In this document: piece after piece, positions 1-64,000 of the stretch
Layout: each line of letters opens with the position of its first letter
Position numbering within the stretch: position 1 is the stretch's first letter
DNA from: Rhodoferax sp.
GTDB lineage: Bacteria; Pseudomonadota; Gammaproteobacteria; Burkholderiales; Burkholderiaceae_C
NCBI GenBank assembly: GCA_043738115.1
Contig: JAYSZJ010000036.1
Coordinates: 23,996 to 87,995 of the forward strand
Length of the DNA: 64,000 nucleotides
Direction of reading: 5' to 3'
The notes under the pieces: model-generated
Databases searched by the model: none
Seen by the model: only the letters and a program-made list of their open reading frames with translations
Told to the model about the DNA's origin: nothing
Translations under genes and position numbers: made by a program

Positions 1-326
1 AGCCACTCGCGGGCGACGACTTCGAACGTATTGGCCGCCGTCGCCAAATTGGCCGCCTTTTCTTCTTTCTTGGCGGCACTGGGGTCGACACCTTCCGCCA
101 GCAATTCACGGGCCTTGTCGCGTCGTGCACGGGCCTTGGCCAGCGACACCTCGGGGTATGTGCCCAGGGCCAGCGTTTTCTGCTTGCCTTGGAAGCGGTA
201 GTTCATCCGCCAATACTTGCCGGCCGCCTTAACCAACAGATGCAAGGCCTGCGCGTCTTGGTGCTTGTCGCCGGCTTGCGCCCCACTGTGTTTGCAGTTT
301 TTAACAAACGTGTCGGTAAGTGCCAT
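1..326 (-). mobile_element. P4-family tyrosine integrase, N-terminal arm-DNA-binding domain (gene runs off the window start)
   Basis: Not in the ORF track. Manual translation from ATG at 326: MALTDTFVKNCKHSGAQAGDKHQDAQALHLLVKAAGKYWRMNYRFQGKQKTLALGTYPEVSLAKARARRDKARELLAEGVDPSAAKKEEKAANLATAANTFEVVAREW. The YRFxGKQKTLALGxYPxVSLxxAR and TFxxVAxEW motifs are typical of P4/IntA integrases. Lies next to a tRNA 3' end. Confidence 0.93.
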
Positions 327-336
327 ACCCGCCCCT

Positions 337-401
337 TTTGATGGTATCTCGTTTGATGGTATCCGCAGATACCATCAAAAGCGCCATCAAATTGATGGTA
401 T
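337..401. repeat. Cluster of TTTGATGGTAT(C) direct and inverted repeats upstream of the integrase (likely arm-type binding sites)
   Basis: TTTGATGGTATC at 337-348 and 352-363; inverted GATACCATCAAA at 368-379; partial CCATCAAA at 384-391; TTGATGGTAT at 392-401. Confidence 0.7.
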
Positions 402-448
402 GTCACGATCTTACATGAACGCCTATGCGACACAGTGAGACAACAAAA

Positions 449-481
449 AAACCCGCTGTAGCTATAGAACTAAGCGGGTTT
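449..481 (-). terminator. Hairpin/intrinsic terminator downstream of tRNA-Leu
   Basis: AAACCCGCT (449-457) pairs with AGCGGGTTT (473-481); followed by a T-tract on the minus strand. Confidence 0.65.
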
Positions 482-513
482 GAGGGGTTGTGAGACCGTG
501 TGAAACTATTAAA

Positions 514-606
514 TGGTGCCCGAGACCGGAATCGAACCGGTATGCCCGTTATTCACGAAGCGGCGGATTTTAAGTCCGATGTGTCTACCTATTTCACCAC
601 TCGGGC
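514..606 (-). tRNA. tRNA-Leu(TAA)
   Basis: Reverse complement GCCCGAGTGGTGAAATAGGTAGACACATCGGACTTAAAATCCG...GGTTCGATTCCGGTCTCGGGCACCA; long variable arm, anticodon TAA, encoded CCA. Probable integration site of the adjacent element. Confidence 0.95.
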
Positions 607-676
607 AGTTCGATCTATTGTGGAACAAAAATGCCCCGGCAGCGAACGTTGACGGGGCATCCATGGCCAAAATAAT

Positions 677-750
677 TGGAGGCGCGGTCCGGAGTCGAAC
701 CGGACTAACCGGATTTGCAATCCGGGGCATAACCGCTTTGCTACCGCGCC
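677..750 (-). tRNA. tRNA-Cys(GCA)
   Basis: GGCGCGGTAGCAAAGCGGTTATGCCCCGGATTGCAAATCCGG...GGTTCGACTCCGGACCGCGCCTCCA; anticodon GCA. Confidence 0.96.
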
Positions 751-796
751 ACTGTCATCCTGCAAACTGAGCCTTTTGGACTCGACTCCAACTAAC

Positions 797-826
797 GAAA
801 AAGGGAAGCATTTTGCTTCCCTTTTC
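797..826 (-). terminator. Terminator-like hairpin between tRNA-Gly and tRNA-Cys
   Basis: Perfect 12-bp stem AAAAGGGAAGCA/TGCTTCCCTTTT with a T-run on the minus strand. Confidence 0.65.
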
Positions 827-834
827 TTGGAATA

Positions 835-910
835 TGGAGCGGGAAAAGAGGTTCGAACTCTCGACCTATACCTTGGCAAGGTATCGCTCTACCAACTGAG
901 CTATTCCCGC
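835..910 (-). tRNA. tRNA-Gly(GCC)
   Basis: GCGGGAATAGCTCAGTTGGTAGAGCGATACCTTGCCAAGGTAT...GTTCGAACCTCTTTTCCCGCTCCA; anticodon GCC. Confidence 0.96.
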
Positions 911-998
911 ATTTCAAGCCTCAGATTATAGCGCGATTTCCTAGACTTTCGGATAGGGGTTGAAAAAACTGAAAAGTTTTTACGCGCCCCACGCTTGC

Positions 999-3446
999 TT
1001 AGTGTTTCACCGACCCCTGCAAATCCGAAACCGGCACGCTGGCCGCTACCACCGCTGTCGCGGGGGCAACCTCATCTTCGGGCAAAGGAACAGGCTTGGA
1101 TTCCAACGCCAAGTCCAACACCTTGTCGATCCAGCGAACAGGAATGATCTCAAGACCGTTTTTCACATTGGCGGGAATATCTTGCAAATCCTTGGCGTTG
1201 GCCTCGGGAATCAGCACAGTCTTGATACCACCGCGCAGGGCCGCCAACAGCTTTTCCTTTAATCCGCCTATTTCGGTGACCTCACCGCGCAGGGTGATCT
1301 CGCCCGTCATGGCGACATCACCGCGCACAGGGATACCTGTCAGCGCAGAAACAAAAGCCGTGGTCATCGCAGCGCCGGCACTGGGGCCGTCTTTGGGTGT
1401 CGCACCATCTGGCACGTGGATGTGGATGTCTTTTTTCTCAAAGATCTCGTCCTTGATACCCAGGCGGCGTGCACGGCTGCGCACCACGGTACGGGCGGCC
1501 TCCACAGACTCTTTCATCACATCACCTAAAGAACCCGTGCGCGTGATAACACCTTTGCCCGGGGTCAATGCCGCTTCAATGGTCAACAAATCTCCACCCA
1601 CTTCGGTCCAGGCCAAGCCAACCACCTGTCCTACCTGGTTCTGCTGCTCGGCACGTCCATAGGTGTACTTGCGCACGCCCAGGTAGTCGTTGAGGTTGTC
1701 GACGGTCACCACAACTTGCGGTTTGAGCTTCTTCAACAACAAGCCCTTGACGACCTTGCGGCAGATTTTGGAGAGTTCGCGTTCGAGTGAACGCACACCG
1801 GCCTCGCGGGTGTAGTAACGCACAATGTCACGCACCGCCTCTTCCGTGATCGACAACTCGGCGTCTTTGACACCGTTGTTTTTCATCTGCTTGGGCAAAA
1901 GGTAGGTGATCGCAATATTGGTCTTCTCATCCTCGGTGTAACCGGACAAGCGGATAACTTCCATACGGTCCAACAGGGCCGACGGTATGTTCATGGAGTT
2001 TGATGTGGCCACAAACATTACATCACTCAGGTCGTAATCGACCTCGACGTAATGGTCTCCAAACTTGTGGTTCTGCTCGGGGTCCAGCACCTCCAGCAAG
2101 GCACTGCTTGGGTCGCCACGAAAATCCGTACCGAGCTTGTCTATCTCGTCCAACAGGAAGAGCGGATTGCGTGTACCGACTTTGGACAGGCTTTGCAATA
2201 CCTTGCCCGGCATGGCACCGATGTAGGTACGGCGGTGCCCGCGGATCTCCGCCTCATCACGCATGCCACCCAACGCCATACGCACGTACTTGCGACCTGT
2301 CGCCTTGGCAATAGATTGCCCCAAGGATGTTTTACCAACACCAGGGGGGCCAACCAGACACAGAATCGGTGCCTTGAGTTTGTCGACCCGTTGTTGCACC
2401 GCGAGATATTCCAGGATGCGATCCTTGACCTTGTCGAGCCCGTAATGGTCTTCGTTCAGCACGGCCTCGGCATTCGCCAAGTTGTGTTTGATCTTCGTCT
2501 TCGCGGTCCAAGGCAATCCCACCAATACGTCTATGTAGTTTCGCACCACTGTGGCCTCAGCGGACATCGGCGACATCAGCTTGAGCTTCTTCAGCTCGCC
2601 TTCAACTTTCTTGAGGGCATCCTTAGGCATTTTGGCAGCCTTGATCTTTTTCTCGATCTCTTCGATGTCCGCGCCCTCTTCACCCTCACCCAGTTCTTTC
2701 TGGATGGCCTTGACCTGCTCGTTCAAATAAAAGTCGCGCTGGTTTTTTTCCATCTGGCGTTTGACACGCCCGCGTATCTTCTTGTCGACGTTCAGGATGT
2801 CTACTTCACGCTCGATCTGCTCAAACAAGTTTTCCAGGCGATCCTTCACGCTGGACAGACCCAGCACCGCCTGTTTGCTGTCGAGCTTTAGCGGCAGATG
2901 CGCAGCAATGGTGTCGGCCAAGCGACCGGCATCATCAATGCTGGAAATGGACGTCAAAATCTCTGGCGGAATTTTCTTGTTGAGTTTGACGTACTGGTCA
3001 AACTGCTGCATCACCGCACGGCGCAGGGCCTCTACCTCGCTGGCCTTGTTGCCACGACTTTTTTCGGGGGTATCGGGCACAACGGCAATAGGCGTGATAT
3101 TGGCCGAGAAATAAGCCTCGCCTTCTTCGATTTTGTTGACCGCTGCACGCTGATGGCCCTCGACCAACACCTTGACGGTGCCATCGGGCAACTTGAGCAT
3201 TTGCAGGATGGTCGATACACAACCGACATCAAACATGTCGGACACCAGCGGATCATCCTTGGCGGCCGTGCGTTGGGCGACCAGCATGATGCGCCGGTCT
3301 GTCTCCATCGCGGCTTCAAGAGCCTTGATGCTCTTGGGGCGCCCGACAAACAGCGGGATCACCATGTGGGGGAAAACAACCACGTCACGCAGTGGCAACA
3401 GTGGCAAATCTATGGGGGTAGCAGGCAGTGGGGAATGGCCAGACAT
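999..3446 (-). CDS. lon: ATP-dependent protease La
   Basis: LPLLPLRDVVVFP N-domain, Walker A GPPGVGKTS, catalytic PKDGPSAG. Confidence 0.98.
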   Translation of the reverse strand: MSGHSPLPATPIDLPLLPLRDVVVFPHMVIPLFVGRPKSIKALEAAMETDRRIMLVAQRTAAKDDPLVSDMFDVGCVSTILQMLKLPDGTVKVLVEGHQRAAVNKIEEGEAYFSANITPIAVVPDTPEKSRGNKASEVEALRRAVMQQFDQYVKLNKKIPPEILTSISSIDDAGRLADTIAAHLPLKLDSKQAVLGLSSVKDRLENLFEQIEREVDILNVDKKIRGRVKRQMEKNQRDFYLNEQVKAIQKELGEGEEGADIEEIEKKIKAAKMPKDALKKVEGELKKLKLMSPMSAEATVVRNYIDVLVGLPWTAKTKIKHNLANAEAVLNEDHYGLDKVKDRILEYLAVQQRVDKLKAPILCLVGPPGVGKTSLGQSIAKATGRKYVRMALGGMRDEAEIRGHRRTYIGAMPGKVLQSLSKVGTRNPLFLLDEIDKLGTDFRGDPSSALLEVLDPEQNHKFGDHYVEVDYDLSDVMFVATSNSMNIPSALLDRMEVIRLSGYTEDEKTNIAITYLLPKQMKNNGVKDAELSITEEAVRDIVRYYTREAGVRSLERELSKICRKVVKGLLLKKLKPQVVVTVDNLNDYLGVRKYTYGRAEQQNQVGQVVGLAWTEVGGDLLTIEAALTPGKGVITRTGSLGDVMKESVEAARTVVRSRARRLGIKDEIFEKKDIHIHVPDGATPKDGPSAGAAMTTAFVSALTGIPVRGDVAMTGEITLRGEVTEIGGLKEKLLAALRGGIKTVLIPEANAKDLQDIPANVKNGLEIIPVRWIDKVLDLALESKPVPLPEDEVAPATAVVAASVPVSDLQGSVKH

Positions 3447-3590
3447 AAGGGACCTTTTTATTACCTGATGAATATGGACTACGAATCCTGAATTTCAAGC
3501 GATCTGCCATTATCCCGGCAGGTCACTTTTTAATACTCCACTATTCCCGCACAAAAGCACGTCTTTTCAGGCCGTTGTGCTGGACAAGGG

Positions 3591-4856
3591 TCAGGCCTTC
3601 TTGGCAATCTCGCGGTACACCAATAGTGGTGGCTTGTTTTCGTCAATGGTGGATTCATCAACGACAACCTTTTCGACATTGCTGGCATTGGGCAACTCGT
3701 ACATGGTGTCGATCAACGACTGCTCCAAAATCGAACGCAATCCGCGGGCGCCCGTTTTACGGGCCAGCGCTTTTTTAGCAATGGCTTTCAGCGCCGAGGG
3801 ACGAATCTCCAGTTCAGCGCCTTCCATGGCCAGAAGCTTGGTGTATTGCTTCACCAATGCGTTCTTGGGTTCGGTCAAAATTTGCACCAAAGCGTCTTCG
3901 GTCAACTCTGCCAAGGCAGCAACCACGGGCATACGTCCGACCAGCTCAGGAATAAGACCAAACTTGATCAAATCCTCTGGCTCGACCTCTTTGAACATAT
4001 CAGTGAGGCTGCGCTGCTGTTTGCTCTTGACCGTCGCGCCAAAGCCCATTCCCGACGCCTGTGTGCGGTTTTCGATAACCTTCTCAAGACCCGAAAATGC
4101 GCCACCGCAGATGAACAAGATATTGGTGGTATCGATCTGCACAAAGTCTTGGTTGGGATGTTTGCGGCCGCCCTGCGGAGGAACACTGGCCATCGTGCCT
4201 TCAATCAACTTGAGCAAGGCTTGCTGCACGCCTTCGCCCGATACATCGCGGGTGATGGAGGGGTTGTCCGATTTGCGGGAAATCTTGTCGATTTCGTCGA
4301 TATAAACGATACCGCGCTGGGCCCGTTCCACTTCGTAATTGCAGCTTTGCAGAAGCTTGAGGACGATATTCTCAACATCCTCACCTACATACCCGGCTTC
4401 GGTCAGCGTGGTTGCATCGGCCATCACAAACGGTACGTCCAGCATACGCGCCAGGGTTTGCGCCAACAATGTTTTACCAGAGCCTGTGGGGCCGATGAGC
4501 AAGATGTTGCTCTTGGCGAGTTCTACCTCGTCCTTCTTGGCTTTTTCCTTATGACGCAAGCGTTTGTAATGGTTGTACACCGCCACCGCCAACGTGCGCT
4601 TGGCGGGTTCCTGGCCAATCACATAATTGTCCAGGTTGGCTTTGATTTCTGATGGTGTGGGCAACTCGCTCTTAGCGTCCTTGCCTTCAGTGGTGGCAGG
4701 CAGTTCGTCACGGATGATTTCATTGCACAGTTCTATGCACTCATCGCACACAAAAACGGATGGGCCAGCGATCAGTTTCTTGACTTCGTGCTGACTTTTG
4801 CCGCAGAAAGAGCAATACAGGGTTTTTTCGCTGGAAGAGCCTTTTTTCTCGGCCAT
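3591..4856 (-). CDS. clpX: Clp protease ATP-binding subunit
   Basis: Zn finger CSFCGKSQ...[15 protein letters not shown]-like loop (GMGF). Confidence 0.98.
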
Positions 4857-4955
4857 GTGACGCTTGCCTTTTCGGTTGATGCCGAATGATACTCAAATAA
4901 AAAACGGTGCCTGCCTCACTACAGAGCACCGCCCATGGGACCTAGCCCCGTTCGC

Positions 4956-5585
4956 TCAGGCGCGTTTGGCAATCACCTGGTCAATCAGGCCATATTCCTT
5001 GGATTCCTCTGCCGTCATGTAGTAGTCGCGTTCTGTATCACGCGCTATGCGCTCCAGCGGTTGACCGGTGCGCTCGGCCAGCACCTTATTCAATTGCTCG
5101 CGGGTTTTCAGGATTTCACGTGCTGCAATTTCAATTTCCGTCGCCTGACCCTGGCTGCCGCCCGAGGGCTGGTGGATCATGACCTTGGAATTGGGTAGGG
5201 AGAAACGTTTACCTTTCGCACCCGCAGCCAACAGGAACGCGCCCATGCTGGCGGCCATGCCTACGCACAGTGTGGAGACTTCGGGCTTGATGAAGTTCAT
5301 GGTGTCGAAAATCGCCATGCCCGCGCTGACGGAGCCACCAGGCGAATTGATATAGAAGGAAATGTCCTTGTCAGGGTTTTCGCTTTCCAGGAAAAGCAAC
5401 TGGGCGACCACCAGATTGGCCGTCTGGTCATTGACCGGGCCCACCAGAAAAATCACACGCTCCTTGAGCAAACGCGAGTAGATGTCGTACGAGCGCTCGC
5501 CCCGACCCGATTGCTCAATGACCATGGGGACCATGCCCAGCCCCTGCGTTTCCATAGCGTCTGTCCGTCCGTAATTGATATGCAT
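4956..5585 (-). CDS. clpP: Clp protease proteolytic subunit (start may be the downstream METQG Met)
   Basis: [25 protein letters not shown]. Confidence 0.98.
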
Positions 5586-5722
5586 AACGTCTCCAAAGAA
5601 CTGTGTTGACTGTACCGAAAAACCCTGACCTTAAACGCAAATGGGGCTTGCCTGCAGGACTACAAGCCCTGCCCAAGCCCCATCGCTTCAAACCCCTTCG
5701 CTGCTTTTCAGCGGAACGGCGC

Positions 5723-7033
5723 TCAGTTTTGGCCCATCAACTCGTCAAATGTGATGGTTTTTTCGCTGACCTTGGCCTTAGCCAAAATGAACTCAGTCAC
5801 ATTGTTCTCGATCACAATGCCTTCGACTTCAGCCATGCGGCGGTTGTCACCATAGTACCAGCGCACCACATCGGCTGGCTTCTCGTAGCTGGCAGCCAGT
5901 TCATCGATATGGGTCTTGATCTGTTCAGGCTTGGCGTGCAGAGCATTGGCACGCACCAGCTCGGCAACGACCAAGCCCAGACGCACACGGCGTTCCGCTT
6001 GTGGGCGGAAGATGTCGTCGGGAATCGATGTCGAGTCAGCGTCCTTGATACCGCGTTGCTTCAGATCAGCGCGCGCGCTTGCGATCATGCGGTCCAGTTC
6101 GGCTTGCACGCTGGACTTGGGCAGGTCCAGTTCTGCCTTGGTCAGCAAAGCGTCCATCGCCACTTGCTTGTTGCGGGACAGCAGGCGGTACTTGACTTCG
6201 CGTTCCAGATTCTTGCGGATATCGCCGCGCAGGCCTTCAACAGTCGCGTCGGCAATACCTAAGGACTTGGCCAGGGCGCCGTCCACTTCGGGCAAATTGG
6301 CAGCTTCGATCTTCTTCACGGTGACCATGAAATCGGCAATCTTGCCGGCAACGTCCTGGCCATGGTAATCAGCGGGGAAAGCCAGGGGGAAAGTCTTGCT
6401 TTCGCCCAGCTTCATGCCGCGCACAGCTTCTTCGAATTCCTTCAGCATCTGGCCGTCGCCCACGATGAACTGATAGTCTTCCGCCTTGCCGCCAGCGAAG
6501 GGTTCGCCGTCGATCTTGCCTTCAAAGTCCACCACCACGCGGTCGGTGTCCTGGGCGGGAGCGTCTTTGGCGCGCAGCGCGAAGGTGCGGCGTTGTTTGC
6601 GCAGGATTTCAACCGTCTTGTCGATGGCCGTGTCCGTCACTTCGGCTGTCACCTTTTCCACTTCGGCAGTCGCCAAGTCGCCAAGTTTGACTTCGGGAAA
6701 CACTTCAAATACGGCATCAAAAGCCATTTGGCCTTCGGGAGACGTTTGGCTTTCGGTGATGCGGGGCTGGCCTGCAACACGCAACTCGGCTTCATTGGCG
6801 GCGGTGGCAAATGCCTGGCCGACCTTGTCGTTCATGACTTCGTAATGCACCGAGTAACCATACCGCTGGGCCACCACGTTCATAGGGACCTTGCCAGGAC
6901 GGAAACCGTCCATCTTGACCGTGCGTGCCAGCTTGCGCAAACGCGAATCGACTTCAGTCTGGATCACGCCGACCGGCAGTGTCAGGGTGATTTTTCGCTC
7001 CAGCTTGTCCAGAGTTTCTACAGTAACGGCCAT
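5723..7033 (-). CDS. tig: Trigger factor
   Basis: Start MAVTVETL at 7033; GFRPGKVP ribosome-binding motif and FKBP domain. The ORF-track extension to 7138 runs into the tRNA and is artefactual. Confidence 0.97.
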   Translation of the reverse strand: MAVTVETLDKLERKITLTLPVGVIQTEVDSRLRKLARTVKMDGFRPGKVPMNVVAQRYGYSVHYEVMNDKVGQAFATAANEAELRVAGQPRITESQTSPEGQMAFDAVFEVFPEVKLGDLATAEVEKVTAEVTDTAIDKTVEILRKQRRTFALRAKDAPAQDTDRVVVDFEGKIDGEPFAGGKAEDYQFIVGDGQMLKEFEEAVRGMKLGESKTFPLAFPADYHGQDVAGKIADFMVTVKKIEAANLPEVDGALAKSLGIADATVEGLRGDIRKNLEREVKYRLLSRNKQVAMDALLTKAELDLPKSSVQAELDRMIASARADLKQRGIKDADSTSIPDDIFRPQAERRVRLGLVVAELVRANALHAKPEQIKTHIDELAASYEKPADVVRWYYGDNRRMAEVEGIVIENNVTEFILAKAKVSEKTITFDELMGQN

Positions 7034-7106
7034 GGTCAGTCTCCTAAACGAAAGATTTGCGGACAGAACGCGTCGTACTGCGACTGCGGACTGTCCTTCA
7101 CATAAG

Positions 7107-7193
7107 TGGTGCGCGGGGGGGGACTCGAACCCCCACACTGTTGCCAGCGTCAGGACCTAAACCTGGTGCGTCTACCAATTTCGCCACCCGCGC
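7107..7193 (-). tRNA. tRNA-Leu(TAG)
   Basis: GCGCGGGTGGCGAAATTGGTAGACGCACCAGGTTTAGGTCCTG...GGTTCGAGTCCCCCCCCGCGCACCA; anticodon TAG. Confidence 0.95.
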
Positions 7194-7312
7194 AAAAAAA
7201 TACAAAATGGGTCGTCAAGCACCCGGCAAACGCGGTTTGCCGGACCCTGACCACCCATTTGAAATTGGTGAACCCAGTATTTTAACCTGCAACCAGGTCC
7301 TCCCTATTTACC

Positions 7313-10300
7313 CTAGGTCGAGGCCGCAGTTTCGCGCTTCACGCGAAACCATGCGGCATACATGGCAGGCAGCGCAAGCAGCGTTAGCACGGTGGCAACG
7401 ATGAGTCCACCCATGATTGCAACCGCCATGGGTCCCCAGAAAACCGAGCGAGACAGCGGAATCATGGCCAGCACTGCGGCAGCGGCCGTCAGCACGATAG
7501 GTCGCAGACGGCGCACCGCAGACTCCACAATGGCGTCCCACGCCGGGATGCCTGCCGCCCTATCCTGCTCAATCTGGTCGATCAGGATCACGGAGTTGCG
7601 CTGGATCATGCCCATCAAGGCAATCACGCCCAGCAAGGCTACGAAACCAAACGGTTTACCCGACAGCAGCAGCGCACCGGCAATCCCCGCAATACCCAGG
7701 GGGCCGGTCAGAAACACCAGCATGGCACGGCTGAAACTGTGCAACTGCAGCATCAACAGGGTAAAGGTGACGAACAGCATGATGGGAATACCAGCCGCAA
7801 TCGACGACGATCCCTTGCTGCTCTCCTCTACCGCCCCTGCCACTTCAATGCGGTAGGCACCCAGGCCCTTGGCTTTCCAGTCTGCCTCCAGCGCGCGCAG
7901 TTTGGGCAAGAGTTCGTTGGTCACCGTGGCGCCTTGCAGGCCTTCCACGATATCGCTCTGCACCGTGATCGAATACTCACGGTTCTGGCGCCACATTACC
8001 CCTGGCTCCCACACAAAGGTCGGCTTGGCAATTTGCGTCAACGGAATGGACTTGCCACTGGCTGTGGGCAAGTTGGCATTGGCAATGTCCGTAATCGCAT
8101 TGCGCTCGTCCAGGGGCTGGCGTAACACAATGTCTATCAGTTTGTCGCCTTCGCGGTATTGCCCCACGGTAGAGCCCGCCAACAGCGTCTTGGACGCTTG
8201 CGCGATGGACTGGCTGGAAACGCCCAGCGCCCGTGCCTTGGTCTGGTCCACTTCCAAGCGGATGACCTTGACGAACTCGTTCCAGTTGTCATTGACGCCA
8301 CGGGTGTTGGCGCTGGCGCGCATCACCGCCGTCACCTCATCGGCGCGTTCACGCAGCACGGCAGGCTCACCGCCGACCACACGGAACTGCACTGGATACG
8401 CCACGGGTGGGCCATTGGGCAGCAGCTTGATACGCGCCCGCACCTCGGGGAATTCCTGCGCCATCACGGTCGGGAGTTTGATGCGGATCGATTCGCGCAG
8501 CTTCAAATCTTTGGGAATGACGATGAATTGCGACACATTGCTTTGCGGGAACGCGTTGTCCATTGGCAAATAGAAACGCGGCACACCCGACCCGACCCAG
8601 GTGCTGACACTTTCCACGCCCGGCTCCTGCATCAGGCGCGCCTCAACCTGCTTGGTCGTCAGCTCGTTGGCCGCCATGGACGTGCCTTCGGGGTACCAAA
8701 TGTCCACCAGAATTTCAGGGCGGCTGGAATCCGGAAAGAATTGCTGCTGCACGACACCCATGCCCACAATGCCCAGTGCAAAAGTCATTAGCATCATGCC
8801 AATCGTGGCCCAACGGTACTGCACGCACCAGTTCACGGTCTTACGGAAGGCGTTGTAAAACGGGGTATCAAACAACTCATGGGGCTGGTCACCGGCAGCG
8901 TGGGGCTTCACCTTGAGTAGCAGCGTGCCCAGGTAGGGCACAAAGTACACCGACACAATCCAGCTTAGAACCAATGCCAGGACCGTCACGCCAAAAATGG
9001 CGAACGTGTATTCCCCAGTCGAAGACTTGGCGATACCGATGGGCAGAAAACCCACGGCGGTGATCAAGGTGCCGGTCAGCATGGGCATGGCCGTGATTTC
9101 GTAGGCGAAGGTGGCCGCGCGCACCTTGTCGTAACCCTCTTCCATCTTGCGCACCATCATTTCCACCGCAATGATGGCGTCATCCACCAGCAGCCCCAGC
9201 GAAATGATCAGCGAACCCAATGAAATCTTGTGCAGGCCAATGCCCCAGTACAGCATGCCGATGAAGGTCACGGCCAGCACCAGGGGAATGGTGATACCCA
9301 CCACCAAGCCCGGGCGCATGTCCACGTAGTAACGCTTGAACCAGGGCATGGAACCGCTGCGCTTGTGCAGGCCCAGGCTGATGAAGCTGACCGCCAGCAC
9401 AATCACAATCGCTTCGATCAACACCCCTACAAACTCGTTGACCGACCGGGCCACGGCCTTGGGTTGGTTCTGCACATTCACCAGGCGAATGCCCGCTGGC
9501 AAGGTCTGGTCAATACTGTCGGTCGCCGTCTTGAGCGCCTCGCCCAGCGCAATGATGTCACCACCCTTGGACATGGATACGCCCAGCGCAATGACCTGTT
9601 TGCCCTGGTGGCGGACTTTGACGGTCGGAGGATCGACATAACCGCGTTTGATGTCCGCGATGTCGCCCAAGCGCAATTGGTTGCCCGAGCTGCCCCGGAT
9701 GGGCATGTTGCGCAGCTGTTCCACCGCCTCAAATTGCCCACCCACGCGCACCTGGACTACGTCTAGCGGAGTCTGCACCGTGCCCGCAGCCTCGACGGCA
9801 TTTTGCTGTCCCAGCTGGGCCAGCACCTGGTTGAAATCCAGCCCGAGCTGGGAGAGGCGTTTTTGCGAAATCTCGACGAACAGTTTTTCGTCCTGCACGC
9901 CAAACATTTCCACCTTGTTGACATCGGTCACGCGCAGCAGCTTCTGGCGAACGTCATCGGCAAAGGTCTTGACCTCGGCGTCGGAAAAACCGTCAGCCTC
10001 CAGCGCGTAGATCACGCCGTACACGTCACCAAATTCGTCGTTGAAGAACGGGCCTTGCACGCCCAAGGGCAACGTCTGGCGGATGTCGCCTATTTTCTTG
10101 CGCACCGTGTACCAGATGTTGGCGACATCGGTGGCAGGGGTCGAGTCCTTGACCTGGAACAAAATGGTGGACTCACCTGGCTTGGAGAAGCTGCGGATCT
10201 TGTCCGCGTTTGGAACCTCTTGCAGCGTGCGCTCGATCTTGTCGGTAACCTGCTCTGCCATCTGCTGGGCCGTAGCCCCTGGCCAAAAGGCGCGCACCAC

Positions 10301-10462
10301 CATGATGCGGAAGGTAAACGGCGGATCCTCGTCCTGCCCCAACTGGAAAAACGCCGCCGCACCCAGCACCAGGAGCACGACGATCAGGTAACGGGTCAGC
10401 GCGGAATGGTCCAGCGCCCATTTGGACAGGTTGAAACCTGGCTTGGGTTGTTCTTGGTTCAT
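7313..10462 (-). CDS. RND efflux permease (AcrB/AcrD/AcrF family)
   Basis: About 1049 aa from MNQEQPK; GLLVDDAII, two transmembrane repeats, RLRPIVLT. Confidence 0.95.
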   Translation of the reverse strand: MNQEQPKPGFNLSKWALDHSALTRYLIVVLLVLGAAAFFQLGQDEDPPFTFRIMVVRAFWPGATAQQMAEQVTDKIERTLQEVPNADKIRSFSKPGESTILFQVKDSTPATDVANIWYTVRKKIGDIRQTLPLGVQGPFFNDEFGDVYGVIYALEADGFSDAEVKTFADDVRQKLLRVTDVNKVEMFGVQDEKLFVEISQKRLSQLGLDFNQVLAQLGQQNAVEAAGTVQTPLDVVQVRVGGQFEAVEQLRNMPIRGSSGNQLRLGDIADIKRGYVDPPTVKVRHQGKQVIALGVSMSKGGDIIALGEALKTATDSIDQTLPAGIRLVNVQNQPKAVARSVNEFVGVLIEAIVIVLAVSFISLGLHKRSGSMPWFKRYYVDMRPGLVVGITIPLVLAVTFIGMLYWGIGLHKISLGSLIISLGLLVDDAIIAVEMMVRKMEEGYDKVRAATFAYEITAMPMLTGTLITAVGFLPIGIAKSSTGEYTFAIFGVTVLALVLSWIVSVYFVPYLGTLLLKVKPHAAGDQPHELFDTPFYNAFRKTVNWCVQYRWATIGMMLMTFALGIVGMGVVQQQFFPDSSRPEILVDIWYPEGTSMAANELTTKQVEARLMQEPGVESVSTWVGSGVPRFYLPMDNAFPQSNVSQFIVIPKDLKLRESIRIKLPTVMAQEFPEVRARIKLLPNGPPVAYPVQFRVVGGEPAVLRERADEVTAVMRASANTRGVNDNWNEFVKVIRLEVDQTKARALGVSSQSIAQASKTLLAGSTVGQYREGDKLIDIVLRQPLDERNAITDIANANLPTASGKSIPLTQIAKPTFVWEPGVMWRQNREYSITVQSDIVEGLQGATVTNELLPKLRALEADWKAKGLGAYRIEVAGAVEESSKGSSSIAAGIPIMLFVTFTLLMLQLHSFSRAMLVFLTGPLGIAGIAGALLLSGKPFGFVALLGVIALMGMIQRNSVILIDQIEQDRAAGIPAWDAIVESAVRRLRPIVLTAAAAVLAMIPLSRSVFWGPMAVAIMGGLIVATVLTLLALPAMYAAWFRVKRETAAST

Positions 10463-10469
10463 GTCTGGC

Positions 10470-11669
10470 TCACTTCGCAGACGAAGCGCTAGCCTGCGCG
10501 GCAACAGCCTGTGCAGCGCTTGCAGCGGGTGCTATAGAACCCATAGTACTAGATGCAACAACCACGGGGGCTGCAGCCACTTTTTGCTTGTACAGAGTCA
10601 CCTTCTCACCGGGTGCCAACACGTGCACACCGGCGGACACCACCTGCATGCCAGGCTGTAGTCCGGAAGCGATGACAACCTCATTGCCATCCGCAGTTGC
10701 AATCTGGACAGGGTGCAACTTGACCGTCATCGTGTTGGTATCCAGCAACCACACGGCAGACGTCTTGCCGTCCTGGCGCAGGGCACTGGTGGGCAACTTG
10801 ATGACCTGCACATTGCTGCGGTCAAAGGCCTGGGGAATGACGGACACCGTGGTCCCCAAAGCCAGCGCATCCTTGGCGTCCAAGGCTTCCAGTCCAACCT
10901 TGACAGTGAAGGTGCGGGTGATGGGGTCGGCACTCGCCGCTACTTCACGCACCACGCCCTTGAAGGACGTCTTGCCAGCCCAGGCCCGCACTTCCACGCT
11001 GGAGCCGGCCTTGATCATGGCAACCTTGTCTTCCGGCACCGCAAACACCACATCGCGCGGTCCGTCCTGCGCGATGCGCAATACCGGCGTGCCGGCAGCT
11101 ACCACCTGGCCGGGCTCGGCCTCGACCGCCGTGATCACGCCGGAAGTATCGGCCACCAGGGTCGTGTAAGCGGCCTGGTTACCCTGCCCCCTGGACTGGG
11201 CCTGGGCCTGGTCCAGTTGCGCTTGGGCGGCTTTGAGCGCGGCATCGCGGCGCTCCAGCTCGGCGCCACTGATGAAATTCTGGTCCCGCAATTCCTTGAA
11301 GCGCTTGTAATCGGCGGCGGCAAGATCCCGGTTGGTCAGCGCGGCAGCCACTTGGGCTTTCCCGGCCTGGGCGGCCAACTGGTAATCCTGCGGGTCCAGC
11401 TGCGCAAGCACATCACCCGCCTTGACCCGCTGACCCAGCTCTGCCTGGCGGCGCACCATCTTGCCGGCGACACGGAAGCCCAGCCTGGATTCGACACGCG
11501 CCCGCACCTCACCCGCAAATTCGGCACCCGAGTGCATGTTGTCGATGCCGACCGTCAGCACCTTGACCGAGCGTATCGGCGCTTCAGGTGGGGCGGGTTT
11601 GGAGCAGGCGCTGAGCAACAATGTGGCTGCGGCAAGCGCCAGCACGGTGGGGAGTAATTTGGAAGGCAT
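10470..11669 (-). CDS. RND periplasmic adaptor (MFP) lipoprotein; C-terminal tail partly encoded by the 63-nt repeat
   Basis: Lipobox LLLSAC, lipoyl/alpha-hairpin pattern, adjacent to the permease. Confidence 0.93.
   Translation of the reverse strand: MPSKLLPTVLALAAATLLLSACSKPAPPEAPIRSVKVLTVGIDNMHSGAEFAGEVRARVESRLGFRVAGKMVRRQAELGQRVKAGDVLAQLDPQDYQLAAQAGKAQVAAALTNRDLAAADYKRFKELRDQNFISGAELERRDAALKAAQAQLDQAQAQSRGQGNQAAYTTLVADTSGVITAVEAEPGQVVAAGTPVLRIAQDGPRDVVFAVPEDKVAMIKAGSSVEVRAWAGKTSFKGVVREVAASADPITRTFTVKVGLEALDAKDALALGTTVSVIPQAFDRSNVQVIKLPTSALRQDGKTSAVWLLDTNTMTVKLHPVQIATADGNEVVIASGLQPGMQVVSAGVHVLAPGEKVTLYKQKVAAAPVVVASSTMGSIAPAASAAQAVAAQASASSAK
10530..10592 (-). repeat. 63-nt in-frame repeat, copy in the MFP gene (encodes YKQKVAAAPVVVASSTMGSIA)
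   Basis: Ungapped 37/63 match to the aceE copy, keeping AGCCCCCGT and the terminal ATAGCA. Confidence 0.65.
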
Positions 11670-11708
11670 GGCGGGACCGTAAAAGGGTTAAGACAACAAA
11701 ATCTCGTT

Positions 11709-11730
11709 TAATGACCGGATGGTTAGTAAT
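11709..11730. promoter_or_regulatory. Imperfect palindrome (TGACC-GGAT-GGTTA) upstream of the MFP gene, possible TetR-type operator
   Basis: Lies in the AT-rich intergenic region 5' of the efflux operon. No cognate regulator gene nearby. Confidence 0.3.
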
Positions 11731-11813
11731 TTAATCTAACTACGAATTCCTGTCAACCACTTTGCTGCACTGCAACCTAACGCTCCCTCCGCCGGCCCTA
11801 AGCCCGACGGCGC

Positions 11814-14800
11814 TCAGTCGTAGGCGATCACCGCTTTTCCCTGGTCGGCCTGGGCACGCCATCCCGCCAAAGCCGCGTCGCTTGGGTAGAAGCGCGCGTT
11901 CTCGCCCAATTGCAGCTCGGCGCTAGCGCCGCTGCACAAGGCGTCACCAGCCGCTTCTGCGGCCCCTTGTTCCGCACCGTCGATGACACGCTGCACCGCC
12001 AGCCGCACGGCCAATCCGCGTACCAGCTCACCCTGCTCGGTCTGCTCGCGTTTGGCGGGAAATTCGCGCACCAAACGGGCAACATCCGGGCCGGAACTGG
12101 ATCCCGCCGCATTCACCGCCACCCGCAGGTATTTGCCGAAGCGGCAGCGCGCCTGCTCCAAGTCCCATACCTGGGTAATGGTGAGCTGTTTGCCGCCGGA
12201 GAAACGGTCATCGCGCACCTTGCCCATGACGATGATCAGTTCGTCGTCCTTGAACAGATGTTTGTTGGCATTGATGAGTTCTTCCTCAGCCCGCGCATCG
12301 ATCATCGCGGACTTGTCGTCCAGCTTGAACAGCGCCAGCTTGCCGCGCTGGCCGTTGATGACACGGAAATCGGTGACGATGCCCGCCAGCAACTGCGGCT
12401 CACGCGTGTCGATCAGTTCCTCGATCGGACGTTTGGCAAAACGGCGCACCTCCAGCGTCACTTCGTCAAACAAATGGCCTGACAGGTAGAAGCCTACGGC
12501 CGTCTTCTCGTACGTCAGCCGCTCTTTGATGCCCCAGGGCATCACGTCCACCAATTCGGGTTCTTGCGTGCTGGAGCCATGGTCGTCTTCACCGCCCATG
12601 TCGAACAGGCCGTGTTGGTTGGCGTTGGCCGCACTGGCGGCCGCAAAGTCAAAAGCCCGGTCTATGGACGCGGACAGGGCTGCACGGTTGAGTTGCAATG
12701 TATCGAAGGCACCAGCCTTGATCAGCGCGTCCACGCAACGCTTGTTCAGGCGACTGCGGTCCACACGGCGGGCAAAGTCAAACAGGCTGGTGAATGGGCC
12801 GTCTTCGCCCGTGGGGCCTTTGCCTTCACGCGCCGCCACAATGGCCTCAATTGCCTGCTGGCCCGTGCCTTTGATGGCGCCCAGACCGTAGCGAATTTCC
12901 TTGTTGGAGATGGGCTCAAAGCGGTGGCGGCCCCGGTTGATGTTCGGCGGCTCAAAGGACAGGCCCATCTTCTCGGCGTCTTCAAACAACACCTTGAGCT
13001 TGTCGGTGTCGTCCATTTCCACCGTCATATTGGCGCAGAAGAACTCGGCCGTGTAGTGGACCTTGATCCAGCCCGTGTGGTAAGCCAGGAGCGAGTAGGC
13101 AGCAGCGTGCGACTTGTTGAAGCCGTAGCCTGCAAACTTCTCCATCAAGTCGAAAACTTCGTCGGCTTTTTCTTCTGTGATGTCGTTCTTGGCGGCACCC
13201 GCGCGGAAGATGCTGCGGTGCTCGGCCATCTCCTCGGCCTTCTTCTTGCCCATGGCCCGGCGCAACATGTCGGCGCCGCCCAGTGAATAGCCGCCCAGGA
13301 TCTGCGCGGTCTGCATCACCTGCTCCTGGTAGACCATGATGCCGTAGGTCTCGCTCAGCATCTCGGCCACCAGCGGATGCGGGTACTCGATGACCTCGCG
13401 CCCGTGTTTGCGCGCCACAAAGCTGGGGATCAGGTCCATGGGGCCGGGGCGGTACAGCGCATTCAGCGCAATCAGGTCTTCCAGGCGCGACGGTTTGGCA
13501 TCCTTCAGCATGCGCTGCATGCCGGTACTTTCAAACTGGAATACGGCTTCGGTTTTTCCGTCCGAGAAAAGTTTGTAGACCTTGGTATCGTCCAGCGGCA
13601 GGTTCTCGTACGCAAACTTCTCCTGGCCCGGGTGGCGCTGCATGATGAACTCGCGCGCGATCTCCAGGATGGTCAGCGTGGCCAGGCCCAAGAAGTCAAA
13701 CTTGACCAGGCCAATAGCCTCCACGTCGTCCTTGTCGTACTGGCTAACCGCCGATTCGCTACCGGGCTGCTGGTACAGCGGGCAGAAATCGGTCAGCTTG
13801 CCAGGCGCAATCAATACACCCCCGGCGTGCATACCGATATTGCGGGTCATGCCCTCGAGCTTGCGGGCCATCTCCAGCAGCGTCTTGACGTCTTCTTCCT
13901 TGGCTTCGCGCTCGGCCAATATCGGCTCGGCTTCCGAGGCATACACGTACTTGTCGTTTTTCTTGCCGTCGGTAGGTGGCAGTTGCAGCGTGACGTTGGT
14001 GCCCGGCTTGTTGGGGATGAGTTTGCTGATGCCGTCGCAAAAGGTGTAACTCATGTCCAGCACACGGCCCACATCACGGATCACGCCGCGCGCGGCCATG
14101 GTACCGAAGGTGGCGATCTGGCTCACGGCGTCTTTGCCGTATTTGTCTTTGACGTAGTCGATGACCAAGTTGCGGTTGGTCTGGCAGAAGTCGATATCGA
14201 AGTCGGGCATGGATACCCGCTCGGGGTTCAAAAACCGCTCGAACAGCAACTTGTAACGGATAGGGTCCAAGTCGGTGATCTTCAGCGCATAGGCCACCAA
14301 CGAGCCGGCACCGGAGCCCCGCCCCGGCCCCACCGGGCAGCCGTTGTTTTTTGCCCAATTGATGAAGTCCCCCACGATCAGGAAGTAGCCGGGGAAACCC
14401 ATCTTCAAAATGGTGCCAATCTCGAACTCCAGCCGCTCCACATACGCGGGCATCTGTGCTTCGCGCTCGGCGTCATTCGGGTACAGGTGCGCCATGCGCT
14501 CCTTCAGACCTTCGTGTGATGCGTAGCGGAAATACTCTTCCGGCGTCATGCGCTGGCCGTTGACCAGGGGTGTCGGGAACTCGGGTAGATAGTTTTTGCC
14601 CAGCACCAAGGTCAGACTGCAGCGTTTGGCGATCTCCAGCGTGTTCGCCACGGCGGACGGGATATCGGCAAACAGCGCCTGCATCTGCGCGGCGGACTTG
14701 AAATACTGCTCGCGGGTGAACTTGCGCACGCGCTTGGCATTGCCCAGGATTTCGCCATCGGCAATACACACACGGGCCTCGTGGGCCTCAAAATCTTCCG

Positions 14801-15410
14801 CGGTGGTGAACTGCACCGGGTGCGTGGCCACCACCGGCAGGCTGATGCGGGCGGCCAACTGCACGGTGGCAATGACATGGGCTTCGTCATCGGTGCGACC
14901 GGCACGCTGCAACTCCAGGTAAAAGCGGTGCGGAAACAGGCCGCCCAGTTGCAGCGCCACTTCGCGCGCACGGGCTTCATCACCCTGCACCAGCGCCTGC
15001 CCGACAGGCCCCGCTTGTGCGCCTGAGAGCGCAATCAGACCTTCATTCAACTCCTGCAACCACGCCAGCTTGATAACGGCCTGGTTTTTGACAATATTTT
15101 TTGTGTAGCCCCGTGCCAGTAGCTCCGACAGGTTCAAATAACCCTGCTTGTTCTGCACCAGCAACACCATGCGTGACAAGGCTGTGGCGTCCCCTCCCAG
15201 GCCCTCCAGAAATATCTCAACACCAATGATGGGTTTGGTGCCCTTGGCGCGCGCCTGTTTGTAAAACTTGATGGCGCCAAACAGGTTACTCAGGTCGGTG
15301 ATGGCCAGTGCAGGCTGGCCATCGGCCACCGCCGCAGCCACCACGTCGTCGATTCGGTTGGTTCCATCAACGACGGAAAATTCGGTGTGCAGGCGCAGGT
15401 GTACAAACAT
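11814..15410 (-). CDS. dnaE: DNA polymerase III alpha subunit
   Basis: PHP domain HLRLHTEFS, GRGSGAGS, SMPDFDIDF, YGFNKSH. Confidence 0.98.
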   Translation of the reverse strand: MFVHLRLHTEFSVVDGTNRIDDVVAAAVADGQPALAITDLSNLFGAIKFYKQARAKGTKPIIGVEIFLEGLGGDATALSRMVLLVQNKQGYLNLSELLARGYTKNIVKNQAVIKLAWLQELNEGLIALSGAQAGPVGQALVQGDEARAREVALQLGGLFPHRFYLELQRAGRTDDEAHVIATVQLAARISLPVVATHPVQFTTAEDFEAHEARVCIADGEILGNAKRVRKFTREQYFKSAAQMQALFADIPSAVANTLEIAKRCSLTLVLGKNYLPEFPTPLVNGQRMTPEEYFRYASHEGLKERMAHLYPNDAEREAQMPAYVERLEFEIGTILKMGFPGYFLIVGDFINWAKNNGCPVGPGRGSGAGSLVAYALKITDLDPIRYKLLFERFLNPERVSMPDFDIDFCQTNRNLVIDYVKDKYGKDAVSQIATFGTMAARGVIRDVGRVLDMSYTFCDGISKLIPNKPGTNVTLQLPPTDGKKNDKYVYASEAEPILAEREAKEEDVKTLLEMARKLEGMTRNIGMHAGGVLIAPGKLTDFCPLYQQPGSESAVSQYDKDDVEAIGLVKFDFLGLATLTILEIAREFIMQRHPGQEKFAYENLPLDDTKVYKLFSDGKTEAVFQFESTGMQRMLKDAKPSRLEDLIALNALYRPGPMDLIPSFVARKHGREVIEYPHPLVAEMLSETYGIMVYQEQVMQTAQILGGYSLGGADMLRRAMGKKKAEEMAEHRSIFRAGAAKNDITEEKADEVFDLMEKFAGYGFNKSHAAAYSLLAYHTGWIKVHYTAEFFCANMTVEMDDTDKLKVLFEDAEKMGLSFEPPNINRGRHRFEPISNKEIRYGLGAIKGTGQQAIEAIVAAREGKGPTGEDGPFTSLFDFARRVDRSRLNKRCVDALIKAGAFDTLQLNRAALSASIDRAFDFAAASAANANQHGLFDMGGEDDHGSSTQEPELVDVMPWGIKERLTYEKTAVGFYLSGHLFDEVTLEVRRFAKRPIEELIDTREPQLLAGIVTDFRVINGQRGKLALFKLDDKSAMIDARAEEELINANKHLFKDDELIIVMGKVRDDRFSGGKQLTITQVWDLEQARCRFGKYLRVAVNAAGSSSGPDVARLVREFPAKREQTEQGELVRGLAVRLAVQRVIDGAEQGAAEAAGDALCSGASAELQLGENARFYPSDAALAGWRAQADQGKAVIAYD

Positions 15411-15518
15411 CCAAGGATTGTAGGTTTGAAACCGCGAACAGCGGCCTATTGCGGCCCCTATTCACCCCTTGCTTTTCTTTGCATTTACCTATTGTTCGGG
15501 CACAGCCAGGAGCCAGCC

Positions 15519-15725
15519 ATGCCCAACCCTACGCCCCCCCAGTACGAACTCCGTTTCCAGTCCCTGTTCCAAAGCGGGCGGGCATTTTCATTCCCTTGCG
15601 ACAGCGAAGGGCATGTGGACCTGAACAGCCTGGGCGACCGAGTGCGCGAGAGTTATCTGTATGCACGCGCGGTTGTGGGCAGGGAACTTGCGGCACCGGC
15701 GATACAGCCCAGCGCCCTGCACTGA
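15519..15725 (+). CDS. Small hypothetical protein (68 aa)
   Basis: SD AGGAG then ATG at 15519; MPNPTPPQYELRFQSLFQSGRAFSFPCDSEGHVDL...YLYARAVVGRE. Confidence 0.7.
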   Translation: MPNPTPPQYELRFQSLFQSGRAFSFPCDSEGHVDLNSLGDRVRESYLYARAVVGRELAAPAIQPSALH

Positions 15726-15751
15726 GCTGGCCTGTGGCCCACCCGCCGGTA

Positions 15752-16315
15752 TCAGGCCGTTACGCTGGCGGCCTTGGCAGCCAGCGCGGCAATACGCACA
15801 CCAAACAGGCGCCCGGTTTCCAGATCACCAGCGTTCATTTCGGCACCGCTGGCATCCCCCGGGGTCTGCGCCATAGGGCCAGCACTGGAAGCCAGATAGT
15901 TCACATCGCTGCGTTGCGAAGCCTTGGTGTTGTTGTAGTTCAGGCCCGTGCCCGCCCACAAGCCGCCATGCTGCATGGCAAGTGTCATGAAGTAGTGCAG
16001 CGTGGAATGCTTGTCGCCATTGACATTCGCACTGGCAGTGAAGCCCCCAAAGATTTTGTCCTTCCAGCTCTGGCTGTACCAGGGCTTGCTGCTGGCGTCG
16101 GCAAATTTTTTGAACTGCCAGCTGACGCTGCCCATGTAGGTGGGCGAGCCAAAAATGATGGCGTCGGCTTCGGCCAGCGCCTCCCACGCGCCGGCAGGCA
16201 GGTTGCCGTCGGCATCGATGGCGATCAGTTCGGCATTGGCGCCCTGTGCCACCGATTGCGCCAAGCGCTGGGTGTGGCCATAACCCGAGTGAAAAACCAC
16301 GACTACTTTTGTCAT
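15752..16315 (-). CDS. WrbA-like flavodoxin / NAD(P)H:quinone oxidoreductase
   Basis: HSGYGHT FMN loop, IFGSPTYMGS. Confidence 0.92.
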   Translation of the reverse strand: MTKVVVVFHSGYGHTQRLAQSVAQGANAELIAIDADGNLPAGAWEALAEADAIIFGSPTYMGSVSWQFKKFADASSKPWYSQSWKDKIFGGFTASANVNGDKHSTLHYFMTLAMQHGGLWAGTGLNYNNTKASQRSDVNYLASSAGPMAQTPGDASGAEMNAGDLETGRLFGVRIAALAAKAASVTA

Positions 16316-16354
16316 TTTTGCATTCCTCTTTTCTAAACCTTGTGTTGCAGACCT

Positions 16355-17056
16355 TCAGGCCTGCAGATCAAAAAACAAGACTTCCGCATCCTTGGCCTGG
16401 TCCAGGCTGACATGGGCTTCGTTTTCCAGCAACGCCGCATCACCACCGCTGAGCGCCACACCATTAACTGATACGGAGCCCCGCACAATGTGTACGTAAG
16501 CCTTGCGCTTGGGGTCCATGGCCAACGAGGCCGTCTGTGCACCATCCAACAAGCCACTGTACAGGCGGGCATCGGCATGGATCAGCACAGATTCATTAGC
16601 ACCGTCCGGCGATGCCACCAGGCGCAATACCCCCTGCTTCTCCGCATCGCTGAATGCCTTTTGTTCGTAACTCGGCGCAATGCCGGTCACATTCGGCTCG
16701 ATCCAGATTTGCAGGAAATGCGTGGTGTCGTTAGGCGCATGGTTGAACTCGCTGTGCTGCACACCGCGCCCCGCACTCATGCGCTGCACGTCACCGGGCG
16801 GAATGCCCTTGACGTTGCCCATGCTGTCCTTGTGTGCCAAGTTGCCGGACAACACATAACTGATGATTTCCATATCGCGGTGGCCATGCGTGCCAAAGCC
16901 GGTTCCGGGAGCGATGCGGTCTTCGTTGATGACGCGCAGGTTGCCCCAGCCCATGTGTTCGGGATCGTAATACCCCGCAAAGGAAAAGCTGTGGAAAGAC
17001 TTGAGCCAGCCATGGTCGGCATAACCCCGCTCAGATGATCTGCGTACGGTCAACAT
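16355..17056 (-). CDS. Pirin family protein (YhhW-like)
   Basis: HSFSFA, FGTHGHRDMEIISYV, GVQHSEFN. Confidence 0.94.
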   Translation of the reverse strand: MLTVRRSSERGYADHGWLKSFHSFSFAGYYDPEHMGWGNLRVINEDRIAPGTGFGTHGHRDMEIISYVLSGNLAHKDSMGNVKGIPPGDVQRMSAGRGVQHSEFNHAPNDTTHFLQIWIEPNVTGIAPSYEQKAFSDAEKQGVLRLVASPDGANESVLIHADARLYSGLLDGAQTASLAMDPKRKAYVHIVRGSVSVNGVALSGGDAALLENEAHVSLDQAKDAEVLFFDLQA

Positions 17057-17167
17057 AGTGTTTGTTCCTTTCGATGCTTTGAATTTTGCGGCTGGCAAGG
17101 CTTATTCCCATGCACGGTGATTGATGGCATCATTCAAATAATTTCAATTTGATCAGGTGGTAAGTTC

Positions 17168-18112
17168 ATGCAAACCGCACGCGATGTGCTGACACCGGAC
17201 GCCTTGGCCATGCTGCAGGCGATCGCGGACGCCGGCAGCTTTGCGGCGGCGGCCCGCGCCATGGGCATGGTGCCCAGCGCGCTGACCTACCGGGTGCGCC
17301 AGATTGAGGACGCGCTGGATGTGCTGCTGTACGACCGCAGTTCGCGCCAAGCCAAGCTCACCCGTGCTGGTGCCGAACTGCTGCGCGAAGGCGCGCGCCT
17401 GCTGCAAGAGATTGACGCCGTGGCCAACCGCGTCAAGCGCGTCGCCACCGGGTGGGAATCCCAGCTGACCATCGCCGTGGACACGGTGATTTCCAAAAAC
17501 ACGATGATGGAGCTGTGCGAAAGCTTCTTCAGCCTGAACCCGCCTACCCGCATCAAGCTGCGCGACGAAGCCCTGACGGGCACGCTGGAGGCACTCACCT
17601 CGGGTCAGGCCGATCTGGCCTTGGGGGTGGCACTGGACGCAGCCAATATGGCCGGCATACAGAGCAAACCGCTGGGCAGCATGGAGTTTGTGTATGTGGT
17701 TGCGCCGCACCATGCACTGGCAGATGCCGCCGAACCCTTGAGCGACACGCTGATCCAGCAACACCGCGCGGTCGCCGTAGCCGACTCCCTGCAACGCGGC
17801 GCGGGCCTGACGTTTGGCCTGCTCAGCGGTCAAGATGTGTTTACCGTCGGCACCATGCATGCCAAGCTGGATGCCCAGTTGCGTGGCCTGGGCGGCGGCT
17901 ACCTTCCGCGCTGCATGGCCGGCGCCTACATTGACACCGGTCGCCTGGTCGTAAAAAAGACCGAGCGCCCGCAGCGCCAGGTGCCGCTGAGTTTTGCATG
18001 GCGCGGTGCCACCGCATCCACCCAAGGGCGCGCCTTGCAATGGTGGCTGCAGCAGATGGAAAGCCCGATGACGCGGGCGGCGCTGCTGGAACAACACCGC
18101 GGAAATTCCTGA
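17168..18112 (+). CDS. LysR family regulator (YhaJ-like), divergent from pirin
   Basis: GSFAAAARAMGMVPSALTYRVRQIED helix-turn-helix. Confidence 0.94.
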   Translation: MQTARDVLTPDALAMLQAIADAGSFAAAARAMGMVPSALTYRVRQIEDALDVLLYDRSSRQAKLTRAGAELLREGARLLQEIDAVANRVKRVATGWESQLTIAVDTVISKNTMMELCESFFSLNPPTRIKLRDEALTGTLEALTSGQADLALGVALDAANMAGIQSKPLGSMEFVYVVAPHHALADAAEPLSDTLIQQHRAVAVADSLQRGAGLTFGLLSGQDVFTVGTMHAKLDAQLRGLGGGYLPRCMAGAYIDTGRLVVKKTERPQRQVPLSFAWRGATASTQGRALQWWLQQMESPMTRAALLEQHRGNS

Positions 18113-18172
18113 CCGCGCACGACTCACGTATAAACTGGCACAAACAACCCACAACTCTTGGAGACAACCCCC

Positions 18173-19216
18173 ATGACCGCTTCCAGACACATTGCCATCG
18201 TCGGCGCCGGTATGGCCGCAGTCACCTGCGCACGCACGCTGGTGCAGGCCGGCCACAGGGTCACCGTGTTCGAGAAGAGCCACACCGTGGGTGGTCGCAT
18301 GGCCACGCGCAACAGCCCCTTTGGCACTTTTGACACTGGCGCCCAGTACTTCACGGTGCGTGACCCGCGTTTCATGCAGGCGATGCAAACCACCCCTGCG
18401 GTGGGCAAACGCTGGAGCGCCAACACCGTGCAGGTGCTGGATGCCCATGGCCGCGTGGCTGCCGCAGGTCTGCCCGCACGCGAACCCCATTGGGTGCCCA
18501 GCCCCGGCATGAGCACGCTGGTGCGCCGTTGGGCCCAGCCCCTGGAAGCGGCCCAATGCCTGGAACTCAACACCCAAGTCACCCATATCGAACGCGACAC
18601 ACTGAACAAAGCCCAATGGCAACTGCGCACCACCGGCGCGGACGACAGCAGCCACGTTTACGGCGGTTTTGATGCCGTGGTACTGGCCATACCGTCACCC
18701 CAGGCCAAGGCACTGCTGGAGACGACTCCAAAGGCTGCGAGCTTGGCGAAGAAGATCAGCCGCGTCACCGTGTTGCCCTGCTGGACGCTGATGCTGGCCT
18801 TTCCGCAGGCCATGCAGCCCGGCCTTATGGCATTGGGTCCCCAGTGGAACGCCGCCCGCAGCACCCACCACCGCATTGCGTGGATGACTCGCGAGTCCAG
18901 CAAGCCCGGCCGTGGTGCCGTGGAGCGCTGGACCGTGCAGGCCAGCGCCGCCTGGTCGCAGGAACACTTGCAAGACGACGCCAAACGTGTGCAGGCCAAG
19001 CTTACCAAGGCCTTTGCCGAAGTCACCGGCATACGCGCCCAGGCCGCGCACGCCGACACCAAACGCTGGCTCTATGCCAAGACCGAGCATCCGCTGGGCC
19101 AATCCCATTTGTGGGACGCGAGTTCCGGCATTGGTGTGTGTGGCGACTGGTGTCTGGGGCACCGCGTGGAAGATGCCTTTGTGTCCGGGCTTGAGCTTGC
19201 ATTAGCCATCATTTGA
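18173..19216 (+). CDS. FAD-dependent oxidoreductase (renalase-like)
   Basis: IVGAGMA Rossmann motif, [31 protein letters not shown]. Confidence 0.9.
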
Positions 19217-20229
19217 GTTCTGCGACGATTTATAGAGGTCGGTTCGCGCCCTCTCCCACCGGCCCGTTGCACGCGGGCTCACTGGTGGCTGCGCTGGCGA
19301 GTTGGCTGGATGCGCGCGCGCATGGCGGGCAGTGGCTGGTGCGTATCGAAGACGTGGACGTGCCGCGCACAGTGGCCGGCGCAACCGAACGCATATTGCA
19401 ACAGCTCAGCGACTGCGGACTCGTATCCGATGAAGCCGTGGTGCTGCAATCCACACGCTCTACGCTGTACCAGCAGGCGCTGGATCAACTGGTCACCGCC
19501 CAACGGGCCTACCCCTGCTGCTGCTCGCGCAAGGACATCACAACCGCCATCGCGGCCCAAGGTCGCAACCGTGAGCGGCACGGCGAGCTGGTCTACCCCG
19601 GCACCTGCAGGCTTGGCATGCGGGTTACCCCCCCTGCCGATGCTGCAGAGCCCAGTCCCAGAACGCCAGCATGGCGCTTCCTGACCGAAGCACTTAAGAC
19701 AAACAGACCTACAGCCCCCGTCGGACATTATGAGTTTGCTACTAAAACGATAGCAAATCACTGGACAAACTGGCAAGACAGATTGCTAGGTGCGCAGCAA
19801 CAGGACGTGGCACATACGGTAGGCGACTTCGTGCTCAAGCGCGCGGACGGCTGCGCCACCTACCAACTGGCCGTGGTGGTGGATGACGGCGCGCAAGGCA
19901 TCACCCATGTGGTGCGTGGTTTGGACCTGGCAGACAACACGGCCCGCCAGGTGCTGCTGCAGCAGGCACTGGGCCTGCCCATGCCGCAGTACCTGCACAC
20001 ACCGCTGGTGCTGGGTGCCAATGGCGAAAAACTTTCCAAACAAAACGGTGCCCAGGCGCTGGATACATCCACGCCAGCTGCCGCACTGGCCGCCCTGCAA
20101 CAGGCGGCCCGGGCGCTGGGTCTGCCCGCCAGCCCACATAGCACCGTCCCCCAGGCCCTGGCCGATTGGACAGCCGCCTGGCGCCAGACTTATCTTGCGA
20201 CGGCTATACGCATGGACCGCGCCACGTAG
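19213..20229 (+). CDS. gluQ: Glutamyl-Q tRNA(Asp) synthetase, with an internal repeat-derived insertion
   Basis: [37 protein letters not shown]; lacks the anticodon-binding domain. Confidence 0.93.
19693..19755 (+). repeat. 63-nt in-frame repeat, copy in gluQ (encodes [21 protein letters not shown])
   Basis: CTTAAG...AGCCCCCGTC...GCTACTAAAACGATAGCA; ungapped 39/63 match to the aceE copy. Confidence 0.75.
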
Positions 20230-21368
20230 AGCAGGCACAACACGGTCAAGCCCGCGCCCACCAGCACACCGGGTAAGACACGGGCCAGTGTCAGGGCCTC
20301 CCCCTTCAGCACCAGCATCATCAAGGTGTTCTGCGCCAGACCCGGCACCCACAAATACCAGGCGGCGTCGCCCCCAGGGTTCAGCATGCTGACCATGGGC
20401 GCCAACCCCACCAACGTGACGACCAGTGCGCTGCCGGCCTGCGCCTCCTTGAAAGTCTTGGAGCGTATCGCCAGCGCCATCAGCACCGCACCCAGCCCGG
20501 CGGCCAGCGGCAGCTGCAGCAGCAAAAAGACCAGCACCTCGTACCAGCCAAACTGGAACATGGCTTGCAGGCTGTCGCTTTGCAGCAGCCACTGCGCCGG
20601 CACAAAACTCAGGTTAGCCAGAAGGGCCACTGCCATGCCCAGCAGCGCCACCGCGCCCCACTTGCCCAGCACCAGCGCGAAGTGCTGGACCGGGTTCATC
20701 AGCAGGGGCTCCAGTGAACCGCGCTCGCGCTCGCCCGCCGTACTATCCAGCGCCGCGGTCAATGCCCCGTAAAGCACGGCCATGATGATGAACATCGGAA
20801 TGATGCCTGTGAGGCGGGCCGCGCGCGCCTGGGCGCTGGCCAGATCCCGCTCCTGCACATCCACGGCCTGCAGCAGTTCGGTGGATACGCCGCGCAGCGC
20901 CAGGCTCAGTGTGGCACGTTCGCGGTTAAAACCCTGCAACAGCCGCAGCAGTGTGGACACTCCGGCACCTGCACGCTGGTTGGCGCTGTCGCTGACAATC
21001 TCCACGGTGGGGCGCTCGCCGGTGCGCAGTGCCTCTTCAAAATCCTTGCCAACCACCAATACCGGTTCGAGCAGCGTGGTGGCACGCAACTGGGCCTCGA
21101 AATCCGAGGGCGCAGCTTTCAGCGTATAGGTCTGACGCTCCAAAAAATTGCGCAGGCTGGGCGCATGTTCCATACCCACCACCAAGACCATGCGTTTCTC
21201 GGCCCGCGCTTCCAGCGACGAGATCAGCGTCGACAGCGCTAACAGCAGCAGCGGCCCCATCAACACGGCCGGCACCAGCAGGCGCAGCAGCGTGCGCCGG
21301 TCGCGCAGCGCATCTGCCACCTCCTTGGTGAAGACGATCCAAAAACTCTTCAACAACAGCTTGCTCAT
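20190..21368 (-). CDS. ABC transporter permease (NatB-like)
   Basis: [13 protein letters not shown] motif, six transmembrane segments. Confidence 0.88.
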
Positions 21369-22156
21369 ACCAGCTCCAGACCTGCAACACGGGGGAAGGC
21401 CAGCTTGACAAAGGCATCTTCAAACCGGGTTTCACCCGCCTGCTCCAGCAGTTCCTCCACCGTTCCCTGGGCCACGCTGCGGCCCTGGGCCACCACCACG
21501 ACGTGTTCACACAGCTGCTCCACCTCTTGCATGATGTGGGTGGAAAACACGATGCATTTGCTGCCGCCCGCGGGCGAGCGCAGGTGGCGCAGGGCTTCGC
21601 GCAGCGAACGGGTGGCCAGCACATCAAGCCCATTCGTAGGCTCGTCCAACACGATATTGGCCGGATCGTGCACCAGCGCACGGGCGAGCGCGGTCTTCAT
21701 ACGTTCCCCCTGGCTGAAGCCCTCCGCCCGCCGGTCCAGGATCGTTGCCATGTCCAGCAGGCGGGACAACTCTTCAGCGCGGGCGCTAGCCGCGTCTGCT
21801 TCCATGCCCTGCAGGCGCCCGAAGTAGATGATGTTTTCGCGGGCCGACAGGCGTGGGTACAGACCATGGGCATCACCCAAAATGCCCATGCGCGCCAAGG
21901 CTTGGCGCGGCGCCTGTTCCACGGAAATCCCGTCCACCGTGATGCTGCCGCCATCGGGTTTAAACAGCCCCCCCAGCATGCGCAGCGTGGTGGTCTTGCC
22001 CGCACCGTTGGCACCCAACAGGCCGGTGATACGGCCACTGGCTGCGTGCACGGTCACGCCTTGCACGGCATGCACGACCTGGGACTTGGCCCGCTTGAAC
22101 AGCGAACCGCCTGAGCGTGACACAAAGTGCTTGTTGACGTTGTTAATGAGGATCAT
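21365..22156 (-). CDS. ABC transporter ATP-binding protein (NatA-like)
   Basis: GANGAGKTT, FSQGERMK, LDEPTNGLD; ATGA overlaps with both neighbours. Confidence 0.92.
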   Translation of the reverse strand: MILINNVNKHFVSRSGGSLFKRAKSQVVHAVQGVTVHAASGRITGLLGANGAGKTTTLRMLGGLFKPDGGSITVDGISVEQAPRQALARMGILGDAHGLYPRLSARENIIYFGRLQGMEADAASARAEELSRLLDMATILDRRAEGFSQGERMKTALARALVHDPANIVLDEPTNGLDVLATRSLREALRHLRSPAGGSKCIVFSTHIMQEVEQLCEHVVVVAQGRSVAQGTVEELLEQAGETRFEDAFVKLAFPRVAGLELV

Positions 22157-23754
22157 GGCTTGGCCACTCCCTTGGATGCAAGTGGCACTGCAGCACCGGG
22201 CATGCTGGGCTGCGCTGGCACAAACACGCTGGGGCGGGGGATCCTGGTGGCGCACGTGGCGTCTTGCGGCACTGCGGATGTGGGGAGCTTGGCATCAATG
22301 AAGCGGAACAACACCTCGTTCATGCAACCCACGGCCGCCACGCCATGGCCTGCCTGCGGCACCACAATGTGTTGCACCAGGGATTTGTCCTGTGCGCCCA
22401 GCGCCTGGGCTACACGCTCGCCATGGCGTGGTGGCGTGGCGGGGTCAGCCCCGCCGCTGAGCACCAACACGGGTGAGCGGCTGGCTCCCACGGCGTAAAA
22501 CGTTGGCGGCACAGCGCCCCTGGGCCAGTTTTGGCAAGCCTGCGCATAAAAGCTGGCGTCCGCACTGCCAAAGTCCACACCCGGCTTGTCGGTTGCAGCG
22601 GCCAGGCGCGGCACATCCTCGGCACACACCACCGAGAAATGCATGCCCATGGCCAGGCGCATGGCCTTGCGGGTACCCAGCGCGCCGGCCAGGCCCAACA
22701 GACCCTCAAAACGCCCCTGGCTGGCCGCGGCGTGTATGGCGGCGGGCAAGGCGGCGGTCAGCGCGGGCACATACAGCGGCGTGCGTACGCTGCGCAGCAG
22801 CAGATCGCGCGTCAGTGTGAAACGCTCTGGCAAACCAGTGACCGGGTGGTTGACACTGACTTCGCGCGGCAGGCCTTGCAGCAGTGCCGCCCATTGTTGG
22901 CGCAGCTTGGGGTATTGCGCTGCACACACCGTATCTTGTTCACAAGCCAATAGGCTTGCATCCAGTGCGGCCTGGCCATCGGCGGAGAAGCTGGCCGGCA
23001 GCACCATGTCGGGCGGTGCGACACCGTCCAGCACCATGCGGCGCACCTGGCCGGGGTACTGGCGCTGGTACTCCAGCGCGGCGCGGGTGCCGTAGGAGGC
23101 GCCGACCAGGTTCCATTGCGGCGCACCCAACTGCTGGCGCACGGCCTCGAAGTCCTGCATGGCGATAGTGGTCGTGTAGAAACGCAGATCACCGTGTGGC
23201 AGCCCCATCAGCGTTGCACGACATGCATCCAGCCTGCGGGCCTGCGCGGCCGGATCCAGCGCCTCCAACAAGGGCAGCTTGCTCTCGTCTTCACACTGCA
23301 GCGGGGCCGATTTGCCAGTGCCGCGCTGGTCGATAAAGACCAGATCGCGGCGGTAGTTCAGCCGTGTCAGTCGGGACAGCATGGCCGGGGCCACGCCAAT
23401 GGCGCTTTGGCCGGGTCCACCGGCCAACATCAGCACCGGATCGGGTTGTTTGTTGCGTGCCATGGCGGGCACGACCAGGTAATGCACATCGATCTGCACG
23501 CCGTGTGGTTGCGCCGGGTCCAGCGGGCGGCGGACTACACCACATAACAACTCATTCGGCAGGCCTTCTACCCGACAGGCCTTTATACCGGGCGCCGTAG
23601 TTGTCGTCGCTGCGGATACGCTACCGATCAAGCATGCCAGCGCCGCGAGAACCTTGGACAGGCCTCGACGCCGGGTGGGGGTAAAGAAGAATTTGGGTTG
23701 GGTCTGGCGTCGTGGCATGTACGTCCTGCGATGGCGTTTGCAAAGGCTCGCCAT
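22153..23754 (-). CDS. Secreted alpha/beta hydrolase, TAP-like peptidase (start uncertain)
   Basis: LAGGPGQS, DQRGTGKS, GASYGT nucleophile, DPATP, GHG. Confidence 0.88.
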   Translation of the reverse strand: MASLCKRHRRTYMPRRQTQPKFFFTPTRRRGLSKVLAALACLIGSVSAATTTTAPGIKACRVEGLPNELLCGVVRRPLDPAQPHGVQIDVHYLVVPAMARNKQPDPVLMLAGGPGQSAIGVAPAMLSRLTRLNYRRDLVFIDQRGTGKSAPLQCEDESKLPLLEALDPAAQARRLDACRATLMGLPHGDLRFYTTTIAMQDFEAVRQQLGAPQWNLVGASYGTRAALEYQRQYPGQVRRMVLDGVAPPDMVLPASFSADGQAALDASLLACEQDTVCAAQYPKLRQQWAALLQGLPREVSVNHPVTGLPERFTLTRDLLLRSVRTPLYVPALTAALPAAIHAAASQGRFEGLLGLAGALGTRKAMRLAMGMHFSVVCAEDVPRLAAATDKPGVDFGSADASFYAQACQNWPRGAVPPTFYAVGASRSPVLVLSGGADPATPPRHGERVAQALGAQDKSLVQHIVVPQAGHGVAAVGCMNEVLFRFIDAKLPTSAVPQDATCATRIPRPSVFVPAQPSMPGAAVPLASKGVAKP

Positions 23755-23779
23755 TATGGGGCGCGCCTCACGCCGGTCG

Positions 23780-25021
23780 TCATGTCAATTCATCGAACAG
23801 GGATGCATTAATGGGGTGATTCAATGCCCATTTTTCACGCCAGCCCTTGACCCATGCGATCACATCCTCAGAGGGCATAGGCCGCGCGATGAAGTAGCCC
23901 TGCGCCAGATCACAACCGGTATTCTGTAAAAAGTCCCAGTCGGCCTGGTCTTCCACACCTTCGGCGACAACCTCCATACCCAGCTCCTTGGCCAGTCTCA
24001 AGCTGGCATAAAAGATGGCACGCATGGTTTCGTTGCTGTGCGCGCCATGGACAAAACTCTGATCTATCTTGAGCTCGTCAAACGGCACATCACGCAGTTG
24101 CGCCAAAGATGAATGCCCAGTGCCAAAGTCGTCTATGGACAGCTTGAAACGGCGCATGCGCAAGCGCGTCAGTATCTCCAGCGGAGCCCGCAAGTCTTTC
24201 ATCAACTGGCTTTCTGTCACCTCCAGCACGATGGACTGCGACGCCACTGCCGCAGTGGCAGCAGCCGACGTGACCCGCTCCGGAAACTCCAGCGCGGTCA
24301 GGTTATCCATGGACACGTTGACCGCCACCTTGAGTTTCAGGCCCTCGCGCAGCCACGCTGCAGTATCGCGCAGAGCCTGGGTCAACACCACGCCGGTCAG
24401 CGCATCTATCAGGCCATGCGCCTCAGCCAAGCCAATGAAATGGTCAGGGAACACCATGCCATCTTGCGGATGGCGCCAACGCACCAGGGTTTCCACGCCA
24501 ATGACATCACCCGTGGCAACCGACACCTTGGGTTGGTAGTGGTTCAGCAACTCACCTTGCTCGATCGCCTGGGACAACCGCTCCGCGCCGTAACCCTTGC
24601 CGGGCAAACGCTTGGCCGCCTGTGCGTGCGGCGCCCAGGCAGCCACCAACTGAGACAGGGACTGCGGCGAAACCGGTTTTTGCAAACTGCCTAGAACCTC
24701 GATGTGGTGGGCCTGCACCAGTTTGCGCGCCGACTGCAGGGTGCGTTCGTCCTCTCCACTGACCAGAATCAGGCTGCCGGCGTATCCATGCTCCACCAGT
24801 TTTCGCACAAACTCCACACCATCCATGCCAGGCATGTTCAGGTCACACAAAATGAGTTGCGGCACATGCAGTGGGTCGTCCACCAGGCCCAGCGCGGTTT
24901 GGCCGTTGTCGCACGTGGTCACATCGGTGAAACCCAGGTTGGCCAGTTGGCGGGCCAGCAACATGAGCATGAAGGGCTCGTCATCAAGCACCAGAATGTG
25001 GATGTCGGACTTCGCGCTCAT
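23780..25021 (-). CDS. REC-EAL response regulator (c-di-GMP phosphodiesterase; ETL variant)
   Basis: LDDE...CDLNMPGMDG receiver; ETLVRW, DDFGTG, EGVE. Confidence 0.92.
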   Translation of the reverse strand: MSAKSDIHILVLDDEPFMLMLLARQLANLGFTDVTTCDNGQTALGLVDDPLHVPQLILCDLNMPGMDGVEFVRKLVEHGYAGSLILVSGEDERTLQSARKLVQAHHIEVLGSLQKPVSPQSLSQLVAAWAPHAQAAKRLPGKGYGAERLSQAIEQGELLNHYQPKVSVATGDVIGVETLVRWRHPQDGMVFPDHFIGLAEAHGLIDALTGVVLTQALRDTAAWLREGLKLKVAVNVSMDNLTALEFPERVTSAAATAAVASQSIVLEVTESQLMKDLRAPLEILTRLRMRRFKLSIDDFGTGHSSLAQLRDVPFDELKIDQSFVHGAHSNETMRAIFYASLRLAKELGMEVVAEGVEDQADWDFLQNTGCDLAQGYFIARPMPSEDVIAWVKGWREKWALNHPINASLFDELT

Positions 25022-28000
25022 GGCTTGTCGTCCTGTACACCATCGTCGGCCAGGAGCACGGCTAGCTGCCGCCCGACGGTGGTCATCTCCAGCTTGAAGT
25101 GTTCAAACGCCAGCGCCAGGGCATCGATCTGGCCTGCTGCGCCCACCTGCTCCATATCCGCACACAGGTCACCCAGCGCCATGGCACCCACCGAGCGCGC
25201 GGCAGATTTAAGCTTGTGGACCGCCGCCACGGTTTTGGCGGCGCTACCTGCGCAATAGGCCTGTTCGACCTCTTGCGCAATACGTGCGGCGCTGCTGCGA
25301 AAGGCGCGCAAAAACTCGCGTATCAACTGCGGGTCGTCCCCCACCAAACTGCGCAACACCTGGACATCGACCGGCGAGGTAGTGGTGTTCATTGGACTGC
25401 CACAGCTGTCAAATTGTGCCGACGCGCCCTCCAAAGGCGTGGGCTTGGGCAGCCAGCGTTCCAACAGGGCCTGCAGCTCCGACAACGGGGCGGGCTTGCT
25501 CAGATAGTCGTCCATGCCCGCAGCCCGGCAACGCTCGGCCTCCGACTTGAGTGCATTGGCCGTGAGTGCCAGTATGCGCACCGGTGCTTCCACCGTTTCC
25601 CCGGCATGGATGCGGGCATTGGCTCGCTCACACTCCTCAGCGCGGATCACAGAGGCCAGTTGGTAGCCATCCATGCCCGGCATGTGCAGGTCGGTGACGA
25701 TCAGCGCATAGTCACCGGTGCGCCAGCGTATGAGGGCCTGCAGGCCGTCACCCGTCAGGTCGGCAGTGAGACCCAGCAGCGCGAGTTGCTGCATGATGAC
25801 TTTTTGGTTGATGTCGTTGTCCTCCACGACCATGATCAGGCGGCGCTGGCGGCGCGCCTCTTCGCGGGACAATGCAATAGGGATGGGGGCATAGCGATTA
25901 GGTGCCGATTCATGCTGATCGTCGTGGTACGGCACCCGGCCCGCAGCAACTGCCACCGCTCGCAGCATCGCACCCCGGGTCAAGACGTTGCCGTCCACGG
26001 TTACCCGGTCTGCATCAAACTGCTGCGGATAGCGGTGCGGGCCGCGGCCGATCACCACGTAGCGGACATCCAGCCCCGGATTGGAGCGCGCGATGTTGCG
26101 CAGGGTTTCAAGCGACGCGGGGGCGTCGGCCTCGGTGTTCACGATCCAGACCCAGCAGCCCGCGGCCAGCGTCGGCACCAACTGGCGGGCAGCTTCCAGG
26201 TTCACCACCTGCTGCGTATGGGCACCTGCGTTGACCAGATAGGCCTCCAGGTCGCCAGACAGAGTTTCCCCTTTGCCAAAGATGAGGCAGTACAAGCCCT
26301 CCACCAAAGACGGAGTTGTTTGCGCATCTGCAAGCTCGACAGGCACCACAAAGGGCAAGCGCAACGTAAAGGTGGAGCCTTCAGCCGGCTTGCTCACCAC
26401 GGAAATGGTACCGCCCATGCGCTGGGCCAGACTGCTGGAGATGGCCAAGCCCAGGCCCGTGCCACCAAAGCGCCGGGTGGTAGATACATCGGCCTGCGTA
26501 AAGGCGGTGAACAGGCGCGACAGCGTCTCTTCCCCCATGCCGATGCCGTTGTCCATGACCTGAAACTCCACGACAACTTGTCCAGTCTGCTGCTGCACCA
26601 GCACCGCCCGCACTGCCACATGCCCGGCACGGCTGCCTCCAGCTGAAAACTTGACCGCGTTGTTGACGAGGTTGATCAGTATCTGGCGCACGCGCAAGGC
26701 ATCACCCAGAACAGTATTGGGAATTGCTGGGTCGGTAAACAGCGTCAGCTCAACGTCCTGCTTCTCAGCCAGGCGATTGAGCATGGCGCACACCTTTTCC
26801 ACCACTTCGGACAATGCCACCGGCTCTCGTTCGACCTCCAGGTGGCCGGCCTCGATTTTGGAGAAATCCAGAATGTCTTCAATGATGCTCAACAGCGAAA
26901 AGGCCGACTCGCGGATCAGGTCCACCATGGCTATTTGGTGGGTCTTGAGGCTGGAGCGGGCCAACACATCGATCATGCCAATCACGCCGTTCATGGGTGT
27001 ACGGATTTCATGGCTCATGGCCGCCAAAAAATTGGATTTGGCCTGGGCTGCAGCATTGGCTTCGTTGCGTGCCAGTTCCAACTCTGCACTGCGGTGTCGC
27101 TCCCGTGCATTGGCACCCGCCAGATCGGCATACAGGCGGCCGTTCTCCAGCAGCAGCACGATCAGCACAAAGGACGATGCCAACAGCCCGTAAATGCGAC
27201 CGCCATAAAAACCAAGGTCGAAGCGCGCGCCGTTCAACACCGCAGCGAGCGCGATGTCCAGCAACCAGGCCACCAACGTCACCATGAGCCAAAGGTCCAG
27301 CACACTGCGTGCGCGCCGCCACAGGTGCAGCAGTACCAACAGCGACACGGCCCACGTGCTACACGCCACCAGCAACTTGCCAGAATCGTCACGGTTACCG
27401 CGCATGAGGACGGGCAGCGCATCGTGCCCGGTGGTGGTCAGCAGCAACAGTGCCCCGGCCAGCGCTATCGTGCCAAAGATGGCGAGCGAAATGGAACGGC
27501 TGGCCGATCCAGCTGCACGCGCCTTGGCCGCGGCATCCGCACCGGCCTGATCCTTGGTCTGAATGTAGGCAAGAATGAAGAGCGGAAAGCCAGCATGCCA
27601 CAAGAAGTACAACCAAGCGGTGGTTTGCGGCCCGCCACCCAGCACACCTGTGGGCGCAAAAAGCCCAGGAAAACTCAAACCATGCGCAACTGCCATACAG
27701 GCGCAAAAAAGGTAACCCGCGCCCAGTACCAGCAGAGCGCGCGAGCGCAGAAAGCTGTACTGTCCCAGCAGCAATACTGCCGTGATCAGGTCATTGGTGA
27801 CCAAAGCAGATTGGTAAACAGGGATAAAGGCAGGCACCGGCGGTAACGCCGTACGTGCAAACGGTGCAGCCGCCAGAAAGATCAGGAAGGACGCAAACAG
27901 TGCCGTACCAGCCATGCGTCGGTGGCGTGAATCTGCCGCCAGCGTGGACAAGAACTCCGAACTGTTATCGGAAGGAATAACCAAAGAATGCGCAATGCCC

Positions 28001-28023
28001 AACGCAGCCCTCCCCCTCTGCAA
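25018..28023 (-). CDS. Hybrid sensor kinase: membrane sensor (MASE4-like), HisKA, HATPase, REC, Hpt (start uncertain)
   Basis: Multi-TM N-terminus, FLAAMSHEIRTPMNG, GGTGLGL, TDLHMPGMDG, HKLKSAARSVGA. Confidence 0.9.
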   Translation of the reverse strand: MQRGRAALGIAHSLVIPSDNSSEFLSTLAADSRHRRMAGTALFASFLIFLAAAPFARTALPPVPAFIPVYQSALVTNDLITAVLLLGQYSFLRSRALLVLGAGYLFCACMAVAHGLSFPGLFAPTGVLGGGPQTTAWLYFLWHAGFPLFILAYIQTKDQAGADAAAKARAAGSASRSISLAIFGTIALAGALLLLTTTGHDALPVLMRGNRDDSGKLLVACSTWAVSLLVLLHLWRRARSVLDLWLMVTLVAWLLDIALAAVLNGARFDLGFYGGRIYGLLASSFVLIVLLLENGRLYADLAGANARERHRSAELELARNEANAAAQAKSNFLAAMSHEIRTPMNGVIGMIDVLARSSLKTHQIAMVDLIRESAFSLLSIIEDILDFSKIEAGHLEVEREPVALSEVVEKVCAMLNRLAEKQDVELTLFTDPAIPNTVLGDALRVRQILINLVNNAVKFSAGGSRAGHVAVRAVLVQQQTGQVVVEFQVMDNGIGMGEETLSRLFTAFTQADVSTTRRFGGTGLGLAISSSLAQRMGGTISVVSKPAEGSTFTLRLPFVVPVELADAQTTPSLVEGLYCLIFGKGETLSGDLEAYLVNAGAHTQQVVNLEAARQLVPTLAAGCWVWIVNTEADAPASLETLRNIARSNPGLDVRYVVIGRGPHRYPQQFDADRVTVDGNVLTRGAMLRAVAVAAGRVPYHDDQHESAPNRYAPIPIALSREEARRQRRLIMVVEDNDINQKVIMQQLALLGLTADLTGDGLQALIRWRTGDYALIVTDLHMPGMDGYQLASVIRAEECERANARIHAGETVEAPVRILALTANALKSEAERCRAAGMDDYLSKPAPLSELQALLERWLPKPTPLEGASAQFDSCGSPMNTTTSPVDVQVLRSLVGDDPQLIREFLRAFRSSAARIAQEVEQAYCAGSAAKTVAAVHKLKSAARSVGAMALGDLCADMEQVGAAGQIDALALAFEHFKLEMTTVGRQLAVLLADDGVQDDKP

Positions 28024-28177
28024 TCAAGTTTCGCCGCCGCCTATACCTCTAAGTGGGTCTTCGCGAACGCCGTGTTGGTTCAAACCTATGACCAACGCCA
28101 CTAACTCAGCTTAATACAACTATTACCACCGGGCAAGGAAAATAAACGCGCGTGATCGGGCCATCAGATGCCTGGTT

Positions 28178-28933
28178 CTACCTGCCCAGCTGAAGCAAAT
28201 ATCCGTTGCCCAGTCTGGTCTTGAAGATCCTGACCAGTTCACCATTCTTTTGTAAGTCCTGCAGTCCGCGCACCAGCCTCATCCCCAGCTCGGGAGGCAA
28301 GTTCTGTGACAGCATCAACCACACCGGCTTGGATGCAAGCACGACACGCTGAGCTTCTGAAAAACTAGTCTCCAATCCGGCGCTGGTCAGCGCATCCAGC
28401 AAGGATTCGGTGACGGTGCAAAAGCCGTCAATACGCTGCGCCTGCAACATGCGTACCCCCGACTCCTGCGATGACAACTCCTGAAACCGCCAGGCCACGG
28501 AACGGTCATCACTTAACTCCTGGCAGCCGCCATTCATGCGCCCCAGGTCCAGCGCGTGCAGGTCGGCGCGTCTGGACACCCGCAAACCCGGCCGCATTTG
28601 CACAATCTGCTGGGTGTAGAACGCCACCTGGGCCTCTACAGCCTTGCCGTGCGTGAATGCGGTTCTAAACATCAACGTGGTATCTGCGGCACCCGACGCA
28701 ACCAAAGCTGCAGCCCGGGCAAAGGGAACCACTTCGACGCGGATGTCCAACCCAGTCTGCCTTGCCAAGGCCGCCGCAATATCAGGGTAAAGCCCCTGCG
28801 CTTGCCCTTCGGGGTCTACCCATCCGAATGGCTTGGATTGCACGATGGGCATGTAAATGCTGCGCTCGGCAGCCGCCAAAGGCAGATAAACCGCCAGAGC
28901 GCACCACGCAAGCAAGATCTTGAGCGAAGACAT
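28178..28933 (-). CDS. Orphan periplasmic substrate-binding protein (family 3-like)
   Basis: Signal peptide MSSLKILLAWC..., PFGW...GLYPDI, VVPFARA. Confidence 0.75.
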   Translation of the reverse strand: MSSLKILLAWCALAVYLPLAAAERSIYMPIVQSKPFGWVDPEGQAQGLYPDIAAALARQTGLDIRVEVVPFARAAALVASGAADTTLMFRTAFTHGKAVEAQVAFYTQQIVQMRPGLRVSRRADLHALDLGRMNGGCQELSDDRSVAWRFQELSSQESGVRMLQAQRIDGFCTVTESLLDALTSAGLETSFSEAQRVVLASKPVWLMLSQNLPPELGMRLVRGLQDLQKNGELVRIFKTRLGNGYLLQLGR

Positions 28934-29145
28934 GCATTTCCTGTTGAAGGAATCAACCAGGGCAGCAGTGTTGTGGGCAGGCATGTTGCGGAGATCGTAG
29001 TGCATTTGCCGCCCTGAGCCCTTGATCCATCACAACTGCATGCTGTAAACGGCGAAAAACATCCCGTAGACGAGCCTTATACTGAACAGCTCGTTGAAAA
29101 AACGTATTCAAATGTGTACAAGAATGCCGACGAGCGTAAGGTTTT

Positions 29146-30246
29146 ATGATGCCCACCCCTAATTCACTGGAATCGCCAGAGCGCGACCTCACTGACGCGA
29201 GCTTGCGCGATGAACGCGAAAAAGCAGACCGGGAGATGATGGTCAGCCGGATGGCCGTAGAAAAGGACGCTGACGCGGTTGTCGAACACGCACGCGAGAA
29301 CGCCGACGCTGTTATGGTTGCGGCGCGCGAAAAGGCCGATGAGAAGGTGGAAAGCTCAACGCCGTTGCAAGCCCAATCTGCCATCGAATTGGATCGAAAA
29401 GTCGAAGACCAGGCCTTGCGTGAGGAACGTGCCGAGGCCGATGAAAGTGTGCGACGCGAGCGCGAGGCCAAGACCCGCCTGCTGAGGCGTCTGTTGCCCA
29501 TGGAGCGCGACGCGACCGATCAATACCTGCTAACGGAGCGCGCCCGTTCCGATGATGCGCTGGCAACCCGAGACGACTTCCTTGGCATGGTTTCCCATGA
29601 CCTGCGCGATCTGCTGAACGGCATCGTGGTGAGTTCTCAGTTCCTCGCCCAAAAGCTCCAGAAGCACAGTGACAACGATCAGCTGTTGATGGAGACCGCA
29701 CGCATCGAGCGTTACGGCGCGCGCATGAACCGGCTCATCGGCGACCTGGTGGATGTCGCCAGCATCGACTCGGGCAAACTGGCCATGCATGCCACTCCGG
29801 GTGACGCAACCTCCCTAGTGACCGAGGCGGTAGATGCACTCCAGGTGTCGGCATCGGCAAGGGGCGTGTCTCTCGAAGTACATCCTGCGCAAGGGCCTTG
29901 TGCAGCAGAATTCGATCACGATCGTATGCTGCAGGTACTCGCAAACCTGATCGCCAATTCGATCAAGTTCACACCCAAGGGTGGCAGTATCCGCGTGCAC
30001 TGCAAAACCGCAGGTGCATGGCTGGAGTTCTGTGTGGACGACACGGGAGAAGGCATCCCAATGGCCATGCTGGAAGCCGTGTTTGAGCGGTTCTGGCAGG
30101 TCGGCAAAAATGATCGGCGCGGGCTGGGCTTGGGCCTGTATATCTCGCGGTGCATCGTGGAAGCCCATGGCGGCAACATTCGGGCTGAAAGCAGCCCAGG
30201 CAAGGGAACGCGAATGCTCTTCACCCTGCCCATCAGCGCCCGTTAG
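29146..30246 (+). CDS. Cytoplasmic sensor histidine kinase with a charged coiled-coil N-terminus
   Basis: VSHDLR, NLIANSIKFT, DTGEGI, GLGLGL; no transmembrane segment. Confidence 0.88.
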   Translation: MMPTPNSLESPERDLTDASLRDEREKADREMMVSRMAVEKDADAVVEHARENADAVMVAAREKADEKVESSTPLQAQSAIELDRKVEDQALREERAEADESVRREREAKTRLLRRLLPMERDATDQYLLTERARSDDALATRDDFLGMVSHDLRDLLNGIVVSSQFLAQKLQKHSDNDQLLMETARIERYGARMNRLIGDLVDVASIDSGKLAMHATPGDATSLVTEAVDALQVSASARGVSLEVHPAQGPCAAEFDHDRMLQVLANLIANSIKFTPKGGSIRVHCKTAGAWLEFCVDDTGEGIPMAMLEAVFERFWQVGKNDRRGLGLGLYISRCIVEAHGGNIRAESSPGKGTRMLFTLPISAR

Positions 30247-30518
30247 GTACCGACCTTGGACTCAGCTGCCTCCTTGATGCGGCCTTCATAACTGGTGGTA
30301 AGGCGGCCCAGGCCGACACGGTGCCGTTCGGCATACAACAAGCCGAGTCAACTCCTACATGCTAGAACCATTGCGTCTGTGCGCTCTAGCACAGATGCGC
30401 AATTGCGCAATTGCCTCCCACTGTATTACAGCGCACGGAACAATTCGTCACAAAAAAATATGCTGACAGCGAGCAGTGCATTTTCATTGCTCGTGGTTCG
30501 TCCTTAAAGGAGTTATTT

Positions 30519-31172
30519 ATGAAATTTTCAACACAACTGGCGGCGGCTGCATTCGCCATAACAGGCGCCGTCAGTGGAGCGCAGGCAACTGCGCTGATCA
30601 TGAACACGCCCACCGGATCAGTCGATGTGACCGGTTCATTTTTTGGAGGTACCCTGCTCAACTCGGCTAGCACCAACATCAACAATTTAAGCTATCAGGG
30701 CATCGCACGTACTGCCGTGTACGACACAGGAACTGGACTGGATTTCTATTACCAATTCTCCAACTCTTCCGCGTCGACCAATGGCGTGGAGCGCTTTTCA
30801 GCCTGGGACTTCAGCGCACTCGGTAACAGTGCAGTGAGCGTGTTCCAAATCAATACGGGAAATGGGTTCTTTACTGCAGGATCAGAGCCTTCAGACTATG
30901 CAGACCGCGGTCCTTTTGGTGTGATTGGTTTCAACTTCGTCGCGGACGGAAATTCCAAGATCAATCCTGGCACAACCAGTTTTGTCCAGGTGATTCGTAC
31001 CAACGCACGCAACTATAAGGCGGGCAACTTCGGCCTGCTAAACGGCATTGGTGACAACGCTATTGGTTATGGCGTGTCTGCGGTACCAGAACCCGAAAGC
31101 TTTGCCATGATGTTGGCCGGTTTAGGGTTGATGGCTGCGATCGCACGCCGCCGCAAATCCAGAGCCGCCTGA
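30519..31172 (+). CDS. PEP-CTERM sorting-domain protein
   Basis: SD AAGGAG, signal peptide MKFSTQ..AQA, C-terminal VPEPESFAMMLAGLGLMAAIARRRK. Confidence 0.9.
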   Translation: MKFSTQLAAAAFAITGAVSGAQATALIMNTPTGSVDVTGSFFGGTLLNSASTNINNLSYQGIARTAVYDTGTGLDFYYQFSNSSASTNGVERFSAWDFSALGNSAVSVFQINTGNGFFTAGSEPSDYADRGPFGVIGFNFVADGNSKINPGTTSFVQVIRTNARNYKAGNFGLLNGIGDNAIGYGVSAVPEPESFAMMLAGLGLMAAIARRRKSRAA

Positions 31173-31232
31173 ACTTCAGGACCAGTATCGAGCGGAAGCG
31201 CGTATGCCTCCGCTTTTGCCCACGAAAGGGCC

Positions 31233-32132
31233 TCAGGGACGGGTGGATCTCCAGCGATACAGCTGGTCCAGAATGGCATCCAACGACCCCAATATGTCGA
31301 CACCCTGCACTATCGGCAAGCGTTGCACAGCCTTGCCTCCCACCCACAATTCCACATTTGAATCAAGCATCTGCCTGAGCTGCAGCAGCAGTCCCGGAAT
31401 TTGTCGCTGCGGATAAAAGCCCGAAAACGACAGGGCCACCACATCGGCGCGGTGCGCCAATGCCGCTCCCTGAATTTCATCCAATGGCAACTGTGTGCCC
31501 AAGGGAATACATTCCGCCCCGTTTAAGGCAAGCAAAGCTTCTGCCATCAACAAGCCCAACCCATGCTGCTCGTTGGACACCGTGGTCAGCACGATGCGCG
31601 GCGCGCGGTTGGTTGCAGGCAGGCTGGCAATTGCCTGTCGCAGCATGCGCTTGGTCAATTCGGCAAACAGATGTTCCTCAAAAATCGCAAAGCGTCCCTG
31701 CTCCCATGCCTGCCCGACTTGCTCAGTAAGTGGCGCTACAACATCCAGCACAAAGCGGTGCACACCTCTGCTTGCCAGTTGCTGTTGCATGGCGCCAAAA
31801 AATGCATCACCGTCGTGCCGTTTGATCAGCGCCAACAGTTCATCCAGCCCACCAGGGGTGGCGAGTGCCTGGTCTTCGTTCGGGCGCAATAACTGCATGC
31901 GGGCAAGCTCATCCTTTGGCATACCCAGCAGTTTGCCCGGACGGTGCCCGGCATCCATCAGACGTTTGACCAAACGCAAATGCTCCACCTGCTGCAGTGA
32001 GTAGCTGCGGTCACCGTTTTGGTCTCTCACGGGCATCGGGCAGCCATACCGACGTTCCCATACACGCAACACGTCTTTTGACAACCCGGTGTCACGCTCT
32101 ACGGCGGCAATATTGAAAACATTCGCGCTCAT
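31233..32132 (-). CDS. CarH/LitR-type MerR regulator with a B12-binding domain
   Basis: From MSANVFN: MerR HTH (VLRVWERRYG), W-x9-EH (WEQGRFAIFEEH) and ExHxxG (EQHGLG) cobalamin motifs. Confidence 0.88.
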   Translation of the reverse strand: MSANVFNIAAVERDTGLSKDVLRVWERRYGCPMPVRDQNGDRSYSLQQVEHLRLVKRLMDAGHRPGKLLGMPKDELARMQLLRPNEDQALATPGGLDELLALIKRHDGDAFFGAMQQQLASRGVHRFVLDVVAPLTEQVGQAWEQGRFAIFEEHLFAELTKRMLRQAIASLPATNRAPRIVLTTVSNEQHGLGLLMAEALLALNGAECIPLGTQLPLDEIQGAALAHRADVVALSFSGFYPQRQIPGLLLQLRQMLDSNVELWVGGKAVQRLPIVQGVDILGSLDAILDQLYRWRSTRP

Positions 32133-32195
32133 ATGCTGGGATCGGCCTTGAGTCCGACTCCCGTCCTTTCGCAGTAATACGACCAGTATAGCGAT

Positions 32196-32364
32196 TTGTA
32201 CTGGACAAACATTCGATAGGTGCACGGTGAACAACAGGAATCCGTGCACCCCAATACAATCAAATTGCAAAAATCTATCGTATTGTTAGATGAAATCATT
32301 CACAAAAATCCGAAAACTCATACGCATCAACCTATAAACAAAACATAATTGTCTAGGACAAACA
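32196..32364. promoter_or_regulatory. Two copies of TTGTnnnGGACAAACA between carH and the MCP gene
   Basis: TTGTACTGGACAAACA at 32196-32211 and TTGTCTAGGACAAACA at 32349-32364. Confidence 0.55.
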
Positions 32365-32390
32365 AAACCACTCACCAAAGGACTTTCGCA

Positions 32391-34181
32391 ATGACCATTT
32401 CCAACGCTGGGCCCCGAGGGTCCGCTCCAAGTGTTGAACAGACATCACACACCAGCAATTATTTGGGCATTGGCAGCCTGAAGATCGGGACCCGTCTGGG
32501 ACTGGGATTCGGTTTGGTATTGGTCATGTTGTTGGCCCTGACTGCACTGGGTATCAATCGGGTGTCCAACATCAACGGCAGCCTAAGCACCATCGGCGAC
32601 GTCAATAGCGTCAAGCAGCGGTATGCCATCAACTTCCGCGGAAGCGTCCATGACCGGGCCATTGCCGTACGTGATGTGACGTTGGAGCCCAGCAAGGACG
32701 CCATTCAAACCCAACTCGCCCTGATTGCGAAGTTGGCAGACGACTATGCCAAGTCGGCAGGCCCACTGGACCAGATGTATACCGCAGCGTCAGATGTATC
32801 TGACGAAGAGCGTTCTGCGTTGGCGAAGATCAAGGAAGTAGAGGCCACGACGGTACCGCTCACTGTCAAGGTGATCGATTTGAAGTTGGCTGACAAAGGC
32901 GAAGAAGCGATACAGCTGCTCTTGACAGAGGTTCGTCCAGCGTATGTGCAGTGGCTCGCCAGCATCAACAAACTCATTGATATTCAGGAAGTCAAAAACA
33001 AGACAGAGTCAGCCAACGCCCGCTCGATCGCACAGAATTTTCAGATGCTGATGGTTGTAGTGTGTTTCGTGGCCATCGCATTGGGCGTGACAGTGGCCTG
33101 GATCATCACCCGCAGCCTGCTGAGCCAACTCGGCGGGGAACCGAACACCGCTGCAGCATTGGCCCGCTCAGTCGCCCAGGGTGACCTCAGTGTGCACATC
33201 GACATCAATCCCGGTGACACCTCCAGCCTGATGGTGCAGCTCCAGGCGATGCGGACCAGTCTCGCCCAGGTGGTGTCCAAAGTACGGCAAGGCTCTGACG
33301 GTGTGGCGACAGCAAGCGCCGAAATCGCGCAAGGCAACAGCGACCTCAGTGGCCGAACCGAACAACAGGCCAGCGCCTTGCAGGAAACCGCAACCTCCAT
33401 GGATGAGCTTGGAAACACGGTCAAACAGAATGCCGAGAGCGCCCGCCAGGCCAACCAGCTGGCGCTCAATGCGTCTTCCGTGGCTGTGAAGGGCGGTGAG
33501 GTCGTTGGTCAGGTGGTAGAGACCATGAAAGGCATCAACGAGAGTTCACGCAAGATTGCCGACATCATCAGCGTGATTGACGGCATCGCGTTTCAAACCA
33601 ATATTCTGGCCCTCAATGCAGCAGTCGAAGCGGCGCGCGCAGGTGAGCAAGGTCGTGGATTTGCCGTGGTGGCCACTGAGGTGAGAAGCCTGGCAGGACG
33701 AAGCGCCGAAGCGGCCAAGGAAATCAAAGCGCTAATCGGCGCCAGCGTCGAACGGGTTGAACAGGGCACGGCCTTGGTGGACTCGGCCGGCGAAACCATG
33801 ACTGCGATCGTAAGTTCGATCAAACGGGTAACCGACATCATGGGTGAAATCAGCTCAGCCAGCAGCGCACAAGCCTCCGGGGTCGCCCTCGTTGGCAGCG
33901 CGGTGGCCCAGATGGATCAGGCCACCCAGCAAAATGCGGCGCTGGTAGAGGAAACTGCCGCAGCCGCCAGCAGCCTGGAGACCCAGGCACAGGAACTGGT
34001 GCGGGTGGTATCGGTATTCAAGCTCGAGGGTGATGGCGAACACCATCAGCCTGCGCAACAGCCCGTTGCTACCCGGCCGATTAACGTTCGCACCCGACAA
34101 CTTGGAAACCACTTGCCACACAATATGAAACGCCCGGCGTTGCGGGCCGTCCCCAAGCCTGTGGCCCGTCTGTCGGCGTAG
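32391..34181 (+). CDS. Methyl-accepting chemotaxis protein (four-helix-bundle ligand domain)
   Basis: Two transmembrane segments, [30 protein letters not shown]. Confidence 0.95.
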
Positions 34182-34255
34182 TGAACCAGGTAGTGCGGCG
34201 GCATCACTAGGTTAGGATTGACTCCATACACAATATTTAAGGAAAAGGGATCTGT

Positions 34256-34504
34256 ATGCCGGAAGCACGTGATTATCTGGAAATGAGCTACCACTCGATT
34301 CAATGCTTTACCAACGACGGCAAGCTGGATGCAGACGAACTTGGAAAAATAGTTGCGATTGCAGAAAGAGATGGTGTGATTGACCCCAACGAAATCAGAG
34401 TCCTGACAAGCATCATCTCGAAAATCAAACCCCATGAAGTGGACGCCGCCATGCAGCAAAGGCTTGCAGAAATCAGCAAGATGATTGCGAAGGCAAAGGG
34501 TTGA
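34256..34504 (+). CDS. Small hypothetical protein with EF-hand-like loops
   Basis: SD AAGGAA; NDGKLDADEL and RDGVIDPNEI. Confidence 0.75.
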   Translation: MPEARDYLEMSYHSIQCFTNDGKLDADELGKIVAIAERDGVIDPNEIRVLTSIISKIKPHEVDAAMQQRLAEISKMIAKAKG

Positions 34505-34673
34505 ACACTACACCTACCAAGGTTCTCTTAAGCTGTTACCAACCGTTACCGATTACACCCATCAAATGCCCGGCGCCATAGGCTTCGTGGCGGAAAATGC
34601 GTTGGCTTTATGAGCCTTGGTCTTACCAAGAGGCAGTGCCAAGACTTCTACGAATTTGAAGGGTGTCCAGACC

Positions 34674-35216
34674 ATGGAGAAAACTATCGCAGCCCTCTTG
34701 CTATTGACAACGCTAGCGGGCACCGCACACGCACAGGTGCGCAAATGCATACTGCCGGACGGCCAGGTGACCTACAGTGACGTCTTGTGCAACAAAGGCG
34801 TTGCGAAGCAGGCCGATGTCAACCTCGTTGCCAATACGACGGACAAATCACCCGAACGTGCGCAGGCCCGCAAATTCGCCATGGAAAGGCTCATCGCCCT
34901 GGCCCGACAGAGGGAGCCCAACCGGTGCAAGTTCAGTGTGGAACACAGCATCCAGGGCGATGGGAAACAACTGGCCGAAGCGGCCACGCATGAATGCTTC
35001 TCCAACATCGTGGCTGAACAAACCGGCCACCCCGTCCGCAACGAGGCGTTTGAACGCTGGTTCGAAAACCAGCAACTGGCGCAAGGCAATCGCAGCGCAA
35101 GTGTTGCGGACCCGATCCAACAAACAACCCCTGACCAGAGCGAAAAAGGCCCCGACTGCAAAACCGCCAAACCCAACAGCGCTTGCAGTAAACCGGCAAC
35201 GCCTCGATCGTCATAG
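34674..35216 (+). CDS. Secreted protein, DUF4124-like N-terminus
   Basis: Signal peptide ending AHA followed by QVRKCILPDGQVTYSDVLC. Confidence 0.7.
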   Translation: MEKTIAALLLLTTLAGTAHAQVRKCILPDGQVTYSDVLCNKGVAKQADVNLVANTTDKSPERAQARKFAMERLIALARQREPNRCKFSVEHSIQGDGKQLAEAATHECFSNIVAEQTGHPVRNEAFERWFENQQLAQGNRSASVADPIQQTTPDQSEKGPDCKTAKPNSACSKPATPRSS

Positions 35217-35375
35217 CCCGCCTGTCACTGCGGCCCAAGGTATCTGTGCCCAACGTGCGCTAGCTGCGGTCCGTGGCGGCAATGAAGATGGGCAGCCTTG
35301 GCGACATCCTTAAGACATTCCTGGCTGTAGCCCCCGTCTATGCTATCTGAATAGCTACCAACTTTATAGCATTCC
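35215..35375 (-). pseudogene. aceE-like 3' fragment A, telescoped by internal deletions; contains the 63-nt repeat at 35309-35371
   Basis: 35225-35271 matches 55715-55761 at 39/47 nt; 35309-35371 matches 56041-56103 at 48/63; translates as CYKVGSYSDSIDGGYSQECLKDVAKAA...IAATDRS*RTLGTDTLGRSDRRA. Confidence 0.85.
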
Positions 35376-35654
35376 CAGCAAAACCGGCGAATAGCCTGTT
35401 GGATTTTCTTCTCCACGAAGCACTACGGTGCCCCCCAATTTTGGAAAACGGGTGCAGGCTCGGCATAGCCATGTCAGGGTTTTTTCACACACACCTGTCA
35501 CACAACCGTCAAATGAGGTGGTGACACTGCGCCACTCTCGGACGGTTTCAGGCGGTTTTCCGCACCACCGCCGTGTGATCGGTCGCACGATGCGTCGCCG
35601 CCGGCATTTGGGCCAATGGCAGCGCTGCCTATTTATTACTCACAAGGTTTTTTG

Positions 35655-37892
35655 ATGAAAATCGCTTTCACGTGGCACCCTGTCGTAGGTGCCTTGGCCC
35701 TTGCGTTATGCACGACTCACCTGGCTGCTCAGGCGGCCGACACCCCGATCTACACGATTCAGGGCAGTGGCCCCATCAGCCCCTTGGTCGGTCAAACCGT
35801 CACCACGACCGGCATCGTCACGAAAGTGTTGAACAACGGCTACTTTCTGCAAGACCCGGCCGGCGACGCAGACCCCGCGACCAGCGACGGCATCCTGATC
35901 TTCACCGGTAGCGCACCGACCGTGGTTGCCGGCCAGTGGGTGCGGCTCACCGGCAAAGTGGTCGAATTCAACACCGGCTCAAGCAGCAATCTCGACACCA
36001 AAGCCCGCACGGTGACCGAGCTCACCACCATTACCAATTTGACGATCTTGGGCACGGGCTACAGTACCACCCCGGTTACGGTGGCACTGCCAGAGCTGGT
36101 CAACGATGACCTGGAACGCTACGAGGGAATGCTCGTCACGCTGCGTGGCCCGCTGACCGTATCCCAAAACTATTTCCAAGCACGCTACGGCCAATTGACC
36201 TTGTCAGTCGGTGGGCGCATGGAAACACCGACCAACCGGTTTCGCCCCGGTGCGCAAGCCGCAGCCTTGGCCGAAGAAAATGCACGCCGCCGCATTGTGC
36301 TGGACGACGGTGCGACCACCCAAAACGCCAATCCAACCCCTTTCGTGGGCTTAAATGGTCTGCCCCGTGCTGGTGACACGGTGGGCGACATTACCGGCGT
36401 GATTGACTACGGCTTGGCCACTGCCAGCAGCGCCGGGGCTGGCGACTACAAAATCCACCCGGTGACAGCGCCGTCCATCATGCCGACCCACCCGCGCGCG
36501 GCCCAGCCCGAAGCGGTGGGTGGCAATGTGCGCGTTGCCTCCTTCAACGTGCTTAACTACTTCACCACTTTCACCAATGGCAACACCGCCAGCGGTCAAA
36601 CGGGCCAGGGTTGCAGCCAAGGCTCCAGCGTTACCACCTCCAATTGCCGTGGTGCCAACAGCCTGGCCGAGTTTCAGCGACAGCGCGCCAAGATTGTTGA
36701 GGCCCTCGCAACCATCAACGCGGACGCGATTGGCCTGATGGAAATTCAGAACAATGGCACTGTTGCAGCCCAAAATCTGGTCGACGCGTTGAACACCAAA
36801 GTGGGAGCTGGCGTCTACGCCGTTGTTCCCGACCCTGCTGCCGGGACCGGCACCGACGCTATCAAGGTCGCAATGATTTACAAGCCGGGCAAGCTAAGCC
36901 CCGTGGGCGCGTCACAAACTGATATGGATAGCGTCTTCAGCCGTCCGCCCCTGGCCCAGACCTTTGCCGCCGCCAACGGTGAGCGCTTTAGCTTGGTGGT
37001 CAATCACCTGAAATCCAAAGGTAGTTGTCCCGCGTCGGGTCTGGATGCAGACCAGGGTGATGGCCAGGGTTGCTGGAACGACACGCGCGTACAGCAAGCA
37101 CGCAGGCTGCGTCCATTTATTGCGAATTTGCAAATCTCCAGCGCCAGCAACGATGTGTTGCTCGTGGGCGACCTGAATGCTTACGCCCAGGAAGACCCGG
37201 TCTTTGAACTCACCAGCAATGGATTTATCGACGAGATTGGCCGTTTCAATGCCGCAGGTTATTCCTACGTTTTTGATGGTGGCGCAGGTCGGATTGACCA
37301 CGCCTTGAGCACCCCGTCTTTGTCGGCCAAGGTCAGCCGTGCAGTGCACTGGCACATCAATGCCGATGAGCAATTGGCCCATGACTACAACCTGGAGTTC
37401 AAGCAACCGGCCTGCGCCAGCTGCGCACCGGACCCCTATGCCGTGTCGCCCTACCGCTCGTCGGACCACGATCCCGTGGTGCTGGGCTTCAACCTGTACA
37501 AAACCCTGCGGGGCACCGTCGGCCGTGACACTTTGGTGGGAACCGATGGCGATGACATCATCAATGGCGCCGCAGGTGCTGACTCTCTGACGGGCGGCGC
37601 GGGCACCAATACCTTTGTGTACGAATCGCAGCGCGATGCGGGTGACACCATCACCGACTTCGTTCCTGGCAAGGACCGTATCCAACTGGCCGCACTGCTG
37701 GCCGGATTGGGCATCAACCCCGTGAGCGCCTTCAGCAGTGGTGTCGTCAAACTGGTGGCCAGTGGCACCGACACCATGCTGCAAATCGATGCTGACGGCA
37801 CCGCCGGCCCCTTGGCGGCACGCACCTTGGCCACGCTGCGCAATGTGAGCCCAGCCCTGATACAGCCTGCCCGCGATCTGGGTGTGCAGTAG
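35655..37892 (+). CDS. ExeM/NucH-family extracellular endonuclease with a C-terminal RTX/type I secretion-like domain
   Basis: IYTIQG, GYFLQD OB-fold, RVASFNVLNYF, VVNHLKSKGS, GDLNAY, SSDHDP; GGAGTNTF...DTITDF tail. Confidence 0.92.
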   Translation: MKIAFTWHPVVGALALALCTTHLAAQAADTPIYTIQGSGPISPLVGQTVTTTGIVTKVLNNGYFLQDPAGDADPATSDGILIFTGSAPTVVAGQWVRLTGKVVEFNTGSSSNLDTKARTVTELTTITNLTILGTGYSTTPVTVALPELVNDDLERYEGMLVTLRGPLTVSQNYFQARYGQLTLSVGGRMETPTNRFRPGAQAAALAEENARRRIVLDDGATTQNANPTPFVGLNGLPRAGDTVGDITGVIDYGLATASSAGAGDYKIHPVTAPSIMPTHPRAAQPEAVGGNVRVASFNVLNYFTTFTNGNTASGQTGQGCSQGSSVTTSNCRGANSLAEFQRQRAKIVEALATINADAIGLMEIQNNGTVAAQNLVDALNTKVGAGVYAVVPDPAAGTGTDAIKVAMIYKPGKLSPVGASQTDMDSVFSRPPLAQTFAAANGERFSLVVNHLKSKGSCPASGLDADQGDGQGCWNDTRVQQARRLRPFIANLQISSASNDVLLVGDLNAYAQEDPVFELTSNGFIDEIGRFNAAGYSYVFDGGAGRIDHALSTPSLSAKVSRAVHWHINADEQLAHDYNLEFKQPACASCAPDPYAVSPYRSSDHDPVVLGFNLYKTLRGTVGRDTLVGTDGDDIINGAAGADSLTGGAGTNTFVYESQRDAGDTITDFVPGKDRIQLAALLAGLGINPVSAFSSGVVKLVASGTDTMLQIDADGTAGPLAARTLATLRNVSPALIQPARDLGVQ

Positions 37893-37928
37893 TCACCCCG
37901 CAACATCTCCTCACTTGAAAGAATACCC

Positions 37929-38537
37929 ATGAAAAAAACAGCATTGAGCCTTTGGGCCCTGGTCGCGTTATTGACCACTGCCGGTCCTGCCTTCGCGCAA
38001 AGCGTGAGCAAGTTTGGCGACGTTGTGCAAACCGGAACCACGTTCAGCCTCAGCACCGCCGGTTTTGAGGAGTCCCCCCTTTCAGGCCAGGATGCTTTGT
38101 ACATTGACGCTCTGGAAACCCAGCTGGATTTGGCACCCTTCGCCTTGGGGGCGGTCGCAGTCGAAGGCTCGGCCTTCCAGCAGACCTGGAACCTCAGCGC
38201 CGGTGCCGTTGCCAGCTTTAATTGGCTGCTCAATACAGGCCTATTTGACGTTGACTTTGCCGACCGCGCGTTCGTTGTCATCAACGGAAACGTCCTGCCA
38301 TTGGCCGACGTGGGCGCGCAAACAGTGTCCGGCAGTTTCAGTTATGCCTTCACCACTGCGGGGCAATACACCTTCGCCGTCGGTGTGGTGGACGTTAACG
38401 ACGCGGCGGGTGTCTCGGTGTTGGACATCAGCAATCTTGCGGTCAGCGTGAGTGCGGTGCCGGAGCCGTCAAGCCTGGCGTTCATGCTGGCGGGTCTGTT
38501 GGGTGTCGGAGCGCTGGCCCGCACGCGCCGCGCTTAG
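37929..38537 (+). CDS. PEP-CTERM sorting-domain protein
   Basis: Signal peptide; C-terminal VPEPSSLAFMLAGLLGVGALARTRRA. Confidence 0.9.
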   Translation: MKKTALSLWALVALLTTAGPAFAQSVSKFGDVVQTGTTFSLSTAGFEESPLSGQDALYIDALETQLDLAPFALGAVAVEGSAFQQTWNLSAGAVASFNWLLNTGLFDVDFADRAFVVINGNVLPLADVGAQTVSGSFSYAFTTAGQYTFAVGVVDVNDAAGVSVLDISNLAVSVSAVPEPSSLAFMLAGLLGVGALARTRRA

Positions 38538-38635
38538 TTCGACAGGGCGAGCAGGAATGGTTTCATGGTGAACGCAAAAGGGGGCTTAACTCTATCGGCA
38601 CCAAGTATTGCATGGGTGGAATTGCAAGGGCGCGC

Positions 38636-38820
38636 CTGCGCCCTTGCCCACCTCAGTCAGAACGGCACCAGAGCCAAGCAACGCAATATCTTTAAGCGAA
38701 TGAGGACCATAGCCCCCGTCGGTGTTGCGTAAATTGCTACCAACTTTATAGCACCCATTCACTACATCGGCCTCTGCACCATCAGGCAGATCCGGACGGA
38801 CACAGAAATTATGGGTGACG
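38636..38820 (-). pseudogene. aceE-like fragment B; contains the 63-nt repeat at 38691-38753
   Basis: Translates as PDLPDGAEADVVNGCYKVGSNLRNTDGGYGPHSLKDIALLGSGAVLTEVGK versus aceE PDLPVGAEAEVVRGCYKFVSYSRSTDGGYGPNSLKEVTLMGSGAILTEVVK; core 55/63 nt identical. Confidence 0.92.
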
Positions 38821-39945
38821 CTTGCCATTCAATAGCTTGCTGACCCAGGTGTGGCGCACGAACAGCTGGTAGCTGCCCACACAGACCAACGTGGTGGCAG
38901 CGATGTTGATGGCGATTTTCAACAGGGCGGGAAGCGGCAGCTGGTACAGCAAGGCCCCAAAAAGAATGGTCAATGGGAAGTGCACCAGGTAGACCCAATA
39001 GGCGCTGTCTGACAAATAGCCCAGCACCCTATGGCGCGACTGCAGGAACTTGAGGGCCAGGCCGATGCAGGCAAAGCTCCATAGCCAGCCTGCGCAGTGG
39101 TAGCTGTAAGCGCCCAACAGCGCAGGCCCGTGCAGGTGCATCACCACAACGGTGCCAGCGTAGAACAGCAGGCCCGCGGCGGCACAGAGCGCCCAGCGCC
39201 GCTGGAACTGCGCAAACAGCTCTGCCTGCCGGCCATGCAGCACCAATCCGAAGACGAAGAACAGCCCGTTGTGCAACCACTCATTCCAGGGGGGCAGGAA
39301 TGCGCCCGAAGGCACCAAAAACCCGCGTGGGTAGCTCGCACCAGCGGCCAGCAAGGGCAATGCGAGCACCGCGAAGCCCCAGGGTTGGCGTGCCAACCAT
39401 GCAAGCACGGATGCAGACGGTGCGAACCAGGCGCGCGGCAGGCACAGCAGCGCCGAAGTGACCCCGCAGAACCACAGCAGCATCCACAAAAACCACAGGT
39501 GCATGGTGTTTGGCCCCTGGGGAACCGGCAGGTTTGCGATCACAGTTCTGTCCAGCCCCCATTGCCCCAAAGCTATCCGGTTCAGGAAGGCCAGCGCAGC
39601 GAGACCCGACGCCACCCACAGGAATGGCCAAAACAACGCGAACGGAAGCGCGAGGCGTGCCAGCCGGTGGCGCAGCAAACCGCTTGGCCCACGGGACTGG
39701 GCGAGCAGCATTGCAAAGAACCCCGCCAGGATAAAGAACGCCGGCATTCGGAACGCATGGATGGACGTCATCAGCACATCAGCCATGACCGAACGCTGCT
39801 CATCGCGCCAGATGATCGGCGAAGGCTCGAACCCGTAGATAGCGGTCACATGCAGCACGATGCCCAACCACATCAGGATGGCGCGCAGGTTGTCCAGGGC
39901 ATGGAGGCGTGGTCCGGTGGTTGCCGGTGTGGGGTGTGCGTCCAT
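38809..39945 (-). CDS. Acyltransferase-3 family membrane protein (OpgC/MdoC-like)
   Basis: LDNLRA, FRMPAFFILAGFF, HLWFLW, SAYWVYLVHFP. Confidence 0.9.
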   Translation of the reverse strand: MDAHPTPATTGPRLHALDNLRAILMWLGIVLHVTAIYGFEPSPIIWRDEQRSVMADVLMTSIHAFRMPAFFILAGFFAMLLAQSRGPSGLLRHRLARLALPFALFWPFLWVASGLAALAFLNRIALGQWGLDRTVIANLPVPQGPNTMHLWFLWMLLWFCGVTSALLCLPRAWFAPSASVLAWLARQPWGFAVLALPLLAAGASYPRGFLVPSGAFLPPWNEWLHNGLFFVFGLVLHGRQAELFAQFQRRWALCAAAGLLFYAGTVVVMHLHGPALLGAYSYHCAGWLWSFACIGLALKFLQSRHRVLGYLSDSAYWVYLVHFPLTILFGALLYQLPLPALLKIAINIAATTLVCVGSYQLFVRHTWVSKLLNGKRHP

Positions 39946-40037
39946 GGTTGCAGCGAATTTCGTCACCTGTAGAAAAATCTACAGCTGAAGAAATCGAATA
40001 GGAACGCCACTCACCACACAAGCGATACGGACAATAC

Positions 40038-41786
40038 TCAGCTACCTGAGTCGTAACTCAACAAATCGAAAGTCATGTTGGGCAGGAATTTCTCTCGCAC
40101 AGTGAACACGAAAGGTTTACCCTGCGCGAGCTTGGTCGGCATCATGGCTTCGGTGTATTTGTCGACATAGACAATCAGGATCTTGCCCGAATCGCTCTTG
40201 AACTCTACGGCTCGCCCGCCCGGAGGCGTACGGTCGACAAGTCCTTTCTTCATCTTGTCGCTTTCCTTGTATTCCTTCGGACCATCGAGCGAGGTCACAA
40301 CACCCTTGACGCGAACGATTTTTCTCCAGACCAGAGACTTGTTCAGATCGGTGCGACCCGTCGCGGACTTGTTCGCTTCCTTTTCTGCATCGGCGACTTT
40401 CAGCATTTCGTCAATGCTTTGGTAGCGCGTCACCCACTCCCAGTTTTTGCTATCACGCCGAATGTAGTCACTGGCATCGGCAACCCGACTGCTCCATCCT
40501 GCCGCAACACTGGGGCCGCGCTTTGCGTTTTCCATGAATCCGCGCAGTGGCGACTTGATCTGCTTGGCAATGCGCTCGTCGTCTATTTCTTGGTGCAATC
40601 CTGCGCCGAGTGCGACGCCGACGTCGTTCTGGTTCGGTGCAATGACAAGTACCGCACCGTTGCCAACCTCCAGTTTTCCAACGCGCAGCTGGCGCATCAT
40701 GTCGTAAGCGTACTGATCGGCTGTCTTGCCGTGTAAGTCTTTGACGATCAGCGTCACAATTTCGACGTTGTTCTTGTTGGCGTACTCGTACATGTCTTTT
40801 GACAAACGGGCTTTGACTGTCTGGTCAAGAATGCCCAATTCGTCGAAAACGAACCGATCAAATTTTGCTGGGATATCCGTGGCACTGGGCACCGGCAATA
40901 CATCCATCTTGCCGACTGGACTGATGTTGGGGCCGGCAGATGCGACGGTTTCCTTTTCAGCCTGCTGAGGAGGCTTGATAACCGATGGAGGCACCGCAGC
41001 CTTATCCGTGGGGATGGCTGCAGTCTTGGATGGAGCGCTGGCTAACAACGCCGCGCCGTTGCAGTCCTGCGACTGCTGGGCGCAAGCCTGGTTCCAACCC
41101 TGCTGGATCGCCGAAACCCGCATGCTGCGCCCTGGATGGGTTTTGCTCTGCGACTCCGGCACCAGTGTCTCAATCGCTTTCTGCGCATCGGCACGCGCGG
41201 CGCCCATTTTGTACAACACAAAACCGCTAAATTTATCGGCTTCCAGTTCGGTCGGTGGCTGGCTGCCCCCAGGCATGATGGTATGGCCGGAAAGGTGATG
41301 GCCGATCTCGTGCGCCATGATGCTGATGGGCGCCCAGTTGTTGTTTTGCGTCGCCTGGCGGACTTGCGACATGAAATCCTTGTTGTACGCAATAACGCGC
41401 CGGGGCAACTTGTCCGGCCCGACCAGGATAATGGCCGCGGCATTCGGCACCTTCGCTTCAACCACGTCAAAATTCTGTGGCAGGCCAGTGAATTTCATGA
41501 TGTCCGCCACTACGCGCGCACCGTCATTCCCCCCACCGGATGACAGATTCTTCGCCGCCACATCAAGCGGTGTACCGTCGTATGAACATGCCTGCAGCGT
41601 GTCGGCAATTTCTGCCGCTATCTGGCTCTTGGTTGGTGCTGCCACGGCCACAGCCTGCGCACTTGCCTTCGCCGTAGACGGATTTGATTTGGGCGCTGGC
41701 GCATCCTCGCCCCGCCCACATCCAGCGATCAATGTTGCGATTGCTGGTAGCAAGAGGGCACTGCTGATGCTATGTTTAAACTTCAT
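40038..41786 (-). CDS. Lipoprotein: M48-like zinc peptidase (HEIGH) fused to a TPM domain and an unknown C-terminal domain
   Basis: Lipobox IAGC; VPNAAA, HEIGHH, ELEAD, THP; VFDELGILD...EIVTLIV...GNGAVLVIA...GVALGAGL. Confidence 0.8.
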   Translation of the reverse strand: MKFKHSISSALLLPAIATLIAGCGRGEDAPAPKSNPSTAKASAQAVAVAAPTKSQIAAEIADTLQACSYDGTPLDVAAKNLSSGGGNDGARVVADIMKFTGLPQNFDVVEAKVPNAAAIILVGPDKLPRRVIAYNKDFMSQVRQATQNNNWAPISIMAHEIGHHLSGHTIMPGGSQPPTELEADKFSGFVLYKMGAARADAQKAIETLVPESQSKTHPGRSMRVSAIQQGWNQACAQQSQDCNGAALLASAPSKTAAIPTDKAAVPPSVIKPPQQAEKETVASAGPNISPVGKMDVLPVPSATDIPAKFDRFVFDELGILDQTVKARLSKDMYEYANKNNVEIVTLIVKDLHGKTADQYAYDMMRQLRVGKLEVGNGAVLVIAPNQNDVGVALGAGLHQEIDDERIAKQIKSPLRGFMENAKRGPSVAAGWSSRVADASDYIRRDSKNWEWVTRYQSIDEMLKVADAEKEANKSATGRTDLNKSLVWRKIVRVKGVVTSLDGPKEYKESDKMKKGLVDRTPPGGRAVEFKSDSGKILIVYVDKYTEAMMPTKLAQGKPFVFTVREKFLPNMTFDLLSYDSGS

Positions 41787-41847
41787 AAATTAGCCTTTGC
41801 AAAGAAGGAGACAGGAATTCAGACAAGTAACGCGCCAATGAAAGCGT

Positions 41848-42639
41848 TCATTTCATTTGGTAGTAAACGATTTCCATCACAAGCTTGCCATACACATGGG
41901 TGACAGCCCATTTGAACAAGCTGAACAACGCGCCTGCAATGACGAGCTTGTGCCATTCTTTTCGAACATCGATCAGGAAGAACTGCTTGAACGCTATCGT
42001 GATCAGCGCGAGATTGACCAGATACATGTAGAAGCGGGAATATTCCTTATGGAGTGCAAGCACTTCGGGGCTACCCATTATGAGAAGCGGAAGCTGGTTC
42101 GCAATATGAAAACAAATGCTCAAAAAATGGCAATAAATGGCGAGGACCAGGAACTCCGTCAGGTTATAGCCGAGTCGTCCGCGGAAGACTGCATACGCGC
42201 TGAAGAAGATAGCGATGATTCCGAGCGAGAACGACCATTTTGAATATTCGCGCACTAGGGCGAACGCTTTGGATGCCTCAACGCTGCTATGCACGGAGGT
42301 CAGGTACTGAGTCTGATTCAAGACGACAAGCAATACACCAATCGCGATTAAAAGCAACTTGAGCGGATGGACATGTTTCTTACGCTTACCGAGAACATAT
42401 TCGCGTGCGACGGTACCGGGACTCGTCAACAAACGATATGCCGAGCGCACTACCTCCATCTCAAACCAGCGCACCATTTCCCACGCCTCTTTACCAACCT
42501 GAACACGCGTGAGCCGTGCCACTTTCTTTTGACCGCAGGATGAGCAGAACGGTCCGCTCAGGGAGGCCCCGCAATTCAGGCAAATCTCGCCAGCGAAACC
42601 AACGTTCTCAACGGAGGACAAAGGCGTTTCGGAACTCAT
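41848..42639 (-). CDS. DUF3667-like membrane protein with an N-terminal Zn ribbon
   Basis: CLNCG...FCSSCGQK, PGTVAREYVLGKRKK..HPLK; lower GC than the flanks. Confidence 0.8.
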   Translation of the reverse strand: MSSETPLSSVENVGFAGEICLNCGASLSGPFCSSCGQKKVARLTRVQVGKEAWEMVRWFEMEVVRSAYRLLTSPGTVAREYVLGKRKKHVHPLKLLLIAIGVLLVVLNQTQYLTSVHSSVEASKAFALVREYSKWSFSLGIIAIFFSAYAVFRGRLGYNLTEFLVLAIYCHFLSICFHIANQLPLLIMGSPEVLALHKEYSRFYMYLVNLALITIAFKQFFLIDVRKEWHKLVIAGALFSLFKWAVTHVYGKLVMEIVYYQMK

Positions 42640-42916
42640 GCTTCGGATGCCGTGGCTATGCCTGGTGTCAGCATCGCCTTACATGCAGGGCTGGAAATAA
42701 CCAGACTTACCGGTCTATTCTGACAATGGCGATTCATTGAGTAAGTGCAAATTTTGATGCGTCGAATCATGCCATAAAGGTCACATTCACCAGTGGCGGC
42801 AATCGGGGGATTCTGCAGTATCGTTTGGCAATACCGCTAGTAGCCGTAGTGGAGCCCCGACGATCTTTTCCACGAAGCCGTGTAGCGGGGCTGTAAACCA
42901 ATTGCGGCGCACAGTC

Positions 42917-43143
42917 TCACTGGCGCGCTGTGGCACCTTGAAGAGCATCTCAGTGAACCGCTGTCAATTAAGGAACCCGCGCCCCCACTGGTCGTCAAAC
43001 TCAGCAGTCGGCTTGGAATCAATCACTTCGACAAGTGCCTTACCCGCCTTGACCTAATCACCGATGCGCTGGGATACCGTGACTAACATGTCGCGGTAGG
43101 CTTTGAGGTCGGCCTTGTTCGCCACCGGGCCATGACCAGGTAT
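42917..43143 (-). pseudogene. Diverged duplicate of the 3' end of the MBL hydrolase gene (45794-46021)
   Basis: IPGHGPVANKADLKAYRDML...; GAGGTCGGCCTTGTTCGCCACCGGGCCATGACCAGG is identical in both copies; premature TAG at 43054-43056. Confidence 0.92.
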
Positions 43144-43234
43144 CGCAATTTCAAGCTTGTGCATAAGCGCTCCTTTGTTGCAATCAGGGATCACAATTTA
43201 GATTCCCTACGCGGCATTGTTTATGTCGCAATGT

Positions 43235-43846
43235 TTAGTCTGTGGATGGTGCGTATAGCCGGACCTGTGGGCCATAACCAGCGTCAGGACAGAGAGTGAA
43301 GCAGTCATCCGTAAAGTTTTTCATTGATCGCGCATACAGCAAAAGAAAGTCGTATCTGTCGTTGGACAGTTCGTCGCAGATCTCGTCATCTGACATTCCT
43401 TTTGTTTCCAACCCCATTTGTTCAAGAATCTCATTGGTGTTCAATGTCAGGCTTGCCCCTAGATACGACTCATGATTAATCCGGCCGATCCATCCTCTAT
43501 GCTTTCCCTTTAGGATTTCAACATGCTCATCGCCAACATAGTCAGTACCGATGATGAAAAAATAGTCGCTTAATGGGTGCGATTGGTTATTTTTGATCAG
43601 GTCGTATTCTTCGTCGTCATGGTCAAGGCTGTAAAAATATCCAGCTTCGGCATCTCCGAATATTTCGCTAGCTTCAAGATATTTTTCGTTGCCAAGATCT
43701 TCCAAAAAGAGGGCCTCGAAAAAGCCGTTTTGCGTCAATAAAAAAGTCGCGTACGAATCCGAAAAGTTATACCGTTTCTGCAGCTCTCTAACTCTGCTGG
43801 AAATCGGTAAAGCAAATCCAAATGGATTGGGAAATTTTATTTTCAT
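43235..43846 (-). CDS. SMI1/KNR4 (SUKH)-like immunity-type protein
   Basis: RELQKRYNFSDSYATFLLTQNG N-terminal pattern, IIGTDYVGD; acidic; markedly AT-rich. Confidence 0.6.
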   Translation of the reverse strand: MKIKFPNPFGFALPISSRVRELQKRYNFSDSYATFLLTQNGFFEALFLEDLGNEKYLEASEIFGDAEAGYFYSLDHDDEEYDLIKNNQSHPLSDYFFIIGTDYVGDEHVEILKGKHRGWIGRINHESYLGASLTLNTNEILEQMGLETKGMSDDEICDELSNDRYDFLLLYARSMKNFTDDCFTLCPDAGYGPQVRLYAPSTD

Positions 43847-44035
43847 TTTTGATGTGGCAACTATTCACATGCAGTATTGCTAAGCACTTCGTCAATGAGG
43901 TTGGCGACAGTTTTAAACTCTAAAAATCTTGATTCCGAGCAGCGCGGGTCCACCCAGAACCAGGGGCAAGGCTTTTCTCGCCCCAAGCGAGATTTCCGTC
44001 TTTTTAGACAATCAAACGCTCCACGATGTCCAGGG

Positions 44036-45699
44036 TTACTTCAGCACCAATCGCAACGACACCAGGCGGTACTTTTCATAGGTAGCAAGAACAAAATAGG
44101 TCGCTTGAGGGGCCCCGGTCACCACTTCAACCCGCCACCGACGGCTCAGGCTGCCATCGCCCTTGTAGGTATCCCAGGTGTGTTCATTGAATTCGTCTTC
44201 TCCTAAACGCTTGTCTGTAGCGGCCAGCCCTTCATCGAAACGAAAACCAAGTGGCAGTGCATCCCCGAAGGCCGAGCACAGTAGGTAGTTGCCCGTGCTG
44301 TTGCCAACGTTGGCATAGCCTTCCCCAGTGAATTCAATGGTTTCTATGAGTTTGATTTTTTTGCGCTGGTGTGTGGCCTTATTGGCAGCATGGTCCTCGC
44401 CTAGACGTTCGTGAGCCCACGGGAGCGCCAGATGGATGAAGAAACCAAGCGTTGGTGCATCGATATACGTGTCCCATGTCGTCGATGGAATATTCAGCTT
44501 CAGCTCCTCGACAAATGCTGTTACTTCAGGTGCAGTGGTGAGTCTGCCCAGCAGACCGAGAAGGCGGGCGGTGAGGTGCGTAGGCATTGGCGCGGCCGAT
44601 GGTGCCATAGCGGAAATCGGCCCTGTTGAGTCCCGGTTCGCTTGGTCTGCATCTCGATAGCTTTGGGGTGCTGCCAGCTTGCCCATCTTCAGTTGCGCCT
44701 CGCGATAGACGGCTTTCACTTGTTGCAGTACATCCGGCTTAAGGTCGGTTTTGAGATACGTCATTTCGAAGTCTCGAAACCGGGCATCGAGAAACATTGC
44801 AAACCGCTCGTAGTTTTCCCAGGTATCGCCGGCTTCGAGACCGCGACCTTTGAAATGGGGTGTAAACACCGCCATGAAATCGTCGTCGATACCGCAGCGG
44901 TCTTCCCTTCCAAGAAGTGGGGTGGAGCTGTTGCGGTTGCATAAACAGTTGAGATACTTGCGGGCGAATGTTTCTGTTGCTTCGCTGACATCCCAACTCC
45001 AGACCTCGCCGCAATAGGCCGCGCGTACAGAAACTCACGGCCAGTCATCTTGCGTTCGCGCACAGCCTTGACGAGCTCAGCGTGTTCCTCCAGGTGCCGT
45101 GCGCCGATCCTGCCACGGTCAATGCACCACGCGATGAACATACCCATGGGCAGATCAGCTTGGTCATCGGGCCAGGACGGGTTCCAAGGACTGAACGCGT
45201 GTGAACGCGCAGGCGAACGCACAAACGCGTACCGGTCGTTGTCTCGCACGTTGATCGTCCATCGACGCTCCATCTTGCCGTCTTCGTCGAATGAAACCAG
45301 CAATGTTGCGAGGTCGCTCACCGGCAGTCGATACGACGTATCGCCAATGCTATTGCGGCTGACCGCTACACCGGGTACCGCCGCCCACTGTGGCTGCGTC
45401 ATGTGGTGGGAAATGTTGGCAAGTGCCTCGGGCAACCCGGAGAGTTCAACATCACTGGGTGAAAACCAGATAGATGTCACGTAGGAAATTTCCTTTCGAC
45501 CCTCCTTCTTTGGTGGATAGAACCCTGGCGCCAATACCTCCCAGTGCCACGCCAACTCCACGTCGTGCTTCTTCGCACTGACGTACCCCTCTTTCTTTGG
45601 AGCCAGCGGGACTTTTCCGCCGAACTGGGTCACCAACGCCTCCACCTCGGGCGAATCTTTGCGCTGACCGACTGCTGCGATGATCTTGGCTAGTTCCAT
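44036..45699 (-). pseudogene. Frameshifted multi-domain hypothetical gene (about 553 aa if repaired), immunity-protein-like
   Basis: ORFs 44761-45699 and 44036-44875 join if 2 nt are removed at the GCGCG run (about 45020-45025): ...MTGREFLY|AAYCGEVWSWDV...DTWENYERFAMFLDARF; the second frame is open from 45016. Confidence 0.7.
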
Positions 45700-45793
45700 G
45701 GGCAGGATCCTGTGTAAATAGTTCGTGGGGTAAAGGCCGTTGGGCGGGGCGCACCGATTTGGCTATGCGCTCGATCGGCACCAGCGTAGGGCC

Positions 45794-46687
45794 TCACGGG
45801 CGTGCTATGAAGCCCTTGAAAAGCATTTCTGTGAACCGCTGGGAATTGAGGAAACCACGCCCCCACTGTTCGTCAAACTCCGCGGTCGGTTTGGACTCGA
45901 CCACCTCGGCAAGTGACTTACCCGCCTTGACCTGGTCACGGATGCGCTTGGATACAGTGGCCAACATGTCACGGTAGGCCTTGAGGTCGGCCTTGTTCGC
46001 CACCGGGCCATGACCAGGGATGAATTTTGTGCCGTCCCCGGCCATACCCATCGCGCGGTCAGCCGCGGCAATCACGCCGTCGACACTGCCGCCGCTAGAC
46101 GAATCAATGAAGGGGTAGAGCTTGTTGAAGAAGATGTCACCCATGTGGATCACATCGGCCTTGCGGAAGTGGACGATGGAATCACCATCGGTGTGTGCGT
46201 TCGGAACGTGTTGGACAACAATCTCCTCGCCGTTCACATGAAACGTGGTGTCCTGTGCAAACGTGATCACCGGCAGGGCAGCACGTGGTTCAGCCTTGAC
46301 CTTCATTCCCAGAAATTCAATGAACTGCTCGGTGGACATGCGTTTGCGCACGTTTTCGTGACCCACGATGATTGCCCCCGACGCACCGAAGCTTTCGTTG
46401 CCCCCGGTATGGTCGAAGTGCCAGTGGGTGTTGAGCAGGAAGGTGACCGGCTTGGTGGTAAGTTTGGCGATCGCCGCCTTGATCTTGGGCGCGAGCGGCG
46501 CGAACTGGTCGTCAACCATGAACACCGCGTCCTCACCCACGCAAAGGCCGATGTTGCCACCGGCACCGGTCAAGAGGTAGACGTTGCCCGAGAGCTGTTG
46601 CGCGACGATTTCAACTTTGGAATAGTCCTGTTGCTGTGCGAAGACCGAGGACGCGGCCATCAACAATGCCAAAAATAGTTTTTTCAT
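45794..46687 (-). CDS. Secreted MBL-fold metallo-hydrolase (cyclase-like)
   Basis: Signal peptide MKKLFLA, NTHWHFDHTGGN, AHTDGD, HMGD, PGHG. Confidence 0.93.
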   Translation of the reverse strand: MKKLFLALLMAASSVFAQQQDYSKVEIVAQQLSGNVYLLTGAGGNIGLCVGEDAVFMVDDQFAPLAPKIKAAIAKLTTKPVTFLLNTHWHFDHTGGNESFGASGAIIVGHENVRKRMSTEQFIEFLGMKVKAEPRAALPVITFAQDTTFHVNGEEIVVQHVPNAHTDGDSIVHFRKADVIHMGDIFFNKLYPFIDSSSGGSVDGVIAAADRAMGMAGDGTKFIPGHGPVANKADLKAYRDMLATVSKRIRDQVKAGKSLAEVVESKPTAEFDEQWGRGFLNSQRFTEMLFKGFIARP

Positions 46688-46755
46688 GGTGCTGTGGGTG
46701 GTGAGAATGCTGGAGAGTGGCATTCTATGGAAAATTCCCGAACAGCCCAGTGTGC

Positions 46756-49014
46756 CTAGGCCGCCTTGAAAGGCAGCGTTCGCAAGCGCTGCCCACTCGC
46801 GGCAAACACTGCATTGGACAGAGCGGCGGCTACCGGGTGCGAGGCCGGCTCACCGATGCCAGTGGGCGCGGCGACGCTGTCCACCAGAATAGTCTCTATG
46901 GTCGGCATTTCGTCGATGCGCAACAGGGGGTAGTCGTGAAAGTTGCTCTGTTGCACACGCCCCTGCTCAACCGTGATGGCGCCTTTCAAGGCAGCGGTCA
47001 AGGCAAACACGATGCTGCCCTCGACCTGTGCTCTGACCAATTGCGGATTGATGACCCTACCGCAGTCGACCACCGACACAACCCGGTACACCTTCAGCAC
47101 GCCGTCCTTAACTTCCGCTTCGATCACCTGCGCCACATAGCTGTCGGTCACTGTGGCGGCCAGACCGCGCCCCACACCTGCCGGCAATATATTGCCCCAG
47201 CCGGCGGCCTGGCCCGCCAAACGCAACACGTGGGCCAGCCGGCCGGTGTCGATAAGCTCGTGGTCCCCCTCGTTTCGGAACTTCAGTTCCTGCGCGGGGG
47301 CCAATAGCCCCAGGCGATACTGCAGCGGGTCGACGCCGGCCGCGTGGGCGCATTCGTCTAACAGGCATTCGTTGACGAAGGTATGGTTGGGCGTGTAGCC
47401 GCGGCGCCACCAGAACACGCGGATTGCCTGCTCCACCAAACGGTGGCTGACGTGCCGGTTGTCGGTCGCATAGGGGAACTTCACTGCATCAATGGCGGCG
47501 GTGGCGTCGAGCCCGTCGGCAGCGATCAGCTGGGGCTCCTGCTGTTTGCGCACCGACAGCGCAGCGAAAGCATGGTCCAGTGCCAGAATGCGGCCGCGCG
47601 CATCCAACGCCACGCGCACGTGGTGGCGGCTGGGCGGCGCGTACAACCCATAACGAATGTCGTCTTCGCGGGTCCAGACCACTTGCACCGGGTGATTGAT
47701 TTCGCGCGACAGCATCACCGCCTCGATGGCGTAGTCGGCGTCCAGGCGCCGGCCAAAACTGCCGCCCAACAGGGGTGTATGGATGATGACGCGCTCGCCC
47801 GGCAGGCCGGTCAGCTCACGCAGTACGTTGTGCAACTGGGTCTGCGCATGACATGGTGCCCACACCTCGCAACGTTCTGGTGTCCAGTGGGCCACCGCGT
47901 TCATCGGCTCCATCGGCACGTGTGCCTGCAGCGGCACGTCGTAAACCAGGTCCAGCGTTTTGGCGGCGCGCTTGAAGGCGTCCATCATGCTGTCCGGTGT
48001 GCCCTGGCGCACGGCCGTAACTGCCGGGTGGATGACATCCGGCCCGGTAGTGACCACCCCGCCGGCCAGCGCGCGCTTGAAGTCTTGCGCCAGCGTGCTG
48101 CTTGACGCCAGTGCACCGTTGCGCGCCTTGGTATCCGACCACGACTCATTCCAGGCCACTTTCAATTGCTCACGTCCCTGCATCGCAGACCAAGTCGAAC
48201 GCGCCACGACGGCGACACCGTCGCGCACGTAGGCCAGTGTCGGAAAGGTGTTGCCGCGCAGCTTGACCACATGCGTCACACCCGCCACGGCACGGGTGGC
48301 GCGCTCGTCAACACGTGCGACCCGACCATTGATGACCGGACTGCGCTCGATCACCGCATACAACATGTCTGGCACCCGCACGTCCAGGCCGTAAACGGCT
48401 TCCGCGCGCACGATGGCCTGCAGGTTTTTGGCAGGCAGGGGCTTACCGATCAGGGTGAAGGACTGCGGTGATTTCAACGTAGGCGCTTCGGGTACTTTGA
48501 GCGCCGCAGCCCGGCTCACCAGCTCGCCATAGGGAATTCGCCGCCCGCTGGCCCCGTGCACCACCGCATGGCGCTCAGTGTGGCAGGCGGCCATTTCCAC
48601 ACCCAGCGCCTGCGCACCGGCCTGTTGCAGCATCTGCCGGGCTGCCGCTGCCGCTTTGCGCCCACCAACCCAAGCACCGGCCGTGCTGTAGGAACCACCG
48701 GTAACCATGAAACGCTTGCTGTCGGGGCGCACCGTTTTCACGCTGACCTGCGCCCAATCGGCATCCAACTCGTCGGCCACGATCATGGCAGTGCCGGTCT
48801 CGGTGCCCTGGCCCATTTCGGTCTTGGAGATCATCACAGTCACCGCACCAGTGGTGTCGATGCGCAGTAACGCATTCGGCTGAAATTGGGTGTCTGTGTT
48901 GTTCGCCTGTGCCACCGCGCGGTCCAAACGAAATCCAAGTGTCAACGACACGGCAGTCGTGACGGCCAGTCGCAAAACGGTGCGACGAGCGGGCGAGGCA
49001 GGTTGCATCTTCAT
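46756..49014 (-). CDS. Molybdopterin-binding subunit, isoquinoline 1-oxidoreductase/xanthine dehydrogenase family (Tat signal)
   Basis: RRTVL signal, [19 protein letters not shown]. Confidence 0.92.
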
Positions 49015-49511
49015 GTCCGCTCCTTGTCACTCGGACCGGCTTGTGCCAGCACCGCAGCCCGATGAACAGCTTTGCGAATACGCACATAAGTGCCGCAACG
49101 GCAGAGGTTGCCACGCATGGCCTCATCAATCTGCGCTTCGGTGGGATGTGCATGGGTTGCGATCAATGCCGCGGCAGCCATCATTTGGCCAGCCTGGCAG
49201 TAGCCACACTGCGGCACGTTTCCTTCGATCCAGGCTTGTTGCACGGCATGCAGCCCGTTCTGGGGGTCGACCAAGCCCTCGATCGTGCGGACTTGCTTGC
49301 CCGCGAGGGCGGCAACCGTCACCGAGCAGGACTTGAGGGCCTGGCCATCAACATGCACGGTGCAGGCACCACACAGTGCAGCGCCGCAGCCGAATTTGGT
49401 TCCGGTGAGACCCAACTCATCACGCAGGTACCACAGCAACGGCTGCTGTGCATCGCGCGGAAATGGCCTTGGCACACCATTGATGACAAGGGGTTGTTGG
49501 GGTATGGACAT
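49011..49511 (-). CDS. 2Fe-2S small subunit of the Mo-hydroxylase
   Basis: [32 protein letters not shown]. Confidence 0.95.
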
Positions 49512-49656
49512 GGGAAGGCTCCGATTGCACTAGATCGTCGAAATTGTTGCAAAAGAGAGGCCCATGGGGCGGGGTTTTGTGACGAAACACCGGAATCGGG
49601 GTGTGGCCGGCGGCACACCCTGCAGGTGGCTTTATGCGCCACTGTGCAAGCACCAC

Positions 49657-50406
49657 TCACTTGGCTTTTGTTTGGTGGCGATGGATGATGGCCGCGTAGT
49701 CTTTGGTTTTTCGGAAATCAACATAACTTGCCTGAAACTTGGCAGCCAAATCAGCCGAGTTATTTGCCTTTTTGGAAAAGGCCAGATAGGCTTTCGACAC
49801 CCAGACGGTTGGATCCAACAGCACCAGGTCGTCACGGGATTTCAGTCCAAAGAAATCGTCAACATTGATCACGGCAACGTCGTAGCGTTTGTTTTTCATC
49901 ATGGCTGCCATGGTGGCTAAGTCTTTGACCTCGTACTTTTGAGCCTTGGCAACATCCGGGCCATAGTTGTAACCAATGAGAGTAAAAAGCGTCTTGCCCG
50001 TCAAAAACGCTTGCACATTGCCATCGAAGAATATTTTGTCGGCGTTGTCTTTGTGAATCATGAACCGCATTTCTACTTGGCTCAAGACATTGTTCGGCAG
50101 AAAACGACCCCACTGTTCCCTTGCCGGGCTGCGCGAGATGTAGCTGATGGCGTCGCACTCGCCAAACTCCACGCAACGTTGTGCGCGCGGCCAAGGGAGC
50201 TCGCTCCACAGAACTCTGTGACCGATTCTGGCCGCAACGGCTTCAACCACCTCAACATGTATACCCACTAACTTGCCGTCGACGTGCATCTCGTAGGGAG
50301 GATAGTCTTCGCTGCCGCGCGCCACGCGGATTTCGTTGGGATGGATTTGGCCGCACGCCGCCACAGCCCACCAAAACAAGAGTAGAAAGGAGAAATGCCT
50401 TTTCAT
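49657..50406 (-). CDS. Orphan periplasmic substrate-binding protein (family 3-like)
   Basis: DYPPYEM...GIHVEVV, LPWPRAQ. Confidence 0.8.
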   Translation of the reverse strand: MKRHFSFLLLFWWAVAACGQIHPNEIRVARGSEDYPPYEMHVDGKLVGIHVEVVEAVAARIGHRVLWSELPWPRAQRCVEFGECDAISYISRSPAREQWGRFLPNNVLSQVEMRFMIHKDNADKIFFDGNVQAFLTGKTLFTLIGYNYGPDVAKAQKYEVKDLATMAAMMKNKRYDVAVINVDDFFGLKSRDDLVLLDPTVWVSKAYLAFSKKANNSADLAAKFQASYVDFRKTKDYAAIIHRHQTKAK

Positions 50407-50485
50407 GTCAGTTCCCAACAATTGGGCATCAGGTTAACCGCGGCGCGGCGATGTTTCAATTGGTATTGAAACTGGCACCTTCCGC

Positions 50486-51247
50486 CTATTTTTTTGTCGC
50501 TACGAGCGTGAACATAGGGATTTGTGCGTTCTGGTGTTCACACTTTTGCGAATGAAATGAAACGCGGGCTTCAGTAAAACCCAAAAGCCCCAAAGCCGCT
50601 ACAAAGAACTGTGGCGAAAACTGCCACCAAGTATCAAACTGCTTTGCCCCGAGGTGCGGCATGAAGCGGCAAATGGGTTCGGGGCCGAGGTCGGCATTGT
50701 GGTTGTCCACCACAATCATGGTTTGCGTCACACGTCGCGACAGGCTTTCGAGCAGCGAGAAGGGTGAACGGGTGTGGAGTAACACACATGCCAGAACCCC
50801 GATGTCGTGGTTACCGATTTCGCTAGGGATATTGCACGGATCGGCTTCAAATAATTTCGCTTGCGAGCGATGAAGCGTATGGCAAAACCAGAATGAATTT
50901 CTGATCCGCTCAATGTGTTTGCCAAACTCAACACGCACCGCATCTGCATCGACGCCATGGAATGGAACCGTATCCCAAAGATGGGACATCGACGGTTCCA
51001 GGCAACTGACCGTTGCGCCAGCACGTTCCATATGGAACGACAAAAAACCGCTTGCGGGGCCTATCTCGAGCACGCTGCGGCCTTTGAAATCCACATTTCC
51101 CAAATACGTTTCAGGTGACGGACGCAAATCCCACTGCCCCGTGATTTCACCGGTCGGCAAGGTCTGAGAGTGGTAGAAGTCGCAATCGTGCAGCTCTGGA
51201 GCGCGCGGTTCCACGCGTCGGTACGTTGACTGGTTTGGTGGTTGCAT
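50486..51247 (-). CDS. Class I SAM-dependent methyltransferase
   Basis: VLEIGPASGFLSF motif I, VLLHTRSPF. Confidence 0.82.
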   Translation of the reverse strand: MQPPNQSTYRRVEPRAPELHDCDFYHSQTLPTGEITGQWDLRPSPETYLGNVDFKGRSVLEIGPASGFLSFHMERAGATVSCLEPSMSHLWDTVPFHGVDADAVRVEFGKHIERIRNSFWFCHTLHRSQAKLFEADPCNIPSEIGNHDIGVLACVLLHTRSPFSLLESLSRRVTQTMIVVDNHNADLGPEPICRFMPHLGAKQFDTWWQFSPQFFVAALGLLGFTEARVSFHSQKCEHQNAQIPMFTLVATKK

Positions 51248-51268
51248 GGTGTCTAAGAAGTATGCCGT

Positions 51269-52201
51269 TCAAACCGGCGAGACCGGAGACTCACCCGCAA
51301 GGTGGCGCCGCGCATTCTCTACGAAGCGATCCACCGAGGCCTGCACGGCCTCCGGCGACCAACCCGCCACATGCGGCGTGAGCACCACGGTGTCGAGGTC
51401 CAGCAGCTCGGCGGGCGGCGCGGGCTCACTCTCGTACACGTCCAGGCCTGCACCTGCCAGACGCCCCTCACGCAGCGCCTGCGCCAGAGCCGCGGTGTCG
51501 ATCACGCTGCCGCGTGCGATGTTGACCACGTAGCCACGCGGCCCCAAAGCATCCAGCACTTGAGCGTTGATGAGGTGCTGCGTGCCCTGGCCGCCGGGCG
51601 TGGCCACCAGCAAAAAATCCGCCCACGCGGCAAGCGACGCCACGTCATCAAAGTAACGGTAGGGCACGTCGGTGCGCGCGCTGCGGTTGTGGTAACCGAC
51701 CTGCAGGTCAAAGCCCAGCGCGCGGCGGGCGATCTTGCTGCCGATGGTGCCCAGGCCAATAATGCCCAGCCGTTTGTGCGAGACGTTGGGCGGCAACGGC
51801 AGGGACGTGCGCCACACACCCGCCCGAGTGGCAGCGTCGAGTTTGGGGATGCCGCGAACCGCGGCGATCAGCAGGCCAACAGCATGGTCCGCCACACAGT
51901 CGTCATTGGTGCCCGCCCCATTGGCCACCAAGATGCCACGTGCCTTGGCATACGCGACGGCGATGTTTTCGTAGCCCGCGCCCAGTGCACACACCAGTGT
52001 GAGTGTCGGCAACCCATCCATCTGCGCAGCCGTCAGGCCAACGGACCCTATGGTGAGCACCACCCGAACACCTGCACCGCGTGTGGCTATTGCCCCCGCG
52101 TGTCCCTGGGCATCTGGCGCATAGACCAGTTCGAAAGTCTCGGACAGTTGGGCGCGGTGTGCTTGTGAGAGAAATGAGAGGGCGAGCAGGACTGGTTTCA
52201 T
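51269..52201 (-). CDS. 2-hydroxyacid dehydrogenase
   Basis: GIIGLGTIG, VNIARG, LDVYESEP, TPHVAG. Confidence 0.93.
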   Translation of the reverse strand: MKPVLLALSFLSQAHRAQLSETFELVYAPDAQGHAGAIATRGAGVRVVLTIGSVGLTAAQMDGLPTLTLVCALGAGYENIAVAYAKARGILVANGAGTNDDCVADHAVGLLIAAVRGIPKLDAATRAGVWRTSLPLPPNVSHKRLGIIGLGTIGSKIARRALGFDLQVGYHNRSARTDVPYRYFDDVASLAAWADFLLVATPGGQGTQHLINAQVLDALGPRGYVVNIARGSVIDTAALAQALREGRLAGAGLDVYESEPAPPAELLDLDTVVLTPHVAGWSPEAVQASVDRFVENARRHLAGESPVSPV

Positions 52202-52297
52202 GGCGGACGCAAAGGGTATTCAGCGGAATCGTGGCCAAGTATGGCATTGGATGGGGCTGCAACGGCAATGATTGACGCAAACAAAATGCAGCAACGC

Positions 52298-52390
52298 CGC
52301 GCATACATTCCAGCACGGCGTACACCCAATCGGTGGCCGACATGATGGGCCGGTGCTGCCTTGGAATTGGCGCTGCCACTTCGGTCTGGA
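52298..52390 (-). pseudogene. aceE-like 3' fragment C (telescoped)
   Basis: 52313-52363 matches 55791-55842 at 42/52 positions (PIMSATDWVYAV versus PIIAATDYVCAV); 52370-52390 matches 55986-56012 with a short deletion. Confidence 0.8.
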
Positions 52391-52439
52391 CGCCGCCCCG
52401 ACCTACCTATAATTTTCCCCTTTTTTACTAGGAAAACCC

Positions 52440-53441
52440 ATGCGCCTCAGCCAAGCCGCCGCGTTCGTCGTCACGCTCAGTCTCGCGCCACTGGCCCAGG
52501 CGGCCAAGATGCCGGAGAAAGACTCCGCAAAAGGACAGGAACCGAGTCTGGTGACCCGCTTCCAGGGATCGAAGATGGTCGGCTACGCGGTCAAGGAATT
52601 CGACGAAGTCATGCTGCAGGCGGGCAAACGCACGCGAGACAAGGACGGTAAGGCGGTCGACAACCTGCTTCGTCTGGAAGGGAAATACACGCGCATGGCC
52701 TACAACTACGCGCCAGATCGTTCCTCGCTGGAAGTGATGCGCAATTACCAGGCGGCGCTCGACAAGGCCGGCCTGAAAACCCTGTTCGCCTGTGCGGGCG
52801 TGGAGTGCGGCTACGAGTTCGGCACCTATTTCCTCGATCACCGGCTCGGCAACAACTACATCGTCGGCTCGTCCGATTTCTGGTCCCCGTTCAATTACGG
52901 CCGCCTTGACATGCGCTATCTGCTGTCCAAGGGAACGCTGTCGAATGGCACCGTGGTGCATGCGGCGATCTATGTCGTCGATCCCAAGCAGGACAACAAC
53001 GGCGGCGTGTACGTGGAGGTGGTCGAGGCGAAAGCCATGGAAACGGACAAGGTCGCGGCAACGCTGAATGCGGGCGAGATGGCCAAGGGCATCGCGGCCG
53101 AGGGTAAAGTGGCCATCTACGGCGTCTACTTCGACACAGACAAGGCCGACATCAAACCGGAATCGAAAGCGGCGCTCGGCGAAATGGCCACGCTGCTGCA
53201 GAAAGACGCTGGACTCCAAGTGCACGTGGTCGGCCATACCGACAACCAGGGTTCGATGGCGCGCAATCTGGAGCTGTCTCAAAAGCGCGCCGAGTCCCTC
53301 GTCAAGGCATTGACCAGCGACTACAAGATCGATGGCAAACGCCTCAGCGCCAAAGGGATCGCCTCGTATGCACCGGTGGCAACCAACGACAACGAGGCCG
53401 GGCGCGGCCAGAACCGCCGCGTGGAGCTGGTCAAACAATAA
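52440..53441 (+). CDS. Secreted OmpA-family protein with a DUF4892-like N-terminal domain
   Basis: Signal peptide, SSLEVMRNY, VYFDTDK, VVGHTDN, NRRVELV. Confidence 0.88.
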   Translation: MRLSQAAAFVVTLSLAPLAQAAKMPEKDSAKGQEPSLVTRFQGSKMVGYAVKEFDEVMLQAGKRTRDKDGKAVDNLLRLEGKYTRMAYNYAPDRSSLEVMRNYQAALDKAGLKTLFACAGVECGYEFGTYFLDHRLGNNYIVGSSDFWSPFNYGRLDMRYLLSKGTLSNGTVVHAAIYVVDPKQDNNGGVYVEVVEAKAMETDKVAATLNAGEMAKGIAAEGKVAIYGVYFDTDKADIKPESKAALGEMATLLQKDAGLQVHVVGHTDNQGSMARNLELSQKRAESLVKALTSDYKIDGKRLSAKGIASYAPVATNDNEAGRGQNRRVELVKQ

Positions 53442-53462
53442 CAGCGTGCTGTTGTCCGGCCC

Positions 53463-53495
53463 CGCGTATCACGGAGGCCAAAACCATCTGTGCCC
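53463..53495 (-). pseudogene. aceE-like 3' fragment D
   Basis: 29/33 nt identical to 55709-55741 (GTDGFGLRDTR versus GTDGFGRSDTR). Confidence 0.75.
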
Positions 53496-53517
53496 CATTT
53501 CGGCCACACGGGGTGAC

Positions 53518-54360
53518 CTACACTTTGTTGCAGCGCACTCCACTTTCTGCGCCAAGATGCGTATCCAGGAACCCAATCACCTTTTCGGCATACGGGACCG
53601 GATGCGCTGCAAAGGCATGGGTATGTTCAGCGTCTGGGACTTGCCAGAATTCAGTGTGAGTCTTTTGTTGCAAGGTTCGCCACAACAACTTACCGTCTTC
53701 AACCGGGGTAAATTCGTCGGACTCGCCATAAATCAATAAGAGACTTGGACTGCCCACCAAATGTTCGGCGGCGTAGGTGGGGCGCAAGCTGCGCTCACCA
53801 GCGGGATAGATCAATTTGGAAAGCTGAATACCCCACTTCGGAACTGGATAGCGACGCCAAAAGTGCAACAGGGTCGGAAACGCCGACTCCAGAACGGCCG
53901 CCTTAAAAGGATGATGGGGCTGAGCCATGGCGCACACACTCATGGCCGCACCCATCGAGGCTCCCAGAACCGCTACTGACAAGTCCGGGTATCGCGCTTG
54001 CAAAGCCTGCCCGGCGGCCAGTACGTCCAATGGATAGTCCATTGTGGTCGAGGTGCTTTCACCAAAGCCATTCAAGTCAAACACCATCACGTGGTAGCCA
54101 GCCCGACGCAGCATTTCACTGTGCCCGTATTTCATCCAAAAGCCTTTGGCTACGACCCCCATGGGATGCGACATCAACACCGCTCCTTTGGCCGTCGCAG
54201 TGTGTGCAGGCCCTAGCAGGGCTGCAAGAGTAGCGCCGGATTCGCTTGCAATCTGCAATCGCTGCCAATGCTGCCGATCAGCCTGATCTGGCCAACGCCA
54301 GGGTTTGACAAAGCGACCAAAAAAAGGCTTTTTGAACAGTCGATAGGCGGTGTTTTTCAT
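53518..54360 (-). CDS. Alpha/beta hydrolase
   Basis: FDLNGFGES, GASMG, YGESD, HTHA. Confidence 0.85.
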   Translation of the reverse strand: MKNTAYRLFKKPFFGRFVKPWRWPDQADRQHWQRLQIASESGATLAALLGPAHTATAKGAVLMSHPMGVVAKGFWMKYGHSEMLRRAGYHVMVFDLNGFGESTSTTMDYPLDVLAAGQALQARYPDLSVAVLGASMGAAMSVCAMAQPHHPFKAAVLESAFPTLLHFWRRYPVPKWGIQLSKLIYPAGERSLRPTYAAEHLVGSPSLLLIYGESDEFTPVEDGKLLWRTLQQKTHTEFWQVPDAEHTHAFAAHPVPYAEKVIGFLDTHLGAESGVRCNKV

Positions 54361-54516
54361 TCAGGCAATCCTTGTCAATTTGAACGCTCAACGCCAAGAC
54401 TGACGCGGCGAGACCGTACTGTAGGCATTGACATCAACCACCGCCATAGGCAAAAATGACTAATTACATGCCATTTCTGCCACCCATCCTCGACCCCCAA
54501 GACCCGTATCTAAACC

Positions 54517-55542
54517 ATGCACATCACGGTATTGATGGCCGATCAATGTTCATCGACCAGCGTCGCCGCCACCCTTGAATTTTTTGAAACTGCCAATGTT
54601 CTGCATCGCCATGTCGGCACCAAAAATGTCCGTTCCGATGTGGAACATGCCAACTTGTTCAAAGTTGAAACTGCCTCGGTAGACGGCCGGGGCGTCATGT
54701 GCACCGGCGGACTTCAATTAACGCCGGATAAGGCCTTTGCCGACGTACTCAACCCGCAGCTCATCATTGTTCCGGGGTTCATGTTTAATATTCTGGGCGT
54801 CTTGCCATCGCTGAACAAGATGGTTCAATGGTTGCAACAGCAGCATCAACGGGGCAGTTATATCGCAAGCATGTGTACGGGAGCCTTCGTGACCGCCCAG
54901 GCGGGATTATTGGATGGTCGCTGCGCCACGACACACTGGGCTTTTAGTGAGCAGTTTGCTCAACGCTTCCCTCTGGTGAATTTGCAAACCGAGCGCACAG
55001 TGACCGAAGACGGCCAAATTTTGTGTTCCGGTGGATCCACCAGTGGCACGGATCTATTGCTGCATTTGATTCGAAAATTTGCATCGCCTCAATTGGCTGC
55101 CGAATGTGCAAAGAAATTACTGGTGGACATTTCTGCGCGCAGCCAGACGCCGTATGCCTGCACTACATTCAAGAAAAGTCACACTGACGCTGAGATTTTG
55201 AGAATTCAGATCTGGCTAGAAAATCGTATTGGCAATAACATCTCGATGGAGCAGGTGGCGGCCGATTTTGGTCTAAGCATGCGCAACTTTATCCGCCGAT
55301 TTAAAGCGGCCACCCACCAAACTCCTATCCTGTATCTGCAAAACCTGCGGATTGAAAAGGCCAAACATCTATTGGAGAGCAGCCAACTGGCGTTCGACCA
55401 AATTACCCTAAAGGTGGGTTATGAAGATGGGAATTCGTTTCGGCGCCTGTTCAAACAGAGGGTAGGTTTGGTTCCCAGCACTTACCGCAAGCGGTTTGAG
55501 AATGTTCGCAACGAACAGCCGTTAGGAAGTTCAACCCTCTGA
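54517..55542 (+). CDS. GlxA-type AraC regulator (DJ-1/PfpI plus HTH)
   Basis: SMCTGAF, ATTHW, RNFIRRFK, GYEDGNSFRRLFK. Confidence 0.92.
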   Translation: MHITVLMADQCSSTSVAATLEFFETANVLHRHVGTKNVRSDVEHANLFKVETASVDGRGVMCTGGLQLTPDKAFADVLNPQLIIVPGFMFNILGVLPSLNKMVQWLQQQHQRGSYIASMCTGAFVTAQAGLLDGRCATTHWAFSEQFAQRFPLVNLQTERTVTEDGQILCSGGSTSGTDLLLHLIRKFASPQLAAECAKKLLVDISARSQTPYACTTFKKSHTDAEILRIQIWLENRIGNNISMEQVAADFGLSMRNFIRRFKAATHQTPILYLQNLRIEKAKHLLESSQLAFDQITLKVGYEDGNSFRRLFKQRVGLVPSTYRKRFENVRNEQPLGSSTL

Positions 55543-55629
55543 AGCAATATTGCTCTGCAACGCTTTGGAATTATGAACCTGCAACATGCAACGTGAGGGC
55601 TTTAGCCCGTCGACCTGTGCCCACTCGGT

Positions 55630-58254
55630 TTACGGTTGCTGCAGCATGGTCAACGCCGCCCGCACAATACTCGCAGCATCCACACCAAAGTAACCCCGCA
55701 GCGCAGCACGTGTATCACTGCGGCCAAAACCATCCGTGCCCAGCGTGAGGTAGCTGCGGTCAGCTGGCAAGAAGGCGCGAACAGTTTCCGGCACGGCGCA
55801 GACGTAGTCGGTGGCGGCGATGATGGGGCCGGCGCTGCCTTGCAACTGCTGCTCAATAAACGGCACGGGGGCCGATGCATCTCCGGCCAATTGGCGTTGC
55901 AGGCTGTCGCGGCCATCACGGGCCAGCTCGCTCCAGCTGGTGACGCTGTACACGGTCACGTCTACGCCCTGCTCCGCCAACAACTGCGCTGCCTTGACCA
56001 CTTCGGTCAGGATTGCTCCAGAGCCCATCAGCGTAACCTCCTTAAGCGAATTAGGGCCATAGCCCCCGTCGGTGCTGCGTGAATAGCTAACAAATTTATA
56101 GCATCCCCGAACCACCTCAGCCTCTGCCCCTACCGGCAGATCGGGCTGGGCGTAGTTCTCGTTCATCAGCGTGACGTAGTAAAAAACGTCTTTCTGCTCG
56201 ATCAACATTTCACGCATGCCGTGGTCGATGATGACGGCCATTTCACCGGCAAAGGCCGGGTCGTAGGCCTTGCAGTTGGGGATGGTGGCCGCTACCAAAT
56301 GGCTGCTGCCGTCCTGGTGTTGCAGGCCCTCGCCACCCAGAGTCGTGCGGCCCGACGTAGCGCCCAGCAGGAAACCACGCGAGCGCTGGTCTGCGGCGGC
56401 CCAGATCGCATCACCCACGCGTTGGAAGCCGAACATGGAGTAATAGATGTAGAACGGCAGCATGGCCAAGCCGTGCACGCTGTAGCTGGTGGCGGCTGCC
56501 GTCCAGCTGGCGATGGCACCGGCCTCGGAGATGCCCTCTTCCAGGATTTGTCCGTCCATGGCTTCGCGGTAGCTGAGCACCGAGCCTATGTCTTCGGGCT
56601 CGTAACGCTGACCCACGCTTGAGTAAATGCCGACCTGCTTGAACAGATTGGCCATGCCAAAGGTGCGCGCCTCGTCAGCGACGATGGGCACAATGCGTGG
56701 CCCCAGTTCCTTGTCCTTCAGTAGATTGCCCAGCATGCGCACAAAGGCCATGGTCGTGGACATTTCTTTACCGGCCGCCGCCGTGGCAAAGGCGGCGTAG
56801 CTGCTTAGCGCGGGCACAGGCACTACATCGGCCACCGTCTCGCGGCGCGGCAGGTAGCCGCCGAGTTGCGTACGTTTGGTGTGCAGGTAGCGCATCTCTG
56901 CACTGTCGTCTGCGGGTTTGAAGAACTCGAGGTTGGCGGCCTGTGTATCGGTCAGTGGCAGGTTGAAGCGGTTGCGGAATTCGATCAGCGCGGCTTCATC
57001 CAGCTTCTTCTGGCTGTGCGTGGTCATCTTTCCCTGCCCGGCTTGGCCCATGCCATAACCCTTCTTGGTGTGCGCCAGGATGACGGTGGGCTGGCCGCTG
57101 TGCTGGGCGGCTGCGGCGTAGGCGGCGTGGATCTTGACGATGTCGTGGCCGCCGCGTTTGAGGCGGTCGATCTGCTCGTCGGTCATGCCCTGCGCCAGTT
57201 GCTTCAGCGCTTCGTTTTGGCCGAAGAAACTGTCGCGGTTGAAGCGACCATCCTTGGCGGCAAAAGTTTGCATCTGGCCGTCTACCGTGTTGGCAAAGGC
57301 CTGGACCAATGCGCCGGTGGTGTCGCGTGCAAACAGGCCGTCCCAATCGCTGCCCCATACCAGTTTGATGACGTTCCAGCCTGCGCCGCGGAACAATTTT
57401 TCCAGCTCGTCGATGATGCGGCCATTGCCACGCACCGGGCCGTCCAGGCGTTGCAGGTTGCAGTTGACGACCCAAACCAGGTTGTCCAGCTTCTCGCGGG
57501 AGGCCAGTGTCAACGCGCTCATGCTTTCGGGTTCGTCCATCTCGCCGTCACCAAACACACCCCACACTTTTCGCCCGGCGCAATCCAGCAACTGGCGGTG
57601 TGACAGGTAACGCATGAAGCGTGCGTGGTAGATGGAGCTGATAGGCCCAATGCCCATGGAGCCGGTGGGGAACTGCCAGAAGTCCGGCATCAGCCAGGGG
57701 TGGGGGTAGCTGGAGAGGCCGCGTGCGCCCTGGTCTGGCGCGGTGATCTCTTGGCGGTAATGGGCCAGGTCGGCTTCGTTCAAGCGCCCTTCCAGAAAGG
57801 CCCGTGCGTAAACACCCGGGGCGCTGTGCGGCTGGAAGAACACCAGGTCACCACCGCGCGAGCCTTTGAAGAAATGGTTGAAGCCCACCTCAAACAAATC
57901 CGCTGCACTGGCGTAGCTGGCGATGTGACCGCCCAGTTCGCCATAAGCGCCATTGGCACGCGCCACCATGGCCAGCGCGTTCCAGCGCATCAGCGATGCG
58001 AGCTTTTCTTCGATCGCCAGGTCACCCGGAAAGCTGCCCTGCTGGTCGACCGGGATCGTGTTGACATACGGCGTGGCCAGCTCGGGCGACCAACCTACCT
58101 GGGCCGTGTGCGCCAGGCGCACCAGTTGGTCCAGCACAAAACGCGCGCGTTCGGCACCATGGGTGGCAACAACGGACTGGAAGGCTTGTGTCCACTCGGC
58201 TGTTTCAGTGGGATCAGTGTCGACCGGGGGTGCGGGAATGTGGGAGGTATTCAT
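55630..58254 (-). CDS. Homodimeric 2-oxoacid dehydrogenase E1 (AceE/MdeB-like), stand-alone
   Basis: GGHIAS, FQPHSAPG, FPTGSMG, GDGEMDE..S ThDP motif, NCNLQRLDG, GEGLQH, LGTDGFGRSD. Confidence 0.93.
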   Translation of the reverse strand: MNTSHIPAPPVDTDPTETAEWTQAFQSVVATHGAERARFVLDQLVRLAHTAQVGWSPELATPYVNTIPVDQQGSFPGDLAIEEKLASLMRWNALAMVARANGAYGELGGHIASYASAADLFEVGFNHFFKGSRGGDLVFFQPHSAPGVYARAFLEGRLNEADLAHYRQEITAPDQGARGLSSYPHPWLMPDFWQFPTGSMGIGPISSIYHARFMRYLSHRQLLDCAGRKVWGVFGDGEMDEPESMSALTLASREKLDNLVWVVNCNLQRLDGPVRGNGRIIDELEKLFRGAGWNVIKLVWGSDWDGLFARDTTGALVQAFANTVDGQMQTFAAKDGRFNRDSFFGQNEALKQLAQGMTDEQIDRLKRGGHDIVKIHAAYAAAAQHSGQPTVILAHTKKGYGMGQAGQGKMTTHSQKKLDEAALIEFRNRFNLPLTDTQAANLEFFKPADDSAEMRYLHTKRTQLGGYLPRRETVADVVPVPALSSYAAFATAAAGKEMSTTMAFVRMLGNLLKDKELGPRIVPIVADEARTFGMANLFKQVGIYSSVGQRYEPEDIGSVLSYREAMDGQILEEGISEAGAIASWTAAATSYSVHGLAMLPFYIYYSMFGFQRVGDAIWAAADQRSRGFLLGATSGRTTLGGEGLQHQDGSSHLVAATIPNCKAYDPAFAGEMAVIIDHGMREMLIEQKDVFYYVTLMNENYAQPDLPVGAEAEVVRGCYKFVSYSRSTDGGYGPNSLKEVTLMGSGAILTEVVKAAQLLAEQGVDVTVYSVTSWSELARDGRDSLQRQLAGDASAPVPFIEQQLQGSAGPIIAATDYVCAVPETVRAFLPADRSYLTLGTDGFGRSDTRAALRGYFGVDAASIVRAALTMLQQP
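56041..56103 (+). repeat. 63-nt in-frame repeat, copy in the aceE-like gene, read in the reverse orientation (CYKFVSYSRSTDGGYGPNSLK)
   Basis: CTTAAGCGAATTAGGGCCATAGCCCCCGTCGGTGCTGCGTGAATAGCTAACAAATTTATAGCA. Confidence 0.75.
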
Positions 58255-58372
58255 GGGTTCTGACTATACAAACGCAGGCACCGAATGTGCTGCCAAACTT
58301 CGGCTAAAAAGCCAGGCCCGGCAGCACAAAATGCCAAAAAAAGCGAGCAAAAGAGCAGGCATGCGCGCCGAT

Positions 58373-61300
58373 TCAGTCGTAGCGGTGGGTGAAGACCAAA
58401 TCGACGGCGCTTTGGGTGCCCGTGCTGGCGCGCAGGCTAAACCGGCGTGACAGATCGTAAAACACCTGCAGCGTGCCGACTGCACCCGCCAAACCCGTTT
58501 CGTAGGCGACGTAAAAGTCTTTCGACAAGCGCTTGCCAACCGTCAGCGTGGCGCCACTGGCTCCTGCACTGTCTGCTTGACCGTTGTTGCTGCCCCCGCC
58601 GACCGACAGTTCATCCAGCCCGAAGCGCTGTGCCAGGCTGGCCGACGTGCCATTGTTCTTGCTCCCCATCAGGGCCAGGGCCGCTTGTTGTAACAAAGCC
58701 GTTTCCGCGCCGCCGCCCGACGGGGAGCGGCCCAGCACCAGCCAGGCCAATTTTTCGGCCTCGGGTAAATCTGGCTCAGCGTACAGGCGCACCACGGGGG
58801 CCAACGCGGTTCCATTGATTTGCACGCCCACGCGCTGTTCCAGCTTGGAGCGAAGGGCGAGCACGTTCAACGACGGGTTGTCGAACGGGCCGGTGAATCG
58901 CAACTCACCCTCCTCGATGTCCAGGCGTTGACCGTAGGCCAGGTAGGTCCCGAGCACGGTGCGCACCGTGCCGTTTAGTCGGGGTTGTCCCTTGGTTGCA
59001 GCGGAGCTGGTCAATACAAGCTGCCCGGCCAGGCGGGTGGACAAGCCGCGGCCTTTCACATAAAAGTTCGGGCCTAGATCCAGCGTGATCGCCAGATCCG
59101 GTGTGATCGGCTTAGCCGGCGCGGTGGTGGCCTGGGTGGCGGAATCGGCCTTGGTGCGCCCCCTGACGACCACATCGTTACCCAGCTGGGGGGCCGAGTC
59201 GTCGGGCAAGATGATCAGCGCCTCGTCCGTCTGCAGATCGCCGCGCATGGCCAGTTGCGAGTTGGCCAGCCGGGCGCTGAGTTTTCCGGACAGGACCAGA
59301 CGCCGGTCCGCCCGCGTGCTGACGCGCAAAGATGTGAGCGAGGCGTCCAACTCCATGCGCAAGCGTGACAAGGCGTTGGCGGGTGGCTGGCTCGCTGCGC
59401 TGGTGGGCGATGGCGGCAGCCATTCGACCGCGCCTTTGAGCACGAGTTGCCCCGACTGTGGACCGCCTGCACCCAAAATCGAAAACTCCTGAATGACCAG
59501 GCGCTGGCCGTCAAGTTGGGCGTTCAGGCTTCCCTGGCTGAAATCGATACCGTCCACCACGGAGCGCACCGCCATGTCTTTGGCCTTCAAATTACCCCGC
59601 CACAACGGCGTGCCCAAGGTGCCGGACAACACCGCTTCCGACTCCACCGAGCCGTTGAGCCGCCAGCCCGGCGGCGCCAACAGCGACCACAGACCCACCG
59701 GTGGCAGGCTGGCGCTTAGCTTGCCCGCCAAGGGAGCGTCTGGGTCCCAGACCCATCGCCCGTCTTTGATGGGCAGCCGGGTGCTGGCCGTGGCATTGAG
59801 TTGGCCCGCCCGCTGGCTGTCCCATATCAGCGTGGCGCCCAGGCTTTCATTGTGGGCGGCCAACACCAGGCGTACGTCCCGCAAACCGGCACTCAGCGCA
59901 GCCATTTGTGCGTCTGGCCCAAGCAAGCGCAGGTCACCCCCCGTACGCTCCAGCACGACCCGCAGGTTCAGGTCCTGGGCACTGCTGGCCTCCCACTCTC
60001 CCCCCAACACCAGATCACCGCGCAGCCCCAGATTGGCCAGTTGGGTCTTGCCAATCCGTTCCAGCCAGCCTACCGGCAGGTCGCGCAAGCTGCCACGGGT
60101 GGACCACGCCGTCTGCACGGTTTTGCCGCTGTCAACGCTGGACCACAGCGCGGCCTGCCATTTGAGTTCGGCCGCACCGGGTACGGGGCCAGTCAAGCCC
60201 AGCGCGCCTGCGCCGACTGCCAGCGTTTGCCGCGTAGCGTCAAGTTTGAGCGCCAACTGCACGGCTTGCGCCAGACGGGCCGTCCATGTTTCTGCGGAGC
60301 CCGCTTCCCGCGCGGTGACGGTGGCGGACTCGATACGGCCTTGCCACTGTCCGTCTGCCTCTCGACCGCCTTGCATTCGGGATTGCACCGCAAACTGCTG
60401 GTTGGCGGCGTGTATCTTGGTATCGACTTGCAGCTCCATGGCGCGCAGGCTTCCGGACAACGCCAGCTGCGTGTCGCGCAGACTCAGCGCAGGGTCAGCC
60501 ACCTTCGGATCGCGCAGCACGTCCAATCGCGGTGTGCGCAACTGGGCCTGCAGTTGCAGTGCGCGCCCCTGCTTGTGCCAGCCGCCGTGCCACTGCGCCT
60601 GCAGGTCACCCTTGCCCTGGAGCCGCAACCCGGCCATACGGGCTGGATCGCCGGGCACATGGGCCAGCCATTGGGTGGCCAGTGCGGCATCCATCAGTGT
60701 GAGTTGCAAGGTCCCCTCGCCTGCCACTTCAGACAGGTGGCCGCTGAAGGTGGACCGTAGCCCTGGCAGGCGCAACGCCAGGCTCCCCTCGGTCGCAAAA
60801 CTTTGGGTCTGAACCGTGAGCCGGCCTTCCATGGTGGCGTCCCCGGTTTGCACCAGCACACTGTCCAATTGCAGCGTGGGCGCACGCCACAGGCCATGCG
60901 CCTGCGCCGCCTGTATCCGCAGGCCCTGCGGGCTTTGTGGGCCTTGCTGGCTTGGAGCCTTGGCAGCCTGCAGTTTGGCGTCAAAACGGATACCCGCAGG
61001 TGTTTGTGCAGCGGTCAGGTCGCCGTTCAACGTGTCTGCGTGGAGCCGGGTATCGATCGCGCGGGGGTTGATATGGCGCGCGTTTGCGGTGAGTTTCCAA
61101 GCGCCCTTTGAAGCGCCCGTGACCGCATCGACCACGGGAGCAGCCTCACCGCGTGCCTGCAGCTCGCCGCCTGCGCCTTGGGCACGCAGTGTCTGTAGCA
61201 ACCAACTACCCTTGTCAAACACCACCTCGGCCTGCAAGGCCTGCAATGGCACGGTGCGCGTGTTCCAAGGACCGCTGAGGGCATTGGTCACGGCCACCGT

Positions 61301-62230
61301 TCCCCGCCATGTCGCACCTAGGGGCGTCACATTGGCATTGCCGCTGAGCAAGGTGCGCGGGGCCTGCGGCCACAGGGCCGCTAGATCCAGAGCCTCCCAT
61401 AACATCTGTGCCCGCGCCAGCGGCTGGGCTTTCCAAGGCTGCAGTTGTGCGTCCACAGTGACTTTCGGGCTAGGCATTCGCTGGCCTGCTGTGTCGGACC
61501 GCAAACGGGCATGCAGGGTGAGTGCTGCATCGGGCGCAGCCATATTGCCCTCCAACCGTGCCAAGGCCTTGAGCATGACGCGTTTGCCGGAGCCCGGCAC
61601 TGGGGCGTCAACCGAACCATCCAGCGTGGCCACCAGCGCCATCGGAGCCGCACTCTGCAACCGGGCCTGCAGGGCATAGATGCCCGATGCAATATGCACC
61701 TGGCCCACGTCTATGCTGTGTTGTTTGTTATCAAAGTTGTAGCTACCGACCAAACCGGTTGCAACCAGGGCCGGTGGCCCCAGCCAGTGCACGGTGTCAA
61801 TGGCAAAGTGCACGCTGACCCGCATCGGCAGGCCCAAGTCTGGTGGAGGTAGGCTGTCTTTGGGGGCGGCGGACGCACGCCGGTCGTCTATGCGCAGTTG
61901 CCCTACACGCAGGTGGCTGATACGAAGATCGCGATCCCACAATGGCGGCAGGGTCCAACCCACCTCTAGATTCTCAGCCTCCACACGCAGGTCGCCCCGG
62001 CGCCAACGCAGGCTGTCGATGCGCCCACCGTAGCGCAACGAACCCGTGACACCACTCACCTCCAGTGACTGGTCTGCGGGCAAGTAAAGGGCAACACGGG
62101 TCAACGTCGCACCCAGCGACGTGGCACTGCCGCCCCAAAGCCATGCACCGGCCAACATTGCCACAGCCAGCAGGAGCAAGGCAACAAGGCCGAACAGGCC
62201 GAAGCGAAAGTAACGCAGTGCCCGCATCAA
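58373..62230 (-). CDS. tamB: Translocation and assembly module TamB
   Basis: N-terminal anchor; C-terminal AYGQRLDI...GKRLSKDFYVAYE...FTHRYD; downstream of tamA. Confidence 0.9.
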   Translation of the reverse strand: MMRALRYFRFGLFGLVALLLLAVAMLAGAWLWGGSATSLGATLTRVALYLPADQSLEVSGVTGSLRYGGRIDSLRWRRGDLRVEAENLEVGWTLPPLWDRDLRISHLRVGQLRIDDRRASAAPKDSLPPPDLGLPMRVSVHFAIDTVHWLGPPALVATGLVGSYNFDNKQHSIDVGQVHIASGIYALQARLQSAAPMALVATLDGSVDAPVPGSGKRVMLKALARLEGNMAAPDAALTLHARLRSDTAGQRMPSPKVTVDAQLQPWKAQPLARAQMLWEALDLAALWPQAPRTLLSGNANVTPLGATWRGTVAVTNALSGPWNTRTVPLQALQAEVVFDKGSWLLQTLRAQGAGGELQARGEAAPVVDAVTGASKGAWKLTANARHINPRAIDTRLHADTLNGDLTAAQTPAGIRFDAKLQAAKAPSQQGPQSPQGLRIQAAQAHGLWRAPTLQLDSVLVQTGDATMEGRLTVQTQSFATEGSLALRLPGLRSTFSGHLSEVAGEGTLQLTLMDAALATQWLAHVPGDPARMAGLRLQGKGDLQAQWHGGWHKQGRALQLQAQLRTPRLDVLRDPKVADPALSLRDTQLALSGSLRAMELQVDTKIHAANQQFAVQSRMQGGREADGQWQGRIESATVTAREAGSAETWTARLAQAVQLALKLDATRQTLAVGAGALGLTGPVPGAAELKWQAALWSSVDSGKTVQTAWSTRGSLRDLPVGWLERIGKTQLANLGLRGDLVLGGEWEASSAQDLNLRVVLERTGGDLRLLGPDAQMAALSAGLRDVRLVLAAHNESLGATLIWDSQRAGQLNATASTRLPIKDGRWVWDPDAPLAGKLSASLPPVGLWSLLAPPGWRLNGSVESEAVLSGTLGTPLWRGNLKAKDMAVRSVVDGIDFSQGSLNAQLDGQRLVIQEFSILGAGGPQSGQLVLKGAVEWLPPSPTSAASQPPANALSRLRMELDASLTSLRVSTRADRRLVLSGKLSARLANSQLAMRGDLQTDEALIILPDDSAPQLGNDVVVRGRTKADSATQATTAPAKPITPDLAITLDLGPNFYVKGRGLSTRLAGQLVLTSSAATKGQPRLNGTVRTVLGTYLAYGQRLDIEEGELRFTGPFDNPSLNVLALRSKLEQRVGVQINGTALAPVVRLYAEPDLPEAEKLAWLVLGRSPSGGGAETALLQQAALALMGSKNNGTSASLAQRFGLDELSVGGGSNNGQADSAGASGATLTVGKRLSKDFYVAYETGLAGAVGTLQVFYDLSRRFSLRASTGTQSAVDLVFTHRYD

Positions 62231-64000
62231 AAATTGAAGCCTACGTTCATGTGCAGCCTCAGGCGGTGGGTATGCACACCGTAGGCCAGATCGATCTGCA
62301 GCGGCCCGATGGGGCTTTTCCAGCGCACACCGGCTCCCAGACCGGCCTTGGGTGTGAACCGACCAACATCATCGGCCACCGCGCCAGCGTCCACAAAAAC
62401 CGCACTCTCCCACGCCGATACCTGGCCACCGAACACCAGTGGACGTTGCCACTCCACGCCACCGTTGACCATGTAGCGCCCTGGTACGGCCACGCCATCG
62501 GCCCCGGCCACGCCCAGCTCCCGGTAGCTGTAACCGCGCACCGTGGTGTCGCCACCGGTCATGAACAGTTGGGTGCTGGGCAGCGAGACCCCATCCTTGG
62601 CCCCCACCGCGCCGCCCTCGGCGCGCAGCACCAGGCGGCCCGCGCGCAGTTGCGCCGCGCCACCCGCATCGGTACTGGCCAGTGGAAGGTAGTAGCGGCC
62701 GCGGGCCAGCACGCGGGTAAACGGGTCCTGCTGGGCTCCCAGCGTGGCACCACCGCCCACTTCCACGCCCAGTCCCCAGCCGCGTGACGGAAAAGGCATG
62801 CTGTCAAACCGGCGCAGGGTCAGGGCGTAATTCACACTGAGCGTCTGGGCCACTATGGGCAGCGCATTGGTGCTGGCAGCGGTGTCCGCGCGGTCGTACT
62901 CCAGGTAGTAGCTGCGGTCCATGCGTTCGCTGTCCTGGCGTCGGCCACCGCGCAAGCGCTGGTTGCTGACATCCACGCCATCGGACTTTTGCCGCTGCCA
63001 TAGGGCGGACGTGATCCAGCGCCAGTTGTCCGCATCCGGTGGTGCCGTCAACTCCGTGCCAATGGAACGCGTCTTGTTGTCCACTGACAGTTTGGACTGC
63101 GCGCGCCAACCCAGCCACGGCAGTCTATGGTTGGTGTGCTCCACCGACGCCCGAGGCCCACTGTCGGTGCTGATGCCCACACCCAGCACGATCTTCTTCA
63201 GCTTGCCTTCGCGCAACTGCACCACCACGGGTGCATTCTCGGGGTCCCCATTGGTATCAAGCGACACGTAGGCCGAGTCAAAGTACCCACTGCCGGCCAG
63301 ACGCTGCTGCGCCGCCACCAGATCAGCCTGGTCATAACTGGCACCAACAGGCAAGCGCATCAGCCGGGTCACAAGATCGGTGTCGTAACGCTCCAGCCCC
63401 GTGATCTGCGCTGTGCCCAGGCGGTATGCCGGACCAGAGTCCAGCGTCACCTGCAAACTGGCGTCGCGCGTGAGCGGGTCAATGTCGGCCAGCGACGAGA
63501 CGATAGATGCCGTTGGAAAACGCTCCCGGCTCAACTGCTGCACAGCCTGCAGTTTGGCAGCGTCCCAGCGATCCTGGGTAAACCGCATGCCACTGCGCAG
63601 GGTCCAGTCGTTCTGGATTGTTTCGCGCTGCAAACGGGCGTCAGGGTCTTGGGCGATGGCGCCCACAAACTGCAGCCGGACTTCACCCACGACGGCGGGT
63701 TCACCGGGCTTGACTGACAGCCTGACGGTACGGCGTTTGTCGTCGGGGCTGGTTTCCAGTTGGGCTTCAATGTCGGGTGTGAAGTAACCTGCGGTGGCCA
63801 ACAAGCTGCGGCTGTCCTCCTTGGCGACCTGCAGCAAGCGGGTCAATTCGGTGTCACTCAGGTCCGTGAGCTCACGGTAGCGACCGATCTCCAGATGGGT
63901 GTTCAACAGATCACGAACCGCTTGCGGCGCATCAATCTGCAACTCAAATGCGGGTGGCGCCGGCGATGTTTGTTGCTCGGTTGGTTCGGCCTTTTCGTGC
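62227..64000 (-). CDS. tamA: TamA/Omp85-family protein (5' end beyond the window)
   Basis: POTRA domains, FMTGGDTTVRGY, SPIGPLQIDLAYG; frame stays open from 63942 to the window end. Confidence 0.9.
   Translation of the reverse strand, partial: HEKAEPTEQQTSPAPPAFELQIDAPQAVRDLLNTHLEIGRYRELTDLSDTELTRLLQVAKEDSRSLLATAGYFTPDIEAQLETSPDDKRRTVRLSVKPGEPAVVGEVRLQFVGAIAQDPDARLQRETIQNDWTLRSGMRFTQDRWDAAKLQAVQQLSRERFPTASIVSSLADIDPLTRDASLQVTLDSGPAYRLGTAQITGLERYDTDLVTRLMRLPVGASYDQADLVAAQQRLAGSGYFDSAYVSLDTNGDPENAPVVVQLREGKLKKIVLGVGISTDSGPRASVEHTNHRLPWLGWRAQSKLSVDNKTRSIGTELTAPPDADNWRWITSALWQRQKSDGVDVSNQRLRGGRRQDSERMDRSYYLEYDRADTAASTNALPIVAQTLSVNYALTLRRFDSMPFPSRGWGLGVEVGGGATLGAQQDPFTRVLARGRYYLPLASTDAGGAAQLRAGRLVLRAEGGAVGAKDGVSLPSTQLFMTGGDTTVRGYSYRELGVAGADGVAVPGRYMVNGGVEWQRPLVFGGQVSAWESAVFVDAGAVADDVGRFTPKAGLGAGVRWKSPIGPLQIDLAYGVHTHRLRLHMNVGFNF

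Follow-up and report, generated by a model that had tools for sequence, protein, structure and literature searches.

A dispersed ∼64-bp motif in Comamonadaceae-type genomes that lengthens or re-spells coding sequence and may act as a DNA recognition signal

A family of ∼600 copies of a ∼64-bp motif (604 at E ≤ 1e-3) is dispersed through a 5.0-Mb Comamonadaceae-like genome (G000), and we see about an even chance that it is an old, vertically inherited, double-stranded DNA recognition signal of Comamonadaceae-type bacteria with a putative reader. Because it is placed after genes or in frame within them, sometimes as a longer loop and sometimes as re-spelled codons, it behaves as a long conserved signal and not as an ordinary jumping repeat. 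An earlier note on a stretch of 64,000 nucleotides of this genome (the window) had described five copies of a 63-nt repeat and advised a profile-model scan of the genome and its relatives; such a model found further copies in both.

The ungapped repeat is real, but its unit is ∼64 to 67 nt; among 392 full copies, 311 have a spacing of precisely 64 nt, and the best matches reach E = 1e-16. The information of the profile sits in islands of fixed spacing (TTGCTAy-N7-rTAGC, one A, ACGGGGGCTA, G.C, TTT, and C..A(A)), and the features that the five copies had been said to share, namely a CTTAAG end, a TAGCCCCCGT core, and a GCTA..TAGCA dyad, are the conserved islands of the whole family. The motif has a GC-rich core between AT-rich tracts. 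The copies are indeed richer in AT than their host, at 46% GC versus 60% for the genome, and their GC3 is 0.40 versus 0.77 in host genes, contrary to codon bias. The terminal hairpin attributed to the repeat did not hold up: the profile contains only an internal, conserved 4- to 5-bp dyad, GCTA-N9-TAGC or GCTA(y)/(r)TAGC, and a hairpin is unsupported because there is no covariation at position pair 10-18 and the fold energies of the copies are no better than those of shuffles. A search of the window against Rfam at the gathering score returned four tRNAs only, with no match to the motif, and the orientation of in-gene copies is indifferent to transcription (127:102); an RNA element was rejected together with the hairpin. 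The motif was found in one betaproteobacterial family only (Comamonadaceae-type). Copies in other genomes are near-identical in genome-specific islands ("dialects") with a freely variable loop, and the number of strict copies per species within one genus runs from 0 to about 250. Species are called motif-free here when they have zero strict-pattern matches and a zero score at three tested sites, a definition that divergent dialects could escape.

A leave-contig-out model, built from 305 copies outside the contig and giving E-values for a 10-Mb search space, finds exactly five copies in the window (E from 7e-7 to 1e-11, nothing else below E = 1), all within 3 nt of their earlier placement, and 20 block-shuffled windows gave no match (Table 1). 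Pfam confirmed the three host genes, which encode a membrane fusion protein (MFP), GluQ, and an AceE-like enzyme. The MFP-tail copy sits just upstream of an RND pump gene. In a C-terminal alignment, the MFP tails are 20 to 30 aa longer in genus members with the motif there than in motif-free members. GluQ has a net gain of 21 aa, the orthologues in G004 and G005 lacking the motif, and at the DNA level, relative to G004, G000 has a clean addition of 63 nt and G001 one of 81 nt. The GluQ motif is present, and decaying, in other members of the genus, and it lies within the segment left unaligned between two blocks matched to Escherichia coli YadB (PDB 1NZJ). The AceE-like copy lies in the linker that joins the middle and C-terminal domains, as judged from an alignment of 80 orthologues; its reading frame is a minority one, a native G-x-Y-R-F segment underlies its first 7 codons, and the net gain is about 7 to 9 aa in that alignment and 9 aa versus the outgroup. 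Records from Rhodoferax, Polaromonas, Acidovorax, and Simplicispira also have motif DNA at this site, and the protein is 76 to 84% identical to records from these four genera and Limnohabitans, which is the sole basis for calling the genome Comamonadaceae-like. The copies at 35309 and 38691, previously counted as separate, are parts of duplicated aceE-like fragments and are not independent, because flanking homology to the aceE-like 3' region extends beyond the repeat (blastn). No integrase was found by Pfam among the ten ORFs of the accessory stretch between the fragments.

Table 1. Motif copies in the window and the genes or gene fragments that contain them
Feature	Position	Strand	Details
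HlyD-type membrane fusion protein gene, 399 aa	10470..11669	-	Pfam HlyD_D23, HlyD_3; motif = residues 360-380
Motif copy in MFP C-terminal tail	10529..10593	+	E = 6.8e-7; read on minus strand as YKQKVAAAPVVVASSTMGSIA
GluQ-type glutamyl-Q tRNA(Asp) synthetase gene (class I synthetase paralogue), 338 aa	19213..20229	+	Pfam tRNA-synt_1c; PDB 1nzj, E = 2e-54
Motif copy in GluQ	19688..19758	-	E = 1.1e-9; read on plus strand, residues 161-181
Telescoped aceE-like fragment	35225..35376	-	blastn: 35225-35271 = 55715-55761; 35304-35376 = 56036-56108
Motif copy in telescoped aceE-like fragment	35307..35373	-	E = 9.6e-10
aceE-like 3' fragment, 160 nt	38636..38795	-	blastn, 78% identity to 55984-56145
Motif copy in 160-nt aceE-like fragment	38687..38753	-	E = 3e-9
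AceE-like homodimeric 2-oxoacid dehydrogenase E1 gene, 874 aa	55630..58254	-	Pfam PDH_E1_M, Transketolase_C_1, Transketolase_N
Motif copy in AceE-like gene	56039..56105	-	E = 9.8e-12; read as CYKFVSYSRSTDGGYGPNSLK

That motif-free orthologues should be shorter by the length of the repeat holds for GluQ and in part for the longer MFP tail and the AceE-like enzyme, but not for alr, lolD, and aroA, other genes in which the motif-bearing protein has the same length as its orthologues. When 40 alignable in-gene copies were compared in length with an outgroup, 21 had 6 to 21 extra residues (versus 3% of control windows), 1 had a gain of 21 aa, and 12 showed a length change of 0 ± 2 with the whole motif still matched at E = 1e-3 to 1e-9. 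At alr and lolD, the copies line up collinearly and without an indel with the genes of five congeneric species that are motif-free; the score at these sites is 34 to 38 bits in G000 but 0 in each of those species, and the amino acid changes are those that create the islands. For aroA, the length equals that of the orthologues in G037 and G059. All three length-neutral copies retain native residues between the islands. Since each of their codons lines up with one in the motif-free orthologues, we conclude that these copies were made by substitution and not by insertion. For these three genes, the result is the one that the earlier note had named as refuting its reading. The presence or absence in GluQ and the 21 of 40 copies with extra residues nevertheless indicate that some insertion-like process operates or operated too. 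The motif score at the lolD site followed the copy load of the genome in a weak trend only, one that is confounded by phylogeny and by the undercounting of dialects under the strict pattern.

Placement and persistence follow a pattern of their own. According to crude calls based on ORFs and codon scores, 245 copies are intergenic and about a third are in frame within ORFs; most lie a few bases 3' of a stop codon or within tolerant gene regions, and divergent spacers are depleted of them. The density is ∼1 site per 7 to 8 kb and is 3 to 4 times lower in low-GC, probably acquired DNA. The spacing is more even than random (CV of 0.82 versus 0.98 ± 0.04 for random placement), with 7 gaps of <500 nt observed versus 35 expected. 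In-gene copies use one main frame per orientation and yield two recurrent peptides, ..IA....(P)TGA(T/S)GQF.. and ..N.P.APV....A.K.IA..; the repeat had been called stop-free in both directions, which is right as to one main frame per strand, but those frames are open in about 45% of intergenic and about 75% of in-gene copies. In the 276 kb compared with one relative (G035, 83% DNA identity), 24 of 24 copies in G000 and 25 of 26 in G035 are at orthologous places, with no evident turnover. Among 13 orthologous pairs from these two genomes, the island columns are about 90 to 100% identical and the variable columns 30 to 70%.

If the motif is a recognition signal, a sequence-specific reader, probably a protein, would recognize the site, whose islands are held constant as the positions between them drift. 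Directional pressure on the DNA sequence, through site selection or through a bias in transmission or repair, would make and keep the copies, which would not be spread by present-day cut-and-paste or copy-and-paste transposition. A site within a gene is accommodated in two ways: in the three window genes a loop, linker, or tail is lengthened, and in alr, lolD, and aroA codons are re-spelled at unchanged length. The data show the family, the conservation of its islands alone, its stable positions, the length-neutral overwriting, and the departure from codon bias; the reader and the function are inferred.

The earlier note had favored a MITE- or REP-like family that adds protein loops, and a selfish, non-autonomous mobile repeat of the Rickettsia palindromic element (RPE), MITE, or REP/REPIN kind remains the strongest competing account, although we think it rather unlikely. 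Such a repeat would have spread long ago, possibly by means of a RAYT-like Y1 transposase, inserting in frame into tolerant parts of proteins and leaving the copies as old relics. Dispersal, reading in frame, and the lengthening of three window genes agree with it, as does the whole-unit presence or absence in GluQ; the 21 of the 40 in-gene copies that gained 6 aa or more also count in its favor, yet a full 21 aa was gained only once, 12 of the 40 add nothing, and insertion cannot yield the native residues kept between the islands of alr, lolD, and aroA. As reported for REPs (Di Nocera et al. 2013, PMC3733652), the copies favor the 3' ends of genes and are depleted in divergent spacers, and their genome-specific variants are as in REPIN populations; however, the copies are evenly spaced and not clustered, no gain or loss is seen relative to G035, and relics would not hold their islands while losing the remainder. 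The hallmarks of transposition are likewise missing: there is no long hairpin, the two ends of the profile, TTGCTA.. and ..CTTAA, lack complementarity and so provide no terminal inverted repeat, and the target-site duplications that the earlier note had suggested looking for were not seen as enriched flanking k-mer identity at k = 3 to 8 and any boundary offset in 309 copies. As to a cognate transposase, a single-copy Y1/RAYT-like gene is present in 58 of 61 genus genomes and, in 5 of the 6 examined, is followed at its 3' end by one degenerate motif copy, which is about what the after-gene placement of the motif predicts (roughly 1 gene in 15). This gene is equally present in motif-free species, the 26-nt inverted repeat that flanks it bears no relation to the motif and occurs 3 times in the genome, and a search of the Y1_Tnp family, which found this one gene only, revealed no parent transposase with matching ends; RAYT is therefore unsupported as the cognate enzyme.

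A DNA uptake signal of the USS/DUS type, in which a competence component prefers DNA with the motif and biased uptake with recombination drives it into the genome, coding regions included, is in our judgment improbable. It shares with our motif the overwriting of codons without a change in length, preferred frames, even spacing, sites just after genes, a GC-rich core with AT-rich flanks, lineage dialects, and restriction to one family. Against this, no ComEC (PF03772) was found in G047, a 99% complete genome with 36 strict copies, whereas motif-free species have it; it thus fails to follow the motif and was discarded as a proxy for uptake. Moreover, the motif is about twice the length of a USS and about 8 times sparser, and in the papers searched we found no link between uptake sequences and Comamonadaceae. 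We give practically no credence to convergence at the protein level or chance, that is, a favored peptide or low-complexity coding with no DNA element behind it: the two recurrent peptides would fit, but 245 intergenic copies contradict it, as do the use of both orientations and several frames, E-values down to 1e-16, the violation of codon bias, and the absence of matches in shuffled windows.

Returning to a recognition signal as the preferred reading, we tentatively raise a bolder version that we consider less probable than its main form, namely that the motif is a previously unrecognized kind of ∼64-bp chromosomal signal with a lineage-specific, co-evolving reader, which re-spells the codons of conserved enzymes genome-wide against codon bias and so has a USS/DUS- or Chi-like effect through different machinery. 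If true, a 64-bp signal imposed on hundreds of sites, among them sites in the alanine racemase, EPSP synthase, and LolD cores, and long kept there, would strongly shape how genomes and proteins evolve in a large family of ecological importance. Since strict copies vary from none to about 250 among species of one genus, the reader gene should be findable by phylogenetic profiling, and the same genus offers a clean natural experiment in which the cost of the motif to proteins is measurable. For annotation, the motif accounts for unusual AT-rich stretches, for short loops particular to a lineage, and for lengthened C termini in Comamonadaceae proteins.

Among known systems, RPEs are palindromic insertions of 100 to 150 bp; a MITE review (PMC10969869) also cites them. 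The motif resembles them as a short dispersed repeat, in frame in many unrelated functional genes, that adds peptides in tolerant places (GluQ); it is also old and shows no visible mobility today. It differs in its 64-bp length, its 4- to 5-bp dyad in place of a long stem-loop, its many length-neutral in-gene copies, and the retention of islands while the remainder drifts. The USS of Pasteurellaceae and the DUS of Neisseriaceae (10 to 32 bp, about 1 per kb) show overwriting, even spacing, after-gene sites, a GC-rich core with AT-rich flanks, dialects, and family restriction. Like them, the motif is over-represented, is written over coding sequence in preferred frames while leaving the length unchanged, is evenly spaced and often after genes, and has family dialects; unlike them, it is 64 bp long and occurs once per 8 kb, and the distribution of ComEC does not track it. 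With REP/REPIN-RAYT systems (Di Nocera et al. 2013; preprints by Bertels and Rainey) it shares vertical, long-lived inheritance, positions just downstream of genes where it sometimes supplies the stop codon, occasional copies in genes, lineage-specific variants, and a single-copy RAYT-like gene in the genus, but it lacks a GC-rich stem-loop and, in the REP arrangement, a GTAG/CGTC tag, it forms neither inverted dimers nor clusters, and the RAYT-like gene is flanked by the unrelated 26-nt repeat and occurs in motif-free species. Neither Di Nocera 2013 nor RepRanger 2025 covers Comamonadaceae. BRE, a repeat of Bordetella and Comamonadaceae with some copies in coding sequences (Hot et al. 2011, PMC3110155), was rejected as the identity of the motif: it is 75 to 91 bp long, 69% GC, and often in tandem arrays, and CGGGGGCTA and its complement are absent from the supplementary sequence lists of that paper. 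We found no formal description of the motif in the literature, save a possible partial sighting in Polaromonas naphthalenivorans CJ2 (Tong et al. 2017, PMC5217627), whose authors name ATAGCT(N)22CAAAAG as potentially a novel motif and count 125 copies near gene ends, of which 81% are intergenic and 14% within genes. That paper gives statistics only, with no full unit, in-gene analysis, or function. The pattern has one match in G000 and at most 8 per genome in the family; the matches in the family read ATAGCTGCTTGCGC..., the left half of the common dialect of the genus, and the likeness is confined to this left half, the right half (..GCGCAAAAG) being unlike ACGGGGGCTA. The pattern from P. naphthalenivorans is possibly part of the present motif family.

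When aligned in a single orientation, the five stretches of the window shared a unit of ~64 to 67 nt with the invariant blocks TGCTA..TAG, GACGGGGGCT, and CTT. A search of the window's own genome (5.0 Mb, 60% GC, 152 contigs) seeded by these copies gave 244 matches at E ≤ 1e-3 and, after one iteration, 604, which is the genome-wide scan that the earlier note had asked for. A profile built from 305 copies, all outside the window's contig, recovered all five of the copies that had been described and exactly these places in the window, with E values from 1e-11 to 7e-7 (10-Mb search space), no further window match below E = 1, and no match at all in 20 block-shuffled windows. The identities previously assigned to the three host genes, encoding an HlyD-type membrane fusion protein (MFP), a GluQ-type synthetase paralogue, and an AceE-like E1, agreed with ours. 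Two of the copies, 35309 and 38691, are genuine but not independent, because homology to the 3' region of the aceE-like gene extends well past the repeat itself at 38636-38795 and is also present at 35225-35271; both belong to duplicated portions of aceE-like sequence, which brought along the gene's motif copy. Four fragments in all, sharing one orientation, show homology to the aceE-like 3' part (55709-56145) and are dotted along an accessory stretch of lower GC content (49-56% at about 40-46 kb of the window), and none of the ten ORFs between them was an integrase or transposase by Pfam. An Rfam scan of the window matched four tRNA genes and nothing else.

Positions of host genes, gene fragments, and other features in the window and on two further contigs (C45, C148) of the same genome
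Feature	Position	Strand	Remark
HlyD-type membrane fusion protein gene	10470-11669	minus	host of motif copy
GluQ-type synthetase paralogue gene	19213-20229	plus	host of motif copy
AceE-like E1 gene	55630-58254	minus	host of motif copy
aceE-like fragment with motif copy 38691	38636-38795		78% over 162 nt to 55984-56145 (aceE-like 3' region)
aceE-like fragment with motif copy 35309	35225-35376		35225-35271 matches 55715-55761
aceE-like fragment	52308-52369
aceE-like fragment	53463-53495
tRNA genes (four in all)	517-910 and 7110-7193	minus	Rfam RF00005
Y1_Tnp (RAYT-like) gene (L093/L257)	C148:37639-38340
EPSP synthase-cytidylate kinase fusion gene (L194)	C45:21514-23520		single 668-aa ORF

The register was exactly 64 nt in 311 of 392 full-length copies. 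Information sits in islands (G6 C7 T8 A9; T19 A20 G21 C22; A32; C40-A48, reading CGGGGGCTA; G51; C53; T57-T59; C62; and A65), the positions between them being AT-biased and otherwise free, and the copies have a GC content of 46%. The hairpin claimed earlier found no support, since the dyad GCTA(y)-N7-(r)TAGC lacked covariation (pair 10-18 occurred at the frequencies expected under independence) and the predicted folding of copies was no better than that of shuffled sequences. Target-site duplications were undetectable at every boundary offset tested, and the motif ends are not inverted repeats. For comparisons among genomes a strict pattern was used, CTA-N9-TAGC-N17-CGGGGGCTA, which undercounts dialects, that is, genome-specific versions of the motif.

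In each orientation a single frame predominated among full in-gene copies (44 of 57 when oriented as the gene, 40 of 43 when opposite), and two peptides recur, ..IA....stGAtGqf.. and ..N.pvAPV....AIk.VA. The element had been called stop-free in both directions; in these main frames approximately 75% of in-gene copies and ~45% of intergenic copies are open. The GC3 was 0.40 within copies and 0.77 in the remainder of the same host genes. As for the residues said to be added to the three window genes, the GluQ paralogue has a net gain of 21 aa over that of the same-genus species G004, where only three residues stand; G001, a near relative of G004, has a block of 81 nt in this position, and recognisable or decayed copies occur there in other genus members (L002, L003, L005, L007, and L010). 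This segment has 17 to 20 residues in other-family members compared with ~48 here, and the extra part separates the two blocks alignable to E. coli YadB (PDB 1NZJ). The MFP tail that follows the conserved GVHVL.PGQKVT.Y is likewise longer, with 27 to 44 residues in motif-bearing species against an Ala-rich 8 to 25 in motif-free ones. For the AceE-like protein the claim holds only in part: the copy lies in the linker joining the middle and C-terminal domains, the net gain is ~7 to 9 aa, and the first seven codons (CYKFVSY) overlie a native G-x-Y-R-F-x-x-Y/F that is also found in motif-free homologues. The motif is detectable at this position in orthologues labelled Rhodoferax, Polaromonas, Acidovorax, and Simplicispira.

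Insertion and overwriting were compared across the genome using 2.0 Mb (55%) of the genome of an outgroup from another family (G023, 50% GC), in which the motif had no significant match. Orthologues were present for 92 in-gene copies, 40 of which had alignable flanks, and the span compared was the copy with 12 flanking residues at either end. A net gain of at least 6 aa was seen for 21 of the 40 copies and 23 of 805 control windows (3%), whereas lengths within ±2 aa were seen for 12 of the 40 copies and 80% of the controls; a gain of 21 aa occurred once among the 40 (controls not tallied). The length-neutral copies still match the entire 64-nt motif (E 1e-3 to 1e-9), and in intermediate copies the core (..PTGATG..) is typically extra while the GCTA..TAGC part lies over native residues. 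In a CCA-adding-type enzyme, the conserved TINA(M)A is re-spelled ACT ATT AAT TCC ATA GCG. Within the genus, five species whose genomes are complete or almost so and lack any match to the strict pattern (G005, G011, G037, G059, and G064) are collinear with our genome in alr and lolD, free of indels; the motif scores 0 bits there in all five and 34 to 38 bits in our genome, and the differences of our genome are the island-creating changes. These are CAG GCC GGC GAC ACG to CCG ACG GGG GCT AGC (QAGDT to PTGAS) in alr, and L-P-R to V-A-P and A-K to A-S (GCTAGC) in lolD. The aroA product equals those of G037 and G059 in length and exceeds Vibrio AroA (PDB 3NVS) by 5 aa, the dyad overlying the universal SSASYF motif. 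The earlier note had held orthologues of the same length against its own insertion reading, and alr, lolD, and aroA present just such orthologues; the three window genes escape this objection. An EPSP synthase-cytidylate kinase fusion (Pfam: EPSP_synthase 17-435, Cytidylate_kin 449-657) is also encoded in this genome, and orthologous open frames in five other genus species have 684 to 718 aa.

The copies are probably old. In the closest species found (G035; lolD 93% identical in amino acids, ~83% DNA identity over the 276 kb compared), all 24 copies with mappable flanks had a counterpart at the orthologous place, with span differences never above 6 nt, and 25 of 26 copies of that species were paired in turn. 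Column identity over 13 full-length pairs, a small sample, was ~90 to 100% in the islands and 30 to 70% at variable positions. Of 61 species in the genus, 29 had matches to the strict pattern; counts per genome ran from 0 to 246, and the reversed pattern, used as a control, gave none. In the family, sampled at one genome per genus, 16 of 150 genera had matches, four of them with 12 or more copies, and the 196 genomes from 60 other families of the order had none. Each rich genome has a private, near-invariant TAGC-to-core segment, such as TGCTTGCGCA..ATTCTA in G055 and AAACTATGACCATTTG in G135, and loop positions vary freely among its copies; this pattern reads as position-specific constraint, not as recent amplification of one master copy. 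At the lolD site most of 30 genus members carry the motif, each in its own genome's version; some genomes of low motif load have a weak copy or none, a trend confounded by phylogeny.

Our crude gene calls comprised 4,116 ORFs picked by codon score and made 88% of the genome coding. By these calls, 229 copies lay wholly in genes, 149 across a gene end, and 245 between genes, a random 64-mer being expected in-gene 82% of the time. Copies in co-directional spacers lay a median of 18 nt from the stop codon upstream; both motif ends abut stop codons, and the CTTAAG end often provides one. Divergent spacers were poor in copies (0.38 per kb versus 0.57-0.68 elsewhere). Orientation was indifferent to transcription both inside genes (127 same, 102 opposite) and in co-directional spacers (62 same, 81 opposite), and was mildly tied to the local GC-skew sign (355:268). 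Copies were spaced more evenly than random (gap CV 0.82 versus 0.98 ± 0.04), with 7 gaps under 500 nt where 35 were expected. Density per 5 kb was 0.17-0.26 where GC was below 57% and 0.74-0.97 where it was at least 60%, so DNA that was probably acquired recently is poor in copies; one 5-kb segment below 50% GC carries three, contrary to the trend.

No cognate RAYT/IS200-like transposase with matching ends, as had been envisaged, came to light: the sole Y1_Tnp gene has on either side a 26-nt inverted repeat (TAATTGGGGTCAGATTCCAATAAAAT) that is unrelated to the motif and has three genome copies. This IS200-like gene looks domesticated, since a lone copy of it is conserved in 58 of the 61 genomes of the genus, some of them motif-free. 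A motif copy stands at its 3' end in five of six genomes examined, which would be not far from chance expectation given the placement of copies after genes. ComEC was found in 52 of the 61 genomes, including motif-free ones, and the ComEC/Rec2 family (PF03772) had no match in G047 (99% complete, 36 strict copies).

A selfish repeat that spreads by insertion alone leaves unexplained the length-neutral copies that preserve native residues, the conservation of islands only, the even spacing, and the lack of turnover. Some process resembling insertion may nevertheless operate or have operated earlier, because length gains are in excess among in-gene copies and the GluQ indel is clean. The best fit to the whole is an old, vertically kept DNA signal read by a putative protein. 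Its sites would be maintained at the DNA level and could arise in place, tolerant segments (loops, linkers, and tails) taking up the motif by extra residues and conserved protein segments by codon re-spelling.

Among known repeats, BRE (75-91 bp, 69% GC, tandem; Hot et al. 2011, PMC3110155) was ruled out by its length, composition, and layout, and by sequence lists that lack the motif core. Neither Di Nocera et al. 2013 (PMC3733652) nor RepRanger 2025 covers Comamonadaceae, and the literature searched offered no link between that family and uptake sequences. Tong et al. 2017 (PMC5217627) listed ATAGCT(N)22CAAAAG among potentially new motifs of Polaromonas naphthalenivorans, with 125 copies, near gene ends and 14% of them in genes. 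Our genome has one match to it; in several other family genera the matches read ATAGCTGCTTGCGC-loop-GCGCAAAAG, in which ATAGCTGCTTGCGC is common to them and this genus's dialect and the right half differs. This suggests that the two motifs are probably sister dialects.

Follow-up and report, generated by a model that had tools for sequence, protein, structure and literature searches.

The 3' end of an accessory E1 gene in Rhodoferax is probably a hotspot for repeated insertion of foreign DNA by tail displacement

We analyzed a stretch of 64,000 nucleotides from a Rhodoferax genome (the window), in which an intact E1 gene is followed by an array of accessory genes. Modules of this array are separated by fragments of the gene's own 3' end, which we call scars. 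Positions within the gene are given as q, the plus-strand offset from 55630. From the E1 gene to the far side of the array, the features are:

55630..58254, minus strand: intact accessory E1 gene, 874 amino acids; the anchor, whose 3' end appears to have been displaced repeatedly
56036..56108, minus strand: in-frame copy of a dispersed ~65-nt repeat within the E1 gene, encoding the peptide CYKFVSYSRSTDGGYGPNSLKE
53518..55542: cargo module 1, AraC/DJ-1 regulator (54517-55542, plus strand) and alpha/beta hydrolase (53518-54360, minus strand) (Pfam)
53461..53495, minus strand: scar A, gene q80-112, 29/33 identical, genome-wide E 0.002
52440..53441, plus strand: cargo module 2, OmpA-domain protein (Pfam OmpA, DUF4892)
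52288..52374, minus strand: scar B, gene q123-219, 79% identical, E 3e-6
50486..52266, minus strand: cargo module 3, 2-hydroxyacid dehydrogenase (51269-52201), a 253-aa ORF and its upstream region (Pfam)
40038..50421, minus strand: mixed cargo, M48/TPM protein, DUF3667, unknown ORFs, DUF7832 (Pfam)
42916..43143, minus strand: displaced copy of the 3' end of an MBL gene, 85% identical to 45793-46021
38809..39966, minus strand: cargo module, acyltransferase-3 (MdoC-like) (Pfam, NCBIfam)
38636..38795, minus strand: scar C, gene q355-516, 78% identical over 162 nt, E 5e-29; includes the in-gene repeat
38541..38631, minus strand: second-copy remnant of the 2-hydroxyacid dehydrogenase start and upstream region, 75% identical to 52176-52266
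35616..38537, plus strand: cargo module, secreted Exo_endo_phos nuclease/phosphatase with RTX repeats, and PEP-CTERM protein (Pfam)
35215..35376, minus strand: scar D, telescoped (q61-132 joined to q407-479)
34617..35216, plus strand: DUF4124 gene, the array's far-side neighbor (Pfam, synteny)

The E1 gene has the Pfam domains PDH_E1_M and Transketolase_N/C and scores 1463.6 bits against the NCBIfam model TIGR03186 ('AKGDH_not_PDH'; cut-off 1408.3). A preliminary description took the target to be an aceE-like housekeeping gene. The housekeeping aceE lies on contig C48 and is 54% identical to this gene, which is an accessory paralog of the TIGR03186/mdeB type. An mdeB-type E1 gene is present in ~40 of the 159 genomes of the genus, and some genomes (G002, G023) have two full copies. 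We considered a polymorphic toxin, with a C-terminal toxin domain that varies and cognate immunity genes as cargo, and ruled it out: the gene encodes a TIGR03186 E1 enzyme, and the cargo across the arrays consists of regulators, hydrolases, OmpA, a dehydrogenase, kdp genes and an ice-binding protein. Between species the E1 gene is 87-90% identical, whereas the housekeeping aceE from the same species is only 82-84.5% identical. Because it is the more conserved of the two, the E1 gene is a good anchor for homology across species. Sliding-window identity showed that the gene is more divergent in its last ~500 nt, and revealed no sharp mosaic breakpoint along it.

We compared the E1 gene to the window and to the whole 5-Mb genome by blastn (word size 7) and confirmed that four co-oriented, intergenic fragments of its last ~520 nt lie downstream of the gene, as had been described. 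They are 33-162 nt long; that is, they are direct repeats of the target of more than 30 bp. In scar D, 35215-35272 corresponds to q61-132 (83%, E 1e-5) and 35303-35376 corresponds to q407-479. Scar C was also detected with the E1 protein (tblastn; 68.5% identical over 54 amino acids), and its dN/dS relative to the gene is 0.26. Scars A and B have no sequence in common, and the scars do not follow one another in the order of the corresponding gene segments. The preliminary description also expected scars to be more decayed with distance, but their identity shows no steady fall with distance from the E1 gene.

Parts of scars C and D match the dispersed repeat, which spans q412-475 of the gene, has ~262 copies in the genome and matches no Rfam family. 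This repeat accounts only for q412-475, and the limits of the scars do not coincide with it. Its only three copies in the window are those in the E1 gene, scar C and scar D. The second half of scar D could be mistaken for a free copy of the repeat; it clusters with a longer aceE-derived scar in another species (G128). Outside the locus, the only genomic match to the non-repeat parts of the scars is the housekeeping aceE paralog on contig C48.

A genome-wide self-BLAST at a strict threshold was too coarse, detecting only scar C at the locus and many tandem paralogs elsewhere. In its place we scanned for copies of gene tails downstream of each of 3,407 long ORFs. The E1 gene alone ranked highest: its last 600 nt recur downstream at four separate places, each time in the same orientation. 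Based on the locus-specific non-repeat parts and this single outlier among the 3,407 ORFs, we ruled out chance or a repeat artefact as the source of the scars. As the preliminary description had anticipated, this locus is where they are concentrated. Taken alone, scar A is the weakest of the four; it is backed by a 105-nt scar found at the same position in G086, adjoining the same hydrolase gene. Similarly, G021 has scars at the place of scar D, adjoining the same DUF4124 gene.

The genes between the scars form modules, some of which have counterparts in relatives. Module 1 is 92% identical in G086, where it is also followed by a scar. Module 3 is found in G023, G024, G086, G097 and G179 in differing contexts, and the remnant of a second copy of the start of its 2-hydroxyacid dehydrogenase gene abuts scar C. 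Both G086 and G179 have the acyltransferase-3 module at 87-88% identity, with a scar after it on the same side in the latter. The DUF4124 gene lies beside or near the array in G021, G023, G086, G128 and G179. The mixed cargo, which also includes an MBL hydrolase, MoCo aldehyde-oxidase subunits and a solute-binding protein (Pfam), has no counterpart in the relatives compared. The copy of the MBL gene 3' end within it is the same displacement pattern at a second gene. Scars do divide unrelated blocks, as first described, but what had been called a 13-kb mixed block is made up of several modules.

We found co-oriented scars on the contig of the E1 gene in eight other species of the genus (G021, G024, G066, G086, G097, G128, G129 and G179). 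The cargo of these arrays differs between species, which bears out the expectation that relatives would have variable cargo parted by the same kind of scar. The pattern is thus present in at least nine species, some with complete genomes, with arrays of four to at least seven scars (one species has at least seven scar sites). The cargo in relatives includes kdp genes and an ice-binding protein, and some inserts across the arrays are single ordinary genes (ice-binding protein, LprI, OmpA). Modules assort independently: AraC plus hydrolase plus scar is common to the window genome and G086, and acyltransferase plus scar is common to it and G179. G179 does not have the AraC plus hydrolase insert present in G086. 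In G023, the E1 gene directly adjoins the 2-hydroxyacid dehydrogenase, with no scar between them. These comparisons are between different species (82-90% identity), too distant for reading junctions base by base. The order of modules varies between species, and a chronological order of the scars does not strictly hold. The search for related loci yielded relatives that are all at most 84% identical, and no close ones.

Within the genus, only one clade has the hotspot. Among 72 orthologous loci in other genera, we found nothing comparable to these arrays. Five of the 72 had marginal co-oriented downstream matches (E 1e-5 to 5e-5), compared to three matches among the controls (upstream or opposite-strand matches).

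Two relatives were especially informative about how the arrays form. In G097, the E1 gene is followed by one ice-binding gene and then by an 860-nt scar that is almost open, and this insert looks like a fresh event. The resident tail and the scar have a dS of 0.48, a dN of 0.07 and a dN/dS of 0.15. They differ mostly at synonymous sites and therefore represent two working alleles; that is, the incoming tail is foreign. In G066, a cassette and part of a scar have been duplicated in an 805-nt repeat that is 97.6% identical, indicating that scars recombine with one another. Some G066 scars run on into copies of the sequence after the stop codon of the E1 gene. In the window, scars B and D align over a greater length with foreign alleles than with the resident tail. 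In a tree of scars and alleles, poorly resolved at 243 columns, the scars group with the alleles of their own clade and do not point to a donor.

All fragments in the window and in G066 are from the last 870 nt or less of the 2,625-nt E1 gene, and none are from its first two thirds. The 5' limits of the scars are scattered from q81 to q867, and therefore the scars have no common core. A repeat search at the module borders found only copies of the gene tail, with no att core and no terminal inverted repeats. We also looked for recombinases. Pfam scans detected no recombinase domains on long ORFs between 22 and 62 kb of the window, in agreement with the initial report of an array without an integrase, or on the scanned cargo ORFs of relatives; serine recombinases and transposases were screened by these scans of long ORFs. 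Searches with PF00589 in the window genome and ten relatives found no integrase on the contigs with arrays, save one just outside the window. This is the only tyrosine integrase on the window contig and lies just left of the window. Several cargo ORFs in G021, G129 and G030 have no Pfam match, and it is possible that a recombinase of a new type is among them. An integron was ruled out: the window has no integrase and the repeats at module borders are copies of the gene tail only.

Based on these results, we think it probable (roughly 0.6) that the 3' end of the accessory E1 gene is a recombination hotspot and that tail displacement has brought foreign DNA into it on several occasions. Incoming DNA from a related species would carry the last few hundred bases of its own allele and whatever followed. 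One homologous crossover within the gene would join the resident 5' part to the incoming tail, and the gene would stay intact. The far end of the incoming DNA would then join inside the resident tail, either illegitimately at a microhomology or by a second homologous crossover in which a scar on the incoming DNA recombines with the resident tail. The displaced tail would persist as a non-functional fragment downstream of the newly arrived cargo. Several such rounds, combined with deletions, duplications and recombination from scar to scar, would give an array whose modules are set apart by tail fragments of one orientation. A dedicated recombinase does not seem to take part. We infer both the type of join at the far end (microhomology or homologous arms) and the route by which DNA entered the cell. 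The earlier proposal that the locus grew by repeated insertion of a replacement tail and cargo, with the old tail left downstream, is supported. Its corollary of one scar per event does not strictly hold, as scars have been duplicated with cassettes (G066) and eroded by deletions.

Other routes could lead to similar arrays. In the Campbell-type mechanism originally proposed, recombination between a tail and a scar would loop out a non-replicating circle of gene tail and cargo, which would re-enter the tail of the same or another genome by a single crossover, duplicating the tail. The final structure would be identical, and the sequence cannot distinguish this from a linear-DNA route, in which a homologous crossover within the gene is combined with either an illegitimate join or another crossover located in a scar already present. 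Direct repeats able to loop out circles exist, and the duplicated cassette and partial scar in G066 indicate that scars do recombine. However, the diverged working allele that came into G097 requires transfer between species, and a circle has no known way of passing intact between cells. We therefore regard this mechanism as possible but unlikely. Still more improbable is that the fragments are remains of whole extra gene copies, or of tandem duplications in place, that were later broken by insertions. G002 and G023 do hold two full copies of the gene, and the dispersed repeat in the tail could promote unequal crossing-over. However, the restriction of the fragments to the 3' third of the gene largely refutes this explanation. 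It also fits poorly with fragments that are not colinear with the gene, with scar limits that do not match the position of the repeat, and with the mainly synonymous differences between scar and resident tail in G097. We consider it very improbable.

Integrase-driven serial integration at the ends of genes is well known from tRNA and tmRNA islands, SCC elements at rlmH, and phage 21 and e14 in icd. Integrative elements can supply a gene with a new 3' end and leave behind the one that they displace, as in icd/e14 and in tmRNA and tRNA islands. As in those systems, the 3' end of a gene here is a reusable landing site and displaced ends record the events. The array could thus be a tandem accretion of site-specific elements whose integrases have since been lost or act in trans. 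A hotspot in one clade would be expected if a particular family of elements were active there, and some cargo ORFs have no known domains. The tRNA and tmRNA islands and SCC/CIME arrays are marked by a recombinase gene and by a core that is the same at each junction; we looked for both here and found neither. There is no tyrosine integrase on the array contigs of relatives, including those with the fresh-looking events in G097 and G066. The spread of the scars' 5' limits (q81 to q867) and the lack of any sequence common to scars A and B argue against a constant core, and inserts of single ordinary genes also do not fit this explanation. Thus, we think that site-specific elements are an improbable source of the array.

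Tail displacement of this kind, which looks enzyme-free, is known but little studied. In the arrays of type VI secretion system (T6SS) effector-immunity modules of Vibrio cholerae, orphaned 3' copies are displaced downstream by incoming modules, and the proposed mechanism combines a single homologous anchor with illegitimate joining of the far end and involves no site-specific recombinase (Kirchberger et al. 2017, PMC5361080). That paper cites C-terminal displacement in Rhs loci (Jackson et al. 2009, PMC2935791). As with Rhs, CdiA-CT orphans and T6SS arrays, the intact E1 gene has orphan copies behind it that run in the same direction and derive solely from its 3' region, and the incoming module supplies its own 3' end from a foreign allele. 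In contrast to those systems, the anchor is the gene for a metabolic enzyme with a conserved tail, not a variable toxin tip, and ordinary accessory genes rather than toxin-immunity pairs make up the cargo. Because the cargo has no immunity genes, retention of immunity does not explain why scars and old cargo persist.

The array also resembles insertion with long target duplication (Nobusato et al. 2000; Furuta, Abe and Kobayashi 2010, PMC2853133). There, the inserts have no mobility gene, and long direct repeats of the target, variable in size (46 to about 420 bp), border them on both sides. These repeats often overlap the 3' end of a gene, and the cases include Acidovorax and Burkholderia. 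Here too, direct repeats of more than 30 bp (33-162 nt in the window, up to 860 nt in G097) flank inserts, with no mobility gene detected in or beside them by Pfam on the scanned cargo ORFs or by the PF00589 searches. The known cases are single insertions, mostly of restriction-modification systems, with near-identical repeats, whereas here the same target has been reused and the duplicated copies are diverged alleles.

Tentatively, scars might also serve as portable homology arms: units of tail, cargo and scar would cross species by two-sided homologous recombination into any tail or scar. We consider this possible but doubtful. If true, cassettes would be exchanged without a recombinase, with the E1 tail as their attachment site, in a self-reinforcing system that resembles an integron pool and runs on RecA. 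It would explain the modules that travel with a scar (AraC plus hydrolase in G086, acyltransferase in G179) and the limitation of the hotspot to a clade with an unusually conserved E1 gene.

Many bacterial hotspots for horizontal gene transfer have no recognizable mobile element, and how DNA enters them is largely inferred. At this metabolic gene, insertions left a readable record in the form of displaced tails. Tail displacement, described for toxin loci, probably also builds islands of ordinary accessory genes. Co-oriented, 3'-only fragments of an upstream gene provide a signature with which to search for such hotspots, where acquisitions can be partly ordered. The species described here, some with complete genomes, are a set suited to testing the mechanism of recombination.

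We found that the E1 gene, an mdeB-type 2-oxo-acid dehydrogenase E1 gene, is followed by displaced copies of its own 3' end. A blastn search of the window and the full 5.0-Mb assembly, with the E1 gene as query, located pieces of this gene's last ~520 nt at four sites (scars A-D), all on the gene's own strand, confirming the preliminary description with closely similar coordinates. All four are intergenic.

The E1 gene, its internal repeat and its displaced tail fragments (window coordinates; q, plus-strand offset from 55630)
55630-58254, minus strand: E1 gene, 874 codons (2,625 nt), with PDH_E1_M and transketolase-like domains
56036-56108, in frame within the E1 gene: copy of a ~65-nt dispersed repeat, core TAGCCCCCG ... 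GCTAnnAAnTTnATAGC
53461-53495, co-oriented with the E1 gene: scar A, q80-112
52288-52374, co-oriented with the E1 gene: scar B, q123-219
38636-38795, co-oriented with the E1 gene: scar C, q355-516, 78% over 162 nt, genome-wide E 5e-29
35215-35272 and 35303-35376, co-oriented with the E1 gene: scar D, q61-132 and q407-479

The scar parts within q61-219 are matched elsewhere in the genome solely by the housekeeping paralog, aceE. By comparison, q412-475 matches dozens of genomic sites on both strands, through a repeat of ~65 nt that has about 262 full-motif copies genome-wide and no Rfam match. Because of this repeat, scars C and D look more similar to the gene than they otherwise would. Scar C reaches 40-55 nt past the repeat on either side and translates into an E1-like peptide, and the repeat half of scar D clusters with a longer gene-derived scar of another species (G128). 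The only three copies in the window are those in the E1 gene, scar C and scar D. The in-gene copy encodes CYKFVSYSRSTDGGYGPNSLKE, ~20 extra residues in a loop between the middle and C-terminal domains. CYxFxSYSRxxD-like inserts are present in E1 orthologs of several Comamonadaceae genera and absent from others and from housekeeping aceE.

For 3,407 long ORFs we also asked whether the final 600 nt recur, wholly or in part, within the next 45 kb downstream on that strand, leaving dispersed repeats aside. This was the case at least once for 71 genes, mostly tandem paralogs. Only the E1 gene had four separate copies, so the predicted concentration of scars at this locus was borne out.

The gene itself had been taken for an aceE-like housekeeping gene. 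An NCBIfam search places it above the threshold of TIGR03186, which represents the mdeB-type paralog of homodimeric pyruvate dehydrogenase E1, and the genome's housekeeping aceE, 54% identical, is on a separate contig. The E1 gene is accessory: within the genus, ~40 of the 159 genomes have an ortholog. Between species it is 87-90% identical, versus 82-84.5% for housekeeping aceE in the same species. Such conservation would make the gene unusually suitable as an anchor between species and could be part of the reason why the hotspot lies here. Its most divergent part is the last ~500 nt. The extreme end of the gene (last ~7 codons, window 55630-55650) differs in every species compared, both in the final 3-9 residues and in where the stop codon falls, as expected if each insertion rewrites it.

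Content downstream of the E1 gene is highly variable across species. A 2-hydroxyacid dehydrogenase gene abuts it in G023, which has no scars; in G013 it adjoins the conserved flank corresponding to near window position 20187; and in G030 it is followed by 28 kb of unrelated genes. As anticipated, variable cargo parted by scars was seen in other species, eight in all, with co-oriented scars on the contig of the E1 gene. G086, G129, G179 and G097 have one apiece, G024 has one beside the dehydrogenase gene, G128 has two, and G021 has two beside the same DUF4124 gene that adjoins scar D. G066 has at least seven scar sites across about 38 kb, dividing one- or two-gene cassettes (LprI, redoxin, DUF1003, PLD) and a kdp operon. 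In G091, G109, G017 and G149, E1 fragments are on contigs other than that of the E1 gene. Within the genus, arrays are limited to one clade, and 72 orthologous loci of other genera had no scars beyond marginal, control-level matches.

The blocks in the window act as independent modules. AraC and hydrolase genes followed by a scar are common to the window and G086 (92% identity), an acyltransferase gene followed by scar C is common to the window and G179, and five genomes carry the dehydrogenase module, at differing positions. A 91-nt remnant of a second dehydrogenase start and its upstream region adjoins scar C, and therefore the array formerly had two gene-tail/dehydrogenase junctions. What had been described as one 13-kb block is thus composite. 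Scar identity shows no steady fall with distance, and module order differs by species; thus, the array is no clean chronological record.

Two other repeated segments were found. The 3' end of an MBL-fold hydrolase gene is present twice (42916-43143 and 45793-46021, 85% identical over 230 nt), separated by a three-gene, 2.6-kb insert; a second gene within the array thus shows the same pattern of tail displacement. A non-coding stretch of 287 nt (window 34207-34493) lies upstream of the DUF4124 gene and recurs at 83-86% identity at differing array positions in relatives (loci L049, 17596-17881, and L047, 4543-4830), directly after the E1 stop codon in G086 and beside a scar in G128.

How might the array have grown? 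All fragments map within 870 nt of the 3' end of the 2,625-nt gene, which rules out decay of whole extra E1 copies. The 5' limits of the scars are scattered from q81 to q867, and some pairs of scars have no sequence in common. No repeat other than the gene-tail copies was found at module borders, no tyrosine integrase on any array contig in the eleven genomes searched, and no recombinase domain among the cargo ORFs scanned. Together, these results argue against a site-specific element. The only tyrosine integrase gene on the contig bearing the window lies immediately past the window's left edge (C36:23227-23688), some 55 kb away from the E1 gene. With four tRNA genes at 517-910 and 7110-7193, it looks like an ordinary tRNA-linked island unrelated to the scars.

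The simplest account, judged from sequence comparison, is tail displacement. A single homologous crossover would occur within the E1 gene, and the far end of the incoming DNA would be joined inside the resident tail, either illegitimately or by another homologous crossover, in which the resident tail would recombine with a scar that the incoming DNA already carried. It is possible that a circle integrated instead by a Campbell-type crossover, which would yield the same final product, but none of our data point to a circle specifically. In G097, the newest-looking insert consists of one gene, for an ice-binding-like protein (L052 10282-11088; Pfam PF11999, E 1e-61). Behind it lies an 860-nt scar, open except for one frameshift, and the event is apparently fresh. 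Scar and resident tail differ mainly synonymously (dS 0.48, dN 0.07, dN/dS 0.15); therefore, both tails were working alleles of different lineages, and the incoming DNA supplied its own. In G066, scars extend into copies of sequence 3' of the E1 stop codon. A cassette and part of a scar were duplicated there recently (97.6% identity), indicating that scars go on recombining among themselves. The first interpretation is therefore supported in part: repeated capture that displaces the gene's tail, with no integrase in sight, stands, but one scar per event is not a strict rule.

G066 also has an E1-tail fragment on a contig other than that of its array (L051 5778-6147; G066:C1:949777-950147, plus strand), 4 kb from housekeeping aceE and on the opposite strand. 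It has 67% amino-acid identity to the accessory E1 and 35% to aceE. Thus, scars can end up outside the hotspot.

The array is a variant of an already known process. It resembles what happens at Rhs, CDI and T6SS effector-immunity loci, where C-terminal displacement is proposed to proceed by homology-facilitated illegitimate recombination (PMC5361080), but it is no member of the polymorphic-toxin family, as the gene and its cargo are both unrelated to toxins. Another process that works in this way is "insertion with long target duplication", known from restriction-modification genes, with cases including Acidovorax and Burkholderia (PMC2853133). The array differs from integrase-driven islands in both of their defining properties, and from integrons in theirs. 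The ice-binding gene of G097 is an example of an ecologically meaningful acquisition at this hotspot.

What the first reader, a model, noticed from the sequence alone, without database searches (positions are those of the whole stretch)
42917..46021. Immunity-like cassette bracketed by a duplicated MBL 3' end, with a visible illegitimate-recombination junction
Seen: 42917-43143 is a diverged direct repeat of 45794-46021, the 3' end of the MBL gene. Between the copies are two foreign genes. At the duplicate's 5' edge a strong SD (AAAGGAG) and ATG at 43164 begin an unrelated MHKLEIA that fuses in frame to MBL IPGHGPVANK... and stops at a new TAG (43054), giving a 36-aa chimeric ORF missed by the track. 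Inference: this fits a donor circle closed by illegitimate joining inside the next cassette gene, then integrated by one crossover in the MBL 3' segment. It is the same pattern as the aceE scars, nested inside one of their blocks and using a different target gene.
Basis: partly seen in the sequence, partly recalled or inferred. Interest (0 to 1): 0.72.

Follow-up and report, generated by a model that had tools for sequence, protein, structure and literature searches.

The report
Gene-tail scar beside an inserted cassette
A two-gene, immunity-like DNA cassette was added right behind a hydrolase gene by ordinary recombination rather than by a mobile-element enzyme, pushing the gene's old tail downstream, where it now decays as a visible scar; this looks like a repeatable way for these bacteria to gain genes.

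Summary
Window 42916-43143 (copy A) is a decayed direct copy of 45794-46021 (copy B), the last 228 nt of an MBL-fold hydrolase gene.

- **Insert:** between the copies lie a DUF7832-family gene, broken here by a 1-nt deletion, and an intact divergent SUKH-1 gene.
- **Empty site:** a Rhodoferax MAG has MBL followed directly by the DUF3667 gene. Its MBL tail is the copy-A type.
- **Two alleles:** A and B differ mainly at third codon positions, so they come from two once-functional alleles, not from an in-place duplication.
- **Recurrence:** the same cassette sits in another metagenomic lineage behind a GyrI-like gene, again bracketed by a copy of that gene's tail. A homologue in Rhizobacter is bracketed by a copy of an internal segment of a nitrilase-family (CN_hydrolase) gene. 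The window genome holds four aceE scars and a SnoaL case with empty sites.

Best reading: integrase-free additive integration, with one homologous exchange in the MBL 3' end plus one illegitimate joint. The likeliest route is a recircularised fragment entering by single crossover, which has been shown experimentally in E. coli (PMC3240628).

The circle cannot be separated from a linear one-sided event. The crossover cannot be mapped. No gene starting MHKLEI was found. This is a natural footprint of a known process, of moderate interest.

The parts
45794..46723 (-). MBL-fold hydrolase gene. The ORF is 309 aa; homologues start at MKKLF, so the true start is probably ATG 46687 (297 aa).
   Evidence: Pfam Lactamase_B, E=3.6e-15. 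Close homologues at 89-96% identity, 295-297 aa.
45794..46021 (-). Copy B: the 3' end of the intact MBL gene, from IPGHG to the stop, with tail FKGFIARP*.
   Evidence: The tail type resembles L105 (TIARP) and L116 (VKARP), not L023 (AMARQ).
45747..45793 (-). 47-nt spacer after the MBL stop. It is found in neither the empty site nor the other cassette copies.
   Evidence: L023 and L105 homology ends at 45790; L103/L104 homology starts at 45746-45750.
43234..45746 (-). Two-gene cassette, 89% identical to ENA metagenome contigs L103 and L104, where it sits in a different context.
   Evidence: blastn: L103 799-3312 matches window 45746-43234.
44036..45699 (-). DUF7832-family gene (554 aa when intact), here a pseudogene with a 1-nt deletion near 45026 that splits it into ORFs 44761-45699 and 44036-44875.
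   Evidence: The deletion is present in both source-run assemblies. In Atlas clusters the domain co-occurs with Imm33, SUFU and DUF4304.
43235..43846 (-). Intact 203-aa divergent SUKH-1 (SMI1/KNR4) family gene, immunity-like.
   Evidence: Direct Pfam hit only E=0.051. Homologues at E 1e-23 to 1e-25 pass the Pfam threshold in the matching region. 10 of 25 family members hit SMI1_KNR4. AF2 model pLDDT 92.7; best PDB folds are 2pag and 3d5p.
43144..43234 (-). 91-nt segment between the SUKH stop codon and copy A. It holds AAAGGAG and ATG 43164 (MHKLEIA); its right edge is the novel joint.
   Evidence: No other copy in the genome or in any fetched locus.
43054..43164 (-). 36-aa chimeric ORF: MHKLEIA fused to the MBL sequence IPGHG..., ending at the new TAG.
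42916..43143 (-). Copy A: the displaced, decaying MBL 3' end, with two in-frame stops and a 1-nt deletion. Its tail is of the L023 type.
43106..43143 (-). 38-nt block identical in A and B (its B twin is 45984-46021). It is the longest identical run and a candidate crossover site.
   Evidence: The k=31 contigs of both source runs break exactly here.
42788..42915 (-). 128-nt spacer after copy A that is absent from the empty site L023. Origin unknown.
   Evidence: No other copy anywhere.
41848..42639 (-). DUF3667 gene, the resident downstream neighbour. It directly follows MBL in L023.

Best explanation
A foreign DNA fragment carried the last ~230 nt of a related MBL allele, a 47-nt spacer, the DUF7832 and SUKH-1 genes, and 91 nt of whatever followed them in the donor. 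After entering the cell its ends were joined illegitimately into a circle. That joint is the 43143/43144 boundary. The circle then integrated by one RecA-type homologous crossover inside the resident MBL 3' end, probably in or near the 38-nt block that encodes the invariant PGHGPVANKADLK motif.

The result is purely additive. MBL stays intact but now ends in the incoming tail (copy B). The cassette follows it. The resident tail (copy A) is displaced, still attached to its old neighbour DUF3667, and has since decayed. No integrase, transposase or specific site is needed.

Shown: the duplication, the foreign insert, the empty site, the two-allele origin of A and B, and recurrence elsewhere. Inferred: the circular intermediate and the position of the crossover.
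For: - **Repeat and abrupt joint:**
- **Empty site:** in L023, MBL runs directly into the DUF3667 block.
- **Tail types:** copy A's last ~22 nt match the L023 tail and share its neighbour, while B's tail matches other allele types.
- **Two alleles:** A and B differ at 22 of 75 third codon positions but only 12 of 150 first and second positions (Fisher p=5e-5). In the 3' half the counts are 16/37 and 6/74. They therefore diverged as functional alleles in separate lineages.
- **Foreign insert:** low G+C, and the cassette occurs elsewhere at 89% identity.
- **No recombinase:** Pfam finds no integrase or transposase family in the insert's genes.
- **Experimental precedent:** in E. coli, linear DNA with homology only to the lacZ 3' end mostly recircularised and entered by single crossover. 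This duplicated 109-950 bp of the lacZ end in 56 of 60 clones, against 4 true one-sided events (PMC3240628).
- **Recurrence of the signature:**
  - L103: the same cassette behind a GyrI-like gene, with a 62-nt repeat at 90%.
  - L126, Rhizobacter: a DUF7832 homologue flanked by a 240-nt repeat at 85% of an internal part (about aa 108-185) of a CN_hydrolase gene.
  - Four aceE scars in the window.
  - A SnoaL case in the same genome with empty sites in two genus relatives.
Against: - **Crossover not located.** The reciprocal mosaic a single crossover predicts (B resident then donor, A donor then resident) cannot be shown, because the last 37 codons are saturated at synonymous sites in every allele pair. 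Copy A's unique changes are also evenly spread.
- **Identical block may be conservation.** The 38-nt identity could simply reflect an invariant protein motif.
- **No donor found.** No arrangement of MBL, cassette and an MHKLEI gene turned up in three protein searches and two metagenome scans.
- **Unexplained spacer.** A 128-nt spacer after copy A is missing from the empty site.
- **Old event.** About 8-10% of copy A's positions have changes unique to it, so fine details are eroded.
- **Uptake route unknown.** Neither the route of DNA entry nor an end-joining activity in this organism was examined.
Confidence: 0.5

Rival explanations
1. A linear one-sided event (homology-facilitated illegitimate recombination). 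A linear donor fragment pairs homologously with MBL, or further upstream. Its far, non-homologous end is joined directly to the resident MBL at the IPGHG codons. Copy B, and possibly more of MBL, would then be donor DNA throughout, and copy A would be resident throughout.
For: It gives the same final structure. Copy A's unique changes are evenly spread (about 10% in each half), and B has no unique change in its 5' half, which fits 'A all resident plus decay' slightly better. Copy A keeps the resident tail and neighbour. The process is documented in several transformable bacteria (introduction of PMC3240628). The sequence AAATT occurs a few bases upstream of the boundary in both partners, a possible microhomology.
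Against: Described events usually delete recipient DNA of a size similar to the insert, rather than leaving everything intact. In the one direct comparison available they were 14 times rarer than circle plus crossover. Window-to-L023 synonymous divergence of the MBL 5' part (0.27) is close to that of DUF3667 (0.36), with no sign of a donor tract upstream of the repeat.
Confidence: 0.28
2. A remnant of a site-specific integrative element that carries a substitute 3' end for its target gene, as phage 21 and e14 do in icd, or as tRNA-linked islands do. Its integrase would be lost or supplied in trans.
For: The architecture matches: an intact gene with a substituted tail, a displaced diverged original tail, and an identical 38-nt block at the 5' edge of the repeat that could be a core site.
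Against: The 2.9-kb insert holds no recombinase, and the gene-sized ORFs scanned between about 34.6 and 55.5 kb gave no integrase or transposase family. The same cassette sits behind unrelated genes (MBL, GyrI-like), and its DUF7832 homologue behind a CN_hydrolase gene, with repeats of 228, 62 and 240 nt. That would need a new substitute tail and a new specificity each time. The identical block encodes an invariant protein motif.
Confidence: 0.08
3. A local origin: either an in-place duplication of the MBL tail made by the insertion event itself, or two old tandem MBL paralogues with the second eroded from its 5' end.
For: Copy A's nearest relative in the 5' half is copy B (90% identity, against 80-86% to the other alleles).
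Against: A-to-B differences are concentrated at third codon positions (p=5e-5), which neutral decay of a fresh copy does not give. B's tail matches other allele types at several linked sites. No relative shows tandem MBL genes. L023 has a single MBL with the copy-A tail type.
Confidence: 0.06
4. An assembly artefact. The chromosome would carry only one MBL tail, and the 2,878-nt unit would be a separate circular or strain-variant sequence wrongly threaded in through the shared 38-nt block.
For: Contigs built with k=31 from both source runs break exactly in the 38-nt block. The cassette piece has lower word depth (8.1 and 7.8) than its flanks (10.7-11.7).
Against: The only alternative path through the graph would join the MBL 5' part to the decayed copy A, giving a truncated gene. 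The window itself lies on a single contig that carries both junctions. How that contig was assembled is not known here, so this is weak support. Analogous bracketed structures occur in independent assemblies, including a complete Rhizobacter chromosome.
Confidence: 0.04

Closest known systems
Recircularisation plus RecA single-crossover integration of DNA with one-sided homology (E. coli conjugation experiments, PMC3240628)
   Same: The insert is flanked by a direct duplication of the 3' part of the anchor gene (109-950 bp in the experiments, 228 bp here). There is one illegitimate joint and no dedicated recombinase, and the integration is additive.
   Different: This is a natural and old event between alleles that differ by about 10-20%, in a Burkholderiales metagenome-assembled genome. 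The circular intermediate is inferred, not seen.
Homology-facilitated illegitimate recombination in naturally transformable bacteria
   Same: One homologous anchor plus one illegitimate joint brings in foreign DNA next to a shared gene.
   Different: Described events usually delete recipient DNA. Here nothing is lost and the anchor's tail is duplicated.
Orphan toxin-tip and immunity modules downstream of rhs and cdiA genes (e.g. PMC3967940)
   Same: An incoming 3' end with immunity-type genes displaces the older 3' end, which stays downstream as a fragment. Serial events build arrays, as the aceE scars do here.
   Different: The anchor genes here (MBL hydrolase, aceE, SnoaL, GyrI-like) are not polymorphic toxins, and the displaced piece has no variable toxic tip. 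No toxin gene is adjacent.
Phage 21 / e14 integration into icd with a substitute 3' end, and tRNA-linked islands with partial-gene repeats (from general knowledge; not checked in a paper here)
   Same: An intact target gene with a substituted tail, and a displaced diverged original tail at the far end of the insert.
   Different: Those use a site-specific integrase and a fixed core site. Here there is no integrase, and the same cassette sits behind different genes.
SUKH-1 (SMI1/KNR4) and associated immunity-protein families
   Same: ORF203 has the SUKH fold and belongs to a family whose other members pass the Pfam model. The DUF7832 domain is found fused with Imm33, SUFU and DUF4304.
   Different: ORF203 itself scores below Pfam's threshold. 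No cognate toxin is known, and the DUF7832 gene is broken here.

Membership tests
Single-crossover (Campbell-type) integration of a recircularised fragment | A direct duplication of the homologous segment brackets the inserted DNA. | tested here: met
   228-nt repeat at 85-87%, 2,878 nt start to start.
Single-crossover (Campbell-type) integration of a recircularised fragment | One novel, non-homologous joint lies at the 5' edge of the downstream copy. | tested here: met
   Homology ends abruptly at 43143/43144. The 91 nt upstream are unique in the genome.
Single-crossover (Campbell-type) integration of a recircularised fragment | Reciprocal mosaic: the upstream copy runs resident then donor, and the downstream copy runs donor then resident. 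| tested here: inconclusive
   The tails fit (A resident-type, B other type). The 5' halves cannot be phased, because all alleles are saturated in the last 37 codons.
Single-crossover (Campbell-type) integration of a recircularised fragment | An uninterrupted (empty) site exists in relatives. | tested here: met
   L023: MBL stop codon, 4 nt, then the DUF3667 block.
Single-crossover (Campbell-type) integration of a recircularised fragment | A circular intermediate. | not testable with these tools
   The source runs are held only as k=31 contigs, which break in the 38-nt block.
Homology-facilitated illegitimate recombination | The illegitimate joint lies at a 3-10 bp microhomology, with recipient DNA deleted. 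| tested here: inconclusive
   AAATT occurs near the boundary in both partners, but no recipient DNA is missing relative to L023.
Site-specific integrative element with a substitute gene tail | An integrase, or another recombinase, belongs to the element. | tested here: not met
   The insert's genes gave only DUF7832 and a weak SMI1_KNR4 match. The gene-sized ORFs scanned in the surrounding region (about 34.6-55.5 kb) gave no recombinase family.
Site-specific integrative element with a substitute gene tail | The same attachment site is used wherever the element occurs. | tested here: not met
   The cassette sits behind MBL here and behind a GyrI-like gene in L103, and its DUF7832 homologue sits behind a CN_hydrolase gene in L126.
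rhs/cdiA orphan toxin-immunity arrays | The repeated fragment is the conserved part of a polymorphic toxin gene and is followed by a variable toxic tip. | tested here: not met
   The anchor is a Lactamase_B-fold hydrolase that is conserved to its end.
SUKH-1 (SMI1/KNR4), for ORF203 | A match to Pfam PF09346 at or above its gathering score. | tested here: not met
   14.6 bits, E=0.051, against a cut-off of 25.4 bits.
SUKH-1 (SMI1/KNR4), for ORF203 | Homology to bona fide members, and the SUKH fold. | tested here: met
   P0126 and P0131 (phmmer E=6e-25 and 4e-23 to ORF203) score 35.9 and 35.3 bits for SMI1_KNR4 in the matching region. 10 of 25 family members hit it. The top PDB folds are 2pag and 3d5p, an SMI1/KNR4 protein (probability 0.96, TM 0.63 by target), although the Foldseek E-values are weak at 0.09-0.16.
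Integron gene cassette | An attC recombination site after the gene, and an intI integrase nearby. | not tested
   No attC search was run. No integrase family was found in the ORFs scanned around the insert.

The most novel reading that the evidence does not exclude
Serial 'anchor-gene accretion' could be a main integrase-free route of gene gain in these Burkholderiales. Fragments that carry the tail of a shared gene plus new cargo are added behind that gene again and again. Each event replaces the gene's tail and leaves the old one as a datable scar. This would build hotspots such as aceE-DUF4124, and it would explain why the last ~110 nt of the MBL gene are far more diverged at synonymous sites than the rest in every allele pair.
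Probability: 0.35. Interest if true: 0.65.

Novelty: new member of a known kind. Interest (0 to 1): 0.42.

Why it matters
Gene gain at hotspots that lack mobile-element genes is usually put down to double crossovers in flanking core genes, which leave no trace. Here the event left a readable footprint, with an empty site and independent repeats of the same architecture. The footprint consists of a displaced gene tail, one illegitimate joint and a substituted tail.

If it is general, such scars give three things:
- a simple sequence signature for counting integrase-free additive insertions in genomes;
- a relative dating and ordering of the layers in a genomic island, such as the four aceE scars with this MBL scar nested inside one block;
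- a way to see how orphan immunity genes travel between lineages.

Tried and rejected
- **Mapping the crossover.** I used three-way and eight-way alignments of MBL tails. An apparent break near 45905, where identity to L023 falls from about 93% to 80%, is not specific. Every allele pair is hyper-divergent in the last 37 codons.
- **Searching for the donor or an MHKLEI gene.**
  - The word-indexed protein search with ORF203 found only one cluster.
  - Two metagenome scans, with ORF203 and with DUF7832, found nothing.
  - The 91-nt and 128-nt segments have no other copy in the genome or in any fetched locus.
- **MBL in the same genus.** None of 24 genus genomes sampled has a close MBL (best 31% identity). 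The MBL gene is itself accessory.
- **Promoter and terminator scan of the insert.** No more sites than in shuffled sequence.
- **glnS case (contig C101).** It looked analogous, but relatives place a conserved 150-nt stretch between the inserted gene and the glnS copy, which does not fit the simple scheme. No tRNA or Rfam family matches there. It is left unresolved.
- **GT41 case (contig C64).** No informative relatives.
- **Literature.** No paper mentions DUF7832, and I found none describing natural scars of this type.
- **Protein Atlas.** It could not read ORF203 because the service was busy.
Full report
**1. What is there**

On the minus strand the window reads as follows:
- a molybdopterin-binding oxidoreductase subunit (46756-49014);
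- an MBL-fold hydrolase (45794-46723, probable true start 46687);
- two overlapping ORFs of 312 and 279 aa (44036-45699);
- a 203-aa ORF (43235-43846);
- a 228-nt copy of the MBL tail (42916-43143);
- a DUF3667 gene, an M48/TPM protein and an acyltransferase.

The repeat is real. It is 208 nt ungapped at 87%, or about 228 nt at 85% with one indel, and these are the only two copies in the 5.0-Mb genome. Copy B runs from the IPGHG codons to the MBL stop codon. Copy A has two in-frame stops and a 1-nt deletion.

**2. The insert**

Two ENA metagenome contigs (L103, L104) carry the same two genes at 89% identity. Homology runs from 47-51 nt upstream of the first start codon to the stop codon of the second gene, window 45746 to 43234. 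In those contigs the first gene is one intact 554-aa DUF7832-family protein.

In the window, a single missing base near 45026 splits that gene into two ORFs. Contigs assembled independently from two source runs show the same sequence with no difference, so the frameshift belongs to the population rather than to the assembly. In protein-atlas clusters the DUF7832 domain is fused with Imm33, SUFU, DUF4304 and similar immunity-type domains.

ORF203 scores only E=0.051 for SMI1_KNR4 directly. The supporting evidence is indirect:
- An exhaustive HMMER search finds a family of about 60 clusters.
- Members such as P0126 and P0131 pass Pfam's threshold for SMI1_KNR4 in exactly the matching region.
- 10 of 25 aligned members hit the family.
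- A confident AlphaFold2 model (pLDDT 92.7) has 2pag and the SMI1/KNR4 protein 3d5p as its best PDB folds.

So 'immunity-like' holds: one broken multidomain DUF7832 gene plus one intact divergent SUKH-1 gene, with no toxin gene beside them. G+C falls to 0.43-0.48 around ORF203 and 0.48-0.58 over the rest of the insert, against 0.58-0.66 in MBL and the gene upstream of it.

**3. Empty site and resident tail**

A Rhodoferax sp. MAG contig (L023) matches window 46758-45790 (MBL, 91%). It then continues without a break into window 42787-39991 (DUF3667 and M48/TPM, 83%). The alignment shows the MBL stop codon, four bases, then the DUF3667 block.

The last ~22 nt of copy A are nearly those of the L023 gene (tail ...ARQ*). 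Copy B ends ...FIARP*, a tail type seen in other alleles such as L105 (TIARP) and L116 (VKARP). So the resident tail stayed with its neighbour DUF3667, and the intact gene acquired a different tail together with the cassette.

No relative shows two tandem MBL genes. The MBL gene occurs singly in five other contexts:
- behind malK in L023;
- behind aceE in L105-L107;
- behind a ketoacyl synthase in L111;
- behind the same 2Fe-2S and molybdopterin genes in L114;
- on the short contigs L115 and L116.

**4. Two alleles, not a fresh duplication**

A and B differ at 22 of 75 third codon positions but at only 12 of 150 first and second positions (Fisher p=5e-5). In the 3' half the counts are 16/37 and 6/74. 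Neutral decay of a newly made copy would hit all positions alike. This pattern means the two tails diverged while both were working genes in different lineages.

On top of that, copy A carries about 17-20 changes found in no other allele, the stops and the indel. That is roughly 8-10% decay since the event. The event is therefore old.

**5. What cannot be resolved**

Identity of the window MBL to L023 drops from about 93-98% to about 80% over the last ~120 nt, and synonymous divergence there is 1.1 against 0.27 upstream. I first read this as the crossover point. However, every pair of alleles shows the same excess in the last 37 codons, so it is not specific to this event and the crossover cannot be placed.

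The longest identical run between A and B is 38 nt at the very 5' edge of the repeat. That would suit a crossover there, but it encodes an invariant motif. As a result I cannot decide between two cases. Either copy A's 5' part is donor DNA (circle plus single crossover), or it is resident DNA (a linear fragment joined directly to the resident gene).

**6. Mechanism**

Both versions need one homologous exchange in or upstream of the MBL tail and one illegitimate joint at 43143/43144. I rank the circle first because of a direct experiment. In E. coli, linear DNA sharing only the 3' end of lacZ was mostly trimmed, recircularised and integrated by a RecA-dependent single crossover. This duplicated 109-950 bp of the lacZ end in 56 of 60 clones, while true one-sided illegitimate events made up 4 of 60 (PMC3240628).

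A site-specific element is unlikely. Pfam finds no recombinase in the insert's genes or in the gene-sized ORFs scanned between about 34.6 and 55.5 kb. The same cassette also sits behind different genes elsewhere.

**7. Recurrence**

- **L103:** the same cassette follows a GyrI-like/Cass2 gene. A 62-nt, 90% copy of that gene's 3' part lies just downstream of the cassette, and the tails differ.
- **Rhizobacter chromosome (L126):** a 76%-identical DUF7832 gene, itself hit by an IS3-family element, follows a CN_hydrolase gene. It is followed by a 240-nt, 85% copy of an internal part (about aa 108-185) of that gene.
- **aceE in the window:** four fragments of the aceE 3' region lie at 53462-53495, 52299-52403, 38636-38798 and 35215-35376. 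They divide the stretch between aceE and the DUF4124 gene into blocks. Relatives fill that stretch differently: L105 has aceE-MBL-2-hydroxyacid dehydrogenase, and L114 has aceE-2Fe2S-MoCo-MBL-DUF4124.
- **SnoaL, contig C56 of the same genome:** a SnoaL-like gene is followed by a 218-aa ORF and then a 135-nt, 95% copy of the SnoaL tail. Two genus relatives have the uninterrupted site, and the downstream copy again carries the resident tail and neighbour.

A quick genome-wide screen lists further candidates that I did not resolve.

**8. Assembly caveat**

The k=31 contigs from both source runs break exactly in the 38-nt block. The cassette piece has word depth 8.1 and 7.8, against 10.7-11.7 for the flanks. 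At k=31 the integrated form cannot be told from 'empty chromosome plus 2,878-nt circle'.

The window itself lies on a single contig that carries both junctions. I do not know how that contig was assembled, so this is only weak support for the integrated form. The alternative path would truncate MBL. Even so, the depth ratio of about 0.72 in both samples is unexplained and could mean that some cells lack the cassette.

**9. Verdict**

It is unproven in its particulars, namely the circle, the crossover position and the MHKLEI gene.

This is a natural, unusually legible example of a process known from experiments, and it resembles the displacement of toxin tips in rhs/cdiA loci. It is not a new kind of system. 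Its interest lies in the recurrence, which suggests a general and countable footprint of integrase-free gene gain.

Noticed in passing
window 44990-45060: The DUF7832 gene is a pseudogene here. One base is missing (TACCGCGCG in L103 reads TACGCGCG here), which splits a 554-aa gene into ORFs of 312 and 279 aa. The same sequence is present in both source-run assemblies.
   Followed up: yes
window 35215-35376, 38636-38798, 52299-52403, 53462-53495: Four decayed fragments of the aceE 3' region divide the aceE-DUF4124 stretch into blocks. Relatives (L105, L106, L114) fill the same stretch with different gene sets, and L106 has its own aceE scar at 5187-5311.
   Followed up: partly
L103:230-291 and 3428-3489: The same DUF7832 and SUKH cassette in an ENA metagenome contig is bracketed by a 62-nt, 90% repeat of the 3' part of the upstream GyrI-like/Cass2 gene. 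The two copies have different tails.
   Followed up: yes
L126:4954-9572 (Rhizobacter sp. chromosome CP050901): A DUF7832 homologue, interrupted by an IS3-family transposase gene, lies between a CN_hydrolase gene and a 240-nt, 85% copy of an internal part of that gene (about aa 108-185).
   Followed up: partly
G000 contig C56:43589-44808 (L119:1590-2809): A SnoaL-like gene is followed by a 218-aa unknown ORF and then a 135-nt, 95% copy of the SnoaL tail. The central 100 nt are identical and both edges differ at allelic sites. Empty sites exist in G021:C240 and G052:C318.
   Followed up: yes
G000 contig C101:13267-15628 (L118); contig C64:8292-9828 (L117): The tail of glnS is repeated after a 611-aa gene of the HATPase/VRR-NUC type. 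The tail of a GT41/TPR glycosyltransferase gene is repeated after a small insert. The glnS case does not fit the simple scheme, because a stretch that directly follows glnS in relatives lies before the copy.
   Followed up: partly
window 45794-45905 and the MBL alleles in L023, L105, L111, L114-L116: The last 37 codons of this MBL gene differ at 30-50% of third positions in every allele pair, against 13-40% just upstream (13-24% among the closest alleles) and about 20% in the 5' part. The tails of this gene seem to be exchanged or to evolve unusually fast.
   Followed up: partly
window 43111-43132 and 45989-46010: Contigs of both source runs break in the 38-nt block shared by the two copies. 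The cassette piece has about 0.72 of the word depth of its flanks in both samples. This could reflect heterogeneity or excision.
   Followed up: no
window 44029-45729: An ice-metagenome run (X3) holds the DUF7832 gene alone at about 96% identity, with different sequence on both sides. It has the base that the window lacks near 45023, and its own 1-nt deletion at 44614.
   Followed up: no
window 42788-42915: A 128-nt stretch between copy A's stop codon and the DUF3667 block is absent from the empty site L023 and has no other copy in the genome.
   Followed up: partly
G000 contig C141:68453-73452 and C134:75925-83598: Further clusters of diverged short direct repeats (three 247-nt copies at 85-89%, and others) appeared in the genome-wide screen. 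They may be more scars of this type.
   Followed up: no
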